Both the position numbers and the translations under genes were made by a program. Shown piece by piece: positions 1 through 64,000 of a DNA stretch of 64,000 bases. The notes under the pieces are model-generated. The model had not been told where the DNA came from. It saw nothing but the letters and a program-made list of their open reading frames with translations, and did not search any database. How positions within the stretch are numbered: position 1 is the stretch's first letter; every line of letters begins with the position of its first letter. This stretch comes from a virus, in the IMG/VR virus record IMGVR_UViG_3300009593_002680; one strand, given 5' to 3'.

Positions 1-2
1 TT

Positions 3-737
3 AGAGGTCAAGACACTTTTATAAAATCAGAAAAATTAAAATGGAGTAGATATACATACAAAATGTCTACAGATGGTGCTGGAGAAGGATACCGTGCAGA
101 CTTTGGTAGTTTTAATGGTAATGCAATAATAACAGATACTAAATTAAAACGTGATGTATGGGAGTGGCTTAATGAAACGTTACACCCAGATTATTTTCAA
201 GAGATTTGGAAATTTTCATCAGGTACTAATACACCTCCAGTTACTGTATTATGTTTTTCTATGGAAACTAGTGGTTGGCATAATGAAGGACCTGTACCAC
301 ACCCAGACTTTGATAATTCTAGGAGACCACCAGCAGTAATTAATTTTAGACTTTTAGGTGATGTAGATAACAGTTATATAGAATTTGCACAACCAGATGA
401 AGAAATGCAACAAGCAGAAGACGAAATAGTTGAAATGTTTATAGAAGATATTAAAAACTCTACAGCACCAGATCCTATGTTGACAACTGCAACAGAACAT
501 AAGAACTTAATTATGGCAAGTACATTACAATTATTTCATAATAATGTTTGGGAACCAAATTTAATACCAATTACAAAACATGTAGGACAACATAATCCAT
601 ACATTGTTAATGTTGGTAAATGGCACAGAGTAGTTACAAATGGCACACCTAGAGTTACTTTTAGAATACATGCTAATACAAATTTAACATTTGAACAAAT
701 AGAACAAATGGTAGAGGCAGGAGAGTTTTTTAAATAA
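3..737 (+). CDS. Cupin/2OG-Fe(II) oxygenase-like protein, 5'-partial
   Basis: WHNEG...WHRV...PRVT metal/2OG-like motifs. The frame is open from base 3 (RGQDTFIKSEKLKWSRY), and this stretch aligns with the paralog's TVQSGKIRWTNW, so the gene begins before the window. Confidence 0.6.
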   Translation, partial: RGQDTFIKSEKLKWSRYTYKMSTDGAGEGYRADFGSFNGNAIITDTKLKRDVWEWLNETLHPDYFQEIWKFSSGTNTPPVTVLCFSMETSGWHNEGPVPHPDFDNSRRPPAVINFRLLGDVDNSYIEFAQPDEEMQQAEDEIVEMFIEDIKNSTAPDPMLTTATEHKNLIMASTLQLFHNNVWEPNLIPITKHVGQHNPYIVNVGKWHRVVTNGTPRVTFRIHANTNLTFEQIEQMVEAGEFFK

Positions 738-1591
738 TGCTAGAATGTTATTGTGATTGTGTTGGAGTAGAGTTTCCGTTTACAGCGGAAGACTTTTTTA
801 CAGAACAAGACATAGACATGATTAACGGTAATGTAATACCAGACGAAATCACAGTACAGTCTGGAAAAATTAGATGGACAAATTGGACATCTGATAAAAT
901 ACCTACAGAAGCAAAAGCAAATAGATGGTCAAACAGTTCAGATAACAAGCAACAAGCATTTAATGGTATCGGTTTTATATCAAACTTAGAATTAAAAAGA
1001 AGAGTATCAGATTGGCTACACGAAACATTCAACCCAGATTTTTTACAAAACAATTGGAGTATAAATGGTTTAAACACTCCGCCAGTTACTGTATTATGTT
1101 TTTCTAAATCTACACAGTGGCACAAAGAAGGGCCTGTATCAATACCAGCAACAGCACCAGAAGATTTTAATTCTGTATTTTTAGATGCTTATAGACATCC
1201 TGGTCTATGTAATTTTAGATTACTAGGAGACAAAGAAGGTAGTAGTTTAGAGTTTGCAAAACCAAGTGAAAATATGTGGAATGCAGAACTAGAGTTAATA
1301 GAACAATTTTGTCAAGATTATCATATTGCACAAGAACCGATAACAACTGTACTCAATGATATGACAATGGTTGTTGATAGTCATTGGCCCAATGCAAGTG
1401 TTTGGGAAGATGAATTAGAAATTATTACTGAGCATGTTGGTATGCATAATCCTTACATGGTAAATATTAATCAGTGGCATAGAGTAAAAACTAATGGAGA
1501 ACCTAGAGTAACACTTAGAGTACATGGCAGTCATGAATTAACGTTCAAACAAATGGAAGAAATGTACGATACCGGAAAATTGTTTATCTAA
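737..1591 (+). CDS. Cupin/2OG-Fe(II) oxygenase-like protein, tandem paralog of the previous gene
   Basis: Shares NTPPVTVLCFS, WHxEGP, NFRLLGD, HNPY, WHRVxTNGxPRVT with the upstream ORF. Confidence 0.6.
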   Translation: MLECYCDCVGVEFPFTAEDFFTEQDIDMINGNVIPDEITVQSGKIRWTNWTSDKIPTEAKANRWSNSSDNKQQAFNGIGFISNLELKRRVSDWLHETFNPDFLQNNWSINGLNTPPVTVLCFSKSTQWHKEGPVSIPATAPEDFNSVFLDAYRHPGLCNFRLLGDKEGSSLEFAKPSENMWNAELELIEQFCQDYHIAQEPITTVLNDMTMVVDSHWPNASVWEDELEIITEHVGMHNPYMVNINQWHRVKTNGEPRVTLRVHGSHELTFKQMEEMYDTGKLFI

Positions 1592-1614
1592 AAAAAATTG
1601 GAATATATATTAGT

Positions 1615-2271
1615 ATGATAATAGGAATAACAGGATTTATGGGCAGTGGCAAAGATACAGTTGCTGAAATGCTCGTAGAAAAAGGAGCAGTAAAAGATAG
1701 TTTTGCGGCACCTTTAAAAGATTTATGTGCTAGTGTGTTTGGTTGGGACAGACACATGTTAGAAGGTGATACTGTTGAAAGCAGAGACTTCAGAGAAACA
1801 GCAGACTTGTATTGGACAAGAAAACTAGGCATAGATAACTTCACACCAAGACTAGCACTTCAGTTGCTAGGTACAGAAATAATGCGTACACATTTTAATC
1901 AAGACATTTGGTTAGACAGTTTAGAGTATCGTATTAGAAAACAAGCACAAGAAGACCAAATAGTTGTTGTAAGCGATGCTAGATTTAAAAACGAATTAGA
2001 TTTAATCAAACAACTTGATGGTATTGTTATACATGTTATGAGAGATGACATGCCTGAATGGTATGAAACAGCCGCACACGCCAATAGAGGTAGTGTACCT
2101 GCAAAGCATACTATGGAAACACGTTATTCTAGTGTACATGCTAGTGAATGGAAATGGGCAGGATATGATTTTGATTATGAAATATCTAATACAGGAACAT
2201 TAGCAGAACTACAAACTCAAGTAGATATTATACACAATAATATCTTTTCAAATAAAATCCAAGCCATATAG
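1615..2271 (+). CDS. Deoxynucleoside monophosphate kinase (T4 gp1-like)
   Basis: IIGITGFMGSGKDT P-loop, SFAAPLK, TPRLALQLLGTE, VSDARF, HASE. Confidence 0.92.
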   Translation: MIIGITGFMGSGKDTVAEMLVEKGAVKDSFAAPLKDLCASVFGWDRHMLEGDTVESRDFRETADLYWTRKLGIDNFTPRLALQLLGTEIMRTHFNQDIWLDSLEYRIRKQAQEDQIVVVSDARFKNELDLIKQLDGIVIHVMRDDMPEWYETAAHANRGSVPAKHTMETRYSSVHASEWKWAGYDFDYEISNTGTLAELQTQVDIIHNNIFSNKIQAI

Positions 2272-2352
2272 TAAAAAATTTCTATATTTATCAAAACCGT
2301 TAAAAACCTTGTACCCTGGGAGTTTTATAATACCGGTTTTTTGCAAAATCTA

Positions 2353-2360
2353 GATAAATA
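2353..2360 (+). promoter_or_regulatory. Late promoter motif GATAAATA (T4 TATAAATA-like) upstream of the tail sheath gene
   Basis: The same octamer recurs before many structural genes (5267, 11006, 12034, 13660, 29736, 33725, 38196, 38608, 39091, 49476, 50381, 54461, 62748, 63261). Confidence 0.8.
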
Positions 2361-2393
2361 TTCGTACTAACATAATTTAATTAGGAGATTATA

Positions 2394-5180
2394 ATGGCAG
2401 AATTAGTATCACCAGGTGTTAGCATTAGTGTATCCGACGAATCGTTTTACGCCTCGGCGGGTGCTGGAACTGTACCTTTGGTTATCATCGCTACGGCCCA
2501 GGACAAAACTGGACCAGATGGATCAAGTACAGCGGCATTTACATCTAAAGCAAACGCAGGTAAATTAAAACTAATGACTAGTCAACGTGAGTTATTACAA
2601 GAATTTGGAAACCCTTTGTTTTACAAATCAGGTTCTACTCAGTTGAATGGTTATGATCTCAACGAATACGGTTTACTAGCGGCCCACAGTTTCTTAGGTT
2701 TGGCAAATAGAGCATACGTTCTAAGAGCAGACATAGATTTAAGTCAACTCGCGGCTTCCTCTACAGCACCAACTGGTGCAATAGCAGATGGATCATACTG
2801 GTTAGACACAACTGTTTCAACTTTCGGGTTGAGAGAGTGGTCAGGCACAGCATGGGTTAAGCAAGACGTATCTGTTGTAGACGCAACAAGTATTAACTCA
2901 GGAACAGGTGGACCAAGTAAAGCATTTGGACAGAACGGCGATTACGCAGTTGTGGCAAATACAGCGGCTGGTGGAACTGCTTCTCAAGTTAAATACTATG
3001 AAAAATATTCAAACGACTGGTATCAAATAGGTAGTACAAGTTGGGGAACCGCTACTAGTGGCGACTTCCAATTTGCTACTCATTTAGGCGTACCAGCATT
3101 AAGAAGTGATGGAGTATCTGCTCTATCGGCTGGAGATGTTTTTATTCAAACTTCAACACCTAACACAGGTACAAGTTTAGGAACAAAACTCTATAGTACA
3201 AGTACTAAAGCCTTTAGTTCAGTAGCAACATCAATTTATGCAAACACTGACTCAGCACTTTCTACTGTAGGTACAGCAAACGTTAAAGTTGGCGACCTAG
3301 TAGCAATATCAGGCGGCAGTGAAGCAGAATACACTTTAAAAAGACATACTGGTAGCACATCAGTTGTTGGCACAGGGTCAGCATTTACTGGTGGTGTATT
3401 AGATGTCTCAGGTAACAGCAGTTTTGACATTGTTTATAATGGCACAACTGTAGTAGTTACATTAGCAGGTACAATTTCAACTACACCCGCAACCTCAACA
3501 CCCGAAGATGCCGTTTACGACATCAACGCGGCTCTTGGTGCGGCAAGTATTACTGAAGTTCTTGCTTCTATCGGAGATGACAACAATGTTGTCCTTACTT
3601 CAAGCACAGGTAGAGATATTCTTTTACAAAGTAATCACGCAGACTTTGGACCAAGTTCAGTAGGATTTGGATCACAGGCGGTTACAGCAAGTAAAACATA
3701 CTCTAACTATGCAGACCTATCATATGTAGCAAGTAAAACTACAATGACAGGAACTCTAGCAGACGGTACTTATTGGTACAATGCGACAGTAGCCTCGGCT
3801 AACGTTGACTTATTAGAGCACAACGGAACTACGTGGGTTACTTTCACAAAAGACAAACAAGTTGCCGCAACTGCACCAACAACTCAATCAGACGGAACTG
3901 CTCTAGTGGCAGGTGATGCCTGGTTAGACTCAGATGATACTGAAAACTTCCCTAAATTCTACAAATGGTCAGGCACAGCCTGGGTTGCAGTAGATGGTAG
4001 TGACCAAGTATCAGCAGATGGTATAGTATTTGGTGACTTTAGACAAACTTCAGGCAGTTCGCTTGACGCAGACGCACCGGCGGCTACAGCATACCCAAGT
4101 GGTATCTGGGCATTTAACAAACGTGCTTCAGCAGGTAATGTTAAAGAATACAAAATTAACTATACTCCAGCAAGTACTAACATAGGTAATGTTTGGGTTG
4201 ATGCATCAATGAACAAACCAGATGGCAATATGTACGGTTTAAGAAAAGCAGTACATAACTTGGTTAAAACTAAAATGCAGGCGGCAGTAGTTTCTAATGA
4301 TGACATTAGAAGTGAAATCAATGCATTTAACGTTATAGCCGCTCCTGGATATCCAGAAATGCTAGACGAAATGGTTGCATTAAGTACAGACAGAAGGAAT
4401 ACTGCCTTTGTACTTGCTGATACACCATTCAGACTTAAAGCAGATGCTACAAGCACAAAAAATTGGGCAACAAACGCCAACAATGCTAGTGAGAATGGCG
4501 AGGACGGACTTGTTTCTTCATCACCATACGCGGCTGTTTTCTACCCAAGTGCTTTAACAACTAACTTGGACGGAACTAACGTTGTTGTTCCTCCAACACA
4601 CGTTGCTTTAAGAACACTTGCATTTAATGACCAGGTTGCTTTCCCTTGGTTCGCACCAGCAGGCTTCCAAAGAGGTCTAGTTCAAAATGCTACATCAGTA
4701 GGATATGTTGACGCACAAGGTGAATATGTTTCAGTAACATTGAACGAAGGTCAAAGAGACACATTATATAGCAACAAAGTTAATCCAATTGCTTCATTCC
4801 CAGGAAGAGGACTTGCAGTATTTGGACAAAAAACTCTGAACCCAACTGCAAGTGCATTGGACAGAATTAACGTTGCAAGACTTATTGTGTACATAAGAGA
4901 AAGACTTGACGACATCGTTAAGCCGTTCTTATTTGAACCAAATGATGCAATAACAAGGTCAAACGCAAAAGAAGTTGTTGATGGTTTACTATCAAACCTT
5001 GTTATACAAAGAGGTTTATTTGACTTCGTTACAGTATGTGACACTTCAAATAACACTCCTGCTAGAATAGATAGAAACGAACTTTACATTGACATCGCTA
5101 TACAGCCTGTCAAAGCAGTTGAGTTTATATACATTCCGATTAGAATCCAAAACACTTTGGGTACTTCAGGATCTAGTTAA
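2394..5180 (+). CDS. Tail sheath protein (gp18-like) with a large inserted domain
   Basis: MAELVSPGVSISVSDES N-terminus; C-terminal LYSNKVNPI...FGQKTL...DRINVARL...FLFEPND...RIDRNEL...PVKAVEFIYI. Confidence 0.95.
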   Translation: MAELVSPGVSISVSDESFYASAGAGTVPLVIIATAQDKTGPDGSSTAAFTSKANAGKLKLMTSQRELLQEFGNPLFYKSGSTQLNGYDLNEYGLLAAHSFLGLANRAYVLRADIDLSQLAASSTAPTGAIADGSYWLDTTVSTFGLREWSGTAWVKQDVSVVDATSINSGTGGPSKAFGQNGDYAVVANTAAGGTASQVKYYEKYSNDWYQIGSTSWGTATSGDFQFATHLGVPALRSDGVSALSAGDVFIQTSTPNTGTSLGTKLYSTSTKAFSSVATSIYANTDSALSTVGTANVKVGDLVAISGGSEAEYTLKRHTGSTSVVGTGSAFTGGVLDVSGNSSFDIVYNGTTVVVTLAGTISTTPATSTPEDAVYDINAALGAASITEVLASIGDDNNVVLTSSTGRDILLQSNHADFGPSSVGFGSQAVTASKTYSNYADLSYVASKTTMTGTLADGTYWYNATVASANVDLLEHNGTTWVTFTKDKQVAATAPTTQSDGTALVAGDAWLDSDDTENFPKFYKWSGTAWVAVDGSDQVSADGIVFGDFRQTSGSSLDADAPAATAYPSGIWAFNKRASAGNVKEYKINYTPASTNIGNVWVDASMNKPDGNMYGLRKAVHNLVKTKMQAAVVSNDDIRSEINAFNVIAAPGYPEMLDEMVALSTDRRNTAFVLADTPFRLKADATSTKNWATNANNASENGEDGLVSSSPYAAVFYPSALTTNLDGTNVVVPPTHVALRTLAFNDQVAFPWFAPAGFQRGLVQNATSVGYVDAQGEYVSVTLNEGQRDTLYSNKVNPIASFPGRGLAVFGQKTLNPTASALDRINVARLIVYIRERLDDIVKPFLFEPNDAITRSNAKEVVDGLLSNLVIQRGLFDFVTVCDTSNNTPARIDRNELYIDIAIQPVKAVEFIYIPIRIQNTLGTSGSS

Positions 5181-5196
5181 ACAAAGCATTAACTTT

Positions 5197-5224
5197 AAAA
5201 AGGGGTCTTATGACCCCTTTTTTT
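5197..5224 (+). terminator. Rho-independent terminator
   Basis: aaaaggggtc-ttat-gacccctttt followed by a T-run. Confidence 0.85.
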
Positions 5225-5335
5225 ATGTCTGATTAAAACTCTGTTTAATAAAATTACCGCTTTTTTGATAAATAAAAGTAACTATAAGGCTGTACATAAC
5301 TTAGGAGCCTTATGTAATAGATAGGAGATGATAAT

Positions 5336-5965
5336 ATGTCAACAAGTGCAAGTAAATTCGGTGTGCCTACCCAGGCAGGCGAAAAGGGTATTCTACAACC
5401 TAAATTAAAATACAGGTTTAGAGTTACACTTGGAGAAGGCTTTGGTGGTTCAGGTAATGAAACCCGAACATATACTCAAAACGTTATGAATGTTACCCGT
5501 CCTAAAGTAAACTTTGAAGAAGTTATGATTGATTCATATAATTCAAAAGTGTATGTTGCTGGAAAACACGCATGGGATCCAGTAACTGTTGTTGTTAGAG
5601 ATGACATCCAGAATTCTGTATCAAGAATTGTTGGTGCTCAAAACCAAAGACAACTTAACCACTTTGAACAAACAGCACCATTGGCTGGTACTGACTATAA
5701 ATTCGGAATGAAAATTGAATTATTAGACGGTGCTACTGCTGATGCAACTGAAACTTGGGAATGTGAAGGATGCTTCTTAACTAATGTTGATTACTCAGAA
5801 AGTGATTATGCAACTAGTGAACCTGTTACTGTTTCAATGACAGTAAGAATGGATAACTGTTTGCATACTGCAGGAACTACAAGTGTAATAAATCCAGACC
5901 AAGGATTAATGACTGGTTCACATGCAGGTTCAGTTTCTGCACCAACGGCTACCCAAGGCAGTTAA
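5336..5965 (+). CDS. Tail tube protein (gp19-like)
   Basis: Follows sheath; LQPKLKYRFRV, RPKVNFEE, YVAGKHAWDPVTV, LDG, W..EGCF. Confidence 0.88.
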   Translation: MSTSASKFGVPTQAGEKGILQPKLKYRFRVTLGEGFGGSGNETRTYTQNVMNVTRPKVNFEEVMIDSYNSKVYVAGKHAWDPVTVVVRDDIQNSVSRIVGAQNQRQLNHFEQTAPLAGTDYKFGMKIELLDGATADATETWECEGCFLTNVDYSESDYATSEPVTVSMTVRMDNCLHTAGTTSVINPDQGLMTGSHAGSVSAPTATQGS

Positions 5966-6023
5966 TAATAATTAACTTTATTAACGTAATTTTATTGCGT
6001 AATAATATTGAGGTAACAACGGT

Positions 6024-7142
6024 ATGAGTTTAAAAGGACATTTAAGAAAACTTGTGGCGACTGCAATCGGAGGTGGACAACAGTACTATAATGCAACTGT
6101 AAATCCAGACTACGGTGGAGCACCACAAGAACGAGATACTTTATATGTTGGAACAACGAATAACGCGATAAGATTCAACCCTAGCCAAACACCGGTTAGA
6201 CAAAAATTTGAAGGATATGTCAATTTTCACTTTAATAGTGAAGTTGACATCTCCTCGTTAAACAATAATGACACTCGTAATACTTTAAGCAGTCTTTGTA
6301 GGGCGGCTGAAGTTCCAACGGCAGAAATTCAAACAGATATAAAAAATCAATACAATAGAAAACGTGTAACTGTAACGCATACAGAATTCAAACCAATTAC
6401 TGTAACAGCATACGACACAGTCGATAGTGCTTGGGTAATTGTATTAATGAAAATGTATGCACATTTATTTACACAACCAATTGCAAAATTTGATACAAGT
6501 GGTAATACACCTTTACCAGCACGAGTGCCTAATGATATTGTACCAGATGCAGTAGCAGGCGGCGGATCTGAAGCAGTACATAGTGGAAACTTTGATAGCA
6601 ACTATGCAGGATATAATTTAAGACCAGCGGCACAAAGAAACTTTATTACAAGTATGGATATAGTTAAATACCATGGACAGAAAGCAATTAGGTACACAGT
6701 ATTCAATCCAATGATTACAAATTTTGAAATAGAAGGTATTGACCACGGTGATTCACAGCCAGCAATGATAACAATGAGCATATCATATGAAAACTTTACT
6801 ATTAATCCTGTAGTAAATGATTGGTTATCAGAAGAAGAACTACAAAGATTCTCAGGATTTAATGTAGGCGTATGGAACTATCTCAGAAACGGACAACAAA
6901 ATACACCAAACTTAATGGGTTCTGATGTACCAGGAAGAAGTATAGCAGATAATCCTGTTATGGGTGCTAAGAAATTAGATTTCTTAAACTTGGCTAAAGA
7001 CGCCACTAGAAGTTCACAACAGAATGAATTCTTTAAGAAGTTTGGACCAAGTGAATCTAAAGAAGATCCAAATAAAGATGAAAAGAAAAAGCCAGACAAT
7101 GGCGTAGATAACCAAAGACAAAAACTAGGAGGCAGTATTTAA
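6024..7142 (+). CDS. Tail-tube-like baseplate protein (gp48/gp54-type tube initiator)
   Basis: AEVP...KNQYNRKR...FKPITVTAYDT...NPMIT...D..DS tube-fold pattern; position. Confidence 0.6.
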   Translation: MSLKGHLRKLVATAIGGGQQYYNATVNPDYGGAPQERDTLYVGTTNNAIRFNPSQTPVRQKFEGYVNFHFNSEVDISSLNNNDTRNTLSSLCRAAEVPTAEIQTDIKNQYNRKRVTVTHTEFKPITVTAYDTVDSAWVIVLMKMYAHLFTQPIAKFDTSGNTPLPARVPNDIVPDAVAGGGSEAVHSGNFDSNYAGYNLRPAAQRNFITSMDIVKYHGQKAIRYTVFNPMITNFEIEGIDHGDSQPAMITMSISYENFTINPVVNDWLSEEELQRFSGFNVGVWNYLRNGQQNTPNLMGSDVPGRSIADNPVMGAKKLDFLNLAKDATRSSQQNEFFKKFGPSESKEDPNKDEKKKPDNGVDNQRQKLGGSI

Positions 7143-7579
7143 TGTCTTCTAAAAGCCTATATGAAACATTTGGTAATGAAATCAACTATGAAGAACGTAG
7201 AGGTAAACTTGTACAGTTTTTAGAAAACAATACAATTAACTTTCCATTACCAGAAGCAAGTATAGACATACTTGTAGAGATGGTACCACAAGACTTTAAA
7301 GGTATCGATCCTAACAAAGTAGAAATAATAGAAAACAGATTAACAAGCATAGGATTCACAGGTCCTACTGCAAGAACATTAGCATCTGCACTTATTCAAG
7401 TTGCAGACCAACAAGGTGTACACCCTATATCATACTTCGAACTTAATGAAGAAAGCATTAAGTTAGCAGAAGAGACTTATAAAGCCATAAATACTATAAG
7501 ACCAAAAGGTAATAAGATTGGTTTAACAGTAGACAAGTTTAATAAAGATAGCAAATTAGCGAACGTTATTAGACCTTAG
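7142..7579 (+). CDS. Hypothetical protein (tail/baseplate cluster)
   Basis: 145-aa ORF translationally coupled in the structural operon. Confidence 0.55.
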   Translation: MSSKSLYETFGNEINYEERRGKLVQFLENNTINFPLPEASIDILVEMVPQDFKGIDPNKVEIIENRLTSIGFTGPTARTLASALIQVADQQGVHPISYFELNEESIKLAEETYKAINTIRPKGNKIGLTVDKFNKDSKLANVIRP

Positions 7580-7587
7580 GAGATAAC

Positions 7588-8061
7588 ATGGCAGGCAACT
7601 CCCATTACAGCCAAGGTGAATATGTAGTACAAAATCCCAGCAAGTTTGTTGGGACTAAAATGCCTTTTGCCCGAAGCAGTTGGGAAACGGCATTCATGAG
7701 ATTTTGTGATAACCATCCTAACATTGTTAAGTGGGCAAGTGAAAATGTTAAAATTCCTTATAGACATCCTTTAACAGGAAAGATTACTAACTATGTTCCT
7801 GACTTTATGGTACAGTACATAGATAAGAATGGTAAGACACTAGTTGAACTAATAGAGATTAAACCAAAAAGCCAAACTATCATAGAGAATGCTAAAGGTA
7901 GAGGCGATAAAGTGGCAACAACTATAAATGCCGCCAAGTGGACAGCCGCAAATGAGTGGGCAAAAGCAAAAGGCATGCATTTTAAAGTTATCACTGAAGA
8001 CCAGATATTCCGAAATAATAAAAAACGTAAACCAACACAAAGGAAACCAAGACGAAAGTAA
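7588..8061 (+). CDS. Head completion nuclease (T4 gp4-like, TnsA-like fold)
   Basis: RSSWE..FM..CD.HP.I..WASE..IPY...YVPDF...IEIKP...N.AKW.AA. Confidence 0.9.
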   Translation: MAGNSHYSQGEYVVQNPSKFVGTKMPFARSSWETAFMRFCDNHPNIVKWASENVKIPYRHPLTGKITNYVPDFMVQYIDKNGKTLVELIEIKPKSQTIIENAKGRGDKVATTINAAKWTAANEWAKAKGMHFKVITEDQIFRNNKKRKPTQRKPRRK

Positions 8062-9131
8062 TGAAAATACAATATACAAATACTCCAAGGGACGTTATCG
8101 AGTTTGACGATGATGTTCCGGCTAATTTAGATCCTACTGATGTAGTAGAGATTTTTCAAACGCCTTTAACGGGCTCATTCAATTGGGATTACACAGTACA
8201 AGACAACAGAATAAAGAAATTATATGAACTAGGCAAACAACTTAACTGGAATGTTGAAGTAGATGTTGATTGGACACCACAATTTAAAAGTATTAGTGAT
8301 GAAGAATTTGATTTTGAAAACAATCAATGGGAAAATCATGAAACATTTAAAACGTTTGACAAAGAAACAAGACTAGAGTTCATGAAAGACTTAAACAGTT
8401 GGGCAACAAGTCAATTTTTGCATGGAGAACAAGGAGCATTATTAGTAGCATCGCAGTTAGCCTGTTGTGCGCCGACCTATAACGCAAAACTTTACGCCGC
8501 ATCGCAAACTTTCGATGAAGCAAGACATGTAGAAGCATTTAACAAATACTTACAGCAACGTTTACAACGTAGTTGGCCCATAGGTAGAGCATTAAAAGGA
8601 CTATTAGACAAAATATTAACTGATCCTCGTTGGGATTTAAAGTTTATTGGTATGCAAGTAGTCATAGAAGGATTGGCATTAGCCGCCTTTAACGCCGCCA
8701 AGTCAGCAACTAACGATCCTGTGTACGAACAAATGTTAGAATACATTATTAGAGATGAAGCAAGGCACGTTACATTTGGTATTAACTATTTAAAAGACTA
8801 TGTTACTACATTAAGTGAAGAAGAAGTAGTTGATAGAGCAAATTTTGCCTTAGAAGCCTGTACAGTAAGTAGAAATAGATTACGAGCATATGATGTATGG
8901 GAAAAATATGGTATGGATTTAGATTATACTGATACATATCAAAAAGAAAACATATTTCAAACACAATTCCAAGATGTATTGTTTAGTAGGATTATGCCTA
9001 ACCTTAAAAAAATTGGACTATTAACAGATGACCTAGTACCTGAATATGAAAAATTAGGTGTTATGGGTTATGCAGAAGGCGATAGTGATTATGAAACAAG
9101 TTGGGAAGAATTAAGTAAACCATTAAAATGA
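8061..9131 (+). CDS. Ferritin-like diiron carboxylate protein (AurF/RNR-R2 superfamily)
   Basis: HGEQGA...DEARH...IEGLA...DEARH four-helix diiron ligand pattern. Confidence 0.85.
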   Translation: MKIQYTNTPRDVIEFDDDVPANLDPTDVVEIFQTPLTGSFNWDYTVQDNRIKKLYELGKQLNWNVEVDVDWTPQFKSISDEEFDFENNQWENHETFKTFDKETRLEFMKDLNSWATSQFLHGEQGALLVASQLACCAPTYNAKLYAASQTFDEARHVEAFNKYLQQRLQRSWPIGRALKGLLDKILTDPRWDLKFIGMQVVIEGLALAAFNAAKSATNDPVYEQMLEYIIRDEARHVTFGINYLKDYVTTLSEEEVVDRANFALEACTVSRNRLRAYDVWEKYGMDLDYTDTYQKENIFQTQFQDVLFSRIMPNLKKIGLLTDDLVPEYEKLGVMGYAEGDSDYETSWEELSKPLK

Positions 9132-9247
9132 AAATAGTAGTAAGAGAACCACAAATACCTGTAGAAGGCGAACATACACTTTGTAATAGAGGTGAAGTTG
9201 CTGTATTTAGAAATGGTAAGTGGGTTAGACCAAATGAAGATAAGTGA
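9128..9247 (+). CDS. Small hypothetical protein (39 aa; not in ORF track)
   Basis: ATGA overlap with the upstream stop; MKIVVREPQIPVEGEHTLCNRGEVAVFRNGKWVRPNEDK. Confidence 0.45.
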   Translation: MKIVVREPQIPVEGEHTLCNRGEVAVFRNGKWVRPNEDK

Positions 9248-9389
9248 AATTATAGAATTCAAAGCACCTAAAAAGGTTTATGATAAACCACAAGACTATG
9301 TGGATGCTAGAAATCATAGATTTGACCAAATGTTTGGACACCCTACTAGAAAACTTAAGAAGAAAAAGTCCAAAAAGAAAAAGAAGTAA
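9234..9389 (+). CDS. Small basic protein with capsid-targeting-like N-terminus (51 aa)
   Basis: Start re-called at ATG 9234: MKISEIIE...KLKKKKSKKKKK. Confidence 0.6.
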   Translation: MKISEIIEFKAPKKVYDKPQDYVDARNHRFDQMFGHPTRKLKKKKSKKKKK

Positions 9390-9392
9390 TGT

Positions 9393-10475
9393 ATGTCCTC
9401 TTTAATAGATTACAAATTATTGGAAACACCGACCAAGGGCCTTATTCCTTTAGCAAAAAGGAACAACGAACTTAAACATAACATTACAAATGACTGTACT
9501 ATACCCCATAGGAGTCTAAACATAACAACAAAAGGCGAATGTTTCATAGATAACTGTGAAATGTATTTGCCTTTTGTTATATGTAATATATTAGATTTAG
9601 AACGTTTACAAGATGTTTGGTCAAACCCTTTAGCAAGAGAATTACAGAAAGATGTAGAAGATAAAAAATTTACATGGTGTGCTGTAGAGCATTGTAGAAT
9701 TATGGAAAGGGATTTGCATTGGATAAACAATAAAGGGCAAGAATTTTATAGCATATATGTAAATGTAGATGAAAGTTGCAATCTTGCATGTCCAAGTTGT
9801 AGGACAGATATGATATTGCATACACAAGGTGACGATTATAACAGACAATATGCTTATGCAGAACATGTTGTTAAACTATTACGCAACTTCAAAGAACGAA
9901 CACACATAACTCTTACTGGAAATGGCGATCCTTTAGCAAGTAACATAATGAGACCGCTTGTTACTAACTGGATACCAAATGAAAATCACACAATTACATT
10001 GTTTACAAATGGATTGTTAATGAGTAAACAACTTCCTGACAGTAAAATACTTCCAAACATAAGTGAATTTAAAATTAGTATAGACGCAGGATCTAAAGAA
10101 GTATATGAAATAGTCAGAAGACCGGGTAAATTTGAAAAACTTATAGAAAATTTAGATTGGATGCATGAAAACAAAAACACAGCCGGTTCATTTCAAAAGG
10201 GTTTTCACAAAGAAGGTCCTAATATACACTTTAGATTTGTATGTCAAAAAGCAAATGCACATGACGTTGTTAATTTTGTAAAACTAGCAGAACGTTATGA
10301 TGCTGAATGCTCTATATCTAGATTAGACGATTGGGGAACATTTGATAATTTTGCAGAAGAGGACGTAGTTGACCAATTAGACCATCCGTTAAGGCCCGGA
10401 TTTTTAGAACAAATACGTGAAGTAGTAGATTTACCTTATGTATCTATACCATATAACATAACGAAGTACTTATAA
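9393..10475 (+). CDS. Radical SAM protein with N-terminal SPASM/twitch-like Cys region
   Basis: CNLACPSC (CxxxCxxC), GNGDPL, FTNG, ISIDAG. Confidence 0.88.
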   Translation: MSSLIDYKLLETPTKGLIPLAKRNNELKHNITNDCTIPHRSLNITTKGECFIDNCEMYLPFVICNILDLERLQDVWSNPLARELQKDVEDKKFTWCAVEHCRIMERDLHWINNKGQEFYSIYVNVDESCNLACPSCRTDMILHTQGDDYNRQYAYAEHVVKLLRNFKERTHITLTGNGDPLASNIMRPLVTNWIPNENHTITLFTNGLLMSKQLPDSKILPNISEFKISIDAGSKEVYEIVRRPGKFEKLIENLDWMHENKNTAGSFQKGFHKEGPNIHFRFVCQKANAHDVVNFVKLAERYDAECSISRLDDWGTFDNFAEEDVVDQLDHPLRPGFLEQIREVVDLPYVSIPYNITKYL

Positions 10476-10493
10476 CATAGTATAAATAGCAGT

Positions 10494-10991
10494 ATGACCA
10501 AAAAATTAGAAGAAGAATTTAATTTACCACCAATGGAAGAAGCAACTGCAAAAGAAAATGCAGATGCGACAGAGAAATTTGATGTACAAGAAGTTACGCA
10601 AGTAGATATAGAAGATGTTCAAACAGCATTAAGTAATGCAGAAAAAATAGACCTTGCATTAAAAAATGTAAAAGGGTTAGATGAACATGATGAAGAAATG
10701 GATGACATTGGACAACAAGCAATTGACAGTTATCAACAGTTAATGAACTTAGGTATGAATGTTGGAGACAGAGAAGCAGGTAGTATTTTTGATAGTGCCG
10801 CCAAAATGTTAAAGACAGCCTTAGAAGCCAAAGAGAGTAAAATCGATACTAAATTAAAACAAATTGATTTAATGATTAAAAAAGGCAGACTGGATAACAA
10901 CACACAATCAGCAAGTAATACTGCAAGTGGTGGCCCTGCAGTAGATAGAAACGAACTACTTAAAATCATCAACTCTGATAAAAAAGAATAA
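10494..10991 (+). CDS. Terminase small subunit (gp16-like)
   Basis: Helical ...AAKMLKTALEAK...KLKQIDL pattern; exact TATAAATA at 10481; lies upstream of TerL. Confidence 0.65.
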   Translation: MTKKLEEEFNLPPMEEATAKENADATEKFDVQEVTQVDIEDVQTALSNAEKIDLALKNVKGLDEHDEEMDDIGQQAIDSYQQLMNLGMNVGDREAGSIFDSAAKMLKTALEAKESKIDTKLKQIDLMIKKGRLDNNTQSASNTASGGPAVDRNELLKIINSDKKE

Positions 10992-11035
10992 TTTTACCTT
11001 ATTTTGATAAATAAGTACATACGGAGTTATTAACA

Positions 11036-11740
11036 ATGAGAGAACTTAAAGACATTATAACCGAATCATTCAACAAAGAATACGGTTATAGAATTAAACT
11101 AGCAAGAGACTGTTCAGCAGATGACTTATCTAAGTTAGAAAATGCTTTGCAAAAGTATAACCTTGTTAGTGCTACACCTTGGAAAAGGTTACCAATACAA
11201 GAAAACCCAATTGAGTTTAAAAGACTTAAAGGTTTAAACACTACATCTGAAGTTTGTAGTACTGATGTTATTTTAAAATACCCAGTCAACGAAAGAATTT
11301 TAGAAGTATATGTAGCAGTTGCTTGTGGTTGTGACCATGAACGTGTTATTGTTATGGGTGTAGACAGTCCAAAAAGAATCGAAAGTGAAATGGCTGAAGA
11401 AAGACTTGCTAATGATAAAGATAGACAAGTAGAAGTTCCAGAAGCAATTTTAGATGAAGTAGATAGTTCCGCAGACCAAGAGCATTACGAAGCACAACAA
11501 GAAGGTGTTAGTGATGGTCCATTATTTGGTGAAGAATACAATGCTAAATTCTTAGCAGAGTTAGAAAAAATCAAAGCAGAAAAAGGCGCAGATTACTTCC
11601 GTAACTATCCTAGTAAAGATGGTATAATGGGAGATGATTTAGCCGCGATGCATGATACAATAACTGGTAAAGCACACGGTGGATTGGCACCAGAGGCTAA
11701 ACAAGTTGATGTAATATCACAAAGTTCTAGAAGAAACTAA
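11036..11740 (+). CDS. Putative virion/head protein
   Basis: MRELKDIITES N-terminus; late promoter at 11006. Confidence 0.55.
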   Translation: MRELKDIITESFNKEYGYRIKLARDCSADDLSKLENALQKYNLVSATPWKRLPIQENPIEFKRLKGLNTTSEVCSTDVILKYPVNERILEVYVAVACGCDHERVIVMGVDSPKRIESEMAEERLANDKDRQVEVPEAILDEVDSSADQEHYEAQQEGVSDGPLFGEEYNAKFLAELEKIKAEKGADYFRNYPSKDGIMGDDLAAMHDTITGKAHGGLAPEAKQVDVISQSSRRN

Positions 11741-12018
11741 TGGCAGAACTAAAGTTGGGAATAGATGAACTTCAACATTTGCTAAAACTAGCAGGTGTAC
11801 AAGGCCCAGAACAACATGATGATGAGCCTGAAGCACCATGTGATTCAGAAGAAGAGCCTAAAGTAATTGCAATAGACGTAGATGACGAAGATGGCGATTC
11901 TGCTATGCAATTTCCTAAGACAGATGTTAATCCTGATGCATCAATGACCACTGATAAAGAAGTCTTAACTAGCATTATTAGAGACAGACTTAAAGATTAT
12001 CTCCGCAATAGTAAATAA
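11740..12018 (+). CDS. Small acidic hypothetical protein
   Basis: LLKLAGV motif; coupled to the previous ORF. Confidence 0.55.
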   Translation: MAELKLGIDELQHLLKLAGVQGPEQHDDEPEAPCDSEEEPKVIAIDVDDEDGDSAMQFPKTDVNPDASMTTDKEVLTSIIRDRLKDYLRNSK

Positions 12019-12046
12019 TCCCCTTTAATACTCGATAAATACTGTT

Positions 12047-13645
12047 ATGCCAAAAGGAACAGTTAATACTGAGTTAGTAAAACAAGCATACTCTAAAATA
12101 CCGTATGATTCAGAAATGCTGAAAGAATTTCAAGCATGTTGTGATCCTAATGACGGTCCAATGCATTTTATGAAGAAGTTTGTACGCATTCAACACCCTA
12201 CAAAAGGTGGTATTGACTTTGAGCCTTTTGATTATCAAGAAGATTTAATTGTAAACTACAACAATAACAGATATAGTATTAATATGCTAGGCAGACAGAT
12301 GGGTAAAACTACTGTAGCCGCCGGATATTTGCTATGGTTTGCTATGTTTAAACCTGACAGCACAATATTAGTTGCGGCTCATAAGGCGGCAGGTGCTCAA
12401 GAAATTATGCAACGTATTAGATATGCATATGAAAGCATACCAAACCATATCAGAGCAGGAGTAGTAGAATACAACAAAGGTAGTATTACATTTGATAACG
12501 GAAGTAGGATTGTAGCAAGTACAACTACTGAAAATACTGGTCGTGGTATGTCGCTTACATTAGTGTACTTAGATGAGTTTGCGTTCGTACCACCTAGAAT
12601 AGCCAAAGAGTTTTGGACTTCATTATCACCAACATTAGCAACAGGTGGTAAATGTATTGTTACTAGTACACCAAATAGTGATGACGATACATTTGCTGGT
12701 ATATGGAATCAAGCAATTAAAACTGTAGACGAATATGGTAATGAACAAGACGTTGGTATAAATGGATTTAAAGGCTATATGGCTAAATGGAATCAACATC
12801 CTGATAGAGATGATGAATGGGCCACAGAAGAAATGAGCAGGATTGGTGAAGAACGTTTTAGAAGAGAACATGAATGTGAATTTATCATTTACAATGAAAC
12901 ATTAATAGATGCATTATTATTGGCTAATATGAAGCACACAGACACCTTGTATAAAACAGGACAAGTTCGTTGGTACAAAAGGCCCACTGCAGATAAAATG
13001 TATGTATTAGCATTAGATCCTAGTGCAGGAACAGGCGGAGATAACTCTGCAATACAAGTTATTGAATTACCTACAATGGTACAAGTAGCAGAATGGTGTC
13101 ATAATAAAACTCCTATTGAAGGGCAAATAAGAGTAATGTTAGACATATTAAAAGAATTAAAACAATATGGTTCTAAAGAATTATATTGGACAGTAGAGAA
13201 TAACAGTATTGGTGAAGCCGCACTTGTTGTAATTAGAGATACAGGCGAAGAACAATTCCCAGGAACATTTTTACATGATCCTGTTAAAGTTCAAGGCAAA
13301 AGAGGTCGTAAAGGATTCCATACAAGCAGTAAAACAAAAATTGACGGCTGTTTAGCACTTAAACGTTTTATAGAACAAAACAAATTAAAAGTTTACAGTA
13401 AAGCATTTTTAAGTGAACTAAAAAACTTTGTTGCACGTGGTAATAGTTTTGCAGGACAACCAGGTGAAAGCGATGACTTGGTTATGAGTATGGTAATTGC
13501 ATGTAGAATGATTAATTACATTAGTACATTTGAAGATGATATATTTACAGTAGTAAATCAAAACATTGGAGATGGTACAGGACCTAGTGATGACGATGGT
13601 CCTTTAGATGAATACGATGAACCCATGCCCGTTGGATTGCTATAA
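12047..13645 (+). CDS. Terminase large subunit (gp17-like)
   Basis: GRQMGKT Walker A, VYLDEFAF Walker B, TSTPN, LDPSAG nuclease, DDLVMS. Confidence 0.97.
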   Translation: MPKGTVNTELVKQAYSKIPYDSEMLKEFQACCDPNDGPMHFMKKFVRIQHPTKGGIDFEPFDYQEDLIVNYNNNRYSINMLGRQMGKTTVAAGYLLWFAMFKPDSTILVAAHKAAGAQEIMQRIRYAYESIPNHIRAGVVEYNKGSITFDNGSRIVASTTTENTGRGMSLTLVYLDEFAFVPPRIAKEFWTSLSPTLATGGKCIVTSTPNSDDDTFAGIWNQAIKTVDEYGNEQDVGINGFKGYMAKWNQHPDRDDEWATEEMSRIGEERFRREHECEFIIYNETLIDALLLANMKHTDTLYKTGQVRWYKRPTADKMYVLALDPSAGTGGDNSAIQVIELPTMVQVAEWCHNKTPIEGQIRVMLDILKELKQYGSKELYWTVENNSIGEAALVVIRDTGEEQFPGTFLHDPVKVQGKRGRKGFHTSSKTKIDGCLALKRFIEQNKLKVYSKAFLSELKNFVARGNSFAGQPGESDDLVMSMVIACRMINYISTFEDDIFTVVNQNIGDGTGPSDDDGPLDEYDEPMPVGLL

Positions 13646-13691
13646 AATCATTGTTAAATGATAAATACATACATAACGGAGATACAGACTA

Positions 13692-15316
13692 ATGTTAGTA
13701 GAAGCAACAAGTGTAAAAACAGTAGCAGATAGAGTTTTTAATCTATTAAAAGGTTACGGTTTTCAAATAGACACTTATAATAAAGCAGGTGAAGTTGTTG
13801 GTGACCCAGCAGATGCTATTAGATTTTTTGTTGAAGATCCTAACTTACTTGTTACACTTAATGTACCAAGAGAAGAAATACGTTTAAGCATTAGTGATAA
13901 CTCTGACCAAACTGATACATTAAGAAGTCAATTAGACGAAATTGCAAAAGATTACTTAATGATGCTTGACTTTAGAGTATTTGGAAAAACATTAAAACCA
14001 AGTAGTGAAGCAATAAACATTAGAAGAGATGAAGACATGAAAGAACATAATGAAATGAGAAAACTAGCAGGACTAGAACCTATTAATGAAGAAAGAACAG
14101 TAGTTGGTTGTAACGATGACCAATCATTGTATATCTTTTTAAATAACGGAATGGTTGACTTAGGTAAAACTGAAGAAGAGATTGCTTCAAAATTACATGA
14201 ACTAGGTGACGTAATAGATTTTGATGATATGTATTACAGTTCAAGCATGGACTTTGCAGAAGAATGTGGTTTTAAAAATGACGATGCGGCTAAAGAACTA
14301 ATGGACAAAGCAATAGAACTTTATGGTGAAATGAGAAGTGGTGCAGTAAGAGAATCAACACAAGAAAACGTTGAAGAAGTTGAAGAAGAAGTTGAAGAAA
14401 CTATTGTTGAAGCAAGTTTAGGTTCTATGAGAGGAAGTATTAAAACAAGTAATCAACCATTGGGCTCAACAAAGATTATTGTTAAGCATTCTAAACCAGT
14501 AAACGAAGAAGTACGTGGTTCAAGAAGTAGAAACATACAAAAGATATTCATTGAGAATAATGAAGAAAGATTCTTATTCCCAAGCAAAAATTTAACGGTG
14601 CTAGAGCAATGGCAAGGCACTTATACAACGGTGGCGTAATGCATGATACAGTAGGTGAAAGCATTGTTGCTATGTGTACTGAATTAAAAACATTAAAAGA
14701 ATTCGCAAACTATGTTAAGAAGCAAGGTCTTATAAATGAAGAAAACAACGACTATGTCGAACTTGCTAAACAACATATTAATACAATTAAAGAAACATTT
14801 AAAAAATTAAGTGGTGTAAAAACTTATAGTAAAGCAGTAGAGAGTTTAAAAGACATGAACAATATTGATATTGTTAATGAAGTAAACTTAGAAGACCACT
14901 TTACTGAAACACACTTTGATAACAAAGTGGGTAATGCACATGAAACATTAAGCAAGTTAGTAAACAAGCAAACTGCATTTGAAAGTATGATTATGAAAAC
15001 AATTGAATCAGAAAACTTTGCAGGTGTTAAAGAACTTATTAGTGAAGATCCTTTAGACTTTGCTACACCAGAAGCAAAACTAGGACATCAAGTATCACAG
15101 TTAGGTGCTACTGCTACAAATCCACAACTTGCAAATTACTTAGGTAGTATTAGTAATAAGTTAAGTAATGGTGGACAAATGAATCAATTTGAATATAGAG
15201 CAGTTAAGGCTTCTCTACTTTCTGCACAACGTCCTGAACAAGCACAAATGGCAGAAACAGTAACAGAAGAAGAGAAATACACCAAATTTATAGAGAGTTT
15301 TGTAGAAGAAGAATAA
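13692..15316 (+). CDS. Virion structural protein, apparently one gene split by a 1-nt frameshift near 14595 (track ORFs 13692..14639 and 14609..15316)
   Basis: ERFLFPSKNL continues in the next frame as GARAMARHLYNGG; sequence aat tta ac ggt gct aga gca atg is one base short. Confidence 0.6.
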
Positions 15317-15363
15317 ATACTATTATAACAAGACAACGGTTATTGTCGAAAGACAAAAAAAGG

Positions 15364-15392
15364 TTGACAACATGGCACAAAGAATATAAACT
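15364..15392 (+). promoter_or_regulatory. sigma70-like promoter for the SSB-UvsX-UvsY operon
   Basis: TTGACA-17-TAAACT. Confidence 0.65.
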
Positions 15393-15458
15393 TAGGCATT
15401 AGTAATACATAAACACAGACAGTATTACAAACATGGCACATACATAGGAGAAATTATT

Positions 15459-16457
15459 ATGGCATCTTTGGCAGAAATAAGGGCTAAATTGGCAAGCATG
15501 GAGAACAACAGAAGTTCTAGCCAATCATCAACAGGCGGCGACAACGCCATTTATCCACACTGGAATATCGACGAAGGAACATCAGCAGTCCTCAGGTTCT
15601 TACCTGACGCAGACGTTGATAACACATTCTTTTGGCAAGAAAGACAAATGATTAGACTTTCTTTTCCAGGTGTAAAAGGCGGTGACAGTAAACCTGTTAC
15701 AGTACAAGTACCTTGTGCAGAAATGTACGGCGATACTTGTCCAGTACTAACTGAGGTTCGTCCTTGGTTTAAAGACGCAAGTCTAGAAGACATGGGTCGT
15801 AAGTATTGGAAAAAAAGAAGTTACATATTCCAAGGATTTGTAATTGAAAACCCACTTAACGAAACAGCACCTGAAAACCCAATCAGACGTTTTGTTATTT
15901 CCCCACAAATCTTTAACATTATTAAATCAGCATTAATGGACCCAGACATGGAAAACATTCCTACTGATTATGTTAATGGTACAGACTTTAGGGTAACTAA
16001 AACAACCAAAGGTCAATATGCAGATTATTCTACATCTAAATGGATGCGTAAAGAACGTGCATTAGATGAAACAGAATTAGCATCTGTTGACACAAATGGT
16101 TTATACACATTATCAGACTTTTTACCAAAAAGACCTGGTGAAGAAGAACTTAACGCAATTAGCGAAATGTTCCAAGCATCAGTTGACGGTGAGTTATATG
16201 ATGTGGAAAGATGGGGTAACTTCTACAAGCCTTACGGCGTAGATGCTCCAGCAAGTAGTAGTGCAAAACCAGCCACAACGGCTCCTGCACAACCAGTTGC
16301 TGAAACTAAAGCACCAGAAGTTACTAATGAACCTAAGGCAGAAGCACCTGCTCCTGCACCGGCTACGGAAGAAGCACCTGCTCCTGCAACAGCAGAAGCA
16401 AGTGGTGAAAAACCTAGTGCTGATGATATTTTAAATATGATCCGTAACCGTTCTTAA
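15459..16457 (+). CDS. Single-stranded DNA-binding protein (gp32-like)
   Basis: LRFLPD, VPC...CPV, YWKKRSY, GTDF...K...Y.DY..SKW; acidic Pro/Ala tail ending DDILNMIRNR. Confidence 0.93.
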   Translation: MASLAEIRAKLASMENNRSSSQSSTGGDNAIYPHWNIDEGTSAVLRFLPDADVDNTFFWQERQMIRLSFPGVKGGDSKPVTVQVPCAEMYGDTCPVLTEVRPWFKDASLEDMGRKYWKKRSYIFQGFVIENPLNETAPENPIRRFVISPQIFNIIKSALMDPDMENIPTDYVNGTDFRVTKTTKGQYADYSTSKWMRKERALDETELASVDTNGLYTLSDFLPKRPGEEELNAISEMFQASVDGELYDVERWGNFYKPYGVDAPASSSAKPATTAPAQPVAETKAPEVTNEPKAEAPAPAPATEEAPAPATAEASGEKPSADDILNMIRNRS

Positions 16458-16466
16458 GGAGACATC

Positions 16467-17576
16467 ATGCAGAAACCATTTGACTTAACCAAGTTCCGAA
16501 CAGGATTGACTAAAAGCATCACTGGAATAAGTGCTGGCTTTCATGACCCACAGGATTGGATATCAACTGGTAACTACACTCTAAATTACTTAATAAGTGG
16601 GGACTTCCAAAAAGGAGTTCCCCTTGGTAAGGTGAGTGTGTTTGCTGGAGAATCTGGTTCGGGTAAAAGTTTTATCTGTTCAGGTAATTTAGTGCGTAAT
16701 GCACAAAAACAAGGCTGTCAGGTTGTATTATTTGACAGTGAAAATGCACTTGATGAAGATTGGCTACAAGCATTAGATGTAGACACTAGTCCAGAAGCAC
16801 TTCTGAAAATTAGTGTTAGCATGATAGATGATGTTGCTAAAACAATCAGTGATTTTGTAAAAGACTATAAAACTAACTATGGTGACTTACCATATGAAGA
16901 ACAACCTAAAATGCTATTTGTAGTAGATAGTTTAGGTATGTTACTTACACCAACAGACGTAGCACAATTTGAAAAAGGTGATATGAAAGGTGATATGGGT
17001 AGAAAACCAAAGGCATTAACTGCCCTAGTTAGGAATACAGTTAATCAATTAGCACCACACCCGATTGGTCTAATTGCAACAAACCATACTTATGCATCAC
17101 AAGACATGTTTGACCCTGATGATAAAATATCAGGCGGACAAGGTTTTATATATGCAAGTAGTATAGTAGTTGCTATGAAAAAACTAAAACTTAAGGAAGA
17201 CATTGACGGCAACAAAGTGTCTACAGTACAAGGTATTAGAGCGGCTTGTAAAGTAATGAAAACTCGTTACAGTAAACCGTTTGAAAGTGTTCAAGTAAAA
17301 ATCCCATACGAAGAAGGTATGGACCCATATAGTGGGCTCCTAGAAATGCTTGAAGCAAAAGGTATTGTAGAAAAAGTTGGCAATAAACTTTCTTATATCT
17401 CACCTGTAACTGGCGAAGAAATTAAAGAGTTCAGAAAAGGCTGGAGTGGAGACAAACTTCAGGTAATTATGGATGAGTGGAGTCATATTGCAGAACCTGT
17501 TGAAGAAGAGGATCTTGTAGATGATGAAACATTAATTGACGAACCTACACTTGAGGAGTTAAAAGATGAATCCTGA
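16467..17576 (+). CDS. uvsX: RecA-like recombinase UvsX
   Basis: GESGSGKS, FDSENA, VVDSLG, NHTY, SGGQG. Confidence 0.95.
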   Translation: MQKPFDLTKFRTGLTKSITGISAGFHDPQDWISTGNYTLNYLISGDFQKGVPLGKVSVFAGESGSGKSFICSGNLVRNAQKQGCQVVLFDSENALDEDWLQALDVDTSPEALLKISVSMIDDVAKTISDFVKDYKTNYGDLPYEEQPKMLFVVDSLGMLLTPTDVAQFEKGDMKGDMGRKPKALTALVRNTVNQLAPHPIGLIATNHTYASQDMFDPDDKISGGQGFIYASSIVVAMKKLKLKEDIDGNKVSTVQGIRAACKVMKTRYSKPFESVQVKIPYEEGMDPYSGLLEMLEAKGIVEKVGNKLSYISPVTGEEIKEFRKGWSGDKLQVIMDEWSHIAEPVEEEDLVDDETLIDEPTLEELKDES

Positions 17577-17799
17577 AATACAACTATTAATTAGTATATG
17601 GGACTCTATGAAAAACTATATCCAAAAGAAGGATAGAGTTGAAGCCGCAGAACACCTTGTTCGTGTATTTGACGAAGAAAGTGATATGAACGGTATAGAG
17701 GAAGAAGCCCATACTTTTGATGGCGCCTTAAAAACCGCTGTAGTCGGACATTACGGCTTCGGTGAAAATGAGGACGACTTTGAGGAAGATTGGGATTAA
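17566..17799 (+). CDS. Hypothetical protein
   Basis: 77-aa acidic ORF coupled between uvsX and uvsY. Confidence 0.6.
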   Translation: MNPEIQLLISIWDSMKNYIQKKDRVEAAEHLVRVFDEESDMNGIEEEAHTFDGALKTAVVGHYGFGENEDDFEEDWD

Positions 17800-17802
17800 A
17801 TT

Positions 17803-18264
17803 ATGGCTGGTTGGTATAACTCTGTAGTAGAAGATTTAGGCAAAATTGTTGACTCTATTGACCACTACGAAAAAGAATTAGAAGAAGCCAAATACGAATG
17901 CAGTATTAAGGGTAGCCTAGAGAAATCTAGTGCCGCCCTTCCAGGCATTACTGAACATCGATTTAATCAATTACAAGAGATTGAAGCAATACTAGAACAT
18001 CTAAATATTGAACTAAGAAAAGAACGTTCAAAAACATTCAGAAAATTCTTAGAATCTTACAACAGACAGTTAAGTAGTAGAGACGCAGAAAAGTTTGTTG
18101 ATAGTGAACCTAGTGTTATTAACCTAACACACCTTTGCAATCAATACAGTCTACTCAGAAATAAGTATCTGGGTATTATGAAAGGACTTGATACAAAACA
18201 ATGGCAAATAGGTCACATAACAAGACTAAGAACAGCAGGAATGGAAGACATTGTAATACAATAG
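17803..18264 (+). CDS. uvsY: Recombination mediator UvsY
   Basis: Coiled-coil; LSSRDAEKFVD, RNKYLGIMKGLDTKQWQI..I.RLRTAGMED. Confidence 0.85.
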   Translation: MAGWYNSVVEDLGKIVDSIDHYEKELEEAKYECSIKGSLEKSSAALPGITEHRFNQLQEIEAILEHLNIELRKERSKTFRKFLESYNRQLSSRDAEKFVDSEPSVINLTHLCNQYSLLRNKYLGIMKGLDTKQWQIGHITRLRTAGMEDIVIQ

Positions 18265-18356
18265 CATCTTCCAAATCAATAACTTACAAAAAGGTTGACA
18301 AAGCCACAATAGATGCTAATATAAGCACCATATCTAACTGGGTAGGGAATCAGGAT

Positions 18357-18782
18357 ATGATTCATGTTCAAATACATGGTCAGTTTAAAAACAAAAAATT
18401 TGTAGAAAAAGTCTCAGAACTACTATTAGAAAACATTGTTCCAACACGATTAAGACGTTATGTAGAAGTAGACGTTTGGATACAAACTGTATGTGAAGAA
18501 CAAGTAGGTGGTTACTGTTGGGGAGATAAAAAGTCTATAGACATTGAAGTTGCAAGAACTTCAGAAGGTGAACACTATACAAGGGACGAAATGTTAATGA
18601 ACTTAACACATGAATTAATTCATGCTAAACAGTTTATTACAGGAGAACTATCTCCTTCTAGTATGAGATGGAAAAAAGCAGATTATTCCAAAGTTCCGTA
18701 TAGTCATCAACCGTGGGAACGTGAAGCATACCGTTGGGAAAAACGTCTTTACGAGAAATACTTCCAAAAACTTAATGCATAA
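18357..18782 (+). CDS. Zincin-like metallopeptidase domain protein
   Basis: HELIHAKQ (HExxH) and PWEREAY; start re-called at ATG 18357 after aggat RBS and TTGACA at 18295. Confidence 0.7.
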   Translation: MIHVQIHGQFKNKKFVEKVSELLLENIVPTRLRRYVEVDVWIQTVCEEQVGGYCWGDKKSIDIEVARTSEGEHYTRDEMLMNLTHELIHAKQFITGELSPSSMRWKKADYSKVPYSHQPWEREAYRWEKRLYEKYFQKLNA

Positions 18783-18845
18783 TTAGGTTGACATTTACCA
18801 GATTTTTTAGTATTATTATATTACTTTTATTTTTTAGGAGACAAT

Positions 18846-19025
18846 ATGAGTAATGTAAACGGTGTTTTTGTATATGATGAGAGCATGTCTTTCAACGAAA
18901 ATTTTTCAGTATGGTTCGATATGAACACTTACGAAAGAAGTGCATATGGTGAAGAACCATATTCAAAAGAAGAAGGATTTGCTGTTTTTTCAGGAATATT
19001 TGAAGTAAACAATACCAATTCTTAG
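18846..19025 (+). CDS. Small hypothetical protein (59 aa; not in ORF track)
   Basis: aggag RBS; TTGACA-17-TATTAT promoter at 18788-18816; MSNVNGVFVYDESMSFNENFSVWF... Confidence 0.65.
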   Translation: MSNVNGVFVYDESMSFNENFSVWFDMNTYERSAYGEEPYSKEEGFAVFSGIFEVNNTNS

Positions 19026-19034
19026 GAGATACTT

Positions 19035-19574
19035 ATGACCACCCATGCAATGATTGATATCGAAACTTTGGCTACAACGCCAGAAGCAGTAGTATTAAGT
19101 GTGGGTGGTGTAAAGTTCGATCCTTACACAAATGAAGAGCCACACACATTCTTAGACTTTAAATTAGACATTGATGAGCAAACAAACTTACACAGAGATG
19201 TAGATGATGGTACTATGGAATGGTGGGCAAAACAACCAAAACATATTCAGGATATTGCCTTTGCAGAAGAGGGCAGAACTCCACTAAATGAATTCACAAA
19301 ATCGCTTAATAAATGGCTAGTTGGGTGTGACCAAATATGGTGCCAAGGCCCACAATTTGATATGGTCATTATTGAGAATCTATATAAAATGCTAAACACC
19401 CACACAAATTGGGCATATTGGCAAATCAGAGATAGCAGAACTGTATTCAGCATGATGGATGTAGACCCTAGAAAAGGCATTCAAGAAGACCTACATAGTG
19501 CTGTAGATGATGCAAAATGGCAGGCAAAATGTTTACAAACCTGCTTTTTCATGCTAAACATCAAAAAAGATTAA
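19035..19574 (+). CDS. DEDDh 3'-5' exonuclease (DexA/Rv2179c-like)
   Basis: MIDIETL, W..GP.FD, RDSRT, HSAVDDA. Confidence 0.88.
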   Translation: MTTHAMIDIETLATTPEAVVLSVGGVKFDPYTNEEPHTFLDFKLDIDEQTNLHRDVDDGTMEWWAKQPKHIQDIAFAEEGRTPLNEFTKSLNKWLVGCDQIWCQGPQFDMVIIENLYKMLNTHTNWAYWQIRDSRTVFSMMDVDPRKGIQEDLHSAVDDAKWQAKCLQTCFFMLNIKKD

Positions 19575-19579
19575 TTTTT

Positions 19580-19631
19580 TTACCAAAAAAAGTGGTAAAA
19601 AGGTTGACTTACACTCAAAAAGAAGTATAAT
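19580..19631 (+). promoter_or_regulatory. sigma70-like promoter with upstream TTACCA-N7-TGGTAA inverted repeat
   Basis: TTGACT-16-TATAAT; the 29 nt ending at TTGAC are identical to 61765-61793. Confidence 0.8.
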
Positions 19632-19689
19632 AGTATATAAGAGTTAGGGAAAGGGTCCTTAACAAAACCATAAAGTCGGGGATGACAAT

Positions 19690-20727
19690 ATGACAAACGC
19701 ATTAAATTATGTAAAAATTAAGAGCGGAACTTACCGTAAAAACGAAATCGTTGATACTGTATTTCCAATTCTTAAGCCACTTAATGTTGGTAAAAAAGGT
19801 GCTTTCATTACTGTAAACGGTACTGAAGTGATGGGTGATAAATTTGCAAGTATTAGGGTTTTAATAGAAGATCCTACTAAAGACTTAGAGTATGTTACTC
19901 CAGGTGTTTATGCAGAACAACCTAAAATCGACAACACTCCAAAAGATGAGGAAAGTGACGAACAAGCAATTGAGCGAATTCGTGAACGTTTTGATATTTT
20001 GGACAGAATGACTCATGCAGTAGCAGAAGGTACTGTAAGAGGTATGATAGTAAGTGGCCCTCCAGGAGTTGGTAAGTCATTTGGTGTTGAAACTGTTCTT
20101 GAAGATTATGACATGCTTACAGAAGTTGCTGGTAAACCTGCAAGAACTGAAGTTGTTAAAGGTTCAGTTACACCAATTGGTCTTTTCCAAACACTTTATA
20201 ACAATTCACAAAAAGGTAACATCTTAGTATTTGATGACTGTGATAGTGTGTTGTTTGATGAAGTATGTTTGAACATGCTTAAGGCTACACTTGATTCAGG
20301 TAAGAAAAGAACTATTACTTGGAAGTCAGAATCACAAGCACTTAGAAGGGAAGGTATTCCTGATAGGTTTGAATTCAAAGGTGGTTGTATCTTTATTACT
20401 AACGTTGATTTTGAAAACGTTCGTTCTAAGAAGATTAAGGATCACTTGGCGGCACTTATGTCAAGATGTCATTACCTAGACCTTACAATGAACTCTAAAA
20501 GAGATAAGTTTCTAAGGATTAACCAAATCGTTAGAGATGGTATGCTTGATGAGTATGGGTTTGGGAAAGAAGGAGATAAAGAAATTATCGACTTCATGAC
20601 TGAGAACCAAGACATCGTAAGAGAGATTAGTTTGCGTATGGTTTTAAAGATTGCGGATCTTAAGAAAATGGATTCTGAGAACTGGCAAAAACTAGCCAAA
20701 ACAACTTGCATGTCTGGAGCAATATAA
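19690..20727 (+). CDS. AAA+ ATPase (conserved phage family)
   Basis: GPPGVGKS Walker A, LVFDDCD Walker B, IFITN, SRC. Confidence 0.88.
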   Translation: MTNALNYVKIKSGTYRKNEIVDTVFPILKPLNVGKKGAFITVNGTEVMGDKFASIRVLIEDPTKDLEYVTPGVYAEQPKIDNTPKDEESDEQAIERIRERFDILDRMTHAVAEGTVRGMIVSGPPGVGKSFGVETVLEDYDMLTEVAGKPARTEVVKGSVTPIGLFQTLYNNSQKGNILVFDDCDSVLFDEVCLNMLKATLDSGKKRTITWKSESQALRREGIPDRFEFKGGCIFITNVDFENVRSKKIKDHLAALMSRCHYLDLTMNSKRDKFLRINQIVRDGMLDEYGFGKEGDKEIIDFMTENQDIVREISLRMVLKIADLKKMDSENWQKLAKTTCMSGAI

Positions 20728-20741
20728 GATAATTATATATT

Positions 20742-20791
20742 GCTAACGGTTCCCTGGTGCTCAACGTTAGTCATCCCCCACTAGAGCACCA
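20742..20791 (+). other. Structured 3' UTR element (possible H-type pseudoknot)
   Basis: gctaacg/cgttagt and tggtgctc/gagcacca stems are interleaved. Confidence 0.5.
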
Positions 20792-20793
20792 TA

Positions 20794-20825
20794 GAAGCCC
20801 GGAGTTCTTCCGGGCTTCACCTTTT
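20794..20825 (+). terminator. Rho-independent terminator-like hairpin
   Basis: gaagcccgga-gttct-tccgggcttc (10-bp stem), then acctttt. Confidence 0.75.
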
Positions 20826-20848
20826 GTGCATTTAATTCTAGAATTAAC

Positions 20849-20876
20849 TTGACTTTTCAGTAGAAAGACGTATAAT
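20849..20876 (+). promoter_or_regulatory. sigma70-like promoter for the TonB-dependent receptor gene
   Basis: TTGACT-16-TATAAT. Confidence 0.75.
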
Positions 20877-20906
20877 TAATATAGAATTAACCAACCTGGA
20901 GACAGA

Positions 20907-22649
20907 ATGAAGAACGGAAACAAAATTGACTGGAATTTCCATATCAATTTTTCTCCGATGTATGCGGCTTTTGTATGGATGGTATTGTTCTCAGTAGCAA
21001 TATGTATAAGTCCAAAAGCACAAGCAGAGGAGATAGAAGAAGTTGTGGTAGTGGCACAACAGACTAAAACAGTTAAAACAGATCCACTAAAAGAGAATTC
21101 CTTTATAAGAGCATTACTACCTAGTCATACTTGGACTGCTGGTGGACAAGGTGCTTTTCAAGGATATAACGAACGTGGTGCTCAAAATGTACACACCACA
21201 GTATATAGAAATGGCATACCAGCAAATTTACCTGGTACTGCATGGTATGACTTTGGAACAGAATTAGTAACTGGACAAGAAGTTAAAATTATTTCTGGTG
21301 CTAATAGTGTTGTATATGGAAGTGGTAGTATTGCTGGAACAATATTAATCAAAGACACTATTCAAAAGAGTGCAACAGCATCATTTGGAACAGACAGTAA
21401 TAGATATTTAAGTCTTGCACCTACTAATTGGCTTCAATATACTGCAATGGAAGTAAAGCAAGGTAGTGCTAGAAATGATAATGTAGAAGAAGACATATAC
21501 AGTAATAGAAATGCAAAGTTAAATTTTGACTTACAAGACTTTACAATTACAATGAATTATACTGATTATACATATGATTATGATAACTGTTATGATTCTC
21601 AATTTGAAGCATCAAATGATTGTGAACAAGATGGTGAGAAGTATAATATTGCAGTAAACAACGAATACCTTACAATAGGTAGAACACATGATAAATCAGA
21701 ATACTATACAGGTGATTGGATGTCTTTCTATAGTGAAAGTAGCACAGACTATTTACGAGTAGGCGACCAAACTAACCTTTCACAAAAATTGCAAGTTGCA
21801 TATGGACTTGATGCAAGTCATGAACAGTATGAAACATTAAGTGATGATTACAATAGAGATAACTATGGTGCTTACTTAAATATTAATGCCGACTTTGCCA
21901 TGAAATATAACTTTGGTTTTAGAGTTGGCAATGAAGACCAAAACGCATTACGATTTGGACTTGAAAGTGGACCATTCTTTTTAAATGTTGGAAACAGTTT
22001 TAGAAGACCTACATTATATGAACAAAATGGTGACGGCTATGTAGATGCTAACTTAGACTTATTGCCTGAAGAAGCAGTAGGGTATGAAATTGGTTTTGGT
22101 GTATTAAGTTTATTTAGATATGAATTTGAACAAGCAATTGAATATACACCAGGGTTTTATGAAGATGTTACATCATCAGAAACTGTTCCTATCTATGATG
22201 AAGATGGAAATGATACAGGTGAAGTAGAAGTAATTATAACAACTGAACAAGTTTGGAACGCACCTAAATACTACAATACGGGGTCATACGAAACAACAGG
22301 TTTTAGATACTCTCAAACATTTGGAGCATTTGGTGTTGCACTTAAATACACTGATACGGACCAACCAAGAGTTCCTAAGTATGTTGGTGTGTTTAGTTGG
22401 GACCAAGATTTTGGAAGTCATAATTTTAACATTACATATAGAGGACAGTTTGAAAGAATACCTGGAATATTTGATGGTGATGAATTAGAAGATTTACAAA
22501 ATTTATCTTTTAGATATATTAAAACTTTTGCTAATGAATTAGAACTAGCATTAAGAGTTGATAATGTATTAGATGAAGAATTAGAAGTACTTCCTGGATA
22601 TAACAATCGTGGAAGACAATTTATGTTGACAATACAACGAAAATGGTAG
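20907..22649 (+). CDS. TonB-dependent outer-membrane receptor (BtuB/FepA-like, compact)
   Basis: Signal peptide ending AQA|EE; TonB box EEVVVVA; plug RGA...VYRNGIP...ISGANSVVYGSGSIAGTI; C-terminal DNVLDE...GRQFMLTIQRKW beta-signal. Confidence 0.9.
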   Translation: MKNGNKIDWNFHINFSPMYAAFVWMVLFSVAICISPKAQAEEIEEVVVVAQQTKTVKTDPLKENSFIRALLPSHTWTAGGQGAFQGYNERGAQNVHTTVYRNGIPANLPGTAWYDFGTELVTGQEVKIISGANSVVYGSGSIAGTILIKDTIQKSATASFGTDSNRYLSLAPTNWLQYTAMEVKQGSARNDNVEEDIYSNRNAKLNFDLQDFTITMNYTDYTYDYDNCYDSQFEASNDCEQDGEKYNIAVNNEYLTIGRTHDKSEYYTGDWMSFYSESSTDYLRVGDQTNLSQKLQVAYGLDASHEQYETLSDDYNRDNYGAYLNINADFAMKYNFGFRVGNEDQNALRFGLESGPFFLNVGNSFRRPTLYEQNGDGYVDANLDLLPEEAVGYEIGFGVLSLFRYEFEQAIEYTPGFYEDVTSSETVPIYDEDGNDTGEVEVIITTEQVWNAPKYYNTGSYETTGFRYSQTFGAFGVALKYTDTDQPRVPKYVGVFSWDQDFGSHNFNITYRGQFERIPGIFDGDELEDLQNLSFRYIKTFANELELALRVDNVLDEELEVLPGYNNRGRQFMLTIQRKW

Positions 22650-22660
22650 TATAATAAACT

Positions 22661-24118
22661 ATGGCTAAATGTGTTCTAGAAATACGTGATGAAGTAAATG
22701 TTAAGTTCTCTGGTTTAGCACCGAGTACAAGACGTAAAATTTCTGACGAAGCAAAATACTTTTTACCTTATGCATATCATATGCCTGCTTATAAATTAGG
22801 CAGATGGGATGGTTGCGTAAGGTATTGTGATATTGGCGGTAGAACATATATGAACTTGTTGGATAGATTAATACCTATTGTACAAGCAGATGGATATGAA
22901 ATAGAAATAGATGACCAACGTGATGAATGGAAGTTTGATTTTGAACCCATAGAACAAACAAGGTATGAAAACATAGCATGGCCCAAAGGGCATCCTGCAG
23001 ATGGCGAACCTATTATTTTAAGGGATTACCAAGTACAAGTTATTAATGAGTTTTTAACTAATCCACAAAGTTTGCAAGAAGTGGCTACAGGCGCCGGTAA
23101 AACACTCATAACTGCCGCCTTAAGCGACTTATGTGAGCCCTATGGTAGAACAATAGTAATTGTTCCTAATAAAGATTTAGTTGTACAAACAGAACGAGAT
23201 TATAAAAACTTAGGTCTTGATGTTGGTGTACTGTTTGGTGATAGAAAAGAATATGATAAAACACATACAATTTGTACTTGGCAAAGTCTTGCAATACTAG
23301 AAAAGAAAAGTAAAAAGTATGAAGCAGATTTTCCAATAGACTTGTTCTTACAAGGTGTTGTATGTATTATGGTAGACGAAGTACATAAAGCAAAAGCAGA
23401 TGTATTAAGAAATCTACTAGGTGGTGTGTTTGCTAATGTTCCTATTCGTTGGGGACTAACAGGAACTATTCCTAAAGATGACTATGAAGCAATTGGTTGT
23501 ACATGTTGTTTAGGACCTGTTACAGGAAACCTTAGCAGTAAAGAACTACAAGATAAAGGTGTGTTAGCAAACTTAGACATTAACATATTCCAACTACAAG
23601 ATGGAGTTTTAGGTTTTAATAACTATGCACAAGAATTAAAATGGCTTGTAACAGACGACCCTAGAGTAACTCACATAAGTGATATTATTAAAGGGTTAAG
23701 TGGAACAGGCAATACACTTGTACTAATAGATAGATTAGCAACAGGTGAATTACTTATAGATAAAAATCCTGATTGGGTTTTTATAAGTGGAGATATGAAA
23801 GTTTCTGATAGGCAATCAGAGTATGCACAAATATCAGAAATGGATAATAAAGTAATTGTTGCAACGTACGGAGTTGCGGCGGTCGGTATTAATATTCCTC
23901 GAATATTTAATTTGGTTCTTTTAGAGCCAGGTAAAAGTTTCGTAAGAGTAATACAAAGTATCGGAAGAGGAATCCGTAAAGCAGAAGACAAAGACTATTT
24001 GAATGTTGTCGACATTACAAGTAATCTTAAGTATAGTAAGCGACATTTAACTAAAAGAAAAGCATTCTATAAAGAACAAGGATTCCCTTTTCAAGTTACT
24101 AAAGTGGAGTATAAATGA
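22661..24118 (+). CDS. uvsW: UvsW-like superfamily 2 helicase
   Basis: LRDYQ, ATGAGKT, VDEVH, GLTGT, VGINIP, QSIGRGIR; promoter TTGACA-18-TATAAT at 22626-22655. Confidence 0.93.
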   Translation: MAKCVLEIRDEVNVKFSGLAPSTRRKISDEAKYFLPYAYHMPAYKLGRWDGCVRYCDIGGRTYMNLLDRLIPIVQADGYEIEIDDQRDEWKFDFEPIEQTRYENIAWPKGHPADGEPIILRDYQVQVINEFLTNPQSLQEVATGAGKTLITAALSDLCEPYGRTIVIVPNKDLVVQTERDYKNLGLDVGVLFGDRKEYDKTHTICTWQSLAILEKKSKKYEADFPIDLFLQGVVCIMVDEVHKAKADVLRNLLGGVFANVPIRWGLTGTIPKDDYEAIGCTCCLGPVTGNLSSKELQDKGVLANLDINIFQLQDGVLGFNNYAQELKWLVTDDPRVTHISDIIKGLSGTGNTLVLIDRLATGELLIDKNPDWVFISGDMKVSDRQSEYAQISEMDNKVIVATYGVAAVGINIPRIFNLVLLEPGKSFVRVIQSIGRGIRKAEDKDYLNVVDITSNLKYSKRHLTKRKAFYKEQGFPFQVTKVEYK

Positions 24119-24618
24119 AAATATTAACAGTAGATAATTCCGTATATGAGATAGACCAAGTACCTGATGAAATAGATGATATCAGATTTGGTGTATTTGA
24201 CACTAGTGATCCAGAATGGATGGATTACTATTTTTTACCTCTAATCTTTTTAGAGAGTTTTTATGCACCTGCAATATGTTTACAAATAGGAGAACACAAT
24301 ATACAAATGCCTATGGATTGGAGTATTGCAATAACAGATGAAGATTTAAGTGGTATTGAAGTTATACCTTTGACTAGTTTAAACAATAGAGGATTCTTAA
24401 CTGCAACGTTAAATCCCTTGAGTGGTAGGCTCATTGAATGTCATGAAGTAAAAATTACAAATATATTTCAAGATGTAAAATGGTACTTTCCTAAATTAAA
24501 AAATGGACACATGTTGTTGGCACCTTTAGAAAGTAGAGATAATCCACAATGTGCTATGTTTGTTAAAGAAGCAAACAAAATTCCAAATGAAATTGATATA
24601 GGTCATTTACTAGACTAG
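24115..24618 (+). CDS. Hypothetical protein
   Basis: 167 aa; ATGA overlap with uvsW. Confidence 0.65.
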   Translation: MKILTVDNSVYEIDQVPDEIDDIRFGVFDTSDPEWMDYYFLPLIFLESFYAPAICLQIGEHNIQMPMDWSIAITDEDLSGIEVIPLTSLNNRGFLTATLNPLSGRLIECHEVKITNIFQDVKWYFPKLKNGHMLLAPLESRDNPQCAMFVKEANKIPNEIDIGHLLD

Positions 24619-24627
24619 GAGGTTAAT

Positions 24628-25380
24628 ATGGCAAAATATAGATATAGAATTGACGGCGGAAGATATGGAGGAGAACTTACAGTAGGAGAAGTTACTGATG
24701 AGTTTGTAAGATTTTGGGTACCTAGGATTGAAGATGATGGTGCATACGAACAATTTATTCCACATGTACTTTCTTTAGGTGAATGGGACGATGACGAAGA
24801 TATTATTTCTGAGTCTCCTGCTATTTTAGAAGATAGAGATGATATTCCTGGTTGGTATGAATTAGATGGTATTGAGCATATAAACGCCGCCTACGCAGAT
24901 GGTGGCTTTTTTGTTTCTAGTGTAAAACCAGATGGAGAAGCAGATTGGGATTACGATGAAGGCGAAATGGAAATAGAAGGGCATTGTTTAAAAGGTAGAG
25001 AAGGAGCATATATAAGCATAGAAACAGAAGGTGAAACTCCAGAAGGCTGTACACCTGTTATGCTTTTCCATAGTGCAGAAAAAGGTGGCTTTGCAAGTTG
25101 GTTTGTAGACTCAGACGAACCTTTCGACCCTGACAAGTTAGTTTTTAGTATTGTAGAAACACACTTAGGTGATTTTATAGAAGATGTTTGGTATGATAAA
25201 GAATGGTTAGATCCAAATTATGACTGTAACGATACAACAGGCAAAAGTTATGAAGCCGCAGTTGGATGGATTACAGACAAATGGAGAGACCCATATGTAG
25301 ATCCTGAAGATAGCGACTTATCAGAGTATTGGGAAGAACATGAAGAGAATCTTGCATGGGAAGAAGAGAATGGATCTTAA
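24628..25380 (+). CDS. Acidic hypothetical protein
   Basis: 250 aa; ggaggt RBS. Confidence 0.65.
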   Translation: MAKYRYRIDGGRYGGELTVGEVTDEFVRFWVPRIEDDGAYEQFIPHVLSLGEWDDDEDIISESPAILEDRDDIPGWYELDGIEHINAAYADGGFFVSSVKPDGEADWDYDEGEMEIEGHCLKGREGAYISIETEGETPEGCTPVMLFHSAEKGGFASWFVDSDEPFDPDKLVFSIVETHLGDFIEDVWYDKEWLDPNYDCNDTTGKSYEAAVGWITDKWRDPYVDPEDSDLSEYWEEHEENLAWEEENGS

Positions 25381-25900
25381 AGAACTTATAACTACTGTAC
25401 CTGACTTTCCTGTTAAAGGAATACAGTACAAAGACGTTACTAGCATTCTAACACAACCACAAGCATTTCAATATACAGTTACAAAACTAACTGATTACTG
25501 TATGCGTAATAAAGTTACAGATATTGTGGCTCCGGATGCCAGAGGATTTTTATGGGGTGCTCCAGTGGCATTAGATATGGAAATACCTTTACACATAGTT
25601 CGTAAACCAGGTAAACTACCTCCCCCAACATTTGAGCATCACTTTACATATGAGTATGCAGAAACTAACTTAAACATAAAGCAGGACGCAAAATTAGGGC
25701 CAGACAGCAACGTTTGTATTATGGATGATGTAAATGCTACGGGTGGTACTGCAAGTGCTATATTTGAACTGCTACAAAACTTTAATTGCCAACCTTTGCA
25801 TTATGCATGTGTAATTGACTTGACTTTCTTAGAAGGAAGTGCTAAACTGCAAGAGTATTGCGGAATGGATACTTTTAGTGTGATATCTTATGACGAATGA
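25370..25900 (+). CDS. apt: Adenine phosphoribosyltransferase
   Basis: Start re-called at 25370 (MDLKELITTVPDFPVKGIQYKD); DARGF, VRKPGKLP, MDDVNATGGT PRPP-binding loop. Confidence 0.92.
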   Translation: MDLKELITTVPDFPVKGIQYKDVTSILTQPQAFQYTVTKLTDYCMRNKVTDIVAPDARGFLWGAPVALDMEIPLHIVRKPGKLPPPTFEHHFTYEYAETNLNIKQDAKLGPDSNVCIMDDVNATGGTASAIFELLQNFNCQPLHYACVIDLTFLEGSAKLQEYCGMDTFSVISYDE

Positions 25901-26450
25901 GTTTAATAATATAATTTTAATTGCTTTAAAAGAAGAAGCACCTACTATGGCTAAATGGAGTAATGTGTTTTTTACAGGTGTTGGAAAAGTAAATGCAGGT
26001 ATTTGTGCTGGTAAACTTATTGAAAGATATAAACCTACAACTGTTTGGAACTTTGGTACAGCAGGTGGTATTAGTGTTAGTAGTGGGTTACATGAAATGA
26101 AAAACTTTGTACAACGTGATATGTTATGCAGTGAACTAGGATTTGGTATAGGACAAACACCTTTTGAAGAAAGTGGTATTATTAGTTTTGGAGACCCAAT
26201 AGATGATATGTGTTGTAGTAGCGGTGATAATTTTGTTAGTGGTGATTCAGATTTGGGCATTATCTCAGATGTGGTAGAAATGGAAGCCTATGCAATAGCA
26301 AAAGCATGTCAAAAAACAGGAACAAATTTTAAATGTTTTAAATATGTAAGTGACCAAGCAGATGAAAATGCTAGTAAAGATTGGAGCGAAACTGTAGCAG
26401 ATGGAGAACAGCATTATATAAACGCATACTTGGATCACAATAATGGCTAA
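25890..26450 (+). CDS. MTA/SAH nucleosidase-like protein (PNP_UDP_1 fold)
   Basis: GVGKVNA, NFGTAGG, SGDNFV, VEMEAYAIA, KYVSDQAD. Confidence 0.85.
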   Translation: MTNEFNNIILIALKEEAPTMAKWSNVFFTGVGKVNAGICAGKLIERYKPTTVWNFGTAGGISVSSGLHEMKNFVQRDMLCSELGFGIGQTPFEESGIISFGDPIDDMCCSSGDNFVSGDSDLGIISDVVEMEAYAIAKACQKTGTNFKCFKYVSDQADENASKDWSETVADGEQHYINAYLDHNNG

Positions 26451-26907
26451 GAAACCTCAAATACCTTTAGCAGAAGTTATGAAAGCCATAGATAAAAAAG
26501 ACCGTGGCTGGTATAATAGATTGAGTGCTGAACAAAAGAAGGCATTTAGTGCCTGGATGATGATGAGGTATGCAAGTAGTGTACAAGGTGGCTCTGCACC
26601 AGATTATATTTGGATGGTTAATGAATTAGTAAATCATAAATTTTCTGACGTAAGTAAATATCCAGAATTACAATGGTTACTGATGACAGCAGTAGGTAGT
26701 GGTAAAGTACAACATCACCCATACATAAAACCACCTAACAGTAAAAGAAAGAAAAATAAAATATCAGATGCTATTGCAAAGATATATCCTCATATTAGTC
26801 AAGAAGAGATAAATTTACTATTAAGCATTAATGATAAAGATGAACTAAAGCAGTTTTTCCAAGCACATGCTTATACAGATAAAGAAATAAAAGAGTTAAT
26901 GAAATGA
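26443..26907 (+). CDS. Clamp-loader small subunit (gp62-like)
   Basis: F.AWMMMRY.S...VNELVN...HP.LQW pattern; replication context. Confidence 0.6.
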   Translation: MAKKPQIPLAEVMKAIDKKDRGWYNRLSAEQKKAFSAWMMMRYASSVQGGSAPDYIWMVNELVNHKFSDVSKYPELQWLLMTAVGSGKVQHHPYIKPPNSKRKKNKISDAIAKIYPHISQEEINLLLSINDKDELKQFFQAHAYTDKEIKELMK

Positions 26908-27572
26908 AGTGTAAATGGTGTAACAAAGAGTTTGCAAGTGAAAGAACACTCTCGGCTCATATGTGCGTAAAGAAAAGACGTTGGGCAGATAGAGATATGA
27001 GCCATATACGTTTAGGACACAGAGCATTTCAAATGTTTTATGAATTGAATACAAGTGCTAAAGAACCTAAGAGTATAGAAGACTTTATTATGAGTCAATA
27101 CTATGAAGCATTTGTAAAGTTTGGTAGAAGTTGTATGACCAATGAATGGTTACAACCAGAAAAGTACACAGAATGGTTAATTAAAAATGGTGTTAAGTTA
27201 AAGCAATGGACATCAGATAGACAGTATGATAAATTTGTAAAAGATTATGTTAGAAAAGAACCAGGACTAAAAGCATTAGAAAGGACTATTATATATCTTG
27301 CTAAATGGAGTGAAGAAAGCGATAACAAATGGCAAGATTACTTTACTACAGTAAGTCCAAGCAGAGCAGTACATGATATAAGAGCGGCAAAAGTTAGTCC
27401 TTGGGTAATATATTTAAGTAGCACAGGCAACAAGTTATTGGAAAGATTCAATGACGAACAAGTCCAAATGATAGATGAGATGATAGATCCTCCATTTTGG
27501 ATGAAACTCTTTACAACAAGTAAAGAAGAAGTAAAAACAATAAAACAAACATGTAAGGATGCAAATATATGA
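26904..27572 (+). CDS. Hypothetical protein with N-terminal Zn finger
   Basis: CKWC...HMC. Confidence 0.65.
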   Translation: MKCKWCNKEFASERTLSAHMCVKKRRWADRDMSHIRLGHRAFQMFYELNTSAKEPKSIEDFIMSQYYEAFVKFGRSCMTNEWLQPEKYTEWLIKNGVKLKQWTSDRQYDKFVKDYVRKEPGLKALERTIIYLAKWSEESDNKWQDYFTTVSPSRAVHDIRAAKVSPWVIYLSSTGNKLLERFNDEQVQMIDEMIDPPFWMKLFTTSKEEVKTIKQTCKDANI

Positions 27573-28246
27573 ACGTTAATTTAGTTAGTTATAGTAAGTC
27601 AGACGGAAGTCACTTAATTGAAAGTACAAGTGCAACAGAGTTAGTTGCCTATTGTGCCAGAGTAAGTAATCCGGAGAACCAATTTAATAAAGAAACAAGT
27701 GATAAACTTATAAAATATTTAATGAAACATAAACACTGGTCACCACTAGAGATGGTTAGTGTGTGTTTAGAAATAGAAACAACAAGAGATATTGGAAGGC
27801 AAATTCTAAGACATAGAAGTTTTAGTTTTCAAGAATTCAGTCAACGTTATGCAGACCCCACAAACAATTTAGACTTTGAAGTTAGAGAAGCAAGATTTCA
27901 AGATCCTAAAAATAGGCAAAATAGTATTGATGCCGATGATACTCATGATTATGAAATTATATCTAAATGGAAAGAAAAGCAAGAGTATTTAATTAGGCTG
28001 GCAAGAGATACATATTTTTGGGCAACTGAAAATGGTATTGCAAAAGAACAGGCAAGAGCGGTACTACCAGAAGGCAATACAATGAGTAGAATGTATGTTA
28101 ATGGTACATTAAGAAGTTGGGTTCACTACATAGAGTTGAGAGGTGCAAATGGTACTCAAAAAGAACATATTGAGATTGCCAAAGCAGTAGCAAAAGTAAT
28201 TAGTAAAATTTTTCCACTAGCAAATGAGGTTATAAACGATGAATGA
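27569..28246 (+). CDS. thyX: Flavin-dependent thymidylate synthase
   Basis: HWSPLEM, QILRHRSFSFQEFSQRY, ARAVLP. Confidence 0.96.
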   Translation: MNVNLVSYSKSDGSHLIESTSATELVAYCARVSNPENQFNKETSDKLIKYLMKHKHWSPLEMVSVCLEIETTRDIGRQILRHRSFSFQEFSQRYADPTNNLDFEVREARFQDPKNRQNSIDADDTHDYEIISKWKEKQEYLIRLARDTYFWATENGIAKEQARAVLPEGNTMSRMYVNGTLRSWVHYIELRGANGTQKEHIEIAKAVAKVISKIFPLANEVINDE

Positions 28247-28559
28247 ATACACTCTAAGTCCGTATCTCACTGATACAATTACATTGACAAATGACAATGA
28301 TACTGTTACACTTACAGATGGAAGTTTAGATTCTGGATTTACATTACAAGGTATGACAAGTAGTTCAGGAACAGTCACAATTGATACCAGTGTTTTAGAC
28401 CAGAATATTACAATCGGAGGTACAACATTACACGAAAGTGATATTAAAGATATAAGAGTACTATTAGATATTATTAAGGAATTAGATGACGACAATCCTA
28501 TCAAAGCATTGTTTAATTCTAAAAAAATGTTAGACAAAATGAAGGTAAAAGATGAATGA
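28239..28559 (+). CDS. Hypothetical protein
   Basis: 106 aa; Thr-rich N-terminus; coupled. Confidence 0.55.
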   Translation: MNEYTLSPYLTDTITLTNDNDTVTLTDGSLDSGFTLQGMTSSSGTVTIDTSVLDQNITIGGTTLHESDIKDIRVLLDIIKELDDDNPIKALFNSKKMLDKMKVKDE

Positions 28560-28776
28560 AGCATACGCAAAAGAGTGTATAATAGAATGCACAGATAATG
28601 GTAAAACTGTAGAAGCAGAAGTTGGCAACTTTAAACCAGAAGAGTTTTTACAAGTGTTTATGAATACAGTTAAAGTAACATTACAATATCAGCCAGCACA
28701 TAAAGTTTATGTGGGTAGTATGGCTGGTATGGAGTTTGTTACAAACGGACCAAAGGTAGTTGGAACTTATAGATGA
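28552..28776 (+). CDS. Hypothetical protein
   Basis: 74 aa; coupled. Confidence 0.55.
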   Translation: MNEAYAKECIIECTDNGKTVEAEVGNFKPEEFLQVFMNTVKVTLQYQPAHKVYVGSMAGMEFVTNGPKVVGTYR

Positions 28777-29357
28777 AAATAAATTTTGATGTAGACATCG
28801 ATATGGCAGATAGAGATGAGTTTTTAAAACTTGTTGAACATATTCCTGCTAGTATTAAACGTGATGGTGAATTTGAAAAGCACAACACTGGTGTTTATTT
28901 CCAACCTATTCCAAACTTTCCTGTTGAAGGGTACAGTACAATAGACCACAAAGAAGCAGAGGAATTAGGATACTTTAAAGTTGATTTTCTAAATAACCAT
29001 GTGTACGAAGGTATAAAAGATGAAGCACATCTTGATAAACTACTTAATACAGAACCTATGTGGGAGTTGTTTGGTCATAAAGAAATAGTTGAGCAATTAT
29101 TCCATGTTGGTAATCACTTTGAAATTATTAAACAACACATGCCTAACAGTATAGAACAACTTGCAATGATACTTGCTATGATTAGACCAGGTAAAAGATA
29201 TTTGGTTGGAAACGATTGGTCAGTTATTGAAAAGGAAGTTTGGCAAAAAACAGATGATTATTTCTTTAAAAGAAGTCATGCAATAGGATATGCAACATTA
29301 ATTCTTGTGCAATTAAATTTAATTGTGGAATCTACTCTTCAGGCGGAATCTTCTTAA
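28773..29357 (+). CDS. DNA polymerase III alpha (DnaE)-like fragment
   Basis: DVDID, KHNTGVYF, GYFKVDFLN, LAMIRPG, FKRSHAIGYA in only 194 aa. Confidence 0.75.
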   Translation: MKINFDVDIDMADRDEFLKLVEHIPASIKRDGEFEKHNTGVYFQPIPNFPVEGYSTIDHKEAEELGYFKVDFLNNHVYEGIKDEAHLDKLLNTEPMWELFGHKEIVEQLFHVGNHFEIIKQHMPNSIEQLAMILAMIRPGKRYLVGNDWSVIEKEVWQKTDDYFFKRSHAIGYATLILVQLNLIVESTLQAESS

Positions 29358-29712
29358 CTAACTGAATACTTCTTCTTTTAATCCTTTTTCTCAAAATATT
29401 TTGCATACTTGTAACAGGACCAAACAGTATTTCTGTTTCTTTGTTAATAAAAGTTCTTAAACAATGTCTAAATTCCATCATTTCTTGATATAAAAATACA
29501 TCTATGGGTAACATTCTATTAGATTCCCACCACCATAAATCAGCATGTTCTAGCATTAAACGTTTCTCATCATCGTTTCTACACTTCTCAATATCGTAAA
29601 AACTTATGATATGTTGGTCTTTATTTTGAACTATTCCTACAAATTCTGTGTCGTTAAATTCTAATCCTGTTAAAAATGGATATTTCTCTTGGAGTTCTTC
29701 TTGTTTAGTCAT
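29332..29712 (-). CDS. Hypothetical protein (only credible minus-strand gene)
   Basis: 126 aa; WWWESNRMLPI; minus-strand TATAAATA at 29719-29726. Confidence 0.7.
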   Translation of the reverse strand: MTKQEELQEKYPFLTGLEFNDTEFVGIVQNKDQHIISFYDIEKCRNDDEKRLMLEHADLWWWESNRMLPIDVFLYQEMMEFRHCLRTFINKETEILFGPVTSMQNILRKRIKRRSIQLVKKIPPEE

Positions 29713-29718
29713 CTTAGA

Positions 29719-29743
29719 TATTTATAAACAGTATAGATAAATA
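29719..29743. promoter_or_regulatory. Back-to-back late promoters
   Basis: TATAAATA on the - strand (29719-29726) and GATAAATA on the + strand (29736-29743). Confidence 0.7.
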
Positions 29744-29767
29744 CATATTATAAATGGAAGATAAATT

Positions 29768-30580
29768 ATGTCATTTGGCAGTAACAATACATTATACATT
29801 TTAGGAAACCCGTCAATCGACCTTGTTTTAACGTCGGACGGTATAACAGTGGACAATAGACCAATGAATCAAACTAAATTAACAATACATAAAGGATTCG
29901 ACTCGCAGTTGAACTTTCATGTAAGAAATAGAGACAGAGTATTACAAAACCTCAGTGGAAAAACATTGTATGCTAGTATTATAAACCCTAATACAAACAA
30001 GAGAGTTGTATTCAAGCAATTAACTTTAGTTAATAGTGGAACAACTGGAGAAGCAAAATTGAATTTTGTTCCAGGAGATTTAACTAACTTGTCACCGGGT
30101 TTATATCAAATTAGTATCAGTGAAAGCAGTGATAGTGGTGTAACACAAAGTCCTTTGTATGCTAACCAAAACGATAGAATTATTACAGATTTAGAAATTA
30201 GAAGTAGTTTAGAGTATGATCCTGTAGCAACACAAGAACAAACAACATTTACTGACCAAGGGTCAAACGTATTTGTTACAAGTGCTATGTATGGTAATCA
30301 GGATAATAACTTTACAAGTAGTCAACACACTATTGGTCTTTATATGACTGATTTTGTTGGTAACGTAACTATACAAGGTTCTGCTTTATCTAGTACACCA
30401 ACACAAGATAGTGATTGGTATAATATTAATGTACAAGGTGACCAAGGATCTGATGCAGTACCTTTTAGTAGTGCATTTAATGGTATAGATGCTTATAATT
30501 TCAATGTCAACACCAATTGGGTCAGGGTTAAATTCGATAAAACCTCGGGTTCTTTGGATAAAGTTTTACTAAGAAATTAG
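29768..30580 (+). CDS. Virion structural protein (beta-rich, baseplate/tail-associated)
   Basis: Late promoter; beta-rich composition. Confidence 0.55.
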   Translation: MSFGSNNTLYILGNPSIDLVLTSDGITVDNRPMNQTKLTIHKGFDSQLNFHVRNRDRVLQNLSGKTLYASIINPNTNKRVVFKQLTLVNSGTTGEAKLNFVPGDLTNLSPGLYQISISESSDSGVTQSPLYANQNDRIITDLEIRSSLEYDPVATQEQTTFTDQGSNVFVTSAMYGNQDNNFTSSQHTIGLYMTDFVGNVTIQGSALSSTPTQDSDWYNINVQGDQGSDAVPFSSAFNGIDAYNFNVNTNWVRVKFDKTSGSLDKVLLRN

Positions 30581-30608
30581 TTGACTTTATTCTAATTGGT
30601 GTTATAAT
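30581..30608 (+). promoter_or_regulatory. sigma70-like promoter for the primase-helicase operon
   Basis: TTGACT-16-TATAAT. Confidence 0.75.
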
Positions 30609-30617
30609 AGTTTTGTT

Positions 30618-31595
30618 ATGCATCATCACGAACTCGTAGACAACGTACATAGATTACTTATGGATAATTTGCCAATCAATAGTGGCAAAACTCCTAGTGG
30701 CTGGACTACATTTAATTGTCCAATGTGTACTGATAAGAGAAAACGTGGTGGTGTTATACAAAGTAATGCTAAAATAAGTTATCATTGCTTTAACTGTGGA
30801 TTTACAACTGGGTGGGCACCAAGTCCTAAACTAGGTGGTAAGTACAAAAAGTTATGTGAAACTTTGGGTGTGCCAGCAACTGACATACATAAAGTTGTTT
30901 TAGATTTAATGCGACATGCAGAAGAACTAGAAACTGAAGATAATTCAGATTATGTTTATACTGCCGCAAAGTTTGAAACTAGACAACTTCCAGAGGAAAC
31001 CTCGATTGTAGATGATTTACCTGATGACAACAAAGTAAAGCAATATGCTATACAACGTGGCTTATTAGGAAACTATCCTCTATTACATATTAACAACAGT
31101 ATGTATAATGCAAGATTAGTTGTACCTTTTATGTATAACAATCAACTAGTCGGCTGGACAGGTAGGCACATAAACCCACCCAATAAAGAAACAGCAAAAT
31201 ATCTTCTTAACATGCAAAGTGGATATGTGTTTAACATAGATAAATTTGTTGACACAGATAGAGAAGTTGTAGTTGTTGTTGAAGGCGTATTTGATGCAAT
31301 ATTAATAGATGGTATTAGTGTGTTAGGTAATGGCGTAACAGCCGAACAGGCACATTTAATAGACAAACTTAATAAACGTGTTATACTATGTCCTGATAGA
31401 GATGAAGCAGGTAAAGAACTTATTGATAAAGCAATAGAACTAGGATGGGAAATTAGTTTTCCACCTTGGAGCAGTGATTGTAAAGATGCCGCTGATGCTG
31501 TAAATAAATATGGTAGGTTACTTACTTTAGCAAGTATTATAAAACATGCTAGTAGTAATACAGTAAAGAACAAAGTAAAGGCAAAAATGTTATGA
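30618..31595 (+). CDS. DNA primase (gp61-like)
   Basis: CPMC...YHCFNC Zn domain; TOPRIM VEGVFDA...DRDEAG. Confidence 0.92.
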   Translation: MHHHELVDNVHRLLMDNLPINSGKTPSGWTTFNCPMCTDKRKRGGVIQSNAKISYHCFNCGFTTGWAPSPKLGGKYKKLCETLGVPATDIHKVVLDLMRHAEELETEDNSDYVYTAAKFETRQLPEETSIVDDLPDDNKVKQYAIQRGLLGNYPLLHINNSMYNARLVVPFMYNNQLVGWTGRHINPPNKETAKYLLNMQSGYVFNIDKFVDTDREVVVVVEGVFDAILIDGISVLGNGVTAEQAHLIDKLNKRVILCPDRDEAGKELIDKAIELGWEISFPPWSSDCKDAADAVNKYGRLLTLASIIKHASSNTVKNKVKAKML

Positions 31596-32347
31596 AGTTA
31601 TTAGTAAACGGATGTAGTTTTACAGGAGGTAATGAGGTTATACACGATGAAAGTGGAACATTAGCACCTATACCTGACTATGTTTGGTCTAACCACACAG
31701 GTGTAGATACAACTAATATAGCAATAGCAGGTAATAGTAATGATAAAATTGCTAGAACAACAATAGAGCATTTAAGTAAAAATAATTATGATGGTGTTAT
31801 TGTTCAATGGTCAGCATTGTATAGACTTGAACGTTATATAGAACAATATAAGTTATGGGGAAATATTTGTAATGTACCCGGAGTTCTGCATAAAGAAGAT
31901 ACAGTACCAAACCAAGTTGAGCAACGTGATGGGGAACAGTTGTTTGGATTGCATTTCGATAAATTTGAAGAAGACCACGGAGAAAAGTTAAATACATTAG
32001 ATAAACTACTAACGGCGGCATCTAATAACTATATTTGGCTAAACAGTGAAGTTGATTATAGAATACAGTTTATGCAAGATGTGTTGTTAATGCAATATGC
32101 ATTAGAAAAAATGGATATGCCTTATTTGTTTACTAGTATGTCTCAACATAGTCATAGCAAATTTTTAATTTGCCAAACTGACTATGAAATACTATTGAAA
32201 GATAGATTAGATATGAGCAAGTGGACTAAAAGACCACTAACACATATTGTAAGTAATGATACTAGTGCTGATGGTCATCCAAATGAACAAGGGCATAAAA
32301 AGATTGGTGCTGAATTAATGAGGGAGTTTAGAAGAGTAAATGGATAA
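31592..32347 (+). CDS. SGNH/GDSL hydrolase-like protein
   Basis: GCSFTGG, NIAIAGNSN, DGHPNEQGH. Confidence 0.7.
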   Translation: MKLLVNGCSFTGGNEVIHDESGTLAPIPDYVWSNHTGVDTTNIAIAGNSNDKIARTTIEHLSKNNYDGVIVQWSALYRLERYIEQYKLWGNICNVPGVLHKEDTVPNQVEQRDGEQLFGLHFDKFEEDHGEKLNTLDKLLTAASNNYIWLNSEVDYRIQFMQDVLLMQYALEKMDMPYLFTSMSQHSHSKFLICQTDYEILLKDRLDMSKWTKRPLTHIVSNDTSADGHPNEQGHKKIGAELMREFRRVNG

Positions 32348-33722
32348 TATAGAGAACTACACAGAAGAAATACAAGAAATGTACTTAAATTTCTTGGTAA
32401 CTGATCCTGAACTATTTGTTAGAGTAAACAATATTGTTGAACCTTATATGTTTAACAAAAGGTTTCAAGATACAATCAAATTTTTAAAACAGCATAGTGA
32501 AGAATATAGTGCTATTCCAACTATTGACCAAATTAAAGCAACAACAAATGTAGAATTAGAACGTATAGAAGGATTAACATCTAATCATTCAGATTGGTTC
32601 TTAGATAGTTTTGAAAGATTTTGCAGACACAAAGCATTAGAAAAAGCAATACTTGATAGTACAGACTTATTAGAGAAAGCAGACTATGGAGCAGTAGAGA
32701 AAAAAATTAAAGATGCAAGTCAAGTTAGTCTTGTAAAAGATTTAGGATTAGAGTATTTTGAGAATCCAAAAGAACGTTTACAATATATTAAAAGCCAAGC
32801 AGGTGCAGTTAGTACAGGTTGGAAAATGTTTGACCAAAAACTTTATGGTGGGCTGAATAGAGGAGAGATTACAATCTTTGCTGGTGGTTCTGGTGCAGGT
32901 AAAAGTTTATTCTTACAAAACTTAGGTGTTAATTGGAGTTTAGCAGGACTTAATGTAGTTTACATTAGTTTAGAATTAAGTGAACAATTAATTAGTATGC
33001 GTCTTGATGCTATGGTAAGTGAATATAGCACAAAAGAAATTATGAGAAATATGGACGATGTAGATTTAAAAGTTCGTATGAAAGGAAAAGGTGCAGGTAA
33101 GTTTAGAGTAAAACAAATGAGCAGTGGAGTAACTGCAAATGATATTAGAGCATTTGTTAGAGAGTATGAAATAAACACAGATGTAAAAGTAGATTGTATT
33201 TTAGTTGACTACTTAGACTTAATGAGTCCTATTAGTGCTAAAGTAAGTCCAGGTGATTTGTTTATTAAAGACAAGTATGTATCTGAAGAGTTGCGTAATT
33301 TAGCAATGGAATCTCAGACATTATTTGTTACAGCATCACAGTTGAATAGAGGTGCAGTAGAAGAAATAGAATTTGACCACCATCATATTGCAGGTGGTAT
33401 TAGTAAAATACAAACAGCAGATAATGTTGTAGGTATTTTTACAAGTAATGCTATGAGAGAACGTGGAAGATATCAAATACAGTTTATGAAAACACGTTCT
33501 AGTAGTGGTGTTGGTAGTAAAGTAGACTTAAAATTTAATCCTGATACACTTAGAGTAGAGGATTTAGATGAAGATGACGAAGATACACTAACAATGACAT
33601 CTGGAAACTTAATTGACCAACTAAAAAGATCCAATAGTATTAAGGCAGACGAGCCAGAAGCACAAAAAACTATCAGTACTGCATTGAACATGCAGGAGTT
33701 CATGAAGAAAAATGACCTTTAA
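32340..33722 (+). CDS. DnaB-like replicative helicase (gp41-like)
   Basis: GGSGAGKS, SLELSE, VDYLDL, ASQLNRG, QFMKTR. Confidence 0.95.
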   Translation: MDNIENYTEEIQEMYLNFLVTDPELFVRVNNIVEPYMFNKRFQDTIKFLKQHSEEYSAIPTIDQIKATTNVELERIEGLTSNHSDWFLDSFERFCRHKALEKAILDSTDLLEKADYGAVEKKIKDASQVSLVKDLGLEYFENPKERLQYIKSQAGAVSTGWKMFDQKLYGGLNRGEITIFAGGSGAGKSLFLQNLGVNWSLAGLNVVYISLELSEQLISMRLDAMVSEYSTKEIMRNMDDVDLKVRMKGKGAGKFRVKQMSSGVTANDIRAFVREYEINTDVKVDCILVDYLDLMSPISAKVSPGDLFIKDKYVSEELRNLAMESQTLFVTASQLNRGAVEEIEFDHHHIAGGISKIQTADNVVGIFTSNAMRERGRYQIQFMKTRSSSGVGSKVDLKFNPDTLRVEDLDEDDEDTLTMTSGNLIDQLKRSNSIKADEPEAQKTISTALNMQEFMKKNDL

Positions 33723-33754
33723 ATGATAAATATGCATATAAGATAGGAAATAAT

Positions 33755-34021
33755 ATGTCTATGAGAAAATCGAGGAGCATTTTAGAAGAGTTAAACTCTA
33801 TCAGTGTTGATAGAAGTCGTCATCATGTTCTCGAAAATAGAGTACAACATTTAGTTAGTAGTGCTGAAAACATTAAAGCAATTCTACGTGAATCTTATAG
33901 TCCAGAAGAAGCATTGGACTTAGAACGTAGACTAATAAACTCAATTAAATCAGGTGATTCTAAAAAATTCTCTCGTGGCATAAAGAAAGTTGTTGCGGAG
34001 AGCGAATCAAATGAGAGTTAA
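33755..34021 (+). CDS. Hypothetical late protein
   Basis: GATAAATA at 33725; 88 aa. Confidence 0.6.
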   Translation: MSMRKSRSILEELNSISVDRSRHHVLENRVQHLVSSAENIKAILRESYSPEEALDLERRLINSIKSGDSKKFSRGIKKVVAESESNES

Positions 34022-35261
34022 GGACATTATAGAAGCACCAGGTGACGGTAGAGGTAGAGCGGCAGGTTCTGCCAAAACACAATACAAAAAAGATGGTACT
34101 CCCGGAGCAGGCAGAGTAGCAAGATCCAATAACCAATTTAGAAGTGTACCAAAAGGCACTAACGATCCTAGAGGATCTGACAATCCTATGAATCCTTTAG
34201 GTGATCCAGGTAAGCAAAACCAAGCGGGTCAAGACACTAAATTTAAAAGAGCAGACCAACAAATTAATCAAAAATTTGGAAACGATGATTCATTAGCAGG
34301 TGGTTCTAGTAGAATAGCACAATTCAAAAAAGACAAAGAAGAAAAAGCAAGAATGCAAAAATCACAGACCAAAGGTGATATTGGCAGATTTGCAGATGAC
34401 CGTGCTTTATGGAAACCTGGTAAAGTTATACAACACCCAAATGGTTTAATGTATCAACTATTAGGTAAAAAAGAAGGTTGGATAGAAGTAACAGGACCTA
34501 CAGTAAATAAAAAAACAGGAGTAATAACAAAACCTGAATTGGCAAAACCAACTCCAGGCGGAAAAGCGGCTCCTATGGATAGTCAGTTAGGTAAAGACCT
34601 TAACACATTATTAAAAGATCCAAAAGCAAATATTGACCAAACTATAGGTTCTAAAATTAAAGGTGCATTACAAAAAGGCGTTGCAGGTGCGGCGGCTAAA
34701 GCAGGAATGAGCAATTTAGCATCTAAAACAAGATCCGATCCAGATGCAAGTGCGGCACAAAAAGTTGGTGCTACAGTAGGTGCTGGTATTGGTAGAGCAA
34801 TGGCAAACGTATTAAGAAGACCTAAAGGACAACCTGCACCAGATAAAAAACAAATGTCAAATGTTGGTAAATTAGACATGAAAGCATTTCAATCTAGGAT
34901 AATGAAGTCTCAAGACCCAGCAGAAAAATTGGCACTTGCAACAGATATGCTTGATAAAATTGCTGTACAAAAATCAAGAAACATAAGTGTAGAACCATAT
35001 TTAGATAGTTTAGGTCCTATGTTAAAAGCAAGTGGTTTACAAAAAACTAATGCACAAGAATACCAAGCACTTGTTACAAAAGCAAGAGGCATGAGAGAGG
35101 CGGCATTTAATTACTTTAACAAGTTAATAGAAACAGTAGGAATAACTTGGGAGCAATTAGGTTATAAAGTAGTACTTTCAGAAAACAAAGGTGATGACAT
35201 TATTTTAATTCCTACAAAAGACATCGAATTACAACAACTTAAATCATTAGCAGGAGTTTAA
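34011..35261 (+). CDS. Putative internal head protein (basic, low-complexity)
   Basis: Start re-called at 34011 (MRVKDIIE); ends ELQQLKSLAGV. Confidence 0.65.
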   Translation: MRVKDIIEAPGDGRGRAAGSAKTQYKKDGTPGAGRVARSNNQFRSVPKGTNDPRGSDNPMNPLGDPGKQNQAGQDTKFKRADQQINQKFGNDDSLAGGSSRIAQFKKDKEEKARMQKSQTKGDIGRFADDRALWKPGKVIQHPNGLMYQLLGKKEGWIEVTGPTVNKKTGVITKPELAKPTPGGKAAPMDSQLGKDLNTLLKDPKANIDQTIGSKIKGALQKGVAGAAAKAGMSNLASKTRSDPDASAAQKVGATVGAGIGRAMANVLRRPKGQPAPDKKQMSNVGKLDMKAFQSRIMKSQDPAEKLALATDMLDKIAVQKSRNISVEPYLDSLGPMLKASGLQKTNAQEYQALVTKARGMREAAFNYFNKLIETVGITWEQLGYKVVLSENKGDDIILIPTKDIELQQLKSLAGV

Positions 35262-35262
35262 T

Positions 35263-36537
35263 ATGCGAGTTCAAGAGTTCACTAAACCTCTTGTTACTCG
35301 GTTGCTAACTGAAAGTGCCGTTGTAGAAGCAGAAGGCAAAAACACCCACTTAGAACATTTGGAAGATAACATATTCAACAAAGGATATGATGGAGCCAAA
35401 GAAGCAGTAAACTATTTGTACAGTCTACATGAAATGTTAGACGGCAGTACAAACTCACCAGTATCAATGACAACAAAATGGGATGGTGCTCCAGCCATTG
35501 TAGCAGGTAAAGATCCTGAAACAGGTAAATTTTTTGTAGGTACTAAAGGAGTATTTGCACAAAAACCTAAAATTAATTTTACTGAGAAAGACATAGAAGC
35601 AAATCATCCAGGAGAAGGGTTACAAGACAAATTAAAATTAGCATTGATGACATTAAAAAAACTTAAATGGAATACAGTTGCACAAGGTGATTTTTTATTT
35701 GCAAAAGATACATTAAGTATGGATGATATAGACGGTGAAAATTATTTAACTTTTACACCTAATACTTTAACTTATGCAGTACCTTCACAAACACAATTAG
35801 CATCAGATATTGTAAAAAGCGATATTGGTATTGTATGGCATACAGAATATGTAGGCGGCCCTACACTAGCAGACACTACAGCAAAGTTTGGCTTTGATAG
35901 TAGTGTGTTAGGAACAGCACCGGGTGTTTGGCATAGAGATGCAATTATTAAAGACCTAAGTGGTACAGTAACATTTACAGCAGGTGAAAGTGCAGATATA
36001 ATGCAGGCTATTAGTATTGCAAATGATTATTTAAAAAGTATAGACGGTGAAACATTTGCATGGTTACAACAAGGAACAGATTTAATAGGTAAAAACTTTT
36101 TACTACAACTTAAAGCACATGTAAACAATGCCATTAGAGCAGGTGGATTTGAACAAGATCCAAATAAGTTTGCACAAGACTTTATACAAAAGTATGTAGA
36201 CTTTATGACTAAAGAAATAGACAAAGTAAAAACACAAAAAACTATAGATGCTAAAACAGACTTAATGGTTAAGGGAGTTGCATTTATTAGGCAACACTTA
36301 CAAGGAATAATTAGTGTATATGATTTATACTTAAAAATAATAGAAGCAAAAGTTAAAATAGTAAGAAAACTAGAACAAATAAGAGTAATGGATACATTTG
36401 TACAATCAGATGATGGTTTTGAAGTTACTGGAGAAGAAGGTTTTGTTGCTGTAGACAGAATGGGTAATGCTTTAAAAATAGTAGATAGATTAGAGTTTAG
36501 TAGATTAAACTTTGATACAGGAAAACCAGCAACATGA
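35263..36537 (+). CDS. Ligase-fold nucleotidyltransferase-like virion protein (DUF6267-like)
   Basis: HLEHLED, TKWDGAP (KxDG), QGDFLF, EGFV, LKIV. Confidence 0.65.
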   Translation: MRVQEFTKPLVTRLLTESAVVEAEGKNTHLEHLEDNIFNKGYDGAKEAVNYLYSLHEMLDGSTNSPVSMTTKWDGAPAIVAGKDPETGKFFVGTKGVFAQKPKINFTEKDIEANHPGEGLQDKLKLALMTLKKLKWNTVAQGDFLFAKDTLSMDDIDGENYLTFTPNTLTYAVPSQTQLASDIVKSDIGIVWHTEYVGGPTLADTTAKFGFDSSVLGTAPGVWHRDAIIKDLSGTVTFTAGESADIMQAISIANDYLKSIDGETFAWLQQGTDLIGKNFLLQLKAHVNNAIRAGGFEQDPNKFAQDFIQKYVDFMTKEIDKVKTQKTIDAKTDLMVKGVAFIRQHLQGIISVYDLYLKIIEAKVKIVRKLEQIRVMDTFVQSDDGFEVTGEEGFVAVDRMGNALKIVDRLEFSRLNFDTGKPAT

Positions 36538-37604
36538 ACATACCAACAGATGTAGAAAATTTTATAGGTAGACTTAATCCAATGGAAGTTGGAGTAGATA
36601 CTGTTGGCGATTATGTTATACATTATGAAGGCTTTAGTGATGAATGCAATGATGGATATGATGATGAACAAATACATCAAATTTATAAAGATGTTTATAA
36701 AGACTTCGATGAACGTTCAAATGCAAAACCAATAAAACGTGGTCATACATATGATGAATTAGGTGTTGACCATAATCCTGTGTTGTATAGCATTTATAAA
36801 AAAGAAGATGTTAAAGAAAGTAAGTTTTTACTTATTGATGAAGATTTAAGCGAAAGTAGACTGTTTAGATTTACTATGAGTTTCCAAAGATTAACTGGCA
36901 GAGATGTTTGCGACTTATTATATGCAGAAACACTTGCAACATATATGTTTGCATTAGATGAAAAACAACAAGATTATGGAACTGCATACGCAAGAAAAAC
37001 AACACAATATGGTCCTTATTCAGTATTTAGAACTAGTGCAACGGATATATACATGCTGGCTTTTGCTATTAATCAACCTGATTACAAGTCATTAAAGTTA
37101 GATCCTAAGGATAGAAGAATGTTAAACAACCTTAGTTTTAACAATAGACAGCACTATATGTTTATGAACAAAATTGCTAGATATACACCTAGTAGAAGTG
37201 ATGCTAGTTCGTACTTAATTAGATTAGAAGCACAATTAAAAATGAGTATGTCTAGACATGGTGCTCTCTTTAAGCAATTTAGAAGATTAATTTTAGATTG
37301 GCCAGATTTAAAATACAGTCAAAAGCAGTATGTTATTGCAAAACTAATGCAAATAATTAGATTAAAAGGTAAAGGTACAGAAATATTCCCACATTTGGTT
37401 GCAATGAAAACTAGTAGAAGATATGATAATGTTAAACCAGCAAAACCAACAAGCAATTTGAAAAGAGCCGCCGCTACAGTTGGTGGTGCTTATGTTGGTA
37501 GCAAGTTAGTTCCTAAACTTACTAAGAATAAATTAGGAAGTAAAACTGGTGCTGGTATAGGAGCCATTGCAGGTTATTGGGCAAGTGGACGTAAAAAAGT
37601 ATAA
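36534..37604 (+). CDS. Hypothetical virion protein with C-terminal glycine-zipper-like segment
   Basis: Internal LSES; C-terminal AAATVGGAYVG...TGAGIGAIAGYW. Confidence 0.6.
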   Translation: MNIPTDVENFIGRLNPMEVGVDTVGDYVIHYEGFSDECNDGYDDEQIHQIYKDVYKDFDERSNAKPIKRGHTYDELGVDHNPVLYSIYKKEDVKESKFLLIDEDLSESRLFRFTMSFQRLTGRDVCDLLYAETLATYMFALDEKQQDYGTAYARKTTQYGPYSVFRTSATDIYMLAFAINQPDYKSLKLDPKDRRMLNNLSFNNRQHYMFMNKIARYTPSRSDASSYLIRLEAQLKMSMSRHGALFKQFRRLILDWPDLKYSQKQYVIAKLMQIIRLKGKGTEIFPHLVAMKTSRRYDNVKPAKPTSNLKRAAATVGGAYVGSKLVPKLTKNKLGSKTGAGIGAIAGYWASGRKKV

Positions 37605-37612
37605 ATACAGTT

Positions 37613-38158
37613 ATGAGAATCAACGAAGTTTTAAATAGTAAAAATTATATCACAGAAGAAGACACTATGACTTTGGCTGATGTACAAGTTATGTATGGCG
37701 ATGATCCTGAAATGATGGCGGCTATACAAAAAGCAAAGATGTTACCAAAAATTAAAACTTGGGACCAAGCAATAGATAAAGCAAGTGCTGATATGCGTAG
37801 AAATGCTAACAAAGGTCAGCAAGCCGCACCAGATAGAAAATTTGCATCTAACAGTAGAGCAAAAGGATGGGACGATGAAACTCATGGTCATTTAAGAAAA
37901 GCAAAAGCAAAAGCCGCCGCAAAAGCACAAAAACCTATGTCAGGTGATGGCGAAACAGGTGAAATTAATAGAGCCGCTGGCACTTTCATGAAGTCTGTTG
38001 GCGATGCTATGGATACAATAAAACACGGTTCAATGGGAGACATCAATACTGCTGTAGACAGAGGAAAACACGTAGGTAAAGACGGCATGGAACTGTGGAA
38101 TGTAACGGCAAAAACAAAACGTTCTAAAGACAGAGGCGGAAACTTCGGCTCTAGATAA
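37613..38158 (+). CDS. Putative internal head protein
   Basis: TATAAATA at 37600; MRINEVL...ITEE. Confidence 0.6.
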   Translation: MRINEVLNSKNYITEEDTMTLADVQVMYGDDPEMMAAIQKAKMLPKIKTWDQAIDKASADMRRNANKGQQAAPDRKFASNSRAKGWDDETHGHLRKAKAKAAAKAQKPMSGDGETGEINRAAGTFMKSVGDAMDTIKHGSMGDINTAVDRGKHVGKDGMELWNVTAKTKRSKDRGGNFGSR

Positions 38159-38237
38159 TCAATCAAAAACATATTTTATTAACTCTATTTTATTCGATAA
38201 ATAACATTATAGTAAAACTATAGTGTAGGAGAATAGC

Positions 38238-38561
38238 ATGGCACTTACAAGAGTAAATGGTGGTGTTGAAGAAGGACAATTACTTGTTGGTTCTTTAACT
38301 CATTTAATTATAGACGAAGTTGATGGTACAGATAATATCAGTAACTTCGGATTTACAAGTGGTAACCCTGATCCGGGTGAAAAAGTTGTGCAGGCAATTT
38401 CTGTACATTGTACACCAGTTCTCATTAATTCTGCAAACGCAAGAGTAATGTATATTGGTGTTGAAGGTTCACCTAATACAACTGCAATGGCGGCGTCTAT
38501 TAATAGTGTTTTATCTCACAATAACGCAACTGTTACAGCAGGAAGTTACATTGTAGCATAA
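38238..38561 (+). CDS. Small virion protein (paralog 1)
   Basis: Own late promoter (38196) and terminator; MALTRVNGG. Confidence 0.65.
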   Translation: MALTRVNGGVEEGQLLVGSLTHLIIDEVDGTDNISNFGFTSGNPDPGEKVVQAISVHCTPVLINSANARVMYIGVEGSPNTTAMAASINSVLSHNNATVTAGSYIVA

Positions 38562-38577
38562 GTTTAATTTAAAACTG

Positions 38578-38607
38578 AAAAAGCACACCTCGAGTGTGCT
38601 TTTTTTT
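38578..38607 (+). terminator. Rho-independent terminator
   Basis: aaaaagcacac-ctcga-gtgtgcttttt plus T-run. Confidence 0.85.
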
Positions 38608-38645
38608 GATAAATAACTGCAACTATATATAATTAGGAGAATAAA

Positions 38646-39017
38646 ATGGCTCAAACTAAAGTAGCACCAACTTTCGTAGATGAAGATACATTCTTTATTG
38701 GGAAAAAAGTAACATTAATAGAAATTACTTATGCGGCGGCGGTTAATGCCAAAACAGGACCTTTATCAGCAATTCAGGCAACTCATGAAGCAATTATGGG
38801 AGCAGGTTTTAATATTTTAGGTTATGGCGCATTAACAGATACAAATACAGTATCAGCAATGATGATTGAAGGCGAATATGGAACAGATACATATGATGGA
38901 TCTAATTCAGAAACAATAGCGGCTCACTTAGAAGATGTTGTACAAGCATTAGGCACAGTAGACGGAATTAACCTCGGTGGCACAGCAATCGCGGCTAAAG
39001 CCTTTGCATTAGCATAA
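38646..39017 (+). CDS. Small virion protein (paralog 2)
   Basis: Own late promoter (38608); MAQTKVAP. Confidence 0.65.
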   Translation: MAQTKVAPTFVDEDTFFIGKKVTLIEITYAAAVNAKTGPLSAIQATHEAIMGAGFNILGYGALTDTNTVSAMMIEGEYGTDTYDGSNSETIAAHLEDVVQALGTVDGINLGGTAIAAKAFALA

Positions 39018-39035
39018 ACTAATTTTAGATAATTT

Positions 39036-39068
39036 AAAAATCCTCGACTTTGTTCGGGGATTTTTTTT
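39036..39068 (+). terminator. Rho-independent terminator
   Basis: aaaaatcctcga-ctttgt-tcggggattttt plus T-run. Confidence 0.8.
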
Positions 39069-39119
39069 GACTACATGTTCTGACAAAAGTGATAAATACA
39101 AGTTATACAGGAGACACAC

Positions 39120-39524
39120 ATGAGTTTGAATAGAAAAGGAGCGATGGGCTCCGTAGAAGTACTAACAGGTAACATAGAATTTTTTACTTTGTTTACTACT
39201 TTGGATATAACAGTAACAGGTGATTATAACGATAGTAGTCAAAAAGACTTCGAGAGTGTAGTTCAATGTATAGGATTAAGAGCGATGCCAACAGTAATGA
39301 ATAACCCAGTAGCATTAAACGGTAGTGGTTCAAATGTTTTAGAAAATTATGGTGCACCAACTTTAACTGGTTCAGGATATATTTTTAAATTTGCCACAGA
39401 GATACCTGGTGCTCATAGTGTAGATACATTAAAAGATGAACTAAATGGAATTGTATTGAACGCAGGAGTTATAGATACCAAGAGTACTGTTAATATGGAA
39501 TTTACTAAACAGGATCTATTATAA
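39120..39524 (+). CDS. Small virion protein (paralog 3)
   Basis: Own late promoter (39091); MSLNRKGAMG. Confidence 0.65.
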   Translation: MSLNRKGAMGSVEVLTGNIEFFTLFTTLDITVTGDYNDSSQKDFESVVQCIGLRAMPTVMNNPVALNGSGSNVLENYGAPTLTGSGYIFKFATEIPGAHSVDTLKDELNGIVLNAGVIDTKSTVNMEFTKQDLL

Positions 39525-39790
39525 TGAAAAAATCAGAACAGCAAGGAAAATTAGACCAACAGTTAGAACAAAACAAACAAGTTTATGCTGAGTCTAATAA
39601 TTTAGAAGCACACATTATTGCTGACATGTTGCGTATTGAAAGCATTACGACAGAGTTAAGAGAGTTTAAAGAAGATACAAAACACAGATTAAACAAAATA
39701 GAGAATTGGCTAGTTGCAATAGTAGGAACATCATTTACAACACTTATTGCAATAGTAGTTGGTTTACTAGTAAACCTATTTGGAAGTTAA
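39524..39790 (+). CDS. Coiled-coil protein with C-terminal transmembrane helix
   Basis: RLNKIENWLVAIVGTSFTTLIAIVVGLLVNLFG. Confidence 0.6.
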   Translation: MKKSEQQGKLDQQLEQNKQVYAESNNLEAHIIADMLRIESITTELREFKEDTKHRLNKIENWLVAIVGTSFTTLIAIVVGLLVNLFGS

Positions 39791-39791
39791 T

Positions 39792-40091
39792 ATGAGATTA
39801 GACGAAATAGTTAATGAAGAAGAAATTTTTGAAGCCCGAATGGTTTGGCGTAAAATGGGTAAGAAAATTAAACGTGCTGTAAGGTGTACAACCGGCAGAC
39901 GTAAAGGTAGAGTTGTGAGTAACCCAGCACAATGTTCTGCTCCCATTAATATGAAAAAACGTATGGTATTAAAAAGAACAAAAGCAAAAATGGGTAAACG
40001 TCTTAGCAGAAAAGCAAACAGAACTAAAAGACTTAATCCAGCAAGTAGACGTTTAAGACAGTTAAACAGAAGTACTAGAGCCAGAAGATAA
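39792..40091 (+). CDS. Arg/Lys-rich putative internal head protein
   Basis: Start re-called at 39792: MRLDEIVNEEEIFEA followed by a highly basic body. Confidence 0.65.
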   Translation: MRLDEIVNEEEIFEARMVWRKMGKKIKRAVRCTTGRRKGRVVSNPAQCSAPINMKKRMVLKRTKAKMGKRLSRKANRTKRLNPASRRLRQLNRSTRARR

Positions 40092-43000
40092 TGAAGTTTA
40101 AAGATGTTAAAACATTAGAAAGCATATTACTGGAATACGGAATGAAGTCTGGTTCCAGCACACCAACTGCTCAACAGCAGACTGGTTCAAATGCAAAAGC
40201 AAACAAAACTAAAAGTCCAACAACATCTAACACACCTAAAAAAGCAGACCAAGGCAGTCCAACTGTAGGCGATAAAAATGCACCAGAGCCTATAGAGCCA
40301 CAACAACAATCAGCAAAAGATATTGAAAAAGATGCAGTAATTGTAGGAAAAGATAATAAAAACAAAAAAGTTGTATCACCCGTAGGTCAAGGAAACTTAC
40401 CAGATGCAATGGTAGTACAAGATGATGATGGCGAGTATGAAGTTATTGACCAAAATGAAAAGGTTGATGCACTATCCCCAGAAGATGCAGAACAAGTAGG
40501 AAAAGATCCTAGTTTACTAGCAAAAGGAAAAGGTGCCTTTGGCGCCGGAGCAGGTGCTGTTGATACAATAGCAAATTTAATGGCATCAAAAGACCCTAAT
40601 GTAAAAGAAGGCAAAATACGAAAACGTATTAATAAAAAAGCACTTAATAAATTAAAGCCTAGAGTAAGACAAGAAAAAGGTAGAGTTAAAAAACTTGCAA
40701 AAATAGGATTAAAAGAAGCACCTGAAAAACTATTCGAAATAAATTTTAGAAACAAGGACGTTATTAACAGTTCACTTGATGCACAAATACGTTGTGGTTG
40801 GGAGGCAGAAACTGTATGGGAAAATATATCAGGACCTAGTGATGATATAGACAACTTAACTCTTAATGAAGTTGATGAACAGTTTGGCGGCGTTGATTGG
40901 GACGGTTTATCAGAAAGTTATACAGAATGGTTGTATGATAACAAAGTAGAAGAATTTATAGATGACCTAATTCAAGAATTCATCAACGAACGTGAAGATG
41001 ACGAAGATTATATCAATGAATTTATAGAAGATGAAGGCATAGAAGAATCAGATTGGGATGATTACAGAGAAGGTGTACTAAGAACTGAATACGGTGATGA
41101 AAGATTTGAAGAAGAAGGTGCTGATGAATTGTCTGAATTGTATGGATATGAAGATGAAAATTGGGCAAGAGAATATGTTGATGAATATAGAGGCAGTGAC
41201 TTTAGAGAATACTTAAGAAACATAGCAGAAGAAGATGATGATATAAAACAAGCGGCATACGAAGAAGCCAGTGAAAATTATGATTATGACGATTATATCA
41301 ATGACACATATTACAGCATGAGTGAATTCTGTGATAATTGGGACATTGATTACAGTAGCGGAGGTAATTTAGAAGAAGTAGCAGACAAATTAGAAGATTG
41401 GATATCCGGCCAGAGTGCTTTCCACGACCATAGACCTGACACAGGTTCATATGGAGATACTAGTGGAGATACTACAGAATATGCTGTTGAAACAGATAGT
41501 AGTATTGATGGATATGGTACTGGTGCTGAAATTATATCACCTGTGTTTAGTACTCCAAGAAGAATGTTAAAAGAAATGGACAAGTTCTTTAAGTTTTTAC
41601 AAGGTGAAGGAGTTGTAACAAATAATAGTACTGGATTACACATTACTATGAGTTACTTTCCACAAGAAGGCGAAACTGTAAGTCATGAAGAAGGTTCAAG
41701 CAACGTAACAGCAAATAAAGTTAAGATGGCTGTATTGCTAGGCGACCAATACTTGTTAAGTCAATGGGGAAGGGACCGCAACACTTATACAAAGAGCCAA
41801 TTAAAAGAATTACAAACAGCAATTCAAAACTTAAAGAGAGAAGGGCGAGGAACAGATGCAATTAAAGAAGCAGAAAAATTTTTAGCAAAACACATCAGTG
41901 AAGATAAGTTCCGCTCAATACATTTTAAAGGTCAAACAGACCAAAAAACAAAAACAAAATTAATAGAATTTAGAATAGGTGGTGGAGAAGACTACCATGA
42001 AGAATTTAAAAAAGTGTTTAGTTCTGTAGTAAGATATGCTACTACAATGATTGCTGGACACACGGATCAATATCAAGGTGATTATGTAAAAGCATTACTT
42101 CGATTAATGAATAACATGGATAAAATAGCAACCAGCGATGAAGAAGAAGTAGAAAATTTAAAAAATCAACATTCAGACTACGCAGGACATCCTATTTTAG
42201 ATACACATAAAGCAATAGTAGGTGCTAAACACTATTTAGATTTTACTCAGAAAATGCTTAATTCAATGGAAGATTTACACAAAGCATCATTGTATCTAGA
42301 TCCAAAAGCAGACAAGAAATGGAAAAAGGAATGGGTAGACTTTTTAAAAGGTACCGGCAGTAATTTGGATGATTATGATAGTAAAATAAGAAAAGCATTA
42401 GACAAGATTCCAGGTAAAAAAATTACAGAAGATAAAGATAGAGAAGACCAGTCTATTAAAGCATATATGCAACCTGAAACAACACCACCTAGTGAAAGAG
42501 CATCTGATAGACGTAAAGACGGTTTACGAAAATTTAGTGAAGCGATGGGTATGGTAGCAGTAGATATTAGTAATAAGACTGCAAGGTCACAACCTAATGC
42601 TAAAAGTATTGGAGCATTGAGAAGTTTCTTAAAAGAGCATGAGATTTCAGATACTGAATTAGACTTAAACATAAGAAATGCTTTAACTGATATAAACTTT
42701 GGCTCTGGTGAAGATACTAAAAACACTCAAAAAGCCAAACTGGAAACACTTAGACATGGTATTAATACTCTTATACAAAGAGATATTATATCTAGACCAG
42801 ATTATGCAACTAGTCCGCAAGTCGAAGCAATGGCTAAAGGTCTTTGGAATGCTTTTAATGATGAAAAATTTGATGATAGAGCAAGAAAAGAATTAATACA
42901 ACTAGTAATTAATATGCGTACAGGTGACCTATCACAAGGTTCTGTGGACGATACAGAAGTTAAAAGAGATGTAGCAATACTTCTTGACCAAGCAAAAGAC

Positions 43001-46000
43001 AAAAGAGAGTTTAATGACTTTTATAATACAATAGTTGGAAGAAGGTTAACCACTGGTCACCCAGATGGAGTTTTAACACCTGGTAGTATTTTCTCCAAAG
43101 CAGATTTTGATAAATTGGTAAGTTTCCTTAAAGGGTTTGAATCTTATACACAACCTGTAAACAGATATCACAATCCTAATTTATATAATGATGATAGTTA
43201 TGAAGAAAATTCATTAAGCAAATACACATTATTGTTAAGAAGAAGATTTGAATATTTAGAAAATCAGTTTGATAGTGACAAATCATTAGCAACACAATCT
43301 CTAGAGAGAATGTCTAAATTAGTAGAAACTTATTATCAAGAAAATCAATCAGGACAGTTTGAATGGCCCGACATATTTGGTATAGATGAATTAGAATTAA
43401 GAAATCCAGAACCAACTGATCCTAGAGTTAAAAAAATGTCTGAAGAAGATAAAGATACAATATTAGATTTATATGGAGACAATGACGGAACACCTTATTT
43501 AGGAATAAATTCGTATAAAGTAGAAAGAATTCAAAGTTCATTAGATGATATTGCTAGAGGTGATGTAGAACGAAGAACAATTTCTAATATGAGTGAATTT
43601 GTTACAGATAGTATTAGAGAGGCACTAGGAGCCTATTATAGAAACAAAGAAAGATATCCAGAGTATTACAAATTTGAAGAAGTTAAAAATCTTATTAAAG
43701 AAAGATTTGAAGGCTTGCGAGATTTTATGCGAGGCATTGACAAAATTTTTGTAGATAATGGATTTGATAGTCAAGATGAAATTATTAAACGTAAGCAACA
43801 AATAGACAAAGACGCAAAAGAATTTGCAAAACTTCAGAGGAATAAACCTTTAGCAACTGTTAATTTACCTTCCCATTCTATAATGTATATGGACAACATT
43901 TCATATGAAAGATTTGAAGAGTATGTTGACGAAAGAGAAAATTCAGATGATACTGATGCACCAGTGAATACTGCAAGAGATGTAGTTAAAAAAATAATTG
44001 CGGGTGCTAGGCAAGTGAATGGTCATGTAAATTCCGGACATGCATCAATATATGTAGTACCAGCGGCACATTGGGGTCCATGTGGAGATGCTGTTAATGG
44101 AATGGAAATTATTAAACTACAACAACGAGTTGGTAACATGTCCCAAGCATGGCGTGTAAAAAATTACCATGCCTTGCTTGAAAAGTTTGCAGAAACATAT
44201 CAAGAAAATTTCGAACGATTACAAAGGACAGACTTATATAAAGTTATTGATGGAACAGATAGGTCAAAATTAAGCAAACACTTTGGAATACAGTTTACTG
44301 GTAAATTAGATGGTAGAACAGGAATGGGAGATGTAGAAGACTTAATCCCAAGAGAGAAGTTAAACAATAAGTATTCAGGTGAACCATTAGATAGAAATAG
44401 TGCTATTAGTTGGGCTATAAACAATGACGAAAATGAGAAGAAACAATTCCACGCATATGATTTTGCAAAGTATCACGGTAACGAAGCAGATAAAATTAAA
44501 GAACTAGTTGCTAAAGAAATGAAAGACAACGATAGAAGTTTTGGTGTTGCTATACAAAAAGTAATGGAGCGAAGTCCAAAAGGCGTAATGGTAATAGATA
44601 ATGACAAAATTGCAAAAGCGGCTGGTGTTGAACACATGGAACGTGAAGCATCTAACACTATTCAAGATGCCACAAATTGGGGCAACCTAGCAGACTTCTT
44701 TAAAATAGAAAGAGGTGTAGACAATCAAGGTCCAAACATGTTAGAGAAAGTTTCTAGAACATTTGACGGTGACCATAATTGGAGACCAGAGCCAAACCCA
44801 GATGCTTGTTGTTTGGAAAGATGGGTAGCATGTGTAAAACATGCCACCGAGTATATCAAAATGAATTATACAGTTAGTGCTGGAAACTATTTTAGAAAAG
44901 AAAATGACGGCAGTCCGGGTGATGACGTAGGTTCTATTTATGGTGATTCAGGAAGTAATCCTCCACCAAGCAGAAGAGGACGAGCAGATGGTGTCGGCAT
45001 CACATATAATAGCGATGAAGAAGTAACTGAACAAGATTACGAAAAAGTCAGATCCGAATATATTGATTTTGATAGGATGATGAATGCGGGTATGCAAAAT
45101 TATATGGTCAGACCCGACGTAAACTTATTGGTAGGTTTCTTGAAGAATCCAAACAATGATGAGGAATTCAAACAGGCTGTTTTACAAAGCATGATGAAAG
45201 AAAAATTACTAGGTTCAGAACCAAACGATTGGCAAGGTCATTTAGCAAGAGCCAGACAGTTTTATGCAGATAGATATAATGAGAGTGTTTTTGATAGATT
45301 CGATAAACTACCTTTACAAGAACAATTAATTATTTTAGAAAAATCAACTGTATTATCTGAGATAAGTGATACTAAAAAACGTGAACTAGAATATGAATTA
45401 AGGAATGAACCTAAAAATAACTATGCTGTAATTATAAATGGTAAAACGTGGAAAATAGTTTCTAGTGAAGACAGAGCAAAAAAGATGGTTAACACACTTG
45501 TAGGAAAAGGCAAAGATGCTAGGTATAGTGAAACAGGTCAACCAGTTAATGAAAGTGTACCAACTATTAAAACAACAAAAATTTTAAATGATATATTAGC
45601 AGACCATTTTCCAGTAGGTGACCTTAAGAAACAAATGTTAGCCTTTCATGCTATACCTATTCCTCAAATGTTAAATCAGTTTAGAGAGTTAAGAGGAGAA
45701 GCAGGTGATGATGCATGTGCAAGAGGCATTGTAAGATACTATGTAAATGCATTACCAAAAGAACAACAAGACCAAATAGAGTTAAATGAATGGGCAAAAA
45801 GCAAAGTTAGAAGTTTAATAGAATCCAAAGGTATTATGGGCAGAGTACAAGGTGATACTTTTTTAAAAGGAGATGATAGATTAGAGTTTCAAAGTGTAAC
45901 TTTATACCCTACAGAAGAAATGGAGTTTAACTCTCCTGAACAAAGAGATGATTTTATACAACAATTAGAACAAGAACTAAACAGTCAAATAGAATGGACA

Positions 46001-47149
46001 AATACTCCTAATAAAGGTAGTTTAGCATTTGGTGTGGCAATACTAACAGACCCTGCATTAGATGATAAAATAACATATTGGGGAAGATACTTTAAACAAA
46101 AAACAGCAGATATGATGGGTAAATGGAGCAATAGCCAAGTACCTGTGGGTTGGAAACTACAAACTGCTGGAGCAATGAAGTTAGATATTGGTATTGATCC
46201 ACAGCACTTGATTAAAACAGATGACCCCTTTAATGGTGTCTTAGACGTCATACAAGCAGTCAAAACTAACTCTGCCGGTAATGAACTATCTGAATCATTA
46301 GTCAACGCACTAGAGACTATACATACGCAAGAACACCCAGTATTTCCAGGTCAAATAGCAAACTTACCAGCATTAAGAGATTATTTTGGTGAGATTATGG
46401 GTCCAGTAGCATTAATGAGTGAAATGGTAGGTGGACAGGCAGATAATGCCAAAGCAGATTTATTAAAAGGTTTACCTTGGTCAAATTGTAGTATATTTTG
46501 GCACATGGCGATGAATGCCCCACTAGTTGATAGTTACTTTACAGCACCAGACGGTACTAGAGTAGGTATTAGTAGTAAAGGCGGTAAAGGTGCAAAAGCA
46601 AGTGTTAAAAATATACAAGATGCTATATTAAAAGCACCAGAAGAATTAAAAGCACAATATCCTACAACAGTTAATGTTATTAATATTGTACAAAGCAATA
46701 GTGCTAAAGATGGTCCATTTAGATTAGCAGAATTATATAATATTTTACCACAAGGATTAGAAGAAGAAATAAATGGATATATTCAAGAAGGAAAACAAGA
46801 CTATGCTGGATTAAGTCCTGCATGTACAGAATTATTCAATTACGGAACACCAAGACAAGATGTACCAGGATTTAATACAGGTTATGCTATGTTGGCTCTA
46901 CTTGCTAAAAAAGTAACAAAAGCAATAAACACATCAGGTCCAGAATTTGGACAAGGCTGTGTAGCATTCCTTAACCAATCCAGCATTGTACAGTTGTATT
47001 GCAAAATGGGTAAAATGGGTGACGATGCTAGAGTAACAGGATGGGAGGCTGTATATCCGCCAAACTTCCAAGGTACAGTAGAAATAGATGGCAGTAAAAA
47101 TTACTACAGTTCGAGAATAGGTGGTAAGTTTGCCTTTGGATTTAAGTAA
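40091..47149 (+). CDS. 2352-aa multidomain virion protein: amidoligase (COOH-NH2 ligase type 2) domain plus C-terminal PD-(D/E)xK-like module
   Basis: GWEAE...ETDSSI...AEIISP...STGLHI...KFRSI...IEFR amidoligase motifs; PLVDSYF...GISSKGG near the C-terminus. Confidence 0.75.
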   Translation: MKFKDVKTLESILLEYGMKSGSSTPTAQQQTGSNAKANKTKSPTTSNTPKKADQGSPTVGDKNAPEPIEPQQQSAKDIEKDAVIVGKDNKNKKVVSPVGQGNLPDAMVVQDDDGEYEVIDQNEKVDALSPEDAEQVGKDPSLLAKGKGAFGAGAGAVDTIANLMASKDPNVKEGKIRKRINKKALNKLKPRVRQEKGRVKKLAKIGLKEAPEKLFEINFRNKDVINSSLDAQIRCGWEAETVWENISGPSDDIDNLTLNEVDEQFGGVDWDGLSESYTEWLYDNKVEEFIDDLIQEFINEREDDEDYINEFIEDEGIEESDWDDYREGVLRTEYGDERFEEEGADELSELYGYEDENWAREYVDEYRGSDFREYLRNIAEEDDDIKQAAYEEASENYDYDDYINDTYYSMSEFCDNWDIDYSSGGNLEEVADKLEDWISGQSAFHDHRPDTGSYGDTSGDTTEYAVETDSSIDGYGTGAEIISPVFSTPRRMLKEMDKFFKFLQGEGVVTNNSTGLHITMSYFPQEGETVSHEEGSSNVTANKVKMAVLLGDQYLLSQWGRDRNTYTKSQLKELQTAIQNLKREGRGTDAIKEAEKFLAKHISEDKFRSIHFKGQTDQKTKTKLIEFRIGGGEDYHEEFKKVFSSVVRYATTMIAGHTDQYQGDYVKALLRLMNNMDKIATSDEEEVENLKNQHSDYAGHPILDTHKAIVGAKHYLDFTQKMLNSMEDLHKASLYLDPKADKKWKKEWVDFLKGTGSNLDDYDSKIRKALDKIPGKKITEDKDREDQSIKAYMQPETTPPSERASDRRKDGLRKFSEAMGMVAVDISNKTARSQPNAKSIGALRSFLKEHEISDTELDLNIRNALTDINFGSGEDTKNTQKAKLETLRHGINTLIQRDIISRPDYATSPQVEAMAKGLWNAFNDEKFDDRARKELIQLVINMRTGDLSQGSVDDTEVKRDVAILLDQAKDKREFNDFYNTIVGRRLTTGHPDGVLTPGSIFSKADFDKLVSFLKGFESYTQPVNRYHNPNLYNDDSYEENSLSKYTLLLRRRFEYLENQFDSDKSLATQSLERMSKLVETYYQENQSGQFEWPDIFGIDELELRNPEPTDPRVKKMSEEDKDTILDLYGDNDGTPYLGINSYKVERIQSSLDDIARGDVERRTISNMSEFVTDSIREALGAYYRNKERYPEYYKFEEVKNLIKERFEGLRDFMRGIDKIFVDNGFDSQDEIIKRKQQIDKDAKEFAKLQRNKPLATVNLPSHSIMYMDNISYERFEEYVDERENSDDTDAPVNTARDVVKKIIAGARQVNGHVNSGHASIYVVPAAHWGPCGDAVNGMEIIKLQQRVGNMSQAWRVKNYHALLEKFAETYQENFERLQRTDLYKVIDGTDRSKLSKHFGIQFTGKLDGRTGMGDVEDLIPREKLNNKYSGEPLDRNSAISWAINNDENEKKQFHAYDFAKYHGNEADKIKELVAKEMKDNDRSFGVAIQKVMERSPKGVMVIDNDKIAKAAGVEHMEREASNTIQDATNWGNLADFFKIERGVDNQGPNMLEKVSRTFDGDHNWRPEPNPDACCLERWVACVKHATEYIKMNYTVSAGNYFRKENDGSPGDDVGSIYGDSGSNPPPSRRGRADGVGITYNSDEEVTEQDYEKVRSEYIDFDRMMNAGMQNYMVRPDVNLLVGFLKNPNNDEEFKQAVLQSMMKEKLLGSEPNDWQGHLARARQFYADRYNESVFDRFDKLPLQEQLIILEKSTVLSEISDTKKRELEYELRNEPKNNYAVIINGKTWKIVSSEDRAKKMVNTLVGKGKDARYSETGQPVNESVPTIKTTKILNDILADHFPVGDLKKQMLAFHAIPIPQMLNQFRELRGEAGDDACARGIVRYYVNALPKEQQDQIELNEWAKSKVRSLIESKGIMGRVQGDTFLKGDDRLEFQSVTLYPTEEMEFNSPEQRDDFIQQLEQELNSQIEWTNTPNKGSLAFGVAILTDPALDDKITYWGRYFKQKTADMMGKWSNSQVPVGWKLQTAGAMKLDIGIDPQHLIKTDDPFNGVLDVIQAVKTNSAGNELSESLVNALETIHTQEHPVFPGQIANLPALRDYFGEIMGPVALMSEMVGGQADNAKADLLKGLPWSNCSIFWHMAMNAPLVDSYFTAPDGTRVGISSKGGKGAKASVKNIQDAILKAPEELKAQYPTTVNVINIVQSNSAKDGPFRLAELYNILPQGLEEEINGYIQEGKQDYAGLSPACTELFNYGTPRQDVPGFNTGYAMLALLAKKVTKAINTSGPEFGQGCVAFLNQSSIVQLYCKMGKMGDDARVTGWEAVYPPNFQGTVEIDGSKNYYSSRIGGKFAFGFK

Positions 47150-47150
47150 T

Positions 47151-48152
47151 ATGCGATTAATAGAATTACAGATAGAACGTCCAAAGTCAGACAAAAACTT
47201 CCCAAGAAATATAATGCCTCAAATAAGAAAAGGCGATATACAAGATTCACCTTTTGAATACTCTAAAGAAAAAATAGATATAGAGAAACTAATGCCTGTA
47301 CAAAACCAACGTGTACAAGGTATGCATGATAGAGCAAAGAAGGGTTTTGATGATGGTAGCATAAGACCTATTGTAGTTGATAAAAATAATTATATTGTAA
47401 ATGGACATCATAGATTTGATGTTGCATTACAAATGGGTTTAAAGAAAATTAAAATATTAAGAGTTGATGCTACAATAGAAGACTTAATTGACCACTTTAG
47501 TAATACATCAAGTGATGCACCTACATTTGAAGAAATAATGAAACTAAAGTTAGCAAAAGCAATGGAAGGTGATGTTGTAGATTTCCCTGGAACGTATTAT
47601 AAAAAGGAATATGTTACTATAAATGGCGTAAAGATGCTCAGAGATGTTTGGGACTATATGAGCCAAGACAGAGAACATGCCCATGGATATGATGATAATT
47701 ATGTTCCAACCCATAAAGGTCTCACTAATTTTACAGGCGATGAAGATCCAAGAATTTTAAAGAGAGCATATCAAATGGAATTGAGAAACTTTATAGATGA
47801 ACTTGAAAACAATGACTTTGATATGGACCCACAACCATTTATAGATGAACTAGACCGAATAGATGAAGATTGGGCAGAAAGATACAATCTAAATCCTAGT
47901 GTTAAAAAATATGTAGATGATAACTTATGGAAATTGTCTACTGTAGACGTAAAAGATTTAGATGACGAAGCACACGATGACCAATTTGGTAGAGTAATTG
48001 ATGTTGACCCAGAAGATGCAGATAGTGTCCATTTAGATGACCCAATAATAGTACATGCTGATGGAAAAACAGTACTAGATGGCTTTCATAGAGTTTATAA
48101 AGCAAAAGAGTTAGACGTAAAAGTATTACCAGCATATATACCTAAGCAGTAA
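47151..48152 (+). CDS. Protein with two ParB/sulfiredoxin-like domains
   Basis: Start re-called at 47151 (MRLIELQIE); PIVVD...IVNGHHR and PIIV...VLDGFHR. Confidence 0.7.
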   Translation: MRLIELQIERPKSDKNFPRNIMPQIRKGDIQDSPFEYSKEKIDIEKLMPVQNQRVQGMHDRAKKGFDDGSIRPIVVDKNNYIVNGHHRFDVALQMGLKKIKILRVDATIEDLIDHFSNTSSDAPTFEEIMKLKLAKAMEGDVVDFPGTYYKKEYVTINGVKMLRDVWDYMSQDREHAHGYDDNYVPTHKGLTNFTGDEDPRILKRAYQMELRNFIDELENNDFDMDPQPFIDELDRIDEDWAERYNLNPSVKKYVDDNLWKLSTVDVKDLDDEAHDDQFGRVIDVDPEDADSVHLDDPIIVHADGKTVLDGFHRVYKAKELDVKVLPAYIPKQ

Positions 48153-48173
48153 ATATACCAATAAATATGTGTT

Positions 48174-49484
48174 ATGCAAATAGCACACATCCAAAATCCT
48201 TTTTATGAGTTTATTAAGTCTTGTAATGAGCCTTGGATAGATATTGACAATATTCCAAGAACTAGTAGAGACCATATACTTGGTACATGTACATTTTTTG
48301 ATACATATTGGAAAGACATTAATAAGATAAGCAACTATATTCCTACATTATATATTATAAGTTTAGATGGTATAGGCTCTAAAGAGTTATATAAGATTTG
48401 GGAAAAACATCATTTAACAAATAAAACACTAATACCTGAGCATATTATAAACAATGATAAAGCAGTAATACTATTTGATAATAGTGCTGAAGGACATTGT
48501 GATGAATATATGTTTAAGTTCGTATCTCAAGTAGTTGACATGTATAAGTTAAATCCTAACACAACATTTTATGGTAATAGTGCTATTAATATTAAAGAAA
48601 TACACGAAAAGACAGACTATAAAAATTTTAAAACAATGTATCTTGCTAATTTTCAGGAAGATACTATGGCAGAATTATATGACGAATTAAAAGATTTAGA
48701 AGTTACATATGATAATAAAACTAATTTGTTTAGTTGTTTAAATAATGCTCCAAAACCACACAGAGCATTATTGCTAGGTGCTATACCAAATACAGTAGAT
48801 AGTTTAATTAGTACTCCAACTGTAGACTGGCAAGACATACATTCTAATACTATTGAATACTTGTTAGAGCAATCAGAGAGAAAACAAATATCTGCAGATG
48901 ATTTTGACGAAGGATTAAAATATTTAAACAGTTTAAAAGAATCGTATCCTAGAACAATAGATGATAGAACAGATGATGTTGTACACATGAAACAAGTTTC
49001 TGCAGACAATGACTTTATTAACAAATTATTAGATTGTGATTTTCAGTTAATTACAGAAACTTTTTGTGACCACACATTAGTAATTACAGAAAAAATCTTT
49101 AAAGCAATAATTATGAAACAACCTTTTGTAATTTTAGGACCTAACAGAATATATAAATTCTTACAACAACGTGGATATAAAACATTCGACCATTTACTTG
49201 GCTTAAACACATGGAAAGGTACAAGTAATTATGATAGTGAAACTAATGTTATTAGCAAAATAAAGTTTTTAATACAGCATTTAGAGACATTATCCATGTA
49301 TAAAGACAATAATACACAATGGCAAGAGATAGAACAAAAGAATAAATTAGATGCAGAACATAATTTTGAAGTATTTAAAACTAATATGAATAAAATTATA
49401 GGCTCTGCCACTGACGGTTTAGATAGTTGGTTAGAAAATTATGAAGATTTTAATATGCTTTTTGAAATTGATATAGATAAATAG
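48174..49484 (+). CDS. Glycosyltransferase-like protein (GT10-related phage family)
   Basis: FSCLN..PKPHR, ITETF...TEKIFKAI...PFVILG...GYKTFD. Confidence 0.55.
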   Translation: MQIAHIQNPFYEFIKSCNEPWIDIDNIPRTSRDHILGTCTFFDTYWKDINKISNYIPTLYIISLDGIGSKELYKIWEKHHLTNKTLIPEHIINNDKAVILFDNSAEGHCDEYMFKFVSQVVDMYKLNPNTTFYGNSAINIKEIHEKTDYKNFKTMYLANFQEDTMAELYDELKDLEVTYDNKTNLFSCLNNAPKPHRALLLGAIPNTVDSLISTPTVDWQDIHSNTIEYLLEQSERKQISADDFDEGLKYLNSLKESYPRTIDDRTDDVVHMKQVSADNDFINKLLDCDFQLITETFCDHTLVITEKIFKAIIMKQPFVILGPNRIYKFLQQRGYKTFDHLLGLNTWKGTSNYDSETNVISKIKFLIQHLETLSMYKDNNTQWQEIEQKNKLDAEHNFEVFKTNMNKIIGSATDGLDSWLENYEDFNMLFEIDIDK

Positions 49485-49488
49485 TAGT

Positions 49489-49680
49489 ATGAAAATTAAA
49501 GATATCATAATTAATGAAACAGCATCAGTAGGAGGCATGAGTGCAGGAGCAGTTGCAACAGTAGTTAAGCCTATTGCTAATGATGTCCAACGTGTTGTTC
49601 AAAAACCTAAGAAACCTAAAAAGATAGGCAAAAAGAAACCAGGACCTAAAGGTAAAAAAAGTACTTTACTAAGGAGATAG
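49489..49680 (+). CDS. Small Lys-rich putative internal protein
   Basis: MKIKDIIINE|TAS...KPKKPKKIGKKK; late promoter at 49476. Confidence 0.65.
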   Translation: MKIKDIIINETASVGGMSAGAVATVVKPIANDVQRVVQKPKKPKKIGKKKPGPKGKKSTLLRR

Positions 49681-49681
49681 C

Positions 49682-49900
49682 ATGAGAATAGTTGTTTCTA
49701 AACATGGCCCAACGTTTTGCAGTTCTAAAGAGTTTCAGTTATTTGACAAACTTCGTCACGAAAAAGGTATATATGAATGTAACCTTTCTGAAAATGATAT
49801 ACACACATGTAATGAATTAAGACAAAGAGGTTTAGTTTTAAAAATTAATGATAATGGTCAAACAAAATACAAAGTCTACCCGCAAGAAGAGACTAACTAA
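49682..49900 (+). CDS. Hypothetical protein (possible winged helix)
   Basis: 72 aa; coupled. Confidence 0.5.
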   Translation: MRIVVSKHGPTFCSSKEFQLFDKLRHEKGIYECNLSENDIHTCNELRQRGLVLKINDNGQTKYKVYPQEETN

Positions 49901-50342
49901 AAAGCAGAAAGAAGCAATCGCTTCAAAATTAGAAAATACTGTAAAAGGTGTTAGCAAAAGAGGTTTATTTTTTAAATCAAAAGATAAATTTGGCGAATGG
50001 ACTATTGTAGATGGTAAAACAAAACAAGAAGTTTTTAAGAATATTATATTAGTAGAGTCTGCTAATATGATGCTTAAAACACTTAACAAAGCAAATCCTA
50101 AGCAATTACAAAAAATAATACCAAGTTTTCACGAAACACTATATGCATATCAACAACCAATATGGAAACATATGAATGATATATTCTTTTATAAGCACAC
50201 AATGAAAACCACTAAAGATACTACTTTATTCCATGCCACAGAGGCAAGAGTAGATATGTCATTAATGAAATTACGTCATAGTAGAGAAGAATTACACAGT
50301 AAATTAGACATAAATTCACTCCACGGCATACACCTAGCCTAA
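49848..50342 (+). CDS. Hypothetical protein
   Basis: 164 aa (start may be 49854). Confidence 0.55.
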   Translation: MIMVKQNTKSTRKKRLTKKQKEAIASKLENTVKGVSKRGLFFKSKDKFGEWTIVDGKTKQEVFKNIILVESANMMLKTLNKANPKQLQKIIPSFHETLYAYQQPIWKHMNDIFFYKHTMKTTKDTTLFHATEARVDMSLMKLRHSREELHSKLDINSLHGIHLA

Positions 50343-50421
50343 ACCCGTCCAAATAAAAACGCAAAATTTTTGCGATAATTGATAAATACAATTAACAAAT
50401 TATCATTATCGGGAAAATAAA

Positions 50422-51729
50422 ATGAAAATTAACAATTTTAACAAAACAGGTTTAGATAAGGTAAACGAATTAAATTCTTACCTTAAAGAAAACCATGGAG
50501 TTAAAGTAAGTGGCTTTCATCCTAAAGCAAGACTTGAAAAAGTCAGAGAACAGGCACAAGCACACGTTATTACTTTAAGAAACTCCAACAAACAATTTAA
50601 TTTAGATCCAGAATACGCAAAGTATTTAGGAGTAAAAGACGTCATAGACGTTATGCTTGAAGAAGGTCTATATGCAGACAGTCCTGCAGTTGCTGGCATG
50701 AAAGAAGAACTTTATGCTACAGTACAGAACTTAATGGACAGTGGCTATACAATGGACGAAGCAAGTAAAGAATGCATGAACAAATTCAGAAAAGATTCCC
50801 GATACGCATATGATGATGAATTTGTTTTACCGATTGTTTTAAAAGCCGCCAAAGACTATTTAGAAAGTTGCGGTAGCACTCATGAGTCGATTGAAGAAGC
50901 ACCTGCAATTAACGAGTTCCTTTTAAGAGAACTTGCTAAAGAATGTGGTGTTGCATTAGAAGACCAAACAAGTATGGTAGCAATAGAAGAAAAATTAAAC
51001 ATGTTTGCTGAAATTAGTGGCAAAAGCAGAGATGCAGTTGTTGAATTTTTAAATACTTTAGAAGAAGATTCTGTAAATGCTGGAATACAAATGTTTGGCA
51101 AGAAAGTTGCAGAACAAAATAAATTTACCGGTGCTAGAAAAGATGCTATTGCTAAAGGCGAAAATAACTTTGAAGTAGATGGTAAGCAATATAAAATCAC
51201 AGGTGATACTTCCGACGAAGAAGAACAAGTAGAAGAAAGTATGTTTGACGACATCATAGATGAAATGTTAGCAGAAGAAGTTAATGTTGAAGAAGCAGAA
51301 GTTATTATGGCGGCTAGAGCATTAGCAGATGATGTACAAGACATGATTGCTAGATTAGGTAAAATGGTAAATGAAGATTTACCTGCAATACAAGACCAAA
51401 TGAGAGCAGAACTAGGAGCAGAAGTTGCCGCTGGTTTCCAAGACTCAATGGTTAGTGCAGTTGATGGACATTTAGCACAAACTAAAGCAACAAAACAAAT
51501 GATGGACGATGCTATTGGAACGTTATCAGGCGAAGCACCTATGGATTCAGGTATGATGGCAGATGAGCCAATTGATGCACCTATGGACGTAGATGCTCCT
51601 GTTGATGCAGAAGTACCAGTAGATGACGCAATGGATGTAAATGATCCTGCGGCGGCTGGACCAGAAGAAGAGCCACTAGGTAGAGCACCTGTAGACGCAC
51701 CAGAGCCTAAAGACCCAGAAGGAGTCTAA
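50422..51729 (+). CDS. Prohead core/scaffold-like protein
   Basis: Late promoter at 50381; acidic helical protein with many xxE sites; Asp/Pro/Ala tail ending EEPLGR. Confidence 0.6.
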   Translation: MKINNFNKTGLDKVNELNSYLKENHGVKVSGFHPKARLEKVREQAQAHVITLRNSNKQFNLDPEYAKYLGVKDVIDVMLEEGLYADSPAVAGMKEELYATVQNLMDSGYTMDEASKECMNKFRKDSRYAYDDEFVLPIVLKAAKDYLESCGSTHESIEEAPAINEFLLRELAKECGVALEDQTSMVAIEEKLNMFAEISGKSRDAVVEFLNTLEEDSVNAGIQMFGKKVAEQNKFTGARKDAIAKGENNFEVDGKQYKITGDTSDEEEQVEESMFDDIIDEMLAEEVNVEEAEVIMAARALADDVQDMIARLGKMVNEDLPAIQDQMRAELGAEVAAGFQDSMVSAVDGHLAQTKATKQMMDDAIGTLSGEAPMDSGMMADEPIDAPMDVDAPVDAEVPVDDAMDVNDPAAAGPEEEPLGRAPVDAPEPKDPEGV

Positions 51730-51730
51730 A

Positions 51731-52087
51731 ATGCGAATACGTGACGTATTCCTATTAGAGGCATACTACGATGACTTGCAAGTTGCAATCATGGATAGGC
51801 TTACACAATACTTAGGCAAAGAAGTCAACGATATCCCAACAGATGAATTTAGAATGGCATTAGCAGATGATGGCTTTATGTTAAGTTTTGAAGAAATGAA
51901 AGCCGCAATGGAAGAAATGGGTGTAGTTGCTAACATAGGTCCTGACAGTATTACACCAAAAGGCAAAGTTCCAAATGACCTTGCAGAACCAGAAGGTGAA
52001 GAAGAATTTGCTGAACCAGAAGTAGACGTTGGCGATATGGCTGGCGACCAGGCAATGTCTGCCGTAAAAGACGAACTCCCACAATAA
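51731..52087 (+). CDS. Acidic putative head protein
   Basis: MRIRDVFLLE. Confidence 0.6.
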   Translation: MRIRDVFLLEAYYDDLQVAIMDRLTQYLGKEVNDIPTDEFRMALADDGFMLSFEEMKAAMEEMGVVANIGPDSITPKGKVPNDLAEPEGEEEFAEPEVDVGDMAGDQAMSAVKDELPQ

Positions 52088-52106
52088 ACTCCAAATAAAT
52101 ACTAGC

Positions 52107-52763
52107 ATGGAAATCCAATCTCTAATGGAGAATATTGTTAGTCGTGCTACCGTTTACGAAAGACATGTAGTACATACAGAATTTTTCACAGATACTTCAA
52201 ATACAATAGCATATGGACTTAATAGTCTTTGGCATCGAGATGTAGAATTAGATAGTTTTAATAGCGGATTTAATTTAGCAGTTGGATGCAGTCACACTTT
52301 TGGTATAGGCGTTAATAACCCTTGGCCCTCATATTTTGTAAACACATACAATGCAGGAGTACCTGGAGCAACTATTTTTGATATGATAGATATTGCATTT
52401 GCAATATATAAAGAAAAGCGATACAACAGATTAATGTTGTTTGCACCACATGGAGAAAGATTAGTAGTTTTTAAAGATGGTAAAGCAGAAGCACTTATGC
52501 CATATAGTGAAAGTTTTGATGACTTTAAAAACATTGACTTAGACACAAAAATGTACTATAATACAAGGTCAGTTAATCATTTATTAGATTTTTGTAAAAA
52601 TGAAAATATTGAACTGCAAATTTTTAATTATAATAGTATAGGATTTCTAAAGGAACATAAAAAGTTAATAGTAGACAAAGGCGCAGATGGCGTCCATTAT
52701 GGCGAAGAAACCCACAAAAATTTTGCAGGATTATTTAATGTTAAAAGAAAAGATACAATATAA
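52107..52763 (+). CDS. SGNH-like hypothetical protein
   Basis: GCSHTFG, NAGVPG, DGVHYG. Confidence 0.6.
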   Translation: MEIQSLMENIVSRATVYERHVVHTEFFTDTSNTIAYGLNSLWHRDVELDSFNSGFNLAVGCSHTFGIGVNNPWPSYFVNTYNAGVPGATIFDMIDIAFAIYKEKRYNRLMLFAPHGERLVVFKDGKAEALMPYSESFDDFKNIDLDTKMYYNTRSVNHLLDFCKNENIELQIFNYNSIGFLKEHKKLIVDKGADGVHYGEETHKNFAGLFNVKRKDTI

Positions 52764-53409
52764 AAAATTAGAAAGGGTTACAACTGCGGAAGGCAGAAAG
52801 TATGTTGGAGATGACAATGTACCTGTTCCAAGTGTAACTACAGTATTAGACAAAACATCTGATAAAACTGCTCTTATTGCCTGGCGTAAAAGAGTTGGCG
52901 AAGCAGAAGCAAACCGTGTTAGTAAAGAAAGTGCAGGGTTAGGTACTAAAGTACATGACGCATTAGAAAAACACATACTAGGTGAGGAAGTTACTTTTGG
53001 TAATAACATGGTTAGTGTTATGGCAAAAGACATGAGCGAACTTATGATTAAAGAAGGTTTTGCTAATGTAGATGAAGTTTGGGGTACTGAAATTGGATTA
53101 ATTGCACCAGGACTTTATGCAGGTACTACAGATTGTATTGGTATGCATAAAGGTGAAGAAGCAATTATAGATTTTAAAACTAGCAAAAAAATTAAAAAAG
53201 AGGAGTGGGTGCAAGACTACTTCTTACAATGTTGTGCATACGCAATGGCACACAATGAAATGTATAACACAAATATCAAGAAAGGTGTAATACTAATGGT
53301 CAGTAGGGATATAAAATTTAAAGAATATATTATAGAAGGTGCAAGATTTGAGATGTATTGCGACCTTTGGACCCAACGACTAGAAGAATATTATAGTAAG
53401 TTCGGATGA
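52738..53409 (+). CDS. PD-(D/E)xK exonuclease (RecB/Cas4-like family)
   Basis: PSVTTVL, GTKVH, YAGTTD, IIDFKTS, QCCAYA; start re-called at 52738. Confidence 0.88.
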   Translation: MLKEKIQYKKLERVTTAEGRKYVGDDNVPVPSVTTVLDKTSDKTALIAWRKRVGEAEANRVSKESAGLGTKVHDALEKHILGEEVTFGNNMVSVMAKDMSELMIKEGFANVDEVWGTEIGLIAPGLYAGTTDCIGMHKGEEAIIDFKTSKKIKKEEWVQDYFLQCCAYAMAHNEMYNTNIKKGVILMVSRDIKFKEYIIEGARFEMYCDLWTQRLEEYYSKFG

Positions 53410-54434
53410 TATCAAAACAAGTCAGAATACTTAATCCTGTAGACGGACAACTAACACTAGAAGATTTCGAGATTGTAGAAGTAGAAATACCTGAGTTACA
53501 ATCCGGTGAAATGTTAATAGAAAATTCTTATTGTAGTACAGATCCATATATTAGAACAACAATGGGGTCTAATGACACTACTGATCCATTTAATACATTA
53601 CCAAATAAACCTATTCAAGGTGATGCTGTTGGTACAGTAATTGAAAGCAAAAACTCTGAATTTCCTGTAGGCACAAAACTAATACATAGGCATGGTTGGA
53701 GAACGCATACTGTTCTAAGTAATTTAGATGATAACGACTACACGATGAAAATACCTGAAAATCATAAAATGCTAGATTATCTTTCTATATACGGATTAGT
53801 AGGTATTACAGCATATTATTCATTAACAAAAGTATTAAATCCAAACCCAGGTGATATAGTTGCTATTGATGGTGCTACAGGTGGAGTAGGACAAATGTTT
53901 ATTCAAATGGCTGTAGCAAAAGGAATAAATGTTTATGGTGTTACATCAACAGACGAAAAAGTAGATTACATAAACAGTATTGGTGGAACTGGAGTACTAG
54001 TAACAACACCAGGTGGACTAGCAAAAATAAACAAGATTTATAATAATACTTTCCTTGATGGTATAGATTACTACCATTCAAATGTATGTTCTGAAAGAAT
54101 GTTACTAGCACTATTAAAATTAAATCCACAAGGACATCTAGTATTATGTGGTGCTATGAAAACATATAATAAACCTGCATTTAAAGTTTTAGGTCCCAAT
54201 ATAACATCTATTGTTCATAAAGACGCACACATACATGGTTGCTCATGGAGATTTTCTATAGATGAATGGAGACAAGAATTCTTTGACTTTGTTGATGAAA
54301 ACTATGATAAACTTATACCTAAATACCAAATTTATGAAGGTATAGAGTCTATGCCACAGCAATATGTGGACCAATTCTTTGTTTATGACGAAGATTCTAA
54401 TAAAAAGTTCGGAAGGTCTATTACCCAACTATAA
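53406..54434 (+). CDS. NAD(P)-dependent MDR oxidoreductase (prostaglandin reductase/CurA-like, Zn-independent)
   Basis: STDPYIR, VGTVIES, GITAYYSL, GATGGVGQ, LCGA. Confidence 0.82.
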   Translation: MISKQVRILNPVDGQLTLEDFEIVEVEIPELQSGEMLIENSYCSTDPYIRTTMGSNDTTDPFNTLPNKPIQGDAVGTVIESKNSEFPVGTKLIHRHGWRTHTVLSNLDDNDYTMKIPENHKMLDYLSIYGLVGITAYYSLTKVLNPNPGDIVAIDGATGGVGQMFIQMAVAKGINVYGVTSTDEKVDYINSIGGTGVLVTTPGGLAKINKIYNNTFLDGIDYYHSNVCSERMLLALLKLNPQGHLVLCGAMKTYNKPAFKVLGPNITSIVHKDAHIHGCSWRFSIDEWRQEFFDFVDENYDKLIPKYQIYEGIESMPQQYVDQFFVYDEDSNKKFGRSITQL

Positions 54435-54498
54435 ATAGAACTCTACATTTCCGTTTAAATGATAAATACATACATAAACGTTATCGGAGTTAAATATA

Positions 54499-57162
54499 GT
54501 GTCACACCAAGACGATGCAAATTTAAAAGTTATTATAAGTAGGATTCAGCAAAGAAGAGGGCTGAAACAAGATTTACCACATCCATTGAGACCAGGTGAA
54601 ATTGGTTTCGCTACGGATAGTAGACAAGTTTATATTGGTGCAGATACAGATGATACTGTTAGTAAAACTTTTAACAAAACAGTATATTTAGAGAATACAT
54701 TAGGTGCTCAATCAACTTCATTAAATATTGCAAACACTCAAATTATTAAATTTGAAGTACCACACATTAGATTTGCTAAAGGTAGTAGTACATTTGATGG
54801 TGTAAGTAAAACTCAATCATGGTTTGCAAATACTTCTACAACATACAATTTATCAGATAACAGTAATGTTGCTAGAACAACTTTTGATGTTACAGTTGCT
54901 AATTCAGGGAATTCAGTAGTTAATCAAAACCAAACTGCAAAGGCATTTAATGCCGATGATGTAACAATTTTAATTGATGGCAAAAAACAAGTAGGTGATT
55001 CTAGTGGAACTGGTGCAACAGTAAATGCATCTTTTGATTATAATTTTGTAACAGGTAATGCTACAGGCGATAGTCATACAGTTTATTTTAGAACTGCTCC
55101 TACTAATGCAGAACAAGTAGCAATAACATATTATGGTAATACGCATGTTAATCATGCTATTGCAAATAGTGTTATAGCAAATGGTGCCACAGTAACTGGT
55201 TTCCATACACAAATGAGCATACCTGAATATAGGTATATTGATCCAGATTTAGTTTTAGTTAATCCAGAAGCAGGTTCAGGATGTATAGGTTTAGAAACTA
55301 AACACATAGATGTTGTTCAAGAAGGTTCCGGTGTTTCTAATGTAGCAAACTTAACATTAGGTAATATTGTTGCAGTTAAAGATCCACTTGATCCAGCATT
55401 ATATAGTCCAGATCCAGCAAATGCAAACGCACAAATTTATACAGGTATAAGCAACGTAAGTGCTACTAAGAGTGGTACAGTTCATGATGATGAACTAATT
55501 ACTTTTGATATGGGTGCTGATAGTGTTGCCTTTACAGCCTATGCAAATGCTAGTGGTGGATATAATGGTTATGTTTGGTTAGAAGGTCAATCAGGAACAG
55601 CAGTTGCAGGTAATACAACAATTGAAACGCAACATTACTTACATCAAAAACTTTTACCAATACAAGCAAATAGTGTTGGTACTACATTTACAATTTCAAC
55701 ACCAGCAAATACATTCCAAACTGCTAGAGCAGTAACAACAACTGGAAGTGGTACTATTACTGTAACAGGTAATGTTGAAGGATTAACAAATGGAGATAAA
55801 GTTAGATTTGCAGGAGCAAATGCAACAAACTTTACAAATGCTCCATATACTATTTCAAGTTTAAATGCAGGTGCAGGAACATTCCAAGTTACAGAAGCAG
55901 GACAAACTACTGCTATTGCAGGTAACTTAGACTTTATTAACCATGGTGGCAATGTTGCAAACGTGCAAATATTCAGTTTAAATCATGGTATCCCAACAAC
56001 ATCAAATGTAGTGTTTGATGTAGCAGTTGGTGGAGAAAGTGCTAATACAGAAGTTGAAACTGTAGGCGACCAAGATACTACAACAACTAATACATTCTTT
56101 GTTAGTGCGGCTAGTGTTACAGCAAACGCAACTGGTAACATGAGTCCATTTATAACAAACTTAACAACAGCAGACGGTTTAAGTATTAAAGAAGGATACC
56201 TATTAGACCTTTCAGGAACAACTACACTTAATGGTGCAATAGCAACATTAAACGGTAAACAAAAATGGATTAGAATGAGTTTGAAACCAGGCATTAATGA
56301 TGAAGCATACGTTTATAGTAATGACCAAACTCAATATAGATTATTTGATGATCCACAAAATGATGGTAACACATGGACAGCATTAGGATTAAATGAAGGA
56401 TACTTTACAAGAAAAGACCATACAATTAAATCAAAATTAGAAAAATGGTTTAAAAATCCAGTTGGAAACACTTCAGCAAATCCAGGTGTTTTAGGCGATG
56501 AGAAAGTTAATATACTTTCTAATGTGTTTATTAACCAACCATATAGTGATGAAACATTTGATACTTGGTTAGTTGATATAGATACAACAAACGGTGAAAT
56601 AGACTTTAACAGTAATGACGAAGCAGGACACTTTGCAGAAATAGTAAACAAATTATACTTCAATACATCAAATCCAGACAAACGTGGACTAACAACTGTT
56701 AAAACAAATATAGAATTATTAACAACTGCCGCTCAAGAAAGTGGGCAGTCAGTAAGTACATTTACTCAACCACAACAATTAACAATTGGTACAGGTAATG
56801 TAACACTTACAAATTTAGGATCGGATGCAAGTATATATGATACACTATATGTTGATTATTCACTTGTAGGTACAACACTAGATCCAAGTAATGCAAATGT
56901 ATCAAGATACTATAATAGAGTAGGAACTCTTATGTATCATGGTAACCCAAGTGCAGACGTACAAGCAAATGGTGTTGCAAATGGTGTTGTAACAATAAAC
57001 GATATTTCCACAGAAAACAAAGATGCTAACATTACTGGTAACTTAACCTTCTCAGCAAGTATGGCTAACGGTACTATTAGTATTGGATGTAACAATGACC
57101 TTACACCAACAACATCAAATGTTGTTATGAAGTACATTGTGCGTAGATGGAAATCACAGTAG
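54499..57162 (+). CDS. Tail fibre/virion structural protein
   Basis: ISRIQQRRG...LRPGEIGFATD..QVYIG (Mtd_N-like adaptor); Asn/Thr/Gly-rich beta body; GTG start; late promoter at 54461. Confidence 0.75.
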   Translation: MSHQDDANLKVIISRIQQRRGLKQDLPHPLRPGEIGFATDSRQVYIGADTDDTVSKTFNKTVYLENTLGAQSTSLNIANTQIIKFEVPHIRFAKGSSTFDGVSKTQSWFANTSTTYNLSDNSNVARTTFDVTVANSGNSVVNQNQTAKAFNADDVTILIDGKKQVGDSSGTGATVNASFDYNFVTGNATGDSHTVYFRTAPTNAEQVAITYYGNTHVNHAIANSVIANGATVTGFHTQMSIPEYRYIDPDLVLVNPEAGSGCIGLETKHIDVVQEGSGVSNVANLTLGNIVAVKDPLDPALYSPDPANANAQIYTGISNVSATKSGTVHDDELITFDMGADSVAFTAYANASGGYNGYVWLEGQSGTAVAGNTTIETQHYLHQKLLPIQANSVGTTFTISTPANTFQTARAVTTTGSGTITVTGNVEGLTNGDKVRFAGANATNFTNAPYTISSLNAGAGTFQVTEAGQTTAIAGNLDFINHGGNVANVQIFSLNHGIPTTSNVVFDVAVGGESANTEVETVGDQDTTTTNTFFVSAASVTANATGNMSPFITNLTTADGLSIKEGYLLDLSGTTTLNGAIATLNGKQKWIRMSLKPGINDEAYVYSNDQTQYRLFDDPQNDGNTWTALGLNEGYFTRKDHTIKSKLEKWFKNPVGNTSANPGVLGDEKVNILSNVFINQPYSDETFDTWLVDIDTTNGEIDFNSNDEAGHFAEIVNKLYFNTSNPDKRGLTTVKTNIELLTTAAQESGQSVSTFTQPQQLTIGTGNVTLTNLGSDASIYDTLYVDYSLVGTTLDPSNANVSRYYNRVGTLMYHGNPSADVQANGVANGVVTINDISTENKDANITGNLTFSASMANGTISIGCNNDLTPTTSNVVMKYIVRRWKSQ

Positions 57163-57172
57163 ACAGTAAACA

Positions 57173-57598
57173 ATGTTCGAAAAAACTAGCGATGTCACTC
57201 GTCGCTTAAACCAGTGGAGAGAACTTAGGCACTACGCAACAAGCGAAGAAGCAGTTCTTGAAGCATTTTCCCAAGTAAAAATACTACCTAGATACCTAGA
57301 TTATTGGAGCCCAAACGACTGGCCCAATGCATTTGAAATAATAGAACATGGTTACTTTTGTGCAACAGGAATAGCCATCCTTTTATACCAGACATTAGGT
57401 AATTTAAAATACCTAAATCAATACGAAACGTCCTGGAAAGTGATAAGTAATCATGTTACAGGAAATGATGGAGCGGTGTTTATACATAATGAAAAAGTGT
57501 ATAATTTAACTCCAGGTCAGACTAATAATTTAGATGATTTGGTTGCACTTTCTATCACTTTAAAAGATTTCAAAAATCTTCACATTCCTCTAATTTAA
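57173..57598 (+). CDS. Hypothetical protein
   Basis: WP..FEIIE.G.FC..G; 141 aa. Confidence 0.6.
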   Translation: MFEKTSDVTRRLNQWRELRHYATSEEAVLEAFSQVKILPRYLDYWSPNDWPNAFEIIEHGYFCATGIAILLYQTLGNLKYLNQYETSWKVISNHVTGNDGAVFIHNEKVYNLTPGQTNNLDDLVALSITLKDFKNLHIPLI

Positions 57599-57601
57599 CA
57601 C

Positions 57602-57630
57602 TTGACGTAATATGCTTTAGGTGTTATACT
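57602..57630 (+). promoter_or_regulatory. sigma70-like promoter for nrdAB
   Basis: TTGACG-17-TATACT. Confidence 0.7.
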
Positions 57631-57661
57631 ATCAAAAGAACAAACATAATAGGACAAACAC

Positions 57662-59968
57662 ATGCAGGTACAAAAAAGAGATGGACGACTTGAAGACTTA
57701 AACATAGACAAGTTGCACAAAGTCGTTATGTATGCTTGTGAAGATATCACTGGAGTAAGTGCATCACAAGTAGAGATAAATTCTCAAATTCAATTTTTCG
57801 ATAAAATAGTCACAGAAGATATTCAAGAAACTTTAATCAAAAGTGCCGCAGACCTTATAACGGAAGAAACCCCAAATTACCAATATGTAGCAGGTAGATT
57901 AATTAACTATCATTTGCGTAAAATGGTATATGGTGAGTTTGAGCCACCTTGTTTGTGCGATATTGTTCAGGATAATATTGATAAAGGATTTTATGATCCT
58001 GAGTTTGTTGAACTGTTTACTAAAGATGAAATTAATGAACTACAAAGTTTTATAGACCATAGCAGAGATGAGTATTTAACTTATGCGGCTATGGAACAAT
58101 TCCGTGGTAAGTATCTTGTACAAAACAGAGCAAGTGGTCAAATATTTGAAACACCACAAGTTGCATACATGATGATTGCGGCTACATTGTTTAGTAAGTA
58201 TCCTGCAGAAACAAGAATGTCTTATATTAAAAGATATTATGATGCTATCTCACGTTTTAAAATTTCTTTGCCTACACCAGTTATGGCAGGAGTAAGAACA
58301 CCTCAAAGACAATTTAGTAGTTGTGTATTAATAGAAGCAGATGATAGTTTAGATAGTATTAATGCAACTGCTAGTAGTATTGTTAAGTATGTAAGTCAAA
58401 AAGCAGGTATTGGTATAGGTGCAGGTAGAATTAGAGCAATAGGATCTAAAATTAGAAGCGGCGATGCAACACATACTGGAGTTATTCCTTTTTATAAATT
58501 ATTCCAATCAGCAGTTAAGTCTTGCAGTCAAGGTGGAGTAAGAGGCGGAGCGGCTACATTATATTATCCTATTTGGCATTTAGAAATTGAGGACATGTTA
58601 GTTCTTAAAAACAATAAAGGAACAGAAGATAATAGAGTACGTCATATGGATTATGGTGTACAGTTTAACAAACTTATGTACGAAAGATTATTAGAAGGCG
58701 GTGATATCACTTTATTCTCCCCACATGATGTACCAGAAGTATATGATGCTTTCTTTAATGACCAAGATAAGTTTAAAGAGTTATACGAAGCGGCAGAAAG
58801 AAAAACTAGTATTAGGAAAAAGACTATTTCAGCAGTAGAATTGTTTAGTAACTTTGTACAAGAAAGAAAAGATACAGGAAGAATTTATTTAATGAATGTT
58901 GACCATGCTAATACACATGGAGCATTTATAGAAGATATTGCACCTATTAAACAAAGTAATTTATGTTGTGAAATTAATTTACCTACTAAACCTTTAAGTG
59001 ATATAAATGACCCTGATGGTGAAATTAGCCTATGTACATTAAGTGCTGTTAATTGGGGTGCCATTAAGAGTTTAGACTCAATGGAAAATGTTTGTGATTT
59101 AGCAGTTAGAGGACTTGATGAATTGCTAGACTATCAGGAGTATCCTGTAGAAGCGGCAAGGCGTAGCACTATGAATAGACGTCCACTAGGTATTGGTATT
59201 ATTAACTTTGCATATTGGATGGCTAAAAATAGTAGTACATATCAAGAACCAAATTTAGAAATGGTAGACACATGGGCAGAAGCATGGAGTTACTATTTGA
59301 TTAAAGCAAGTGCCGACTTGGCAGTTGAAAAAGGTGCATGTCCATTAAGTAATGAAACAAAGTATGGACAAGGATTAACACCTAACCAAACATATAAGAA
59401 AGACGTTGACGAATTAGTTAAGCATCAAGAACGTGCAGATTGGAAAGCATTAAGAAAACAGTTAAAAGAAACAGGAATTAGAAATAGTACATTAATGGCA
59501 TTGATGCCAGCAGAAACTTCTGCACAAATTAGTAATAGCACTAATGGTATTGAACCACCTAGAAGTTATGTAAGTATCAAGCAAAGCAAACATGGAGTAC
59601 TAAAACAAGTTGTTCCAGGTTTCCCAAGGCTCAAAAACAAATATGATTTGTTATGGGACCAAAAGTCACCTGAAGGATATCTTAAGATTATGGCAGTCCT
59701 ACAAAAATATATAGACCAGGGTATTTCGGTAAATACATCTTACAATCCACAACACTTTGAAGATGAGAAAGTGCCTATGAGTTTGTTGTTACAACACCTT
59801 ATTATGTTTTATAAATATGGTGGCAAACAGTTGTATTACAATAACACTCATGATGGACAAGGTGAGATTGATATAAATCAAATGAATGCAGAAGCAAATG
59901 TTCCTACATTCATAGAGTCGAACGAAGCACTACTAGACGAGGACGATTGCGATAGTTGTAAGATATAA
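57662..59968 (+). CDS. nrdA: Class Ia ribonucleotide reductase alpha subunit with ATP cone
   Basis: VQKRDG ATP cone, SSCVL, SNLCCE, PAETSA, LYY. Confidence 0.98.
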   Translation: MQVQKRDGRLEDLNIDKLHKVVMYACEDITGVSASQVEINSQIQFFDKIVTEDIQETLIKSAADLITEETPNYQYVAGRLINYHLRKMVYGEFEPPCLCDIVQDNIDKGFYDPEFVELFTKDEINELQSFIDHSRDEYLTYAAMEQFRGKYLVQNRASGQIFETPQVAYMMIAATLFSKYPAETRMSYIKRYYDAISRFKISLPTPVMAGVRTPQRQFSSCVLIEADDSLDSINATASSIVKYVSQKAGIGIGAGRIRAIGSKIRSGDATHTGVIPFYKLFQSAVKSCSQGGVRGGAATLYYPIWHLEIEDMLVLKNNKGTEDNRVRHMDYGVQFNKLMYERLLEGGDITLFSPHDVPEVYDAFFNDQDKFKELYEAAERKTSIRKKTISAVELFSNFVQERKDTGRIYLMNVDHANTHGAFIEDIAPIKQSNLCCEINLPTKPLSDINDPDGEISLCTLSAVNWGAIKSLDSMENVCDLAVRGLDELLDYQEYPVEAARRSTMNRRPLGIGIINFAYWMAKNSSTYQEPNLEMVDTWAEAWSYYLIKASADLAVEKGACPLSNETKYGQGLTPNQTYKKDVDELVKHQERADWKALRKQLKETGIRNSTLMALMPAETSAQISNSTNGIEPPRSYVSIKQSKHGVLKQVVPGFPRLKNKYDLLWDQKSPEGYLKIMAVLQKYIDQGISVNTSYNPQHFEDEKVPMSLLLQHLIMFYKYGGKQLYYNNTHDGQGEIDINQMNAEANVPTFIESNEALLDEDDCDSCKI

Positions 59969-61065
59969 TGGCAGTATTTAATAGTAAAAATAAAAAACAT
60001 CATACAAAAGCAAAAATGTTTTTAGACCCAAGTGGGGGTGTTAATGTTCAGCGATTTGATGTTGTTAAATATAAACAGTTTGAAAAATTAACTGAAAAGC
60101 AACTTGGATTCTTTTGGAGACCTGAAGAAGTTGATATTCTTAAAGATGCAAAAGACTTTAAAGAACTTACAGACTTTGAACAACATATTTTTACTAGTAA
60201 TTTAAAAAGACAAATACTTTTAGATAGTGTACAAGGACGTTCACCTAATTTAGCATTGTTGCCTGTAGTAAGTGTTCCTGAATTAGAAACATGGATTGAA
60301 ACTTGGGCATTTAGTGAAACTATTCACAGTAGAAGTTATACACATATTATTAGAAATGTATATTCCGATCCAAGTAAAGTATTTGATGAAATGCTAAACA
60401 TTAAAGAGATTACAGATTGTTCTGATGCTATTACAGAAAACTATGACAAACTAATAGAACAAAACTATGCTAGAGAACGTGGCTTACAAAGTTATGATGA
60501 ATACGAGCATAAGAAAGCATTGTACAAATGTATAATGAGTGTAAACATATTAGAAGGTGTACGTTTTTATGTTTCATTTGCATGTAGTTGGGCATTTGCT
60601 GAACTTAAGAAAATGGAAGGTAATGCTAAAATTATTAAACTAATTGCTAGAGATGAAAATGTACATTTAGCAAGTACACAACAAATGTTAAAAATCTTAC
60701 CACAAGATGATAAAGACTATGAAAAAATTGCAAAAGAACTAAAAGAAGAATGTACTCAAATGTTCCTAGATGCAGTTGAGCAAGAAAAAGAATGGGCAGA
60801 CTACTTGTTCAAAGACGGAAGTATTATTGGACTAAACGCAGAACTGTTAAAGCAATATATAGAATTTATTGCAGGTAAAAGAATGAGAGCAGTAAATTTA
60901 GAAACACCATTCAATACAGGAACAAATCCTTTACCTTGGACCCAAGCATGGATTACTGGTGGTAGTGTTCAAGTAGCACCACAAGAAACTGAAATAAGCA
61001 GTTATGTTATTGGTGGCACTAAACAAGATGTAGATAAAGATTCCTTCAAAGGCTTTTCTCTTTAA
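59968..61065 (+). CDS. nrdB: Class Ia ribonucleotide reductase beta subunit
   Basis: FFWRPEE, LDSVQ, ETIHSRSY, EGVRFY, RDENVH, APQETE. Confidence 0.98.
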   Translation: MAVFNSKNKKHHTKAKMFLDPSGGVNVQRFDVVKYKQFEKLTEKQLGFFWRPEEVDILKDAKDFKELTDFEQHIFTSNLKRQILLDSVQGRSPNLALLPVVSVPELETWIETWAFSETIHSRSYTHIIRNVYSDPSKVFDEMLNIKEITDCSDAITENYDKLIEQNYARERGLQSYDEYEHKKALYKCIMSVNILEGVRFYVSFACSWAFAELKKMEGNAKIIKLIARDENVHLASTQQMLKILPQDDKDYEKIAKELKEECTQMFLDAVEQEKEWADYLFKDGSIIGLNAELLKQYIEFIAGKRMRAVNLETPFNTGTNPLPWTQAWITGGSVQVAPQETEISSYVIGGTKQDVDKDSFKGFSL

Positions 61066-61066
61066 A

Positions 61067-61489
61067 ATGAAATCAGTACAATTTTTCCGCGACTTGCCCT
61101 ATTCAAAACCTGACATATCTTTTAGATTTTATGAAACAACAATTTTAGATAAATCTACATTCCCTGACTTTGTTAAAGAAGAACTATTGCTAGATGAAAA
61201 TAGTATAGTTACTATTGAAGCAGTAAAAGGAGAAACTCCTACGCATACAGATGTTCCTCCAAGACAAGCACATCTTATATGTTATATTTCCAATAATCCT
61301 ATGTCAGTTACAACAAAAGACGGTAATTTTGTATTAAATTATGGTGATAGTATGGTCATAGACAGCACTAGTGAACATAGTGGAAGTGTTGGAGACCTAC
61401 AAAAAGGTAGGTTTTTTGCTATAGATTATGGTAAAAACTACCAAGAAACCATGGAAATTTATCAGAAAATTACCAGAAAAAATGGTTGA
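61067..61489 (+). CDS. Cupin-like protein
   Basis: PTHTD...EHS (HxD...H). Confidence 0.45.
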   Translation: MKSVQFFRDLPYSKPDISFRFYETTILDKSTFPDFVKEELLLDENSIVTIEAVKGETPTHTDVPPRQAHLICYISNNPMSVTTKDGNFVLNYGDSMVIDSTSEHSGSVGDLQKGRFFAIDYGKNYQETMEIYQKITRKNG

Positions 61490-61513
61490 CTTTCCCTAAA
61501 AAACCTGTATAAT
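61470..61513 (+). promoter_or_regulatory. sigma70-like promoter with TTACCA-N7-TGGTTG overlapping -35
   Basis: TTGACT-16-TATAAT. Confidence 0.75.
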
Positions 61514-61548
61514 ATACTATATTAACAATTAAGTTGTAGGAGACTTAA

Positions 61549-61764
61549 ATGGCTACAGAACTTCGAAACGTACCAAAAACTGAGATATCACAAACTAGAT
61601 TTGCTGGTGGTGTAGAACGTGGCACTATGCTACAACTTACAGTATCTGACAATGGCAGTTTTCAAGCAATATCAGTAACACGTGAACAAGCGGCTCTATT
61701 AGCACAAGAACTACTGTTATTTGCTAATGGAAACGAAGTTCCAGAGATAAATCTAGTCAAATAA
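61549..61764 (+). CDS. Small early hypothetical protein
   Basis: aggag RBS; own promoter. Confidence 0.65.
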   Translation: MATELRNVPKTEISQTRFAGGVERGTMLQLTVSDNGSFQAISVTREQAALLAQELLLFANGNEVPEINLVK

Positions 61765-61817
61765 TTACCAAAAAAAGTGGTAAAAAGGTTGACACTAACC
61801 CCCAAATTTAGTATAAT
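61765..61817 (+). promoter_or_regulatory. sigma70-like promoter with TTACCA-N7-TGGTAA repeat
   Basis: TTGACA-17-TATAAT; 29-nt identity with 19580-19608. Confidence 0.8.
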
Positions 61818-61851
61818 ATATACATAATTTGTTAAAAAGGTAGGAGATTTT

Positions 61852-62370
61852 ATGCAAACATTAGTGATACAGACTCAATATAGGGAAAACTATGCGGCTC
61901 ATAATGAAGATTATAAGCATGGTATAGATGAGCCTTATTGGAAGTTCAAGGGTGGTAGCACTTATTTTGTAACTAATCTTACTTCTGAGCAAATCAACAA
62001 GATTGCTCAAAATGGTATTCCGACTTTAACAAAGTTAATTGAGTATTCTAACCCAGCATCGGAAGAATATATCCTGGATTGGGAGATTCGTGACCTTGGT
62101 AAAAATGGCGACGGCAAAGGTCCAATTTGCGAACCATGGGAAACTCCAGTAGAGTTTTATTGGAAGATGGACCGTTGGTTATGTCGTACCCATCACACTC
62201 CTGCTAGAGAATATTCTCACTGGAATAGTGCTATCATAGGAAAGGCTGAGCAATGGATTCCTTTAGAGGAGCAAGGTAGGTCAGACTACAAATGTCAATA
62301 CAAGACTAGAAATGGTTGGTTTGACCAAAAAGACGCACAACTAAAAGCGGAGATTGAACAAGCCGCATAA
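61852..62370 (+). CDS. Hypothetical early protein
   Basis: TQYRENY.AH...WKFKGG..Y; aggag RBS. Confidence 0.7.
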   Translation: MQTLVIQTQYRENYAAHNEDYKHGIDEPYWKFKGGSTYFVTNLTSEQINKIAQNGIPTLTKLIEYSNPASEEYILDWEIRDLGKNGDGKGPICEPWETPVEFYWKMDRWLCRTHHTPAREYSHWNSAIIGKAEQWIPLEEQGRSDYKCQYKTRNGWFDQKDAQLKAEIEQAA

Positions 62371-62374
62371 CAAC

Positions 62375-62743
62375 ATGACAAGCAAACAGAAGAAACAAAT
62401 GCACAATTTTGTGCAAACCACATTAAAAATTGTGGGTTGTTCTTTATTGTTTCTTGGACTAACAATGAGTTTAGGTATATCGCATAATCCACACATGGAA
62501 CTATATGCCTATATAATGCTATTTGTTGGAACTATTATCATAATGACACATAGTTTAAGGGGTCATGACCATTTGTATTTGTTAGTATCAAGTGCAGGAT
62601 TCTTATTAGTTAGTAATGCTTTCTTAGGAACTGAAACTGCAATCATGTTAGCAGACAGTTATGGTATTGCATTAACTGAAGAACAGACTTGGTTTGCAAA
62701 ATATGGCAAACTTTTTGTCGAAATCTTAAAGGCTATATCTTAA
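62375..62743 (+). CDS. Membrane protein (about 3 TM helices)
   Basis: Three hydrophobic segments; start uncertain (62375 or 62399). Confidence 0.6.
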   Translation: MTSKQKKQMHNFVQTTLKIVGCSLLFLGLTMSLGISHNPHMELYAYIMLFVGTIIIMTHSLRGHDHLYLLVSSAGFLLVSNAFLGTETAIMLADSYGIALTEEQTWFAKYGKLFVEILKAIS

Positions 62744-62825
62744 ATTAGATAAATAATTGTGTATAAATTACACACATAATGTAACTTATACACCATAAGA
62801 CATGGTTTAAAAGTCTATTTACAAT

Positions 62826-62942
62826 CGTTCATTCACTCTAAATGTAGCAGTGAACGGAAGTAGGTAACCTGAAAACCTCTTACGAAAGTAAGGCAAGCAA
62901 GTAGGCATTCGCCGAACGAGACCGACAGTAACCGAAGGAACG
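62826..62942 (+). ncRNA. Glutamine riboswitch (glnA-type, class I) with expanded P3
   Basis: P1 CGTTC/GAACG; P2 TTCAC/GTGAA; junction CGGAAGTA; P3 GGT/ACC; GAAG E-loop strand. Matches the known glnA consensus CGUUx..P2..GGAAGUA..P3..GAAGxAACG. Confidence 0.82.
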
Positions 62943-62972
62943 CATCTAACTTAATTAATTGAGGAGGATGAT

Positions 62973-63137
62973 ATGACTTATTACAGAGGTATCAAGTATG
63001 ATCCCAAGAAATTACAAGCAGAGAAACCTGTTTCTTTGGCCGGTATTTACAGAGGCATCAAACACGATCCTATAGTAGCACAAAAGTCTGTGTCAGCATC
63101 ACACGGTACATACCGAGGTGTAGCATGGGAAAAGTAA
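62973..63137 (+). CDS. 54-aa triple YRG-repeat protein (DUF4278-like); not in ORF track
   Basis: gaggagga RBS; MTYYRGIKYDPKKLQAEKPVSLAGIYRGIKHDPIVAQKSVSASHGTYRGVAWEK. Confidence 0.85.
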   Translation: MTYYRGIKYDPKKLQAEKPVSLAGIYRGIKHDPIVAQKSVSASHGTYRGVAWEK

Positions 63138-63220
63138 CTTATAGGAAGTGGGAAAAAGTTGATACAATTATTCTGGCAGTTCTAGTATCTGCAATAACAT
63201 TAATAGTTGTATTGGCATAA
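63125..63220 (+). CDS. 31-aa single-pass membrane peptide; not in ORF track
   Basis: gaggtg RBS at 63115-63120; MGKVTYRKWEKVDTIILAVLVSAITLIVVLA; stop just before the terminator. Confidence 0.65.
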   Translation: MGKVTYRKWEKVDTIILAVLVSAITLIVVLA

Positions 63221-63230
63221 AGTCAAAAAC

Positions 63231-63260
63231 GAAAAGGGTCGGAAACGGCCCTTTTCTTTT
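63231..63260 (+). terminator. Rho-independent terminator closing the riboswitch operon
   Basis: gaaaagggtcg-gaaa-cggcccttttc plus T-run. Confidence 0.85.
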
Positions 63261-63273
63261 GATAAATAAAAGT

Positions 63274-63537
63274 ATGCCAGCAATAACAAGAGTCGGAGTT
63301 AATCAAGCAGGGGGAATTATAGTAGGCCCTGGAGCACCTACAGTTAAGGCTGAAGGAGCCAGAGTATCTCTTTTAGGTGACAAAGTTGCCGCCCATGGTA
63401 AACCACCACATGCTTCACCAAATATGGTAGGTTCTAGTAGCACAGTTTTTGCTGATGGAAAACCTGTTGTAAGAGCCGGAGATGATGCAAGTTGTGGACA
63501 TGCCGCCAACGGAGCAAGTACCGTATTTGCCGGCTAG
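63274..63537 (+). CDS. PAAR spike-tip protein
   Basis: GDKVAAH...H...GSSTVFADGKPVVRAGD.ASCGH; late promoter at 63261; start re-called at 63274. Confidence 0.93.
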   Translation: MPAITRVGVNQAGGIIVGPGAPTVKAEGARVSLLGDKVAAHGKPPHASPNMVGSSSTVFADGKPVVRAGDDASCGHAANGASTVFAG

Positions 63538-63566
63538 AACCACTTTCGCATACATAAATATTATGT

Positions 63567-64000
63567 ATGCTTATAATCCAATTTACTGAACAAATAGACC
63601 CATCAACATTACCTGTTGAAGTAATACAGTCTTTTAAATATAACACATATCTTGTTGATTGTGAAATAAGCGAATATGACGTCATTTCCAGCATAACTTC
63701 CCAATATCCGATATCAAGTATGCAATCTAATGAAGATTGTGCGTATATCGACGTCTATGAGCGTCTTACAACGTCATATACAACGGTTTATGCAGAAGAT
63801 ACACTTGCACCACTCTTAGAGAAATTAGACTTTTTAGAGGCCCTTAAACCACAAATTTTGTGTTTTAGTTGGCAAATGGATCGTAATTATATAGTAGATT
63901 ATCGTATAGAAAAACTAATTGAAGCAGGAAATATGGTAGTTTGTGCAGGTGGTAACCAAGACTTACCAGTACATGACATAAGTCCTGTTGCTGTAGATGG
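63567..64000 (+). CDS. 3'-partial protein with a subtilase (S8)-like segment
   Basis: Open to the window end; ILCFSW...MVVCAGGN...ISPV resembles S8 INMSW...VAAGN...SPA; ATAAATA upstream. Confidence 0.5.
   Translation, partial: MLIIQFTEQIDPSTLPVEVIQSFKYNTYLVDCEISEYDVISSITSQYPISSMQSNEDCAYIDVYERLTTSYTTVYAEDTLAPLLEKLDFLEALKPQILCFSWQMDRNYIVDYRIEKLIEAGNMVVCAGGNQDLPVHDISPVAVD

Follow-up and report, generated by a model that had tools for sequence, protein, structure and literature searches.

A T4-like N-terminal tag shared by unrelated late proteins of an uncultured marine jumbo phage

Tagged genes and late-promoter-like boxes

At least 10 unrelated late proteins of an uncultured marine jumbo phage begin with the same kind of short N-terminal tag. 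The window analysed here, 64,000 nucleotides of its genome, carries all ten of the N-termini that an earlier note had listed, each on the + strand: MKISEIIE (gene start at 9234), MRELKDIITES (11036), MRVKDIIE (34011), MRVQEF..LLTES (35263), MRINEVL..ITEE (37613), MRLDEIVNE (39792), MKFKDV..ILLE (40091), MRLIELQIE (47151), MKIKDIIINE (49489) and MRIRDVFLLE (51731). The strict form of the pattern, M-[RK]-[ILVFM]-x-[DE]-[ILVFM], is matched by 9 of the 72 gene N-termini in the window, compared to none of the 493 internal methionines and none of 576 other ATG-started open frames; 0.07 occurrences would be expected at N-termini from the internal rate (Poisson P about 2e-16). Codon choice varies between tags (AGA/CGA, AAA/AAG, ATT/ATA/ATC, GAA/GAG, GAT/GAC), indicating that the peptide is conserved, rather than the DNA. 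With a scoring matrix built from the tags, the ten proteins score at least 6.9, the product of gene 50422 scores 3.8 and the next 0.9 or less, a separation that is partly by construction, since all but one of them had been used to train the matrix. Four of the ATG starts (9234, 34011, 39792 and 47151) are the first ATG of open reading frames with an earlier in-frame GTG or TTG, and these starts are backed by orthologs. The start of 9234 is uncertain by a few codons, with a GTG at 9192 and, in one ortholog (L144), an ATG seven codons further upstream. On an AlphaFold model, the tag has very low confidence.

Late-promoter-like boxes, (T/G)ATAAATA, are intergenic in 20 of 25 cases in a window that is only 5% intergenic (P 4e-22), and every tagged gene lies downstream of such a box in a co-directional unit. 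On the + strand, the box at 11007–11013 (GATAAATA) precedes gene 11036 by 29 nt, that at 33726–33732 heads the unit 33755-34011-35263-36534, and that at 39092–39098 heads the unit 39120-39524-39792-40091-47151. Two others, at 37601–37607 (TATAAATA) and 49477–49483, each lie 12 nt before an ATG (37613 and 49489, respectively) that has no SD.

Several of the tagged proteins are small (all on the + strand; slashes mark the predicted cuts after Glu). The earlier note's description of some of them as basic peptides is borne out by pI values of 10.3 to 12. Gene 9234–9389 encodes a very basic peptide of 51 aa (MKISEIIE/F, pI 10.3) with a poly-Lys tail, conserved at 49–58 aa in nine related loci, six of which have the strict tag. 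The 99-aa product of 39792–40091 is protamine-like (pI 12, 34% K+R) and begins MRLDEIVNEEEIFE/ARMVWRK; its orthologs have a variable tag, mostly with [ILV]-x-E-[ASNT] immediately ahead of an invariant RMVWR, and one of them is untagged when its first ATG is taken as the start. A third basic peptide, of 63 aa (49489–49680, pI 11, MKIKDIIINE/TASVGG), is tagged in 10/10 orthologs. The other two small proteins are one of 181 aa (37613–38158, MRINEVLNSKNYITE/E), whose family has nine tagged members in relatives, and an acidic one of 118 aa (51731–52087, MRIRDVFLLE/A).

The larger tagged proteins, also on the + strand, include predicted enzymes. At 34011–35261, a 416-aa protein (MRVKDIIE/AP) consists of the tag, a basic Gly/Pro-rich variable region and a conserved C-terminal domain. 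Its positional counterparts in relatives almost all start with a tag-like N-terminus, often followed by E-A-P and in a few cases with I, N or T as the second residue, and the 100 or so residues past the tag are hypervariable. The next gene (35263–36537, 424 aa) encodes a DUF6267 enzyme (Pfam PF19782, 344 bits, match beginning at residue 27) behind a 25-residue tag, MRVQEFTKPLVTRLLTE/SAVVE/AEG. Its orthologs are tagged in 43 of 46 cases, and across the family the tag is variable with indels while the core is invariant from K26. The enzyme had been called ligase-like; a KWDG motif and weak Foldseek matches suggest that it is possibly a nucleotidyltransferase or ligase-like. The tagged giant protein (40091–47149, 2352 aa, MKFKDVKTLE/SILLE/Y) was previously proposed to be an amidoligase. 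Amidoligase_2 is found in 16 of 18 of its orthologs (best E 1.4e-7), and the window copy has a sub-threshold match (Pfam, E 0.03–0.05) near residues 424–620. In the 2352-aa protein, Amidoligase_2 was the only domain to turn up, with neither an MPTase nor any other hallmark of polyvalent proteins. Its ortholog in the 340-kb relative G001 is 1693 aa long and has the same kind of tag. For the product of 47151–48152 (333 aa, MRLIE/LQIE/RP), the proposed ParB domain is recovered with PHROG ParB-like families (E 1e-10 to 1e-12), while Pfam ParB_N reaches 15 bits, below its cut-off. ParB-like relatives range from 271 to 785 aa, their ParB part can begin 130–385 residues in, and 12 of 22 matches have the strict tag.

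Modularity of the tag across relatives

We extended the survey to G001 and about 190 related IMG/VR loci. Together with the window, these gave 202 strictly tagged ORFs, which fall into about 20 BLAST-unrelated families. In the related loci, the tag invariably occupies the extreme N-terminus and is not seen on any replication gene; consistent with the claim that replication genes lack it, 0 of several hundred orthologs of w22661 to w33755 are tagged. Features outside the search pattern are also enriched in the tagged ORFs, namely Ile at position 7, Glu at positions 8–10, and [ILVFM]-x-E, which ends by residue 12 in 60% (versus 14% of controls) and by residue 20 in 85% (versus 29%), being absent up to residue 20 in the remaining 15% or so. 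S or A follows this element in 49% of tagged ORFs. The usual tag end, [ILVFM]-x-E then S or A, is the cut motif of gp21.

Two families illustrate how the tag relates to the protein that carries it. In cyanophages P-HM2 and S-8S55, DUF6267 has no tag and starts at M[SA]KNTHLEHLED, whereas in the window clade a variable, indel-rich tag of 17–25 residues precedes the invariant KNTHLEHLED core. Tagged relatives of the ParB-like protein have the tag at the extreme N-terminus whichever domain follows first. The tag is a modular add-on.

Likeness to T4 and virion proteins of PA5oct

The capsid targeting sequence of T4 reportedly dates to work by Mullaney and Black in 1996. This sequence is found on IPI, IPII, IPIII, Alt and gp24 and is removed by the gp21 prohead protease (PMC3012670, PMC5694885), and its function is documented (PMC8442874, PMC5694885, PMC3012670). 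The T4 N-termini, MKTYQEFIAE/A in IPII and IPIII, MKTFKEFTSTTTPVSTITE/A in IPI and MAKINELLRE/S in gp24, can be compared with MRELKDIITE/S and MRVQEFTKPLVTRLLTE/S of the window. Shared features are the extreme N-terminal location, a length of 8–20 residues, the form M-K/R-(x)-h-x-E/D-h-h-x-E with A or S next, late expression, and carriage by unrelated, partly very basic proteins. The window tag differs in mostly having one residue fewer ahead of the hydrophobic core (MK-I-x-D-I versus MK-T-Y-Q-E-F), in commonly having Arg at position 2 in its clade, and in marking about 20 families, 400–2350 aa enzymes among them, compared to about 5 in T4. Moreover, the lineage belongs to a distant jumbo-phage clade, not the Straboviridae. 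A matrix derived from marine tags only placed gp24, IPI, IPIII and IPII at ranks 4–7 of 268 T4 proteins (hypergeometric P 8e-7). It also scored UvsY and rI.-1 high. UvsY, at least, is not known to be a virion protein, and hence the specificity of the matrix in T4 is incomplete.

A gp21-family protease and a T4-order head module are present in relatives. G001 encodes, in T4 order, the portal, a small tagged protein, an acidic core protein, an S77 protease, the scaffold and the major capsid protein. Its protease (85.5 bits) shares 33% identity with gp21, and the GELDHP and GVSSRG segments align. In PA5oct and the Rak2-like phage 7t3, the latter with few strong tags, a small tag-like protein likewise lies between portal and protease. 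The window itself has no protease, scaffold or capsid gene; going by these relatives, the phage would carry them elsewhere in its genome.

PA5oct (Arenbergviridae) is the nearest cultured relative (sheath 42% and terminase 57% identical), and the window is syntenic with its 118–164 kb region. For most of the window's tagged proteins, BLAST detects no homolog in PA5oct. Among annotated PA5oct proteins, 7 of the 10 that are strictly tagged (gp333, gp309, gp279, gp254, gp246, gp104 and gp105) were detected in virions by ESI-MS/MS, compared to 93 of 461 overall (P 8e-4; data from Lood et al. 2020, PMC7318152), although detection is an imperfect label for virion proteins because the proteome also holds non-structural ones. 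Three tagged proteins were undetected in the virions. One of these, gp408, maps to the early region, and its match to the pattern could be due to chance. The PA5oct paper makes no mention of propeptides or a targeting signal (PMC7318152).

The products of window genes 11036 and 50422 have homologs among the PA5oct virion proteins. The 234-aa product of 11036–11740 (+ strand) is homologous to gp282 (structural, ESI-MS/MS) and matches the virion structural family phrog_14802. Its tag, a variant one residue longer, aligns position by position with MKTYQEFIAE/A of T4, and its orthologs begin M[RK][ED]LK[DE][IL]I[NTS]ES or MELKNYIAES. The 435-aa product of 50422–51729 (+ strand), a homolog of gp247 (virion structural, ESI-MS/MS) that also matches phrog_14154, has a weak tag variant, MKINNFNK (MF[IL][KR][DE]FNQ in relatives); gp247 itself begins MFLKDVKITE/S. 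Gene 51731 follows, at the position of gp246, which starts VKIKDILVE/S and was detected by ESI-MS/MS. No homology between the 51731 product and gp246 was found by BLAST.

Probable capsid targeting and other readings of the tag

We consider the shared N-terminus to be a T4-type capsid-targeting propeptide, with a probability of roughly 0.7. The core of the earlier note's proposal, a T4-like targeting and cleavage signal on virion proteins, is strongly supported by comparative evidence: modularity, cross-recognition of the T4 targeting sequences, the S77 protease and head module of relatives, and enrichment in PA5oct virions. The tag represents a new, well-supported case of a principle known from T4. 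What we infer by analogy is targeting, removal of the tag by a cut after Glu, and injection into the host. The propeptide would have the form M-[KR]-h-x-[DE]-h-h, with [ILVFM]-x-E and usually S or A coming within about 8–20 residues. On late-expressed proteins, it would direct its carriers into the prohead scaffolding core, as in T4; a protease of the gp21 family (Peptidase_S77) would then remove it, cutting after Glu, and the mature protein would remain alongside the DNA in the capsid. The three protamine-like basic peptides are probably DNA-associated internal proteins. The rest of the set comprises the DUF6267 enzyme, the ParB-like protein, the 2352-aa amidoligase-domain protein and several proteins with no assigned function, and at least part of the whole is probably delivered to the host along with the DNA. 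If so, the probable capsid cargo of this phage can be read from its sequence by way of the tag.

The best-surviving alternative, though an improbable one, is that the tag is a prohead-protease site only, or marks prohead-core parts that are degraded and expelled, like gp67 and gp68 of T4, rather than injected cargo. A small tagged protein does occupy the gp67 position in G001, PA5oct and 7t3, cleavage-type motifs are enriched in tagged ORFs, and T4 core proteins are degraded by the same protease (PMC5694885). However, tagged PA5oct proteins, including gp333 at the gp67 position, were detected in mature virions, enzymes of 400–2350 aa and protamine-like peptides would be odd scaffold parts, and the corresponding T4 tag suffices to package foreign proteins (PMC8442874). 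Some tagged proteins may nonetheless be prohead-core components, not injected cargo.

We give still less weight to the idea that the tag is an address to another destination or partner, such as a tail or baseplate chaperone, the membrane or a leader-recognising modifying enzyme. Mass spectrometry of PA5oct did not separate head from tail, and G001 encodes 11 radical-SAM-like matches, but the tag island lies about 18 kb from the nearest of these and more than 170 kb from the main cluster. Furthermore, the tag ends in an S77 protease motif, the same matrix recognises the proven head signal of T4, one tagged gene of G001 lies inside the head module, and the pattern is acidic and amphipathic, not signal-peptide-like. 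We consider it very unlikely that the tag reflects translation initiation or mRNA properties of late genes, or a duplicated 5' gene segment, with no peptide role: the genome is AT-rich and several tagged genes start 12 nt past the promoter box or are coupled to the preceding stop codon, but residue classes are kept while codons vary synonymously, abundant late genes (sheath, tube, terminase) and other leaderless-type genes (10494, 12047, 48174, 52107) lack the motif, and the acidic and hydrophobic positions and downstream Glu are conserved in 20 unrelated families and T4.

The proposed capsid targeting by a cleaved N-terminus has parallels beyond T4. In the phiKZ-like giant phages SPN3US and 201phi2-1, ejection proteins have long N-terminal propeptides that are cut by the prohead protease (PMC5694885, PMC7411985). 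As proposed here, a gp21-related protease processes head-internal or ejection proteins after Glu, and the propeptides have been proposed to target proteins to the prohead. These propeptides are mostly >100 residues long, with ALE as the quoted cut motif in SPN3US, whereas the window tag is T4-sized and T4-like in sequence. The predicted cargo is also reminiscent of the polyvalent-protein class and of effectors carried in phage heads, for example DdrB of P1 (ParB-like) and Alt of T4 (Iyer et al. 2017, PMC5512222), which are large late-gene products with enzymatic domains and predicted co-delivery with DNA; DdrB-like ParB domains adjoining virion genes are typical of the class (PMC5512222). Compared to these, the loading and processing route proposed here is a T4-type tag and an S77 protease.

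An N-terminal tag shared by unrelated proteins

All ten N-termini picked out in the earlier note were found where it had placed them, in the genes starting at 9234, 11036 (a longer variant), 34011, 35263, 37613, 39792, 40091, 47151, 49489 and 51731. The strict form of this tag, M-[RK]-[ILVFM]-x-[DE]-[ILVFM], occurs at 9 of the 72 N-termini in the window, compared to 0.07 expected by chance (P ~2e-16), 0 of 493 internal methionines and 0 of 576 other ATG-started frames. In 80 loci surrounding the helicase gene, the pattern was found in 124 ORFs, every one of them on the gene strand. The strict tag is retained in orthologs of 35263 (43/46), 39792 (21/30), 49489 (10/10) and 9234 (6/9), and most of the misses are near-variants, e.g. 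ML-I-x-E-V and MN-I-N-E-I. The earlier note had also held that replication genes lack the tag, and we found the pattern in none of several hundred replication-gene orthologs.

Features outside the search pattern are shared as well, with isoleucine enriched at position 7 and glutamate at positions 8–10. By residue 12, the motif [ILVFM]-x-E is complete in 60% of tagged ORFs and in 14% of controls, and by residue 20 the figures are 85% and 29%; S or A follows it directly in 49% of tagged ORFs. Read from these sequences, the tag appears to end at the (L/I)-x-E cleavage consensus of gp21, the T4 prohead protease. In the 99-aa basic protein encoded at 39792, the tag varies, and [ILV]-x-E-[ASNT] stands immediately before an invariant RMVWR in most orthologs.

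When the window, the 340-kb IMG/VR relative G001 and ~190 related loci were considered together, 202 strictly tagged ORFs fell into 20 families with no BLAST similarity beyond the tag. The DUF6267 protein encoded at 35263 illustrates how the tag is joined to its carrier. In T4-like cyanophages, found by tblastn against cultured phages, DUF6267 starts M[SA]KNTHLEHLED and has no tag. In the clade studied here, a segment of 17–25 residues, variable in both sequence and length, precedes the invariant KNTHLEHLED, and this segment always opens with M-[KRN]-h-x-[ED]-h and closes with h-h-x-E-[AS] (h, hydrophobic). A protein homology search with DUF6267 returned close relatives only and no distant untagged homologs. 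In the ParB-like family, which includes 47151, the ParB part can lie 130–385 residues in and the tag, where present, is at the extreme N-terminus, ahead of differing first domains; 12 of 22 matches carry it in strict form. The gene that follows the gp259 homolog in relatives has a hypervariable first 100 residues, yet its start is nearly always tag-like, often with E-A-P next. We conclude that the tag is a real, statistically strong and modular N-terminal signal.

Two observations concern the surroundings of 35263. In cyanophages P-HM2 and S-8S55, the untagged DUF6267 gene sits between a gene for a 340–500 aa hypothetical protein and 'cytidyltransferase' genes, a neighborhood that recalls the window trio 34011-35263-36534. 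The last gene of this trio (36534–37604) begins ~97 codons later in most relatives, with an N-terminus like that of T4 Alt, MELQLINQELAE|S (the vertical bar marks the predicted cut after Glu), which may represent another kind of tag, one that ends in h-x-E-S. In the window and in one relative (L072), the gene carries an N-terminal extension rather than the Alt-like start.

Phage lineage, head genes and late expression

Genes of the window are all on the + strand, and G+C content is ~34%. Compared to PA5oct, a Pseudomonas jumbo phage and the nearest cultured relative, whose virion proteome has been published (PMC7318152), identity is 42% for the tail sheath and 57% for the large terminase. The window is syntenic with PA5oct 118–164 kb, sharing dNMP kinase, sheath, tube, head closure, terminase, UvsX, primase, helicase, a virion-protein island, exonuclease and ribonucleotide reductase. 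Megablast of 14 kb of the window against INPHARED found no match among sequenced phages; related IMG/VR contigs number in the hundreds, G001 among them, and a search with DUF6267 yielded 6930 proteins with E of 1e-5 or lower. Taken together, the synteny with PA5oct, the lack of a matching isolate, the hundreds of relatives and the number of DUF6267 proteins indicate that the window belongs to the genome of a jumbo myophage in the T4 superfamily, one that is abundant and uncultured. A marine origin is suggested by the record of one relative, which stems from the Tara ocean collection. Amid the recombination genes of the window lies a 580-aa gene (20907–22649) without a BLAST counterpart in PA5oct.

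Head-core genes (S77 protease, scaffold, capsid) were not found within the 64-kb window, and the protease and capsid genes were therefore sought in relatives. In G001, the head genes follow the T4 order, running from portal through a 66-aa tagged protein, an acidic core protein, a Peptidase_S77 protease and scaffold to the major capsid protein. The protease scores 85.5 bits and shares 33% identity with gp21, and the GELDHP and GVSSRG segments are aligned. This head layout recurs in PA5oct and in the Rak2-like phage 7t3, where a small tag-like protein is encoded between portal and protease. Because 7t3 has only one to three strong tags, we do not claim the expanded tag repertoire for all relatives. 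A second head-maturation-protease gene is annotated in PA5oct, gp212 (179881–181020), whose product was detected by mass spectrometry; the gene adjoins tagged gp213 (MKIKEIILE), which lies on the opposite strand and was not detected.

With PA5oct as a proxy for the virion, we compared the tag to published proteomic data. Ten annotated starts in the whole PA5oct genome carry the strict tag (gp408, gp333, gp309, gp279, gp254, gp246, gp213, gp103, gp104 and gp105), and 7 of these 10 proteins have ESI-MS/MS virion matches, versus 93 of 461 overall (P 8e-4; PMC7318152). The same paper does not discuss propeptides. In the window, tagged 11036 is a homolog of gp282, a PA5oct virion match, and tagged 51731 follows a gp247 homolog, 50422, just as gp246, another virion match, follows gp247; 50422 is itself weakly tagged. 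These data support packaging of the tagged proteins, albeit indirectly. Individual tagged proteins may instead be targeted to the tail, or be degraded components of the core.

The + strand carries 25 copies of a T4-late-promoter-like box, (T/G)ATAAATA. Of these, 20 are intergenic, with intergenic sequence making up only 5% of the window (P 4e-22), and all tagged genes belong to units with such a box at their head. It could be supposed that the tag acts at the level of DNA or translation, as part of the late-gene start. Synonymous codon differences are seen between tags, so the conserved thing is the peptide, and this variation, together with the existence of untagged late genes, leads us to reject the idea. 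Boxes at 10482, 12035, 37601, 48161, 49477 and 52095 stand 12–13 nt before an ATG that has no Shine-Dalgarno sequence, a spacing that suggests that six genes, terminase included, have late mRNAs with no leader or almost none. Three paralogous small acidic proteins (107, 123 and 134 aa; 38238–39524), each with its own late-promoter box, are all untagged. By BLAST, the third is homologous to gp250, a virion protein of PA5oct, and the N-termini of these small proteins resemble those of gp250 and gp251.

Likeness to the capsid targeting sequence of T4

In T4, the N-termini of IPII and IPIII (MKTYQEFIAE|A), IPI (MKTFKEFTSTTTPVSTITE|A), gp24 (MAKINELLRE|S) and Alt (MELITELFDE|D) share an architecture with tags of the window such as MRELKDIITE|S and MRVQEFTKPLVTRLLTE|S. 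The first of these window tags can be paired position by position with MKTYQEFIAE|A. We scored T4 proteins with a family-weighted matrix trained on marine tags only, allowing one inserted residue after position 2. Among 268 T4 proteins, gp24, IPI, IPIII and IPII took ranks 4–7 (P 8e-7). False positives include UvsY and rI.-1, and the top match is the uncharacterized gp61.1, a 54-aa protein starting MKTFKEFIKED (NC_000866, 18966–19130). The T4 signal is sufficient for packaging (PMC8442874) and is removed by gp21 (PMC5694885); the T-even internal proteins are diverse and have this signal alone in common (PMC3012670).

We consider a T4-type capsid-targeting propeptide to be the best explanation of the tag, with a probability of about 0.7. 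On this explanation, the tag would be cleaved off and the cargo would be injected. A competing proposal, that the tag is a leader for a radical-SAM enzyme, was rejected since the two show no gene linkage in G001. Eleven radical-SAM-like matches lie at 4.9–13.8 kb and 334–337 kb of G001, seven of them within 9 kb, an unusual enzyme cluster for a phage.

Proteins that are carried in the head and enter the cell with phage DNA are often anti-defence or take-over factors, and for uncultured phages the proteins accompanying the DNA are rarely known. More tentatively, and with the odds slightly against it, the tag in this very abundant marine jumbo-phage lineage may mark out a large 'injectome' that is exchangeable and can be read from sequence, in which ~20 or more families would be packed into the head, processed by the prohead protease and delivered together with the DNA. 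Its members would include a ~260-kDa amidoligase-bearing protein, ParB-like nucleases, protamine-like peptides that condense DNA and the ligase-like DUF6267 enzyme, and the tag could then predict, genome-wide, first-strike anti-defence effectors in uncultured phages of the T4 superfamily.

Should the tag act as its T4 counterpart does, sequence alone would be enough to list what the capsids of a widespread marine jumbo-phage clade carry, and likewise those of PA5oct, a cultivable therapy candidate. Families whose function is unknown, DUF6267 and the amidoligase giant among them, would gain a cellular location, the protamine-like peptides would become possible DNA-packing partners of a >300 kb genome, and a compact tag would be at hand with which non-T4 capsids could be loaded with foreign proteins. 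The principle is already textbook T4 biology, making such a result useful rather than surprising to specialists.

Candidate cargo

Most tagged proteins have no match in PHROGs or Pfam. The earlier note had named an enzyme resembling ligases, an amidoligase, ParB domains and basic peptides as cargo, and these assignments fared differently. Residues 27–421 of 35263 are DUF6267 (PF19782; 344 bits, cut-off 27), and K72-W-D-G75 is invariant in 25 orthologs. The 'ligase-like' label would place the protein in the ATP-dependent ligase/covalent nucleotidyltransferase superfamily, whose motif I is KxDG, but a ligase-type fold was not confirmed: Foldseek gave only weak RNA- and DNA-ligase matches (E 0.1–0.6, probability ≤0.16) for an AlphaFold model with pLDDT 67, VIA-align results were dominated by helical bundles, and sequence and profile searches against the PDB found no relative, the only match being at chance level (E 0.62). 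We therefore regard the label as unproven.

For the 2352-aa protein encoded at 40091, the window copy scores 13.9–14.8 bits against Amidoligase_2 (PF12224), below the cut-off of 22, but 16 of 18 orthologous segments match the family (best E 1.4e-7), and the orthologous group likely belongs to it. Searches of Pfam and PHROGs revealed no other domain in this protein, and no peptidase domain. Polyvalent proteins combine several effector domains and a processing peptidase (MPTase) in one polypeptide (Iyer et al. 2017). The ParB assignment of 47151 is similarly mixed, holding for PHROG ParB-like families (E 1e-10 to 1e-12) but falling short for Pfam ParB_N (15 bits, cut-off 26.3). ParB-like domains do occur in head-packaged proteins, e.g. 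DdrB of P1 (PMC5512222).

Three tagged peptides are extremely basic, namely those encoded at 9234 (pI 10.3), 39792 (pI 12, 34% K+R) and 49489 (pI 11), and they recall the basic internal proteins of T4. Directly upstream of the protamine-like 39792, in the same unit, is a gene for an 88-aa protein (39524–39790) whose C-terminal stretch is hydrophobic and may form a membrane helix.
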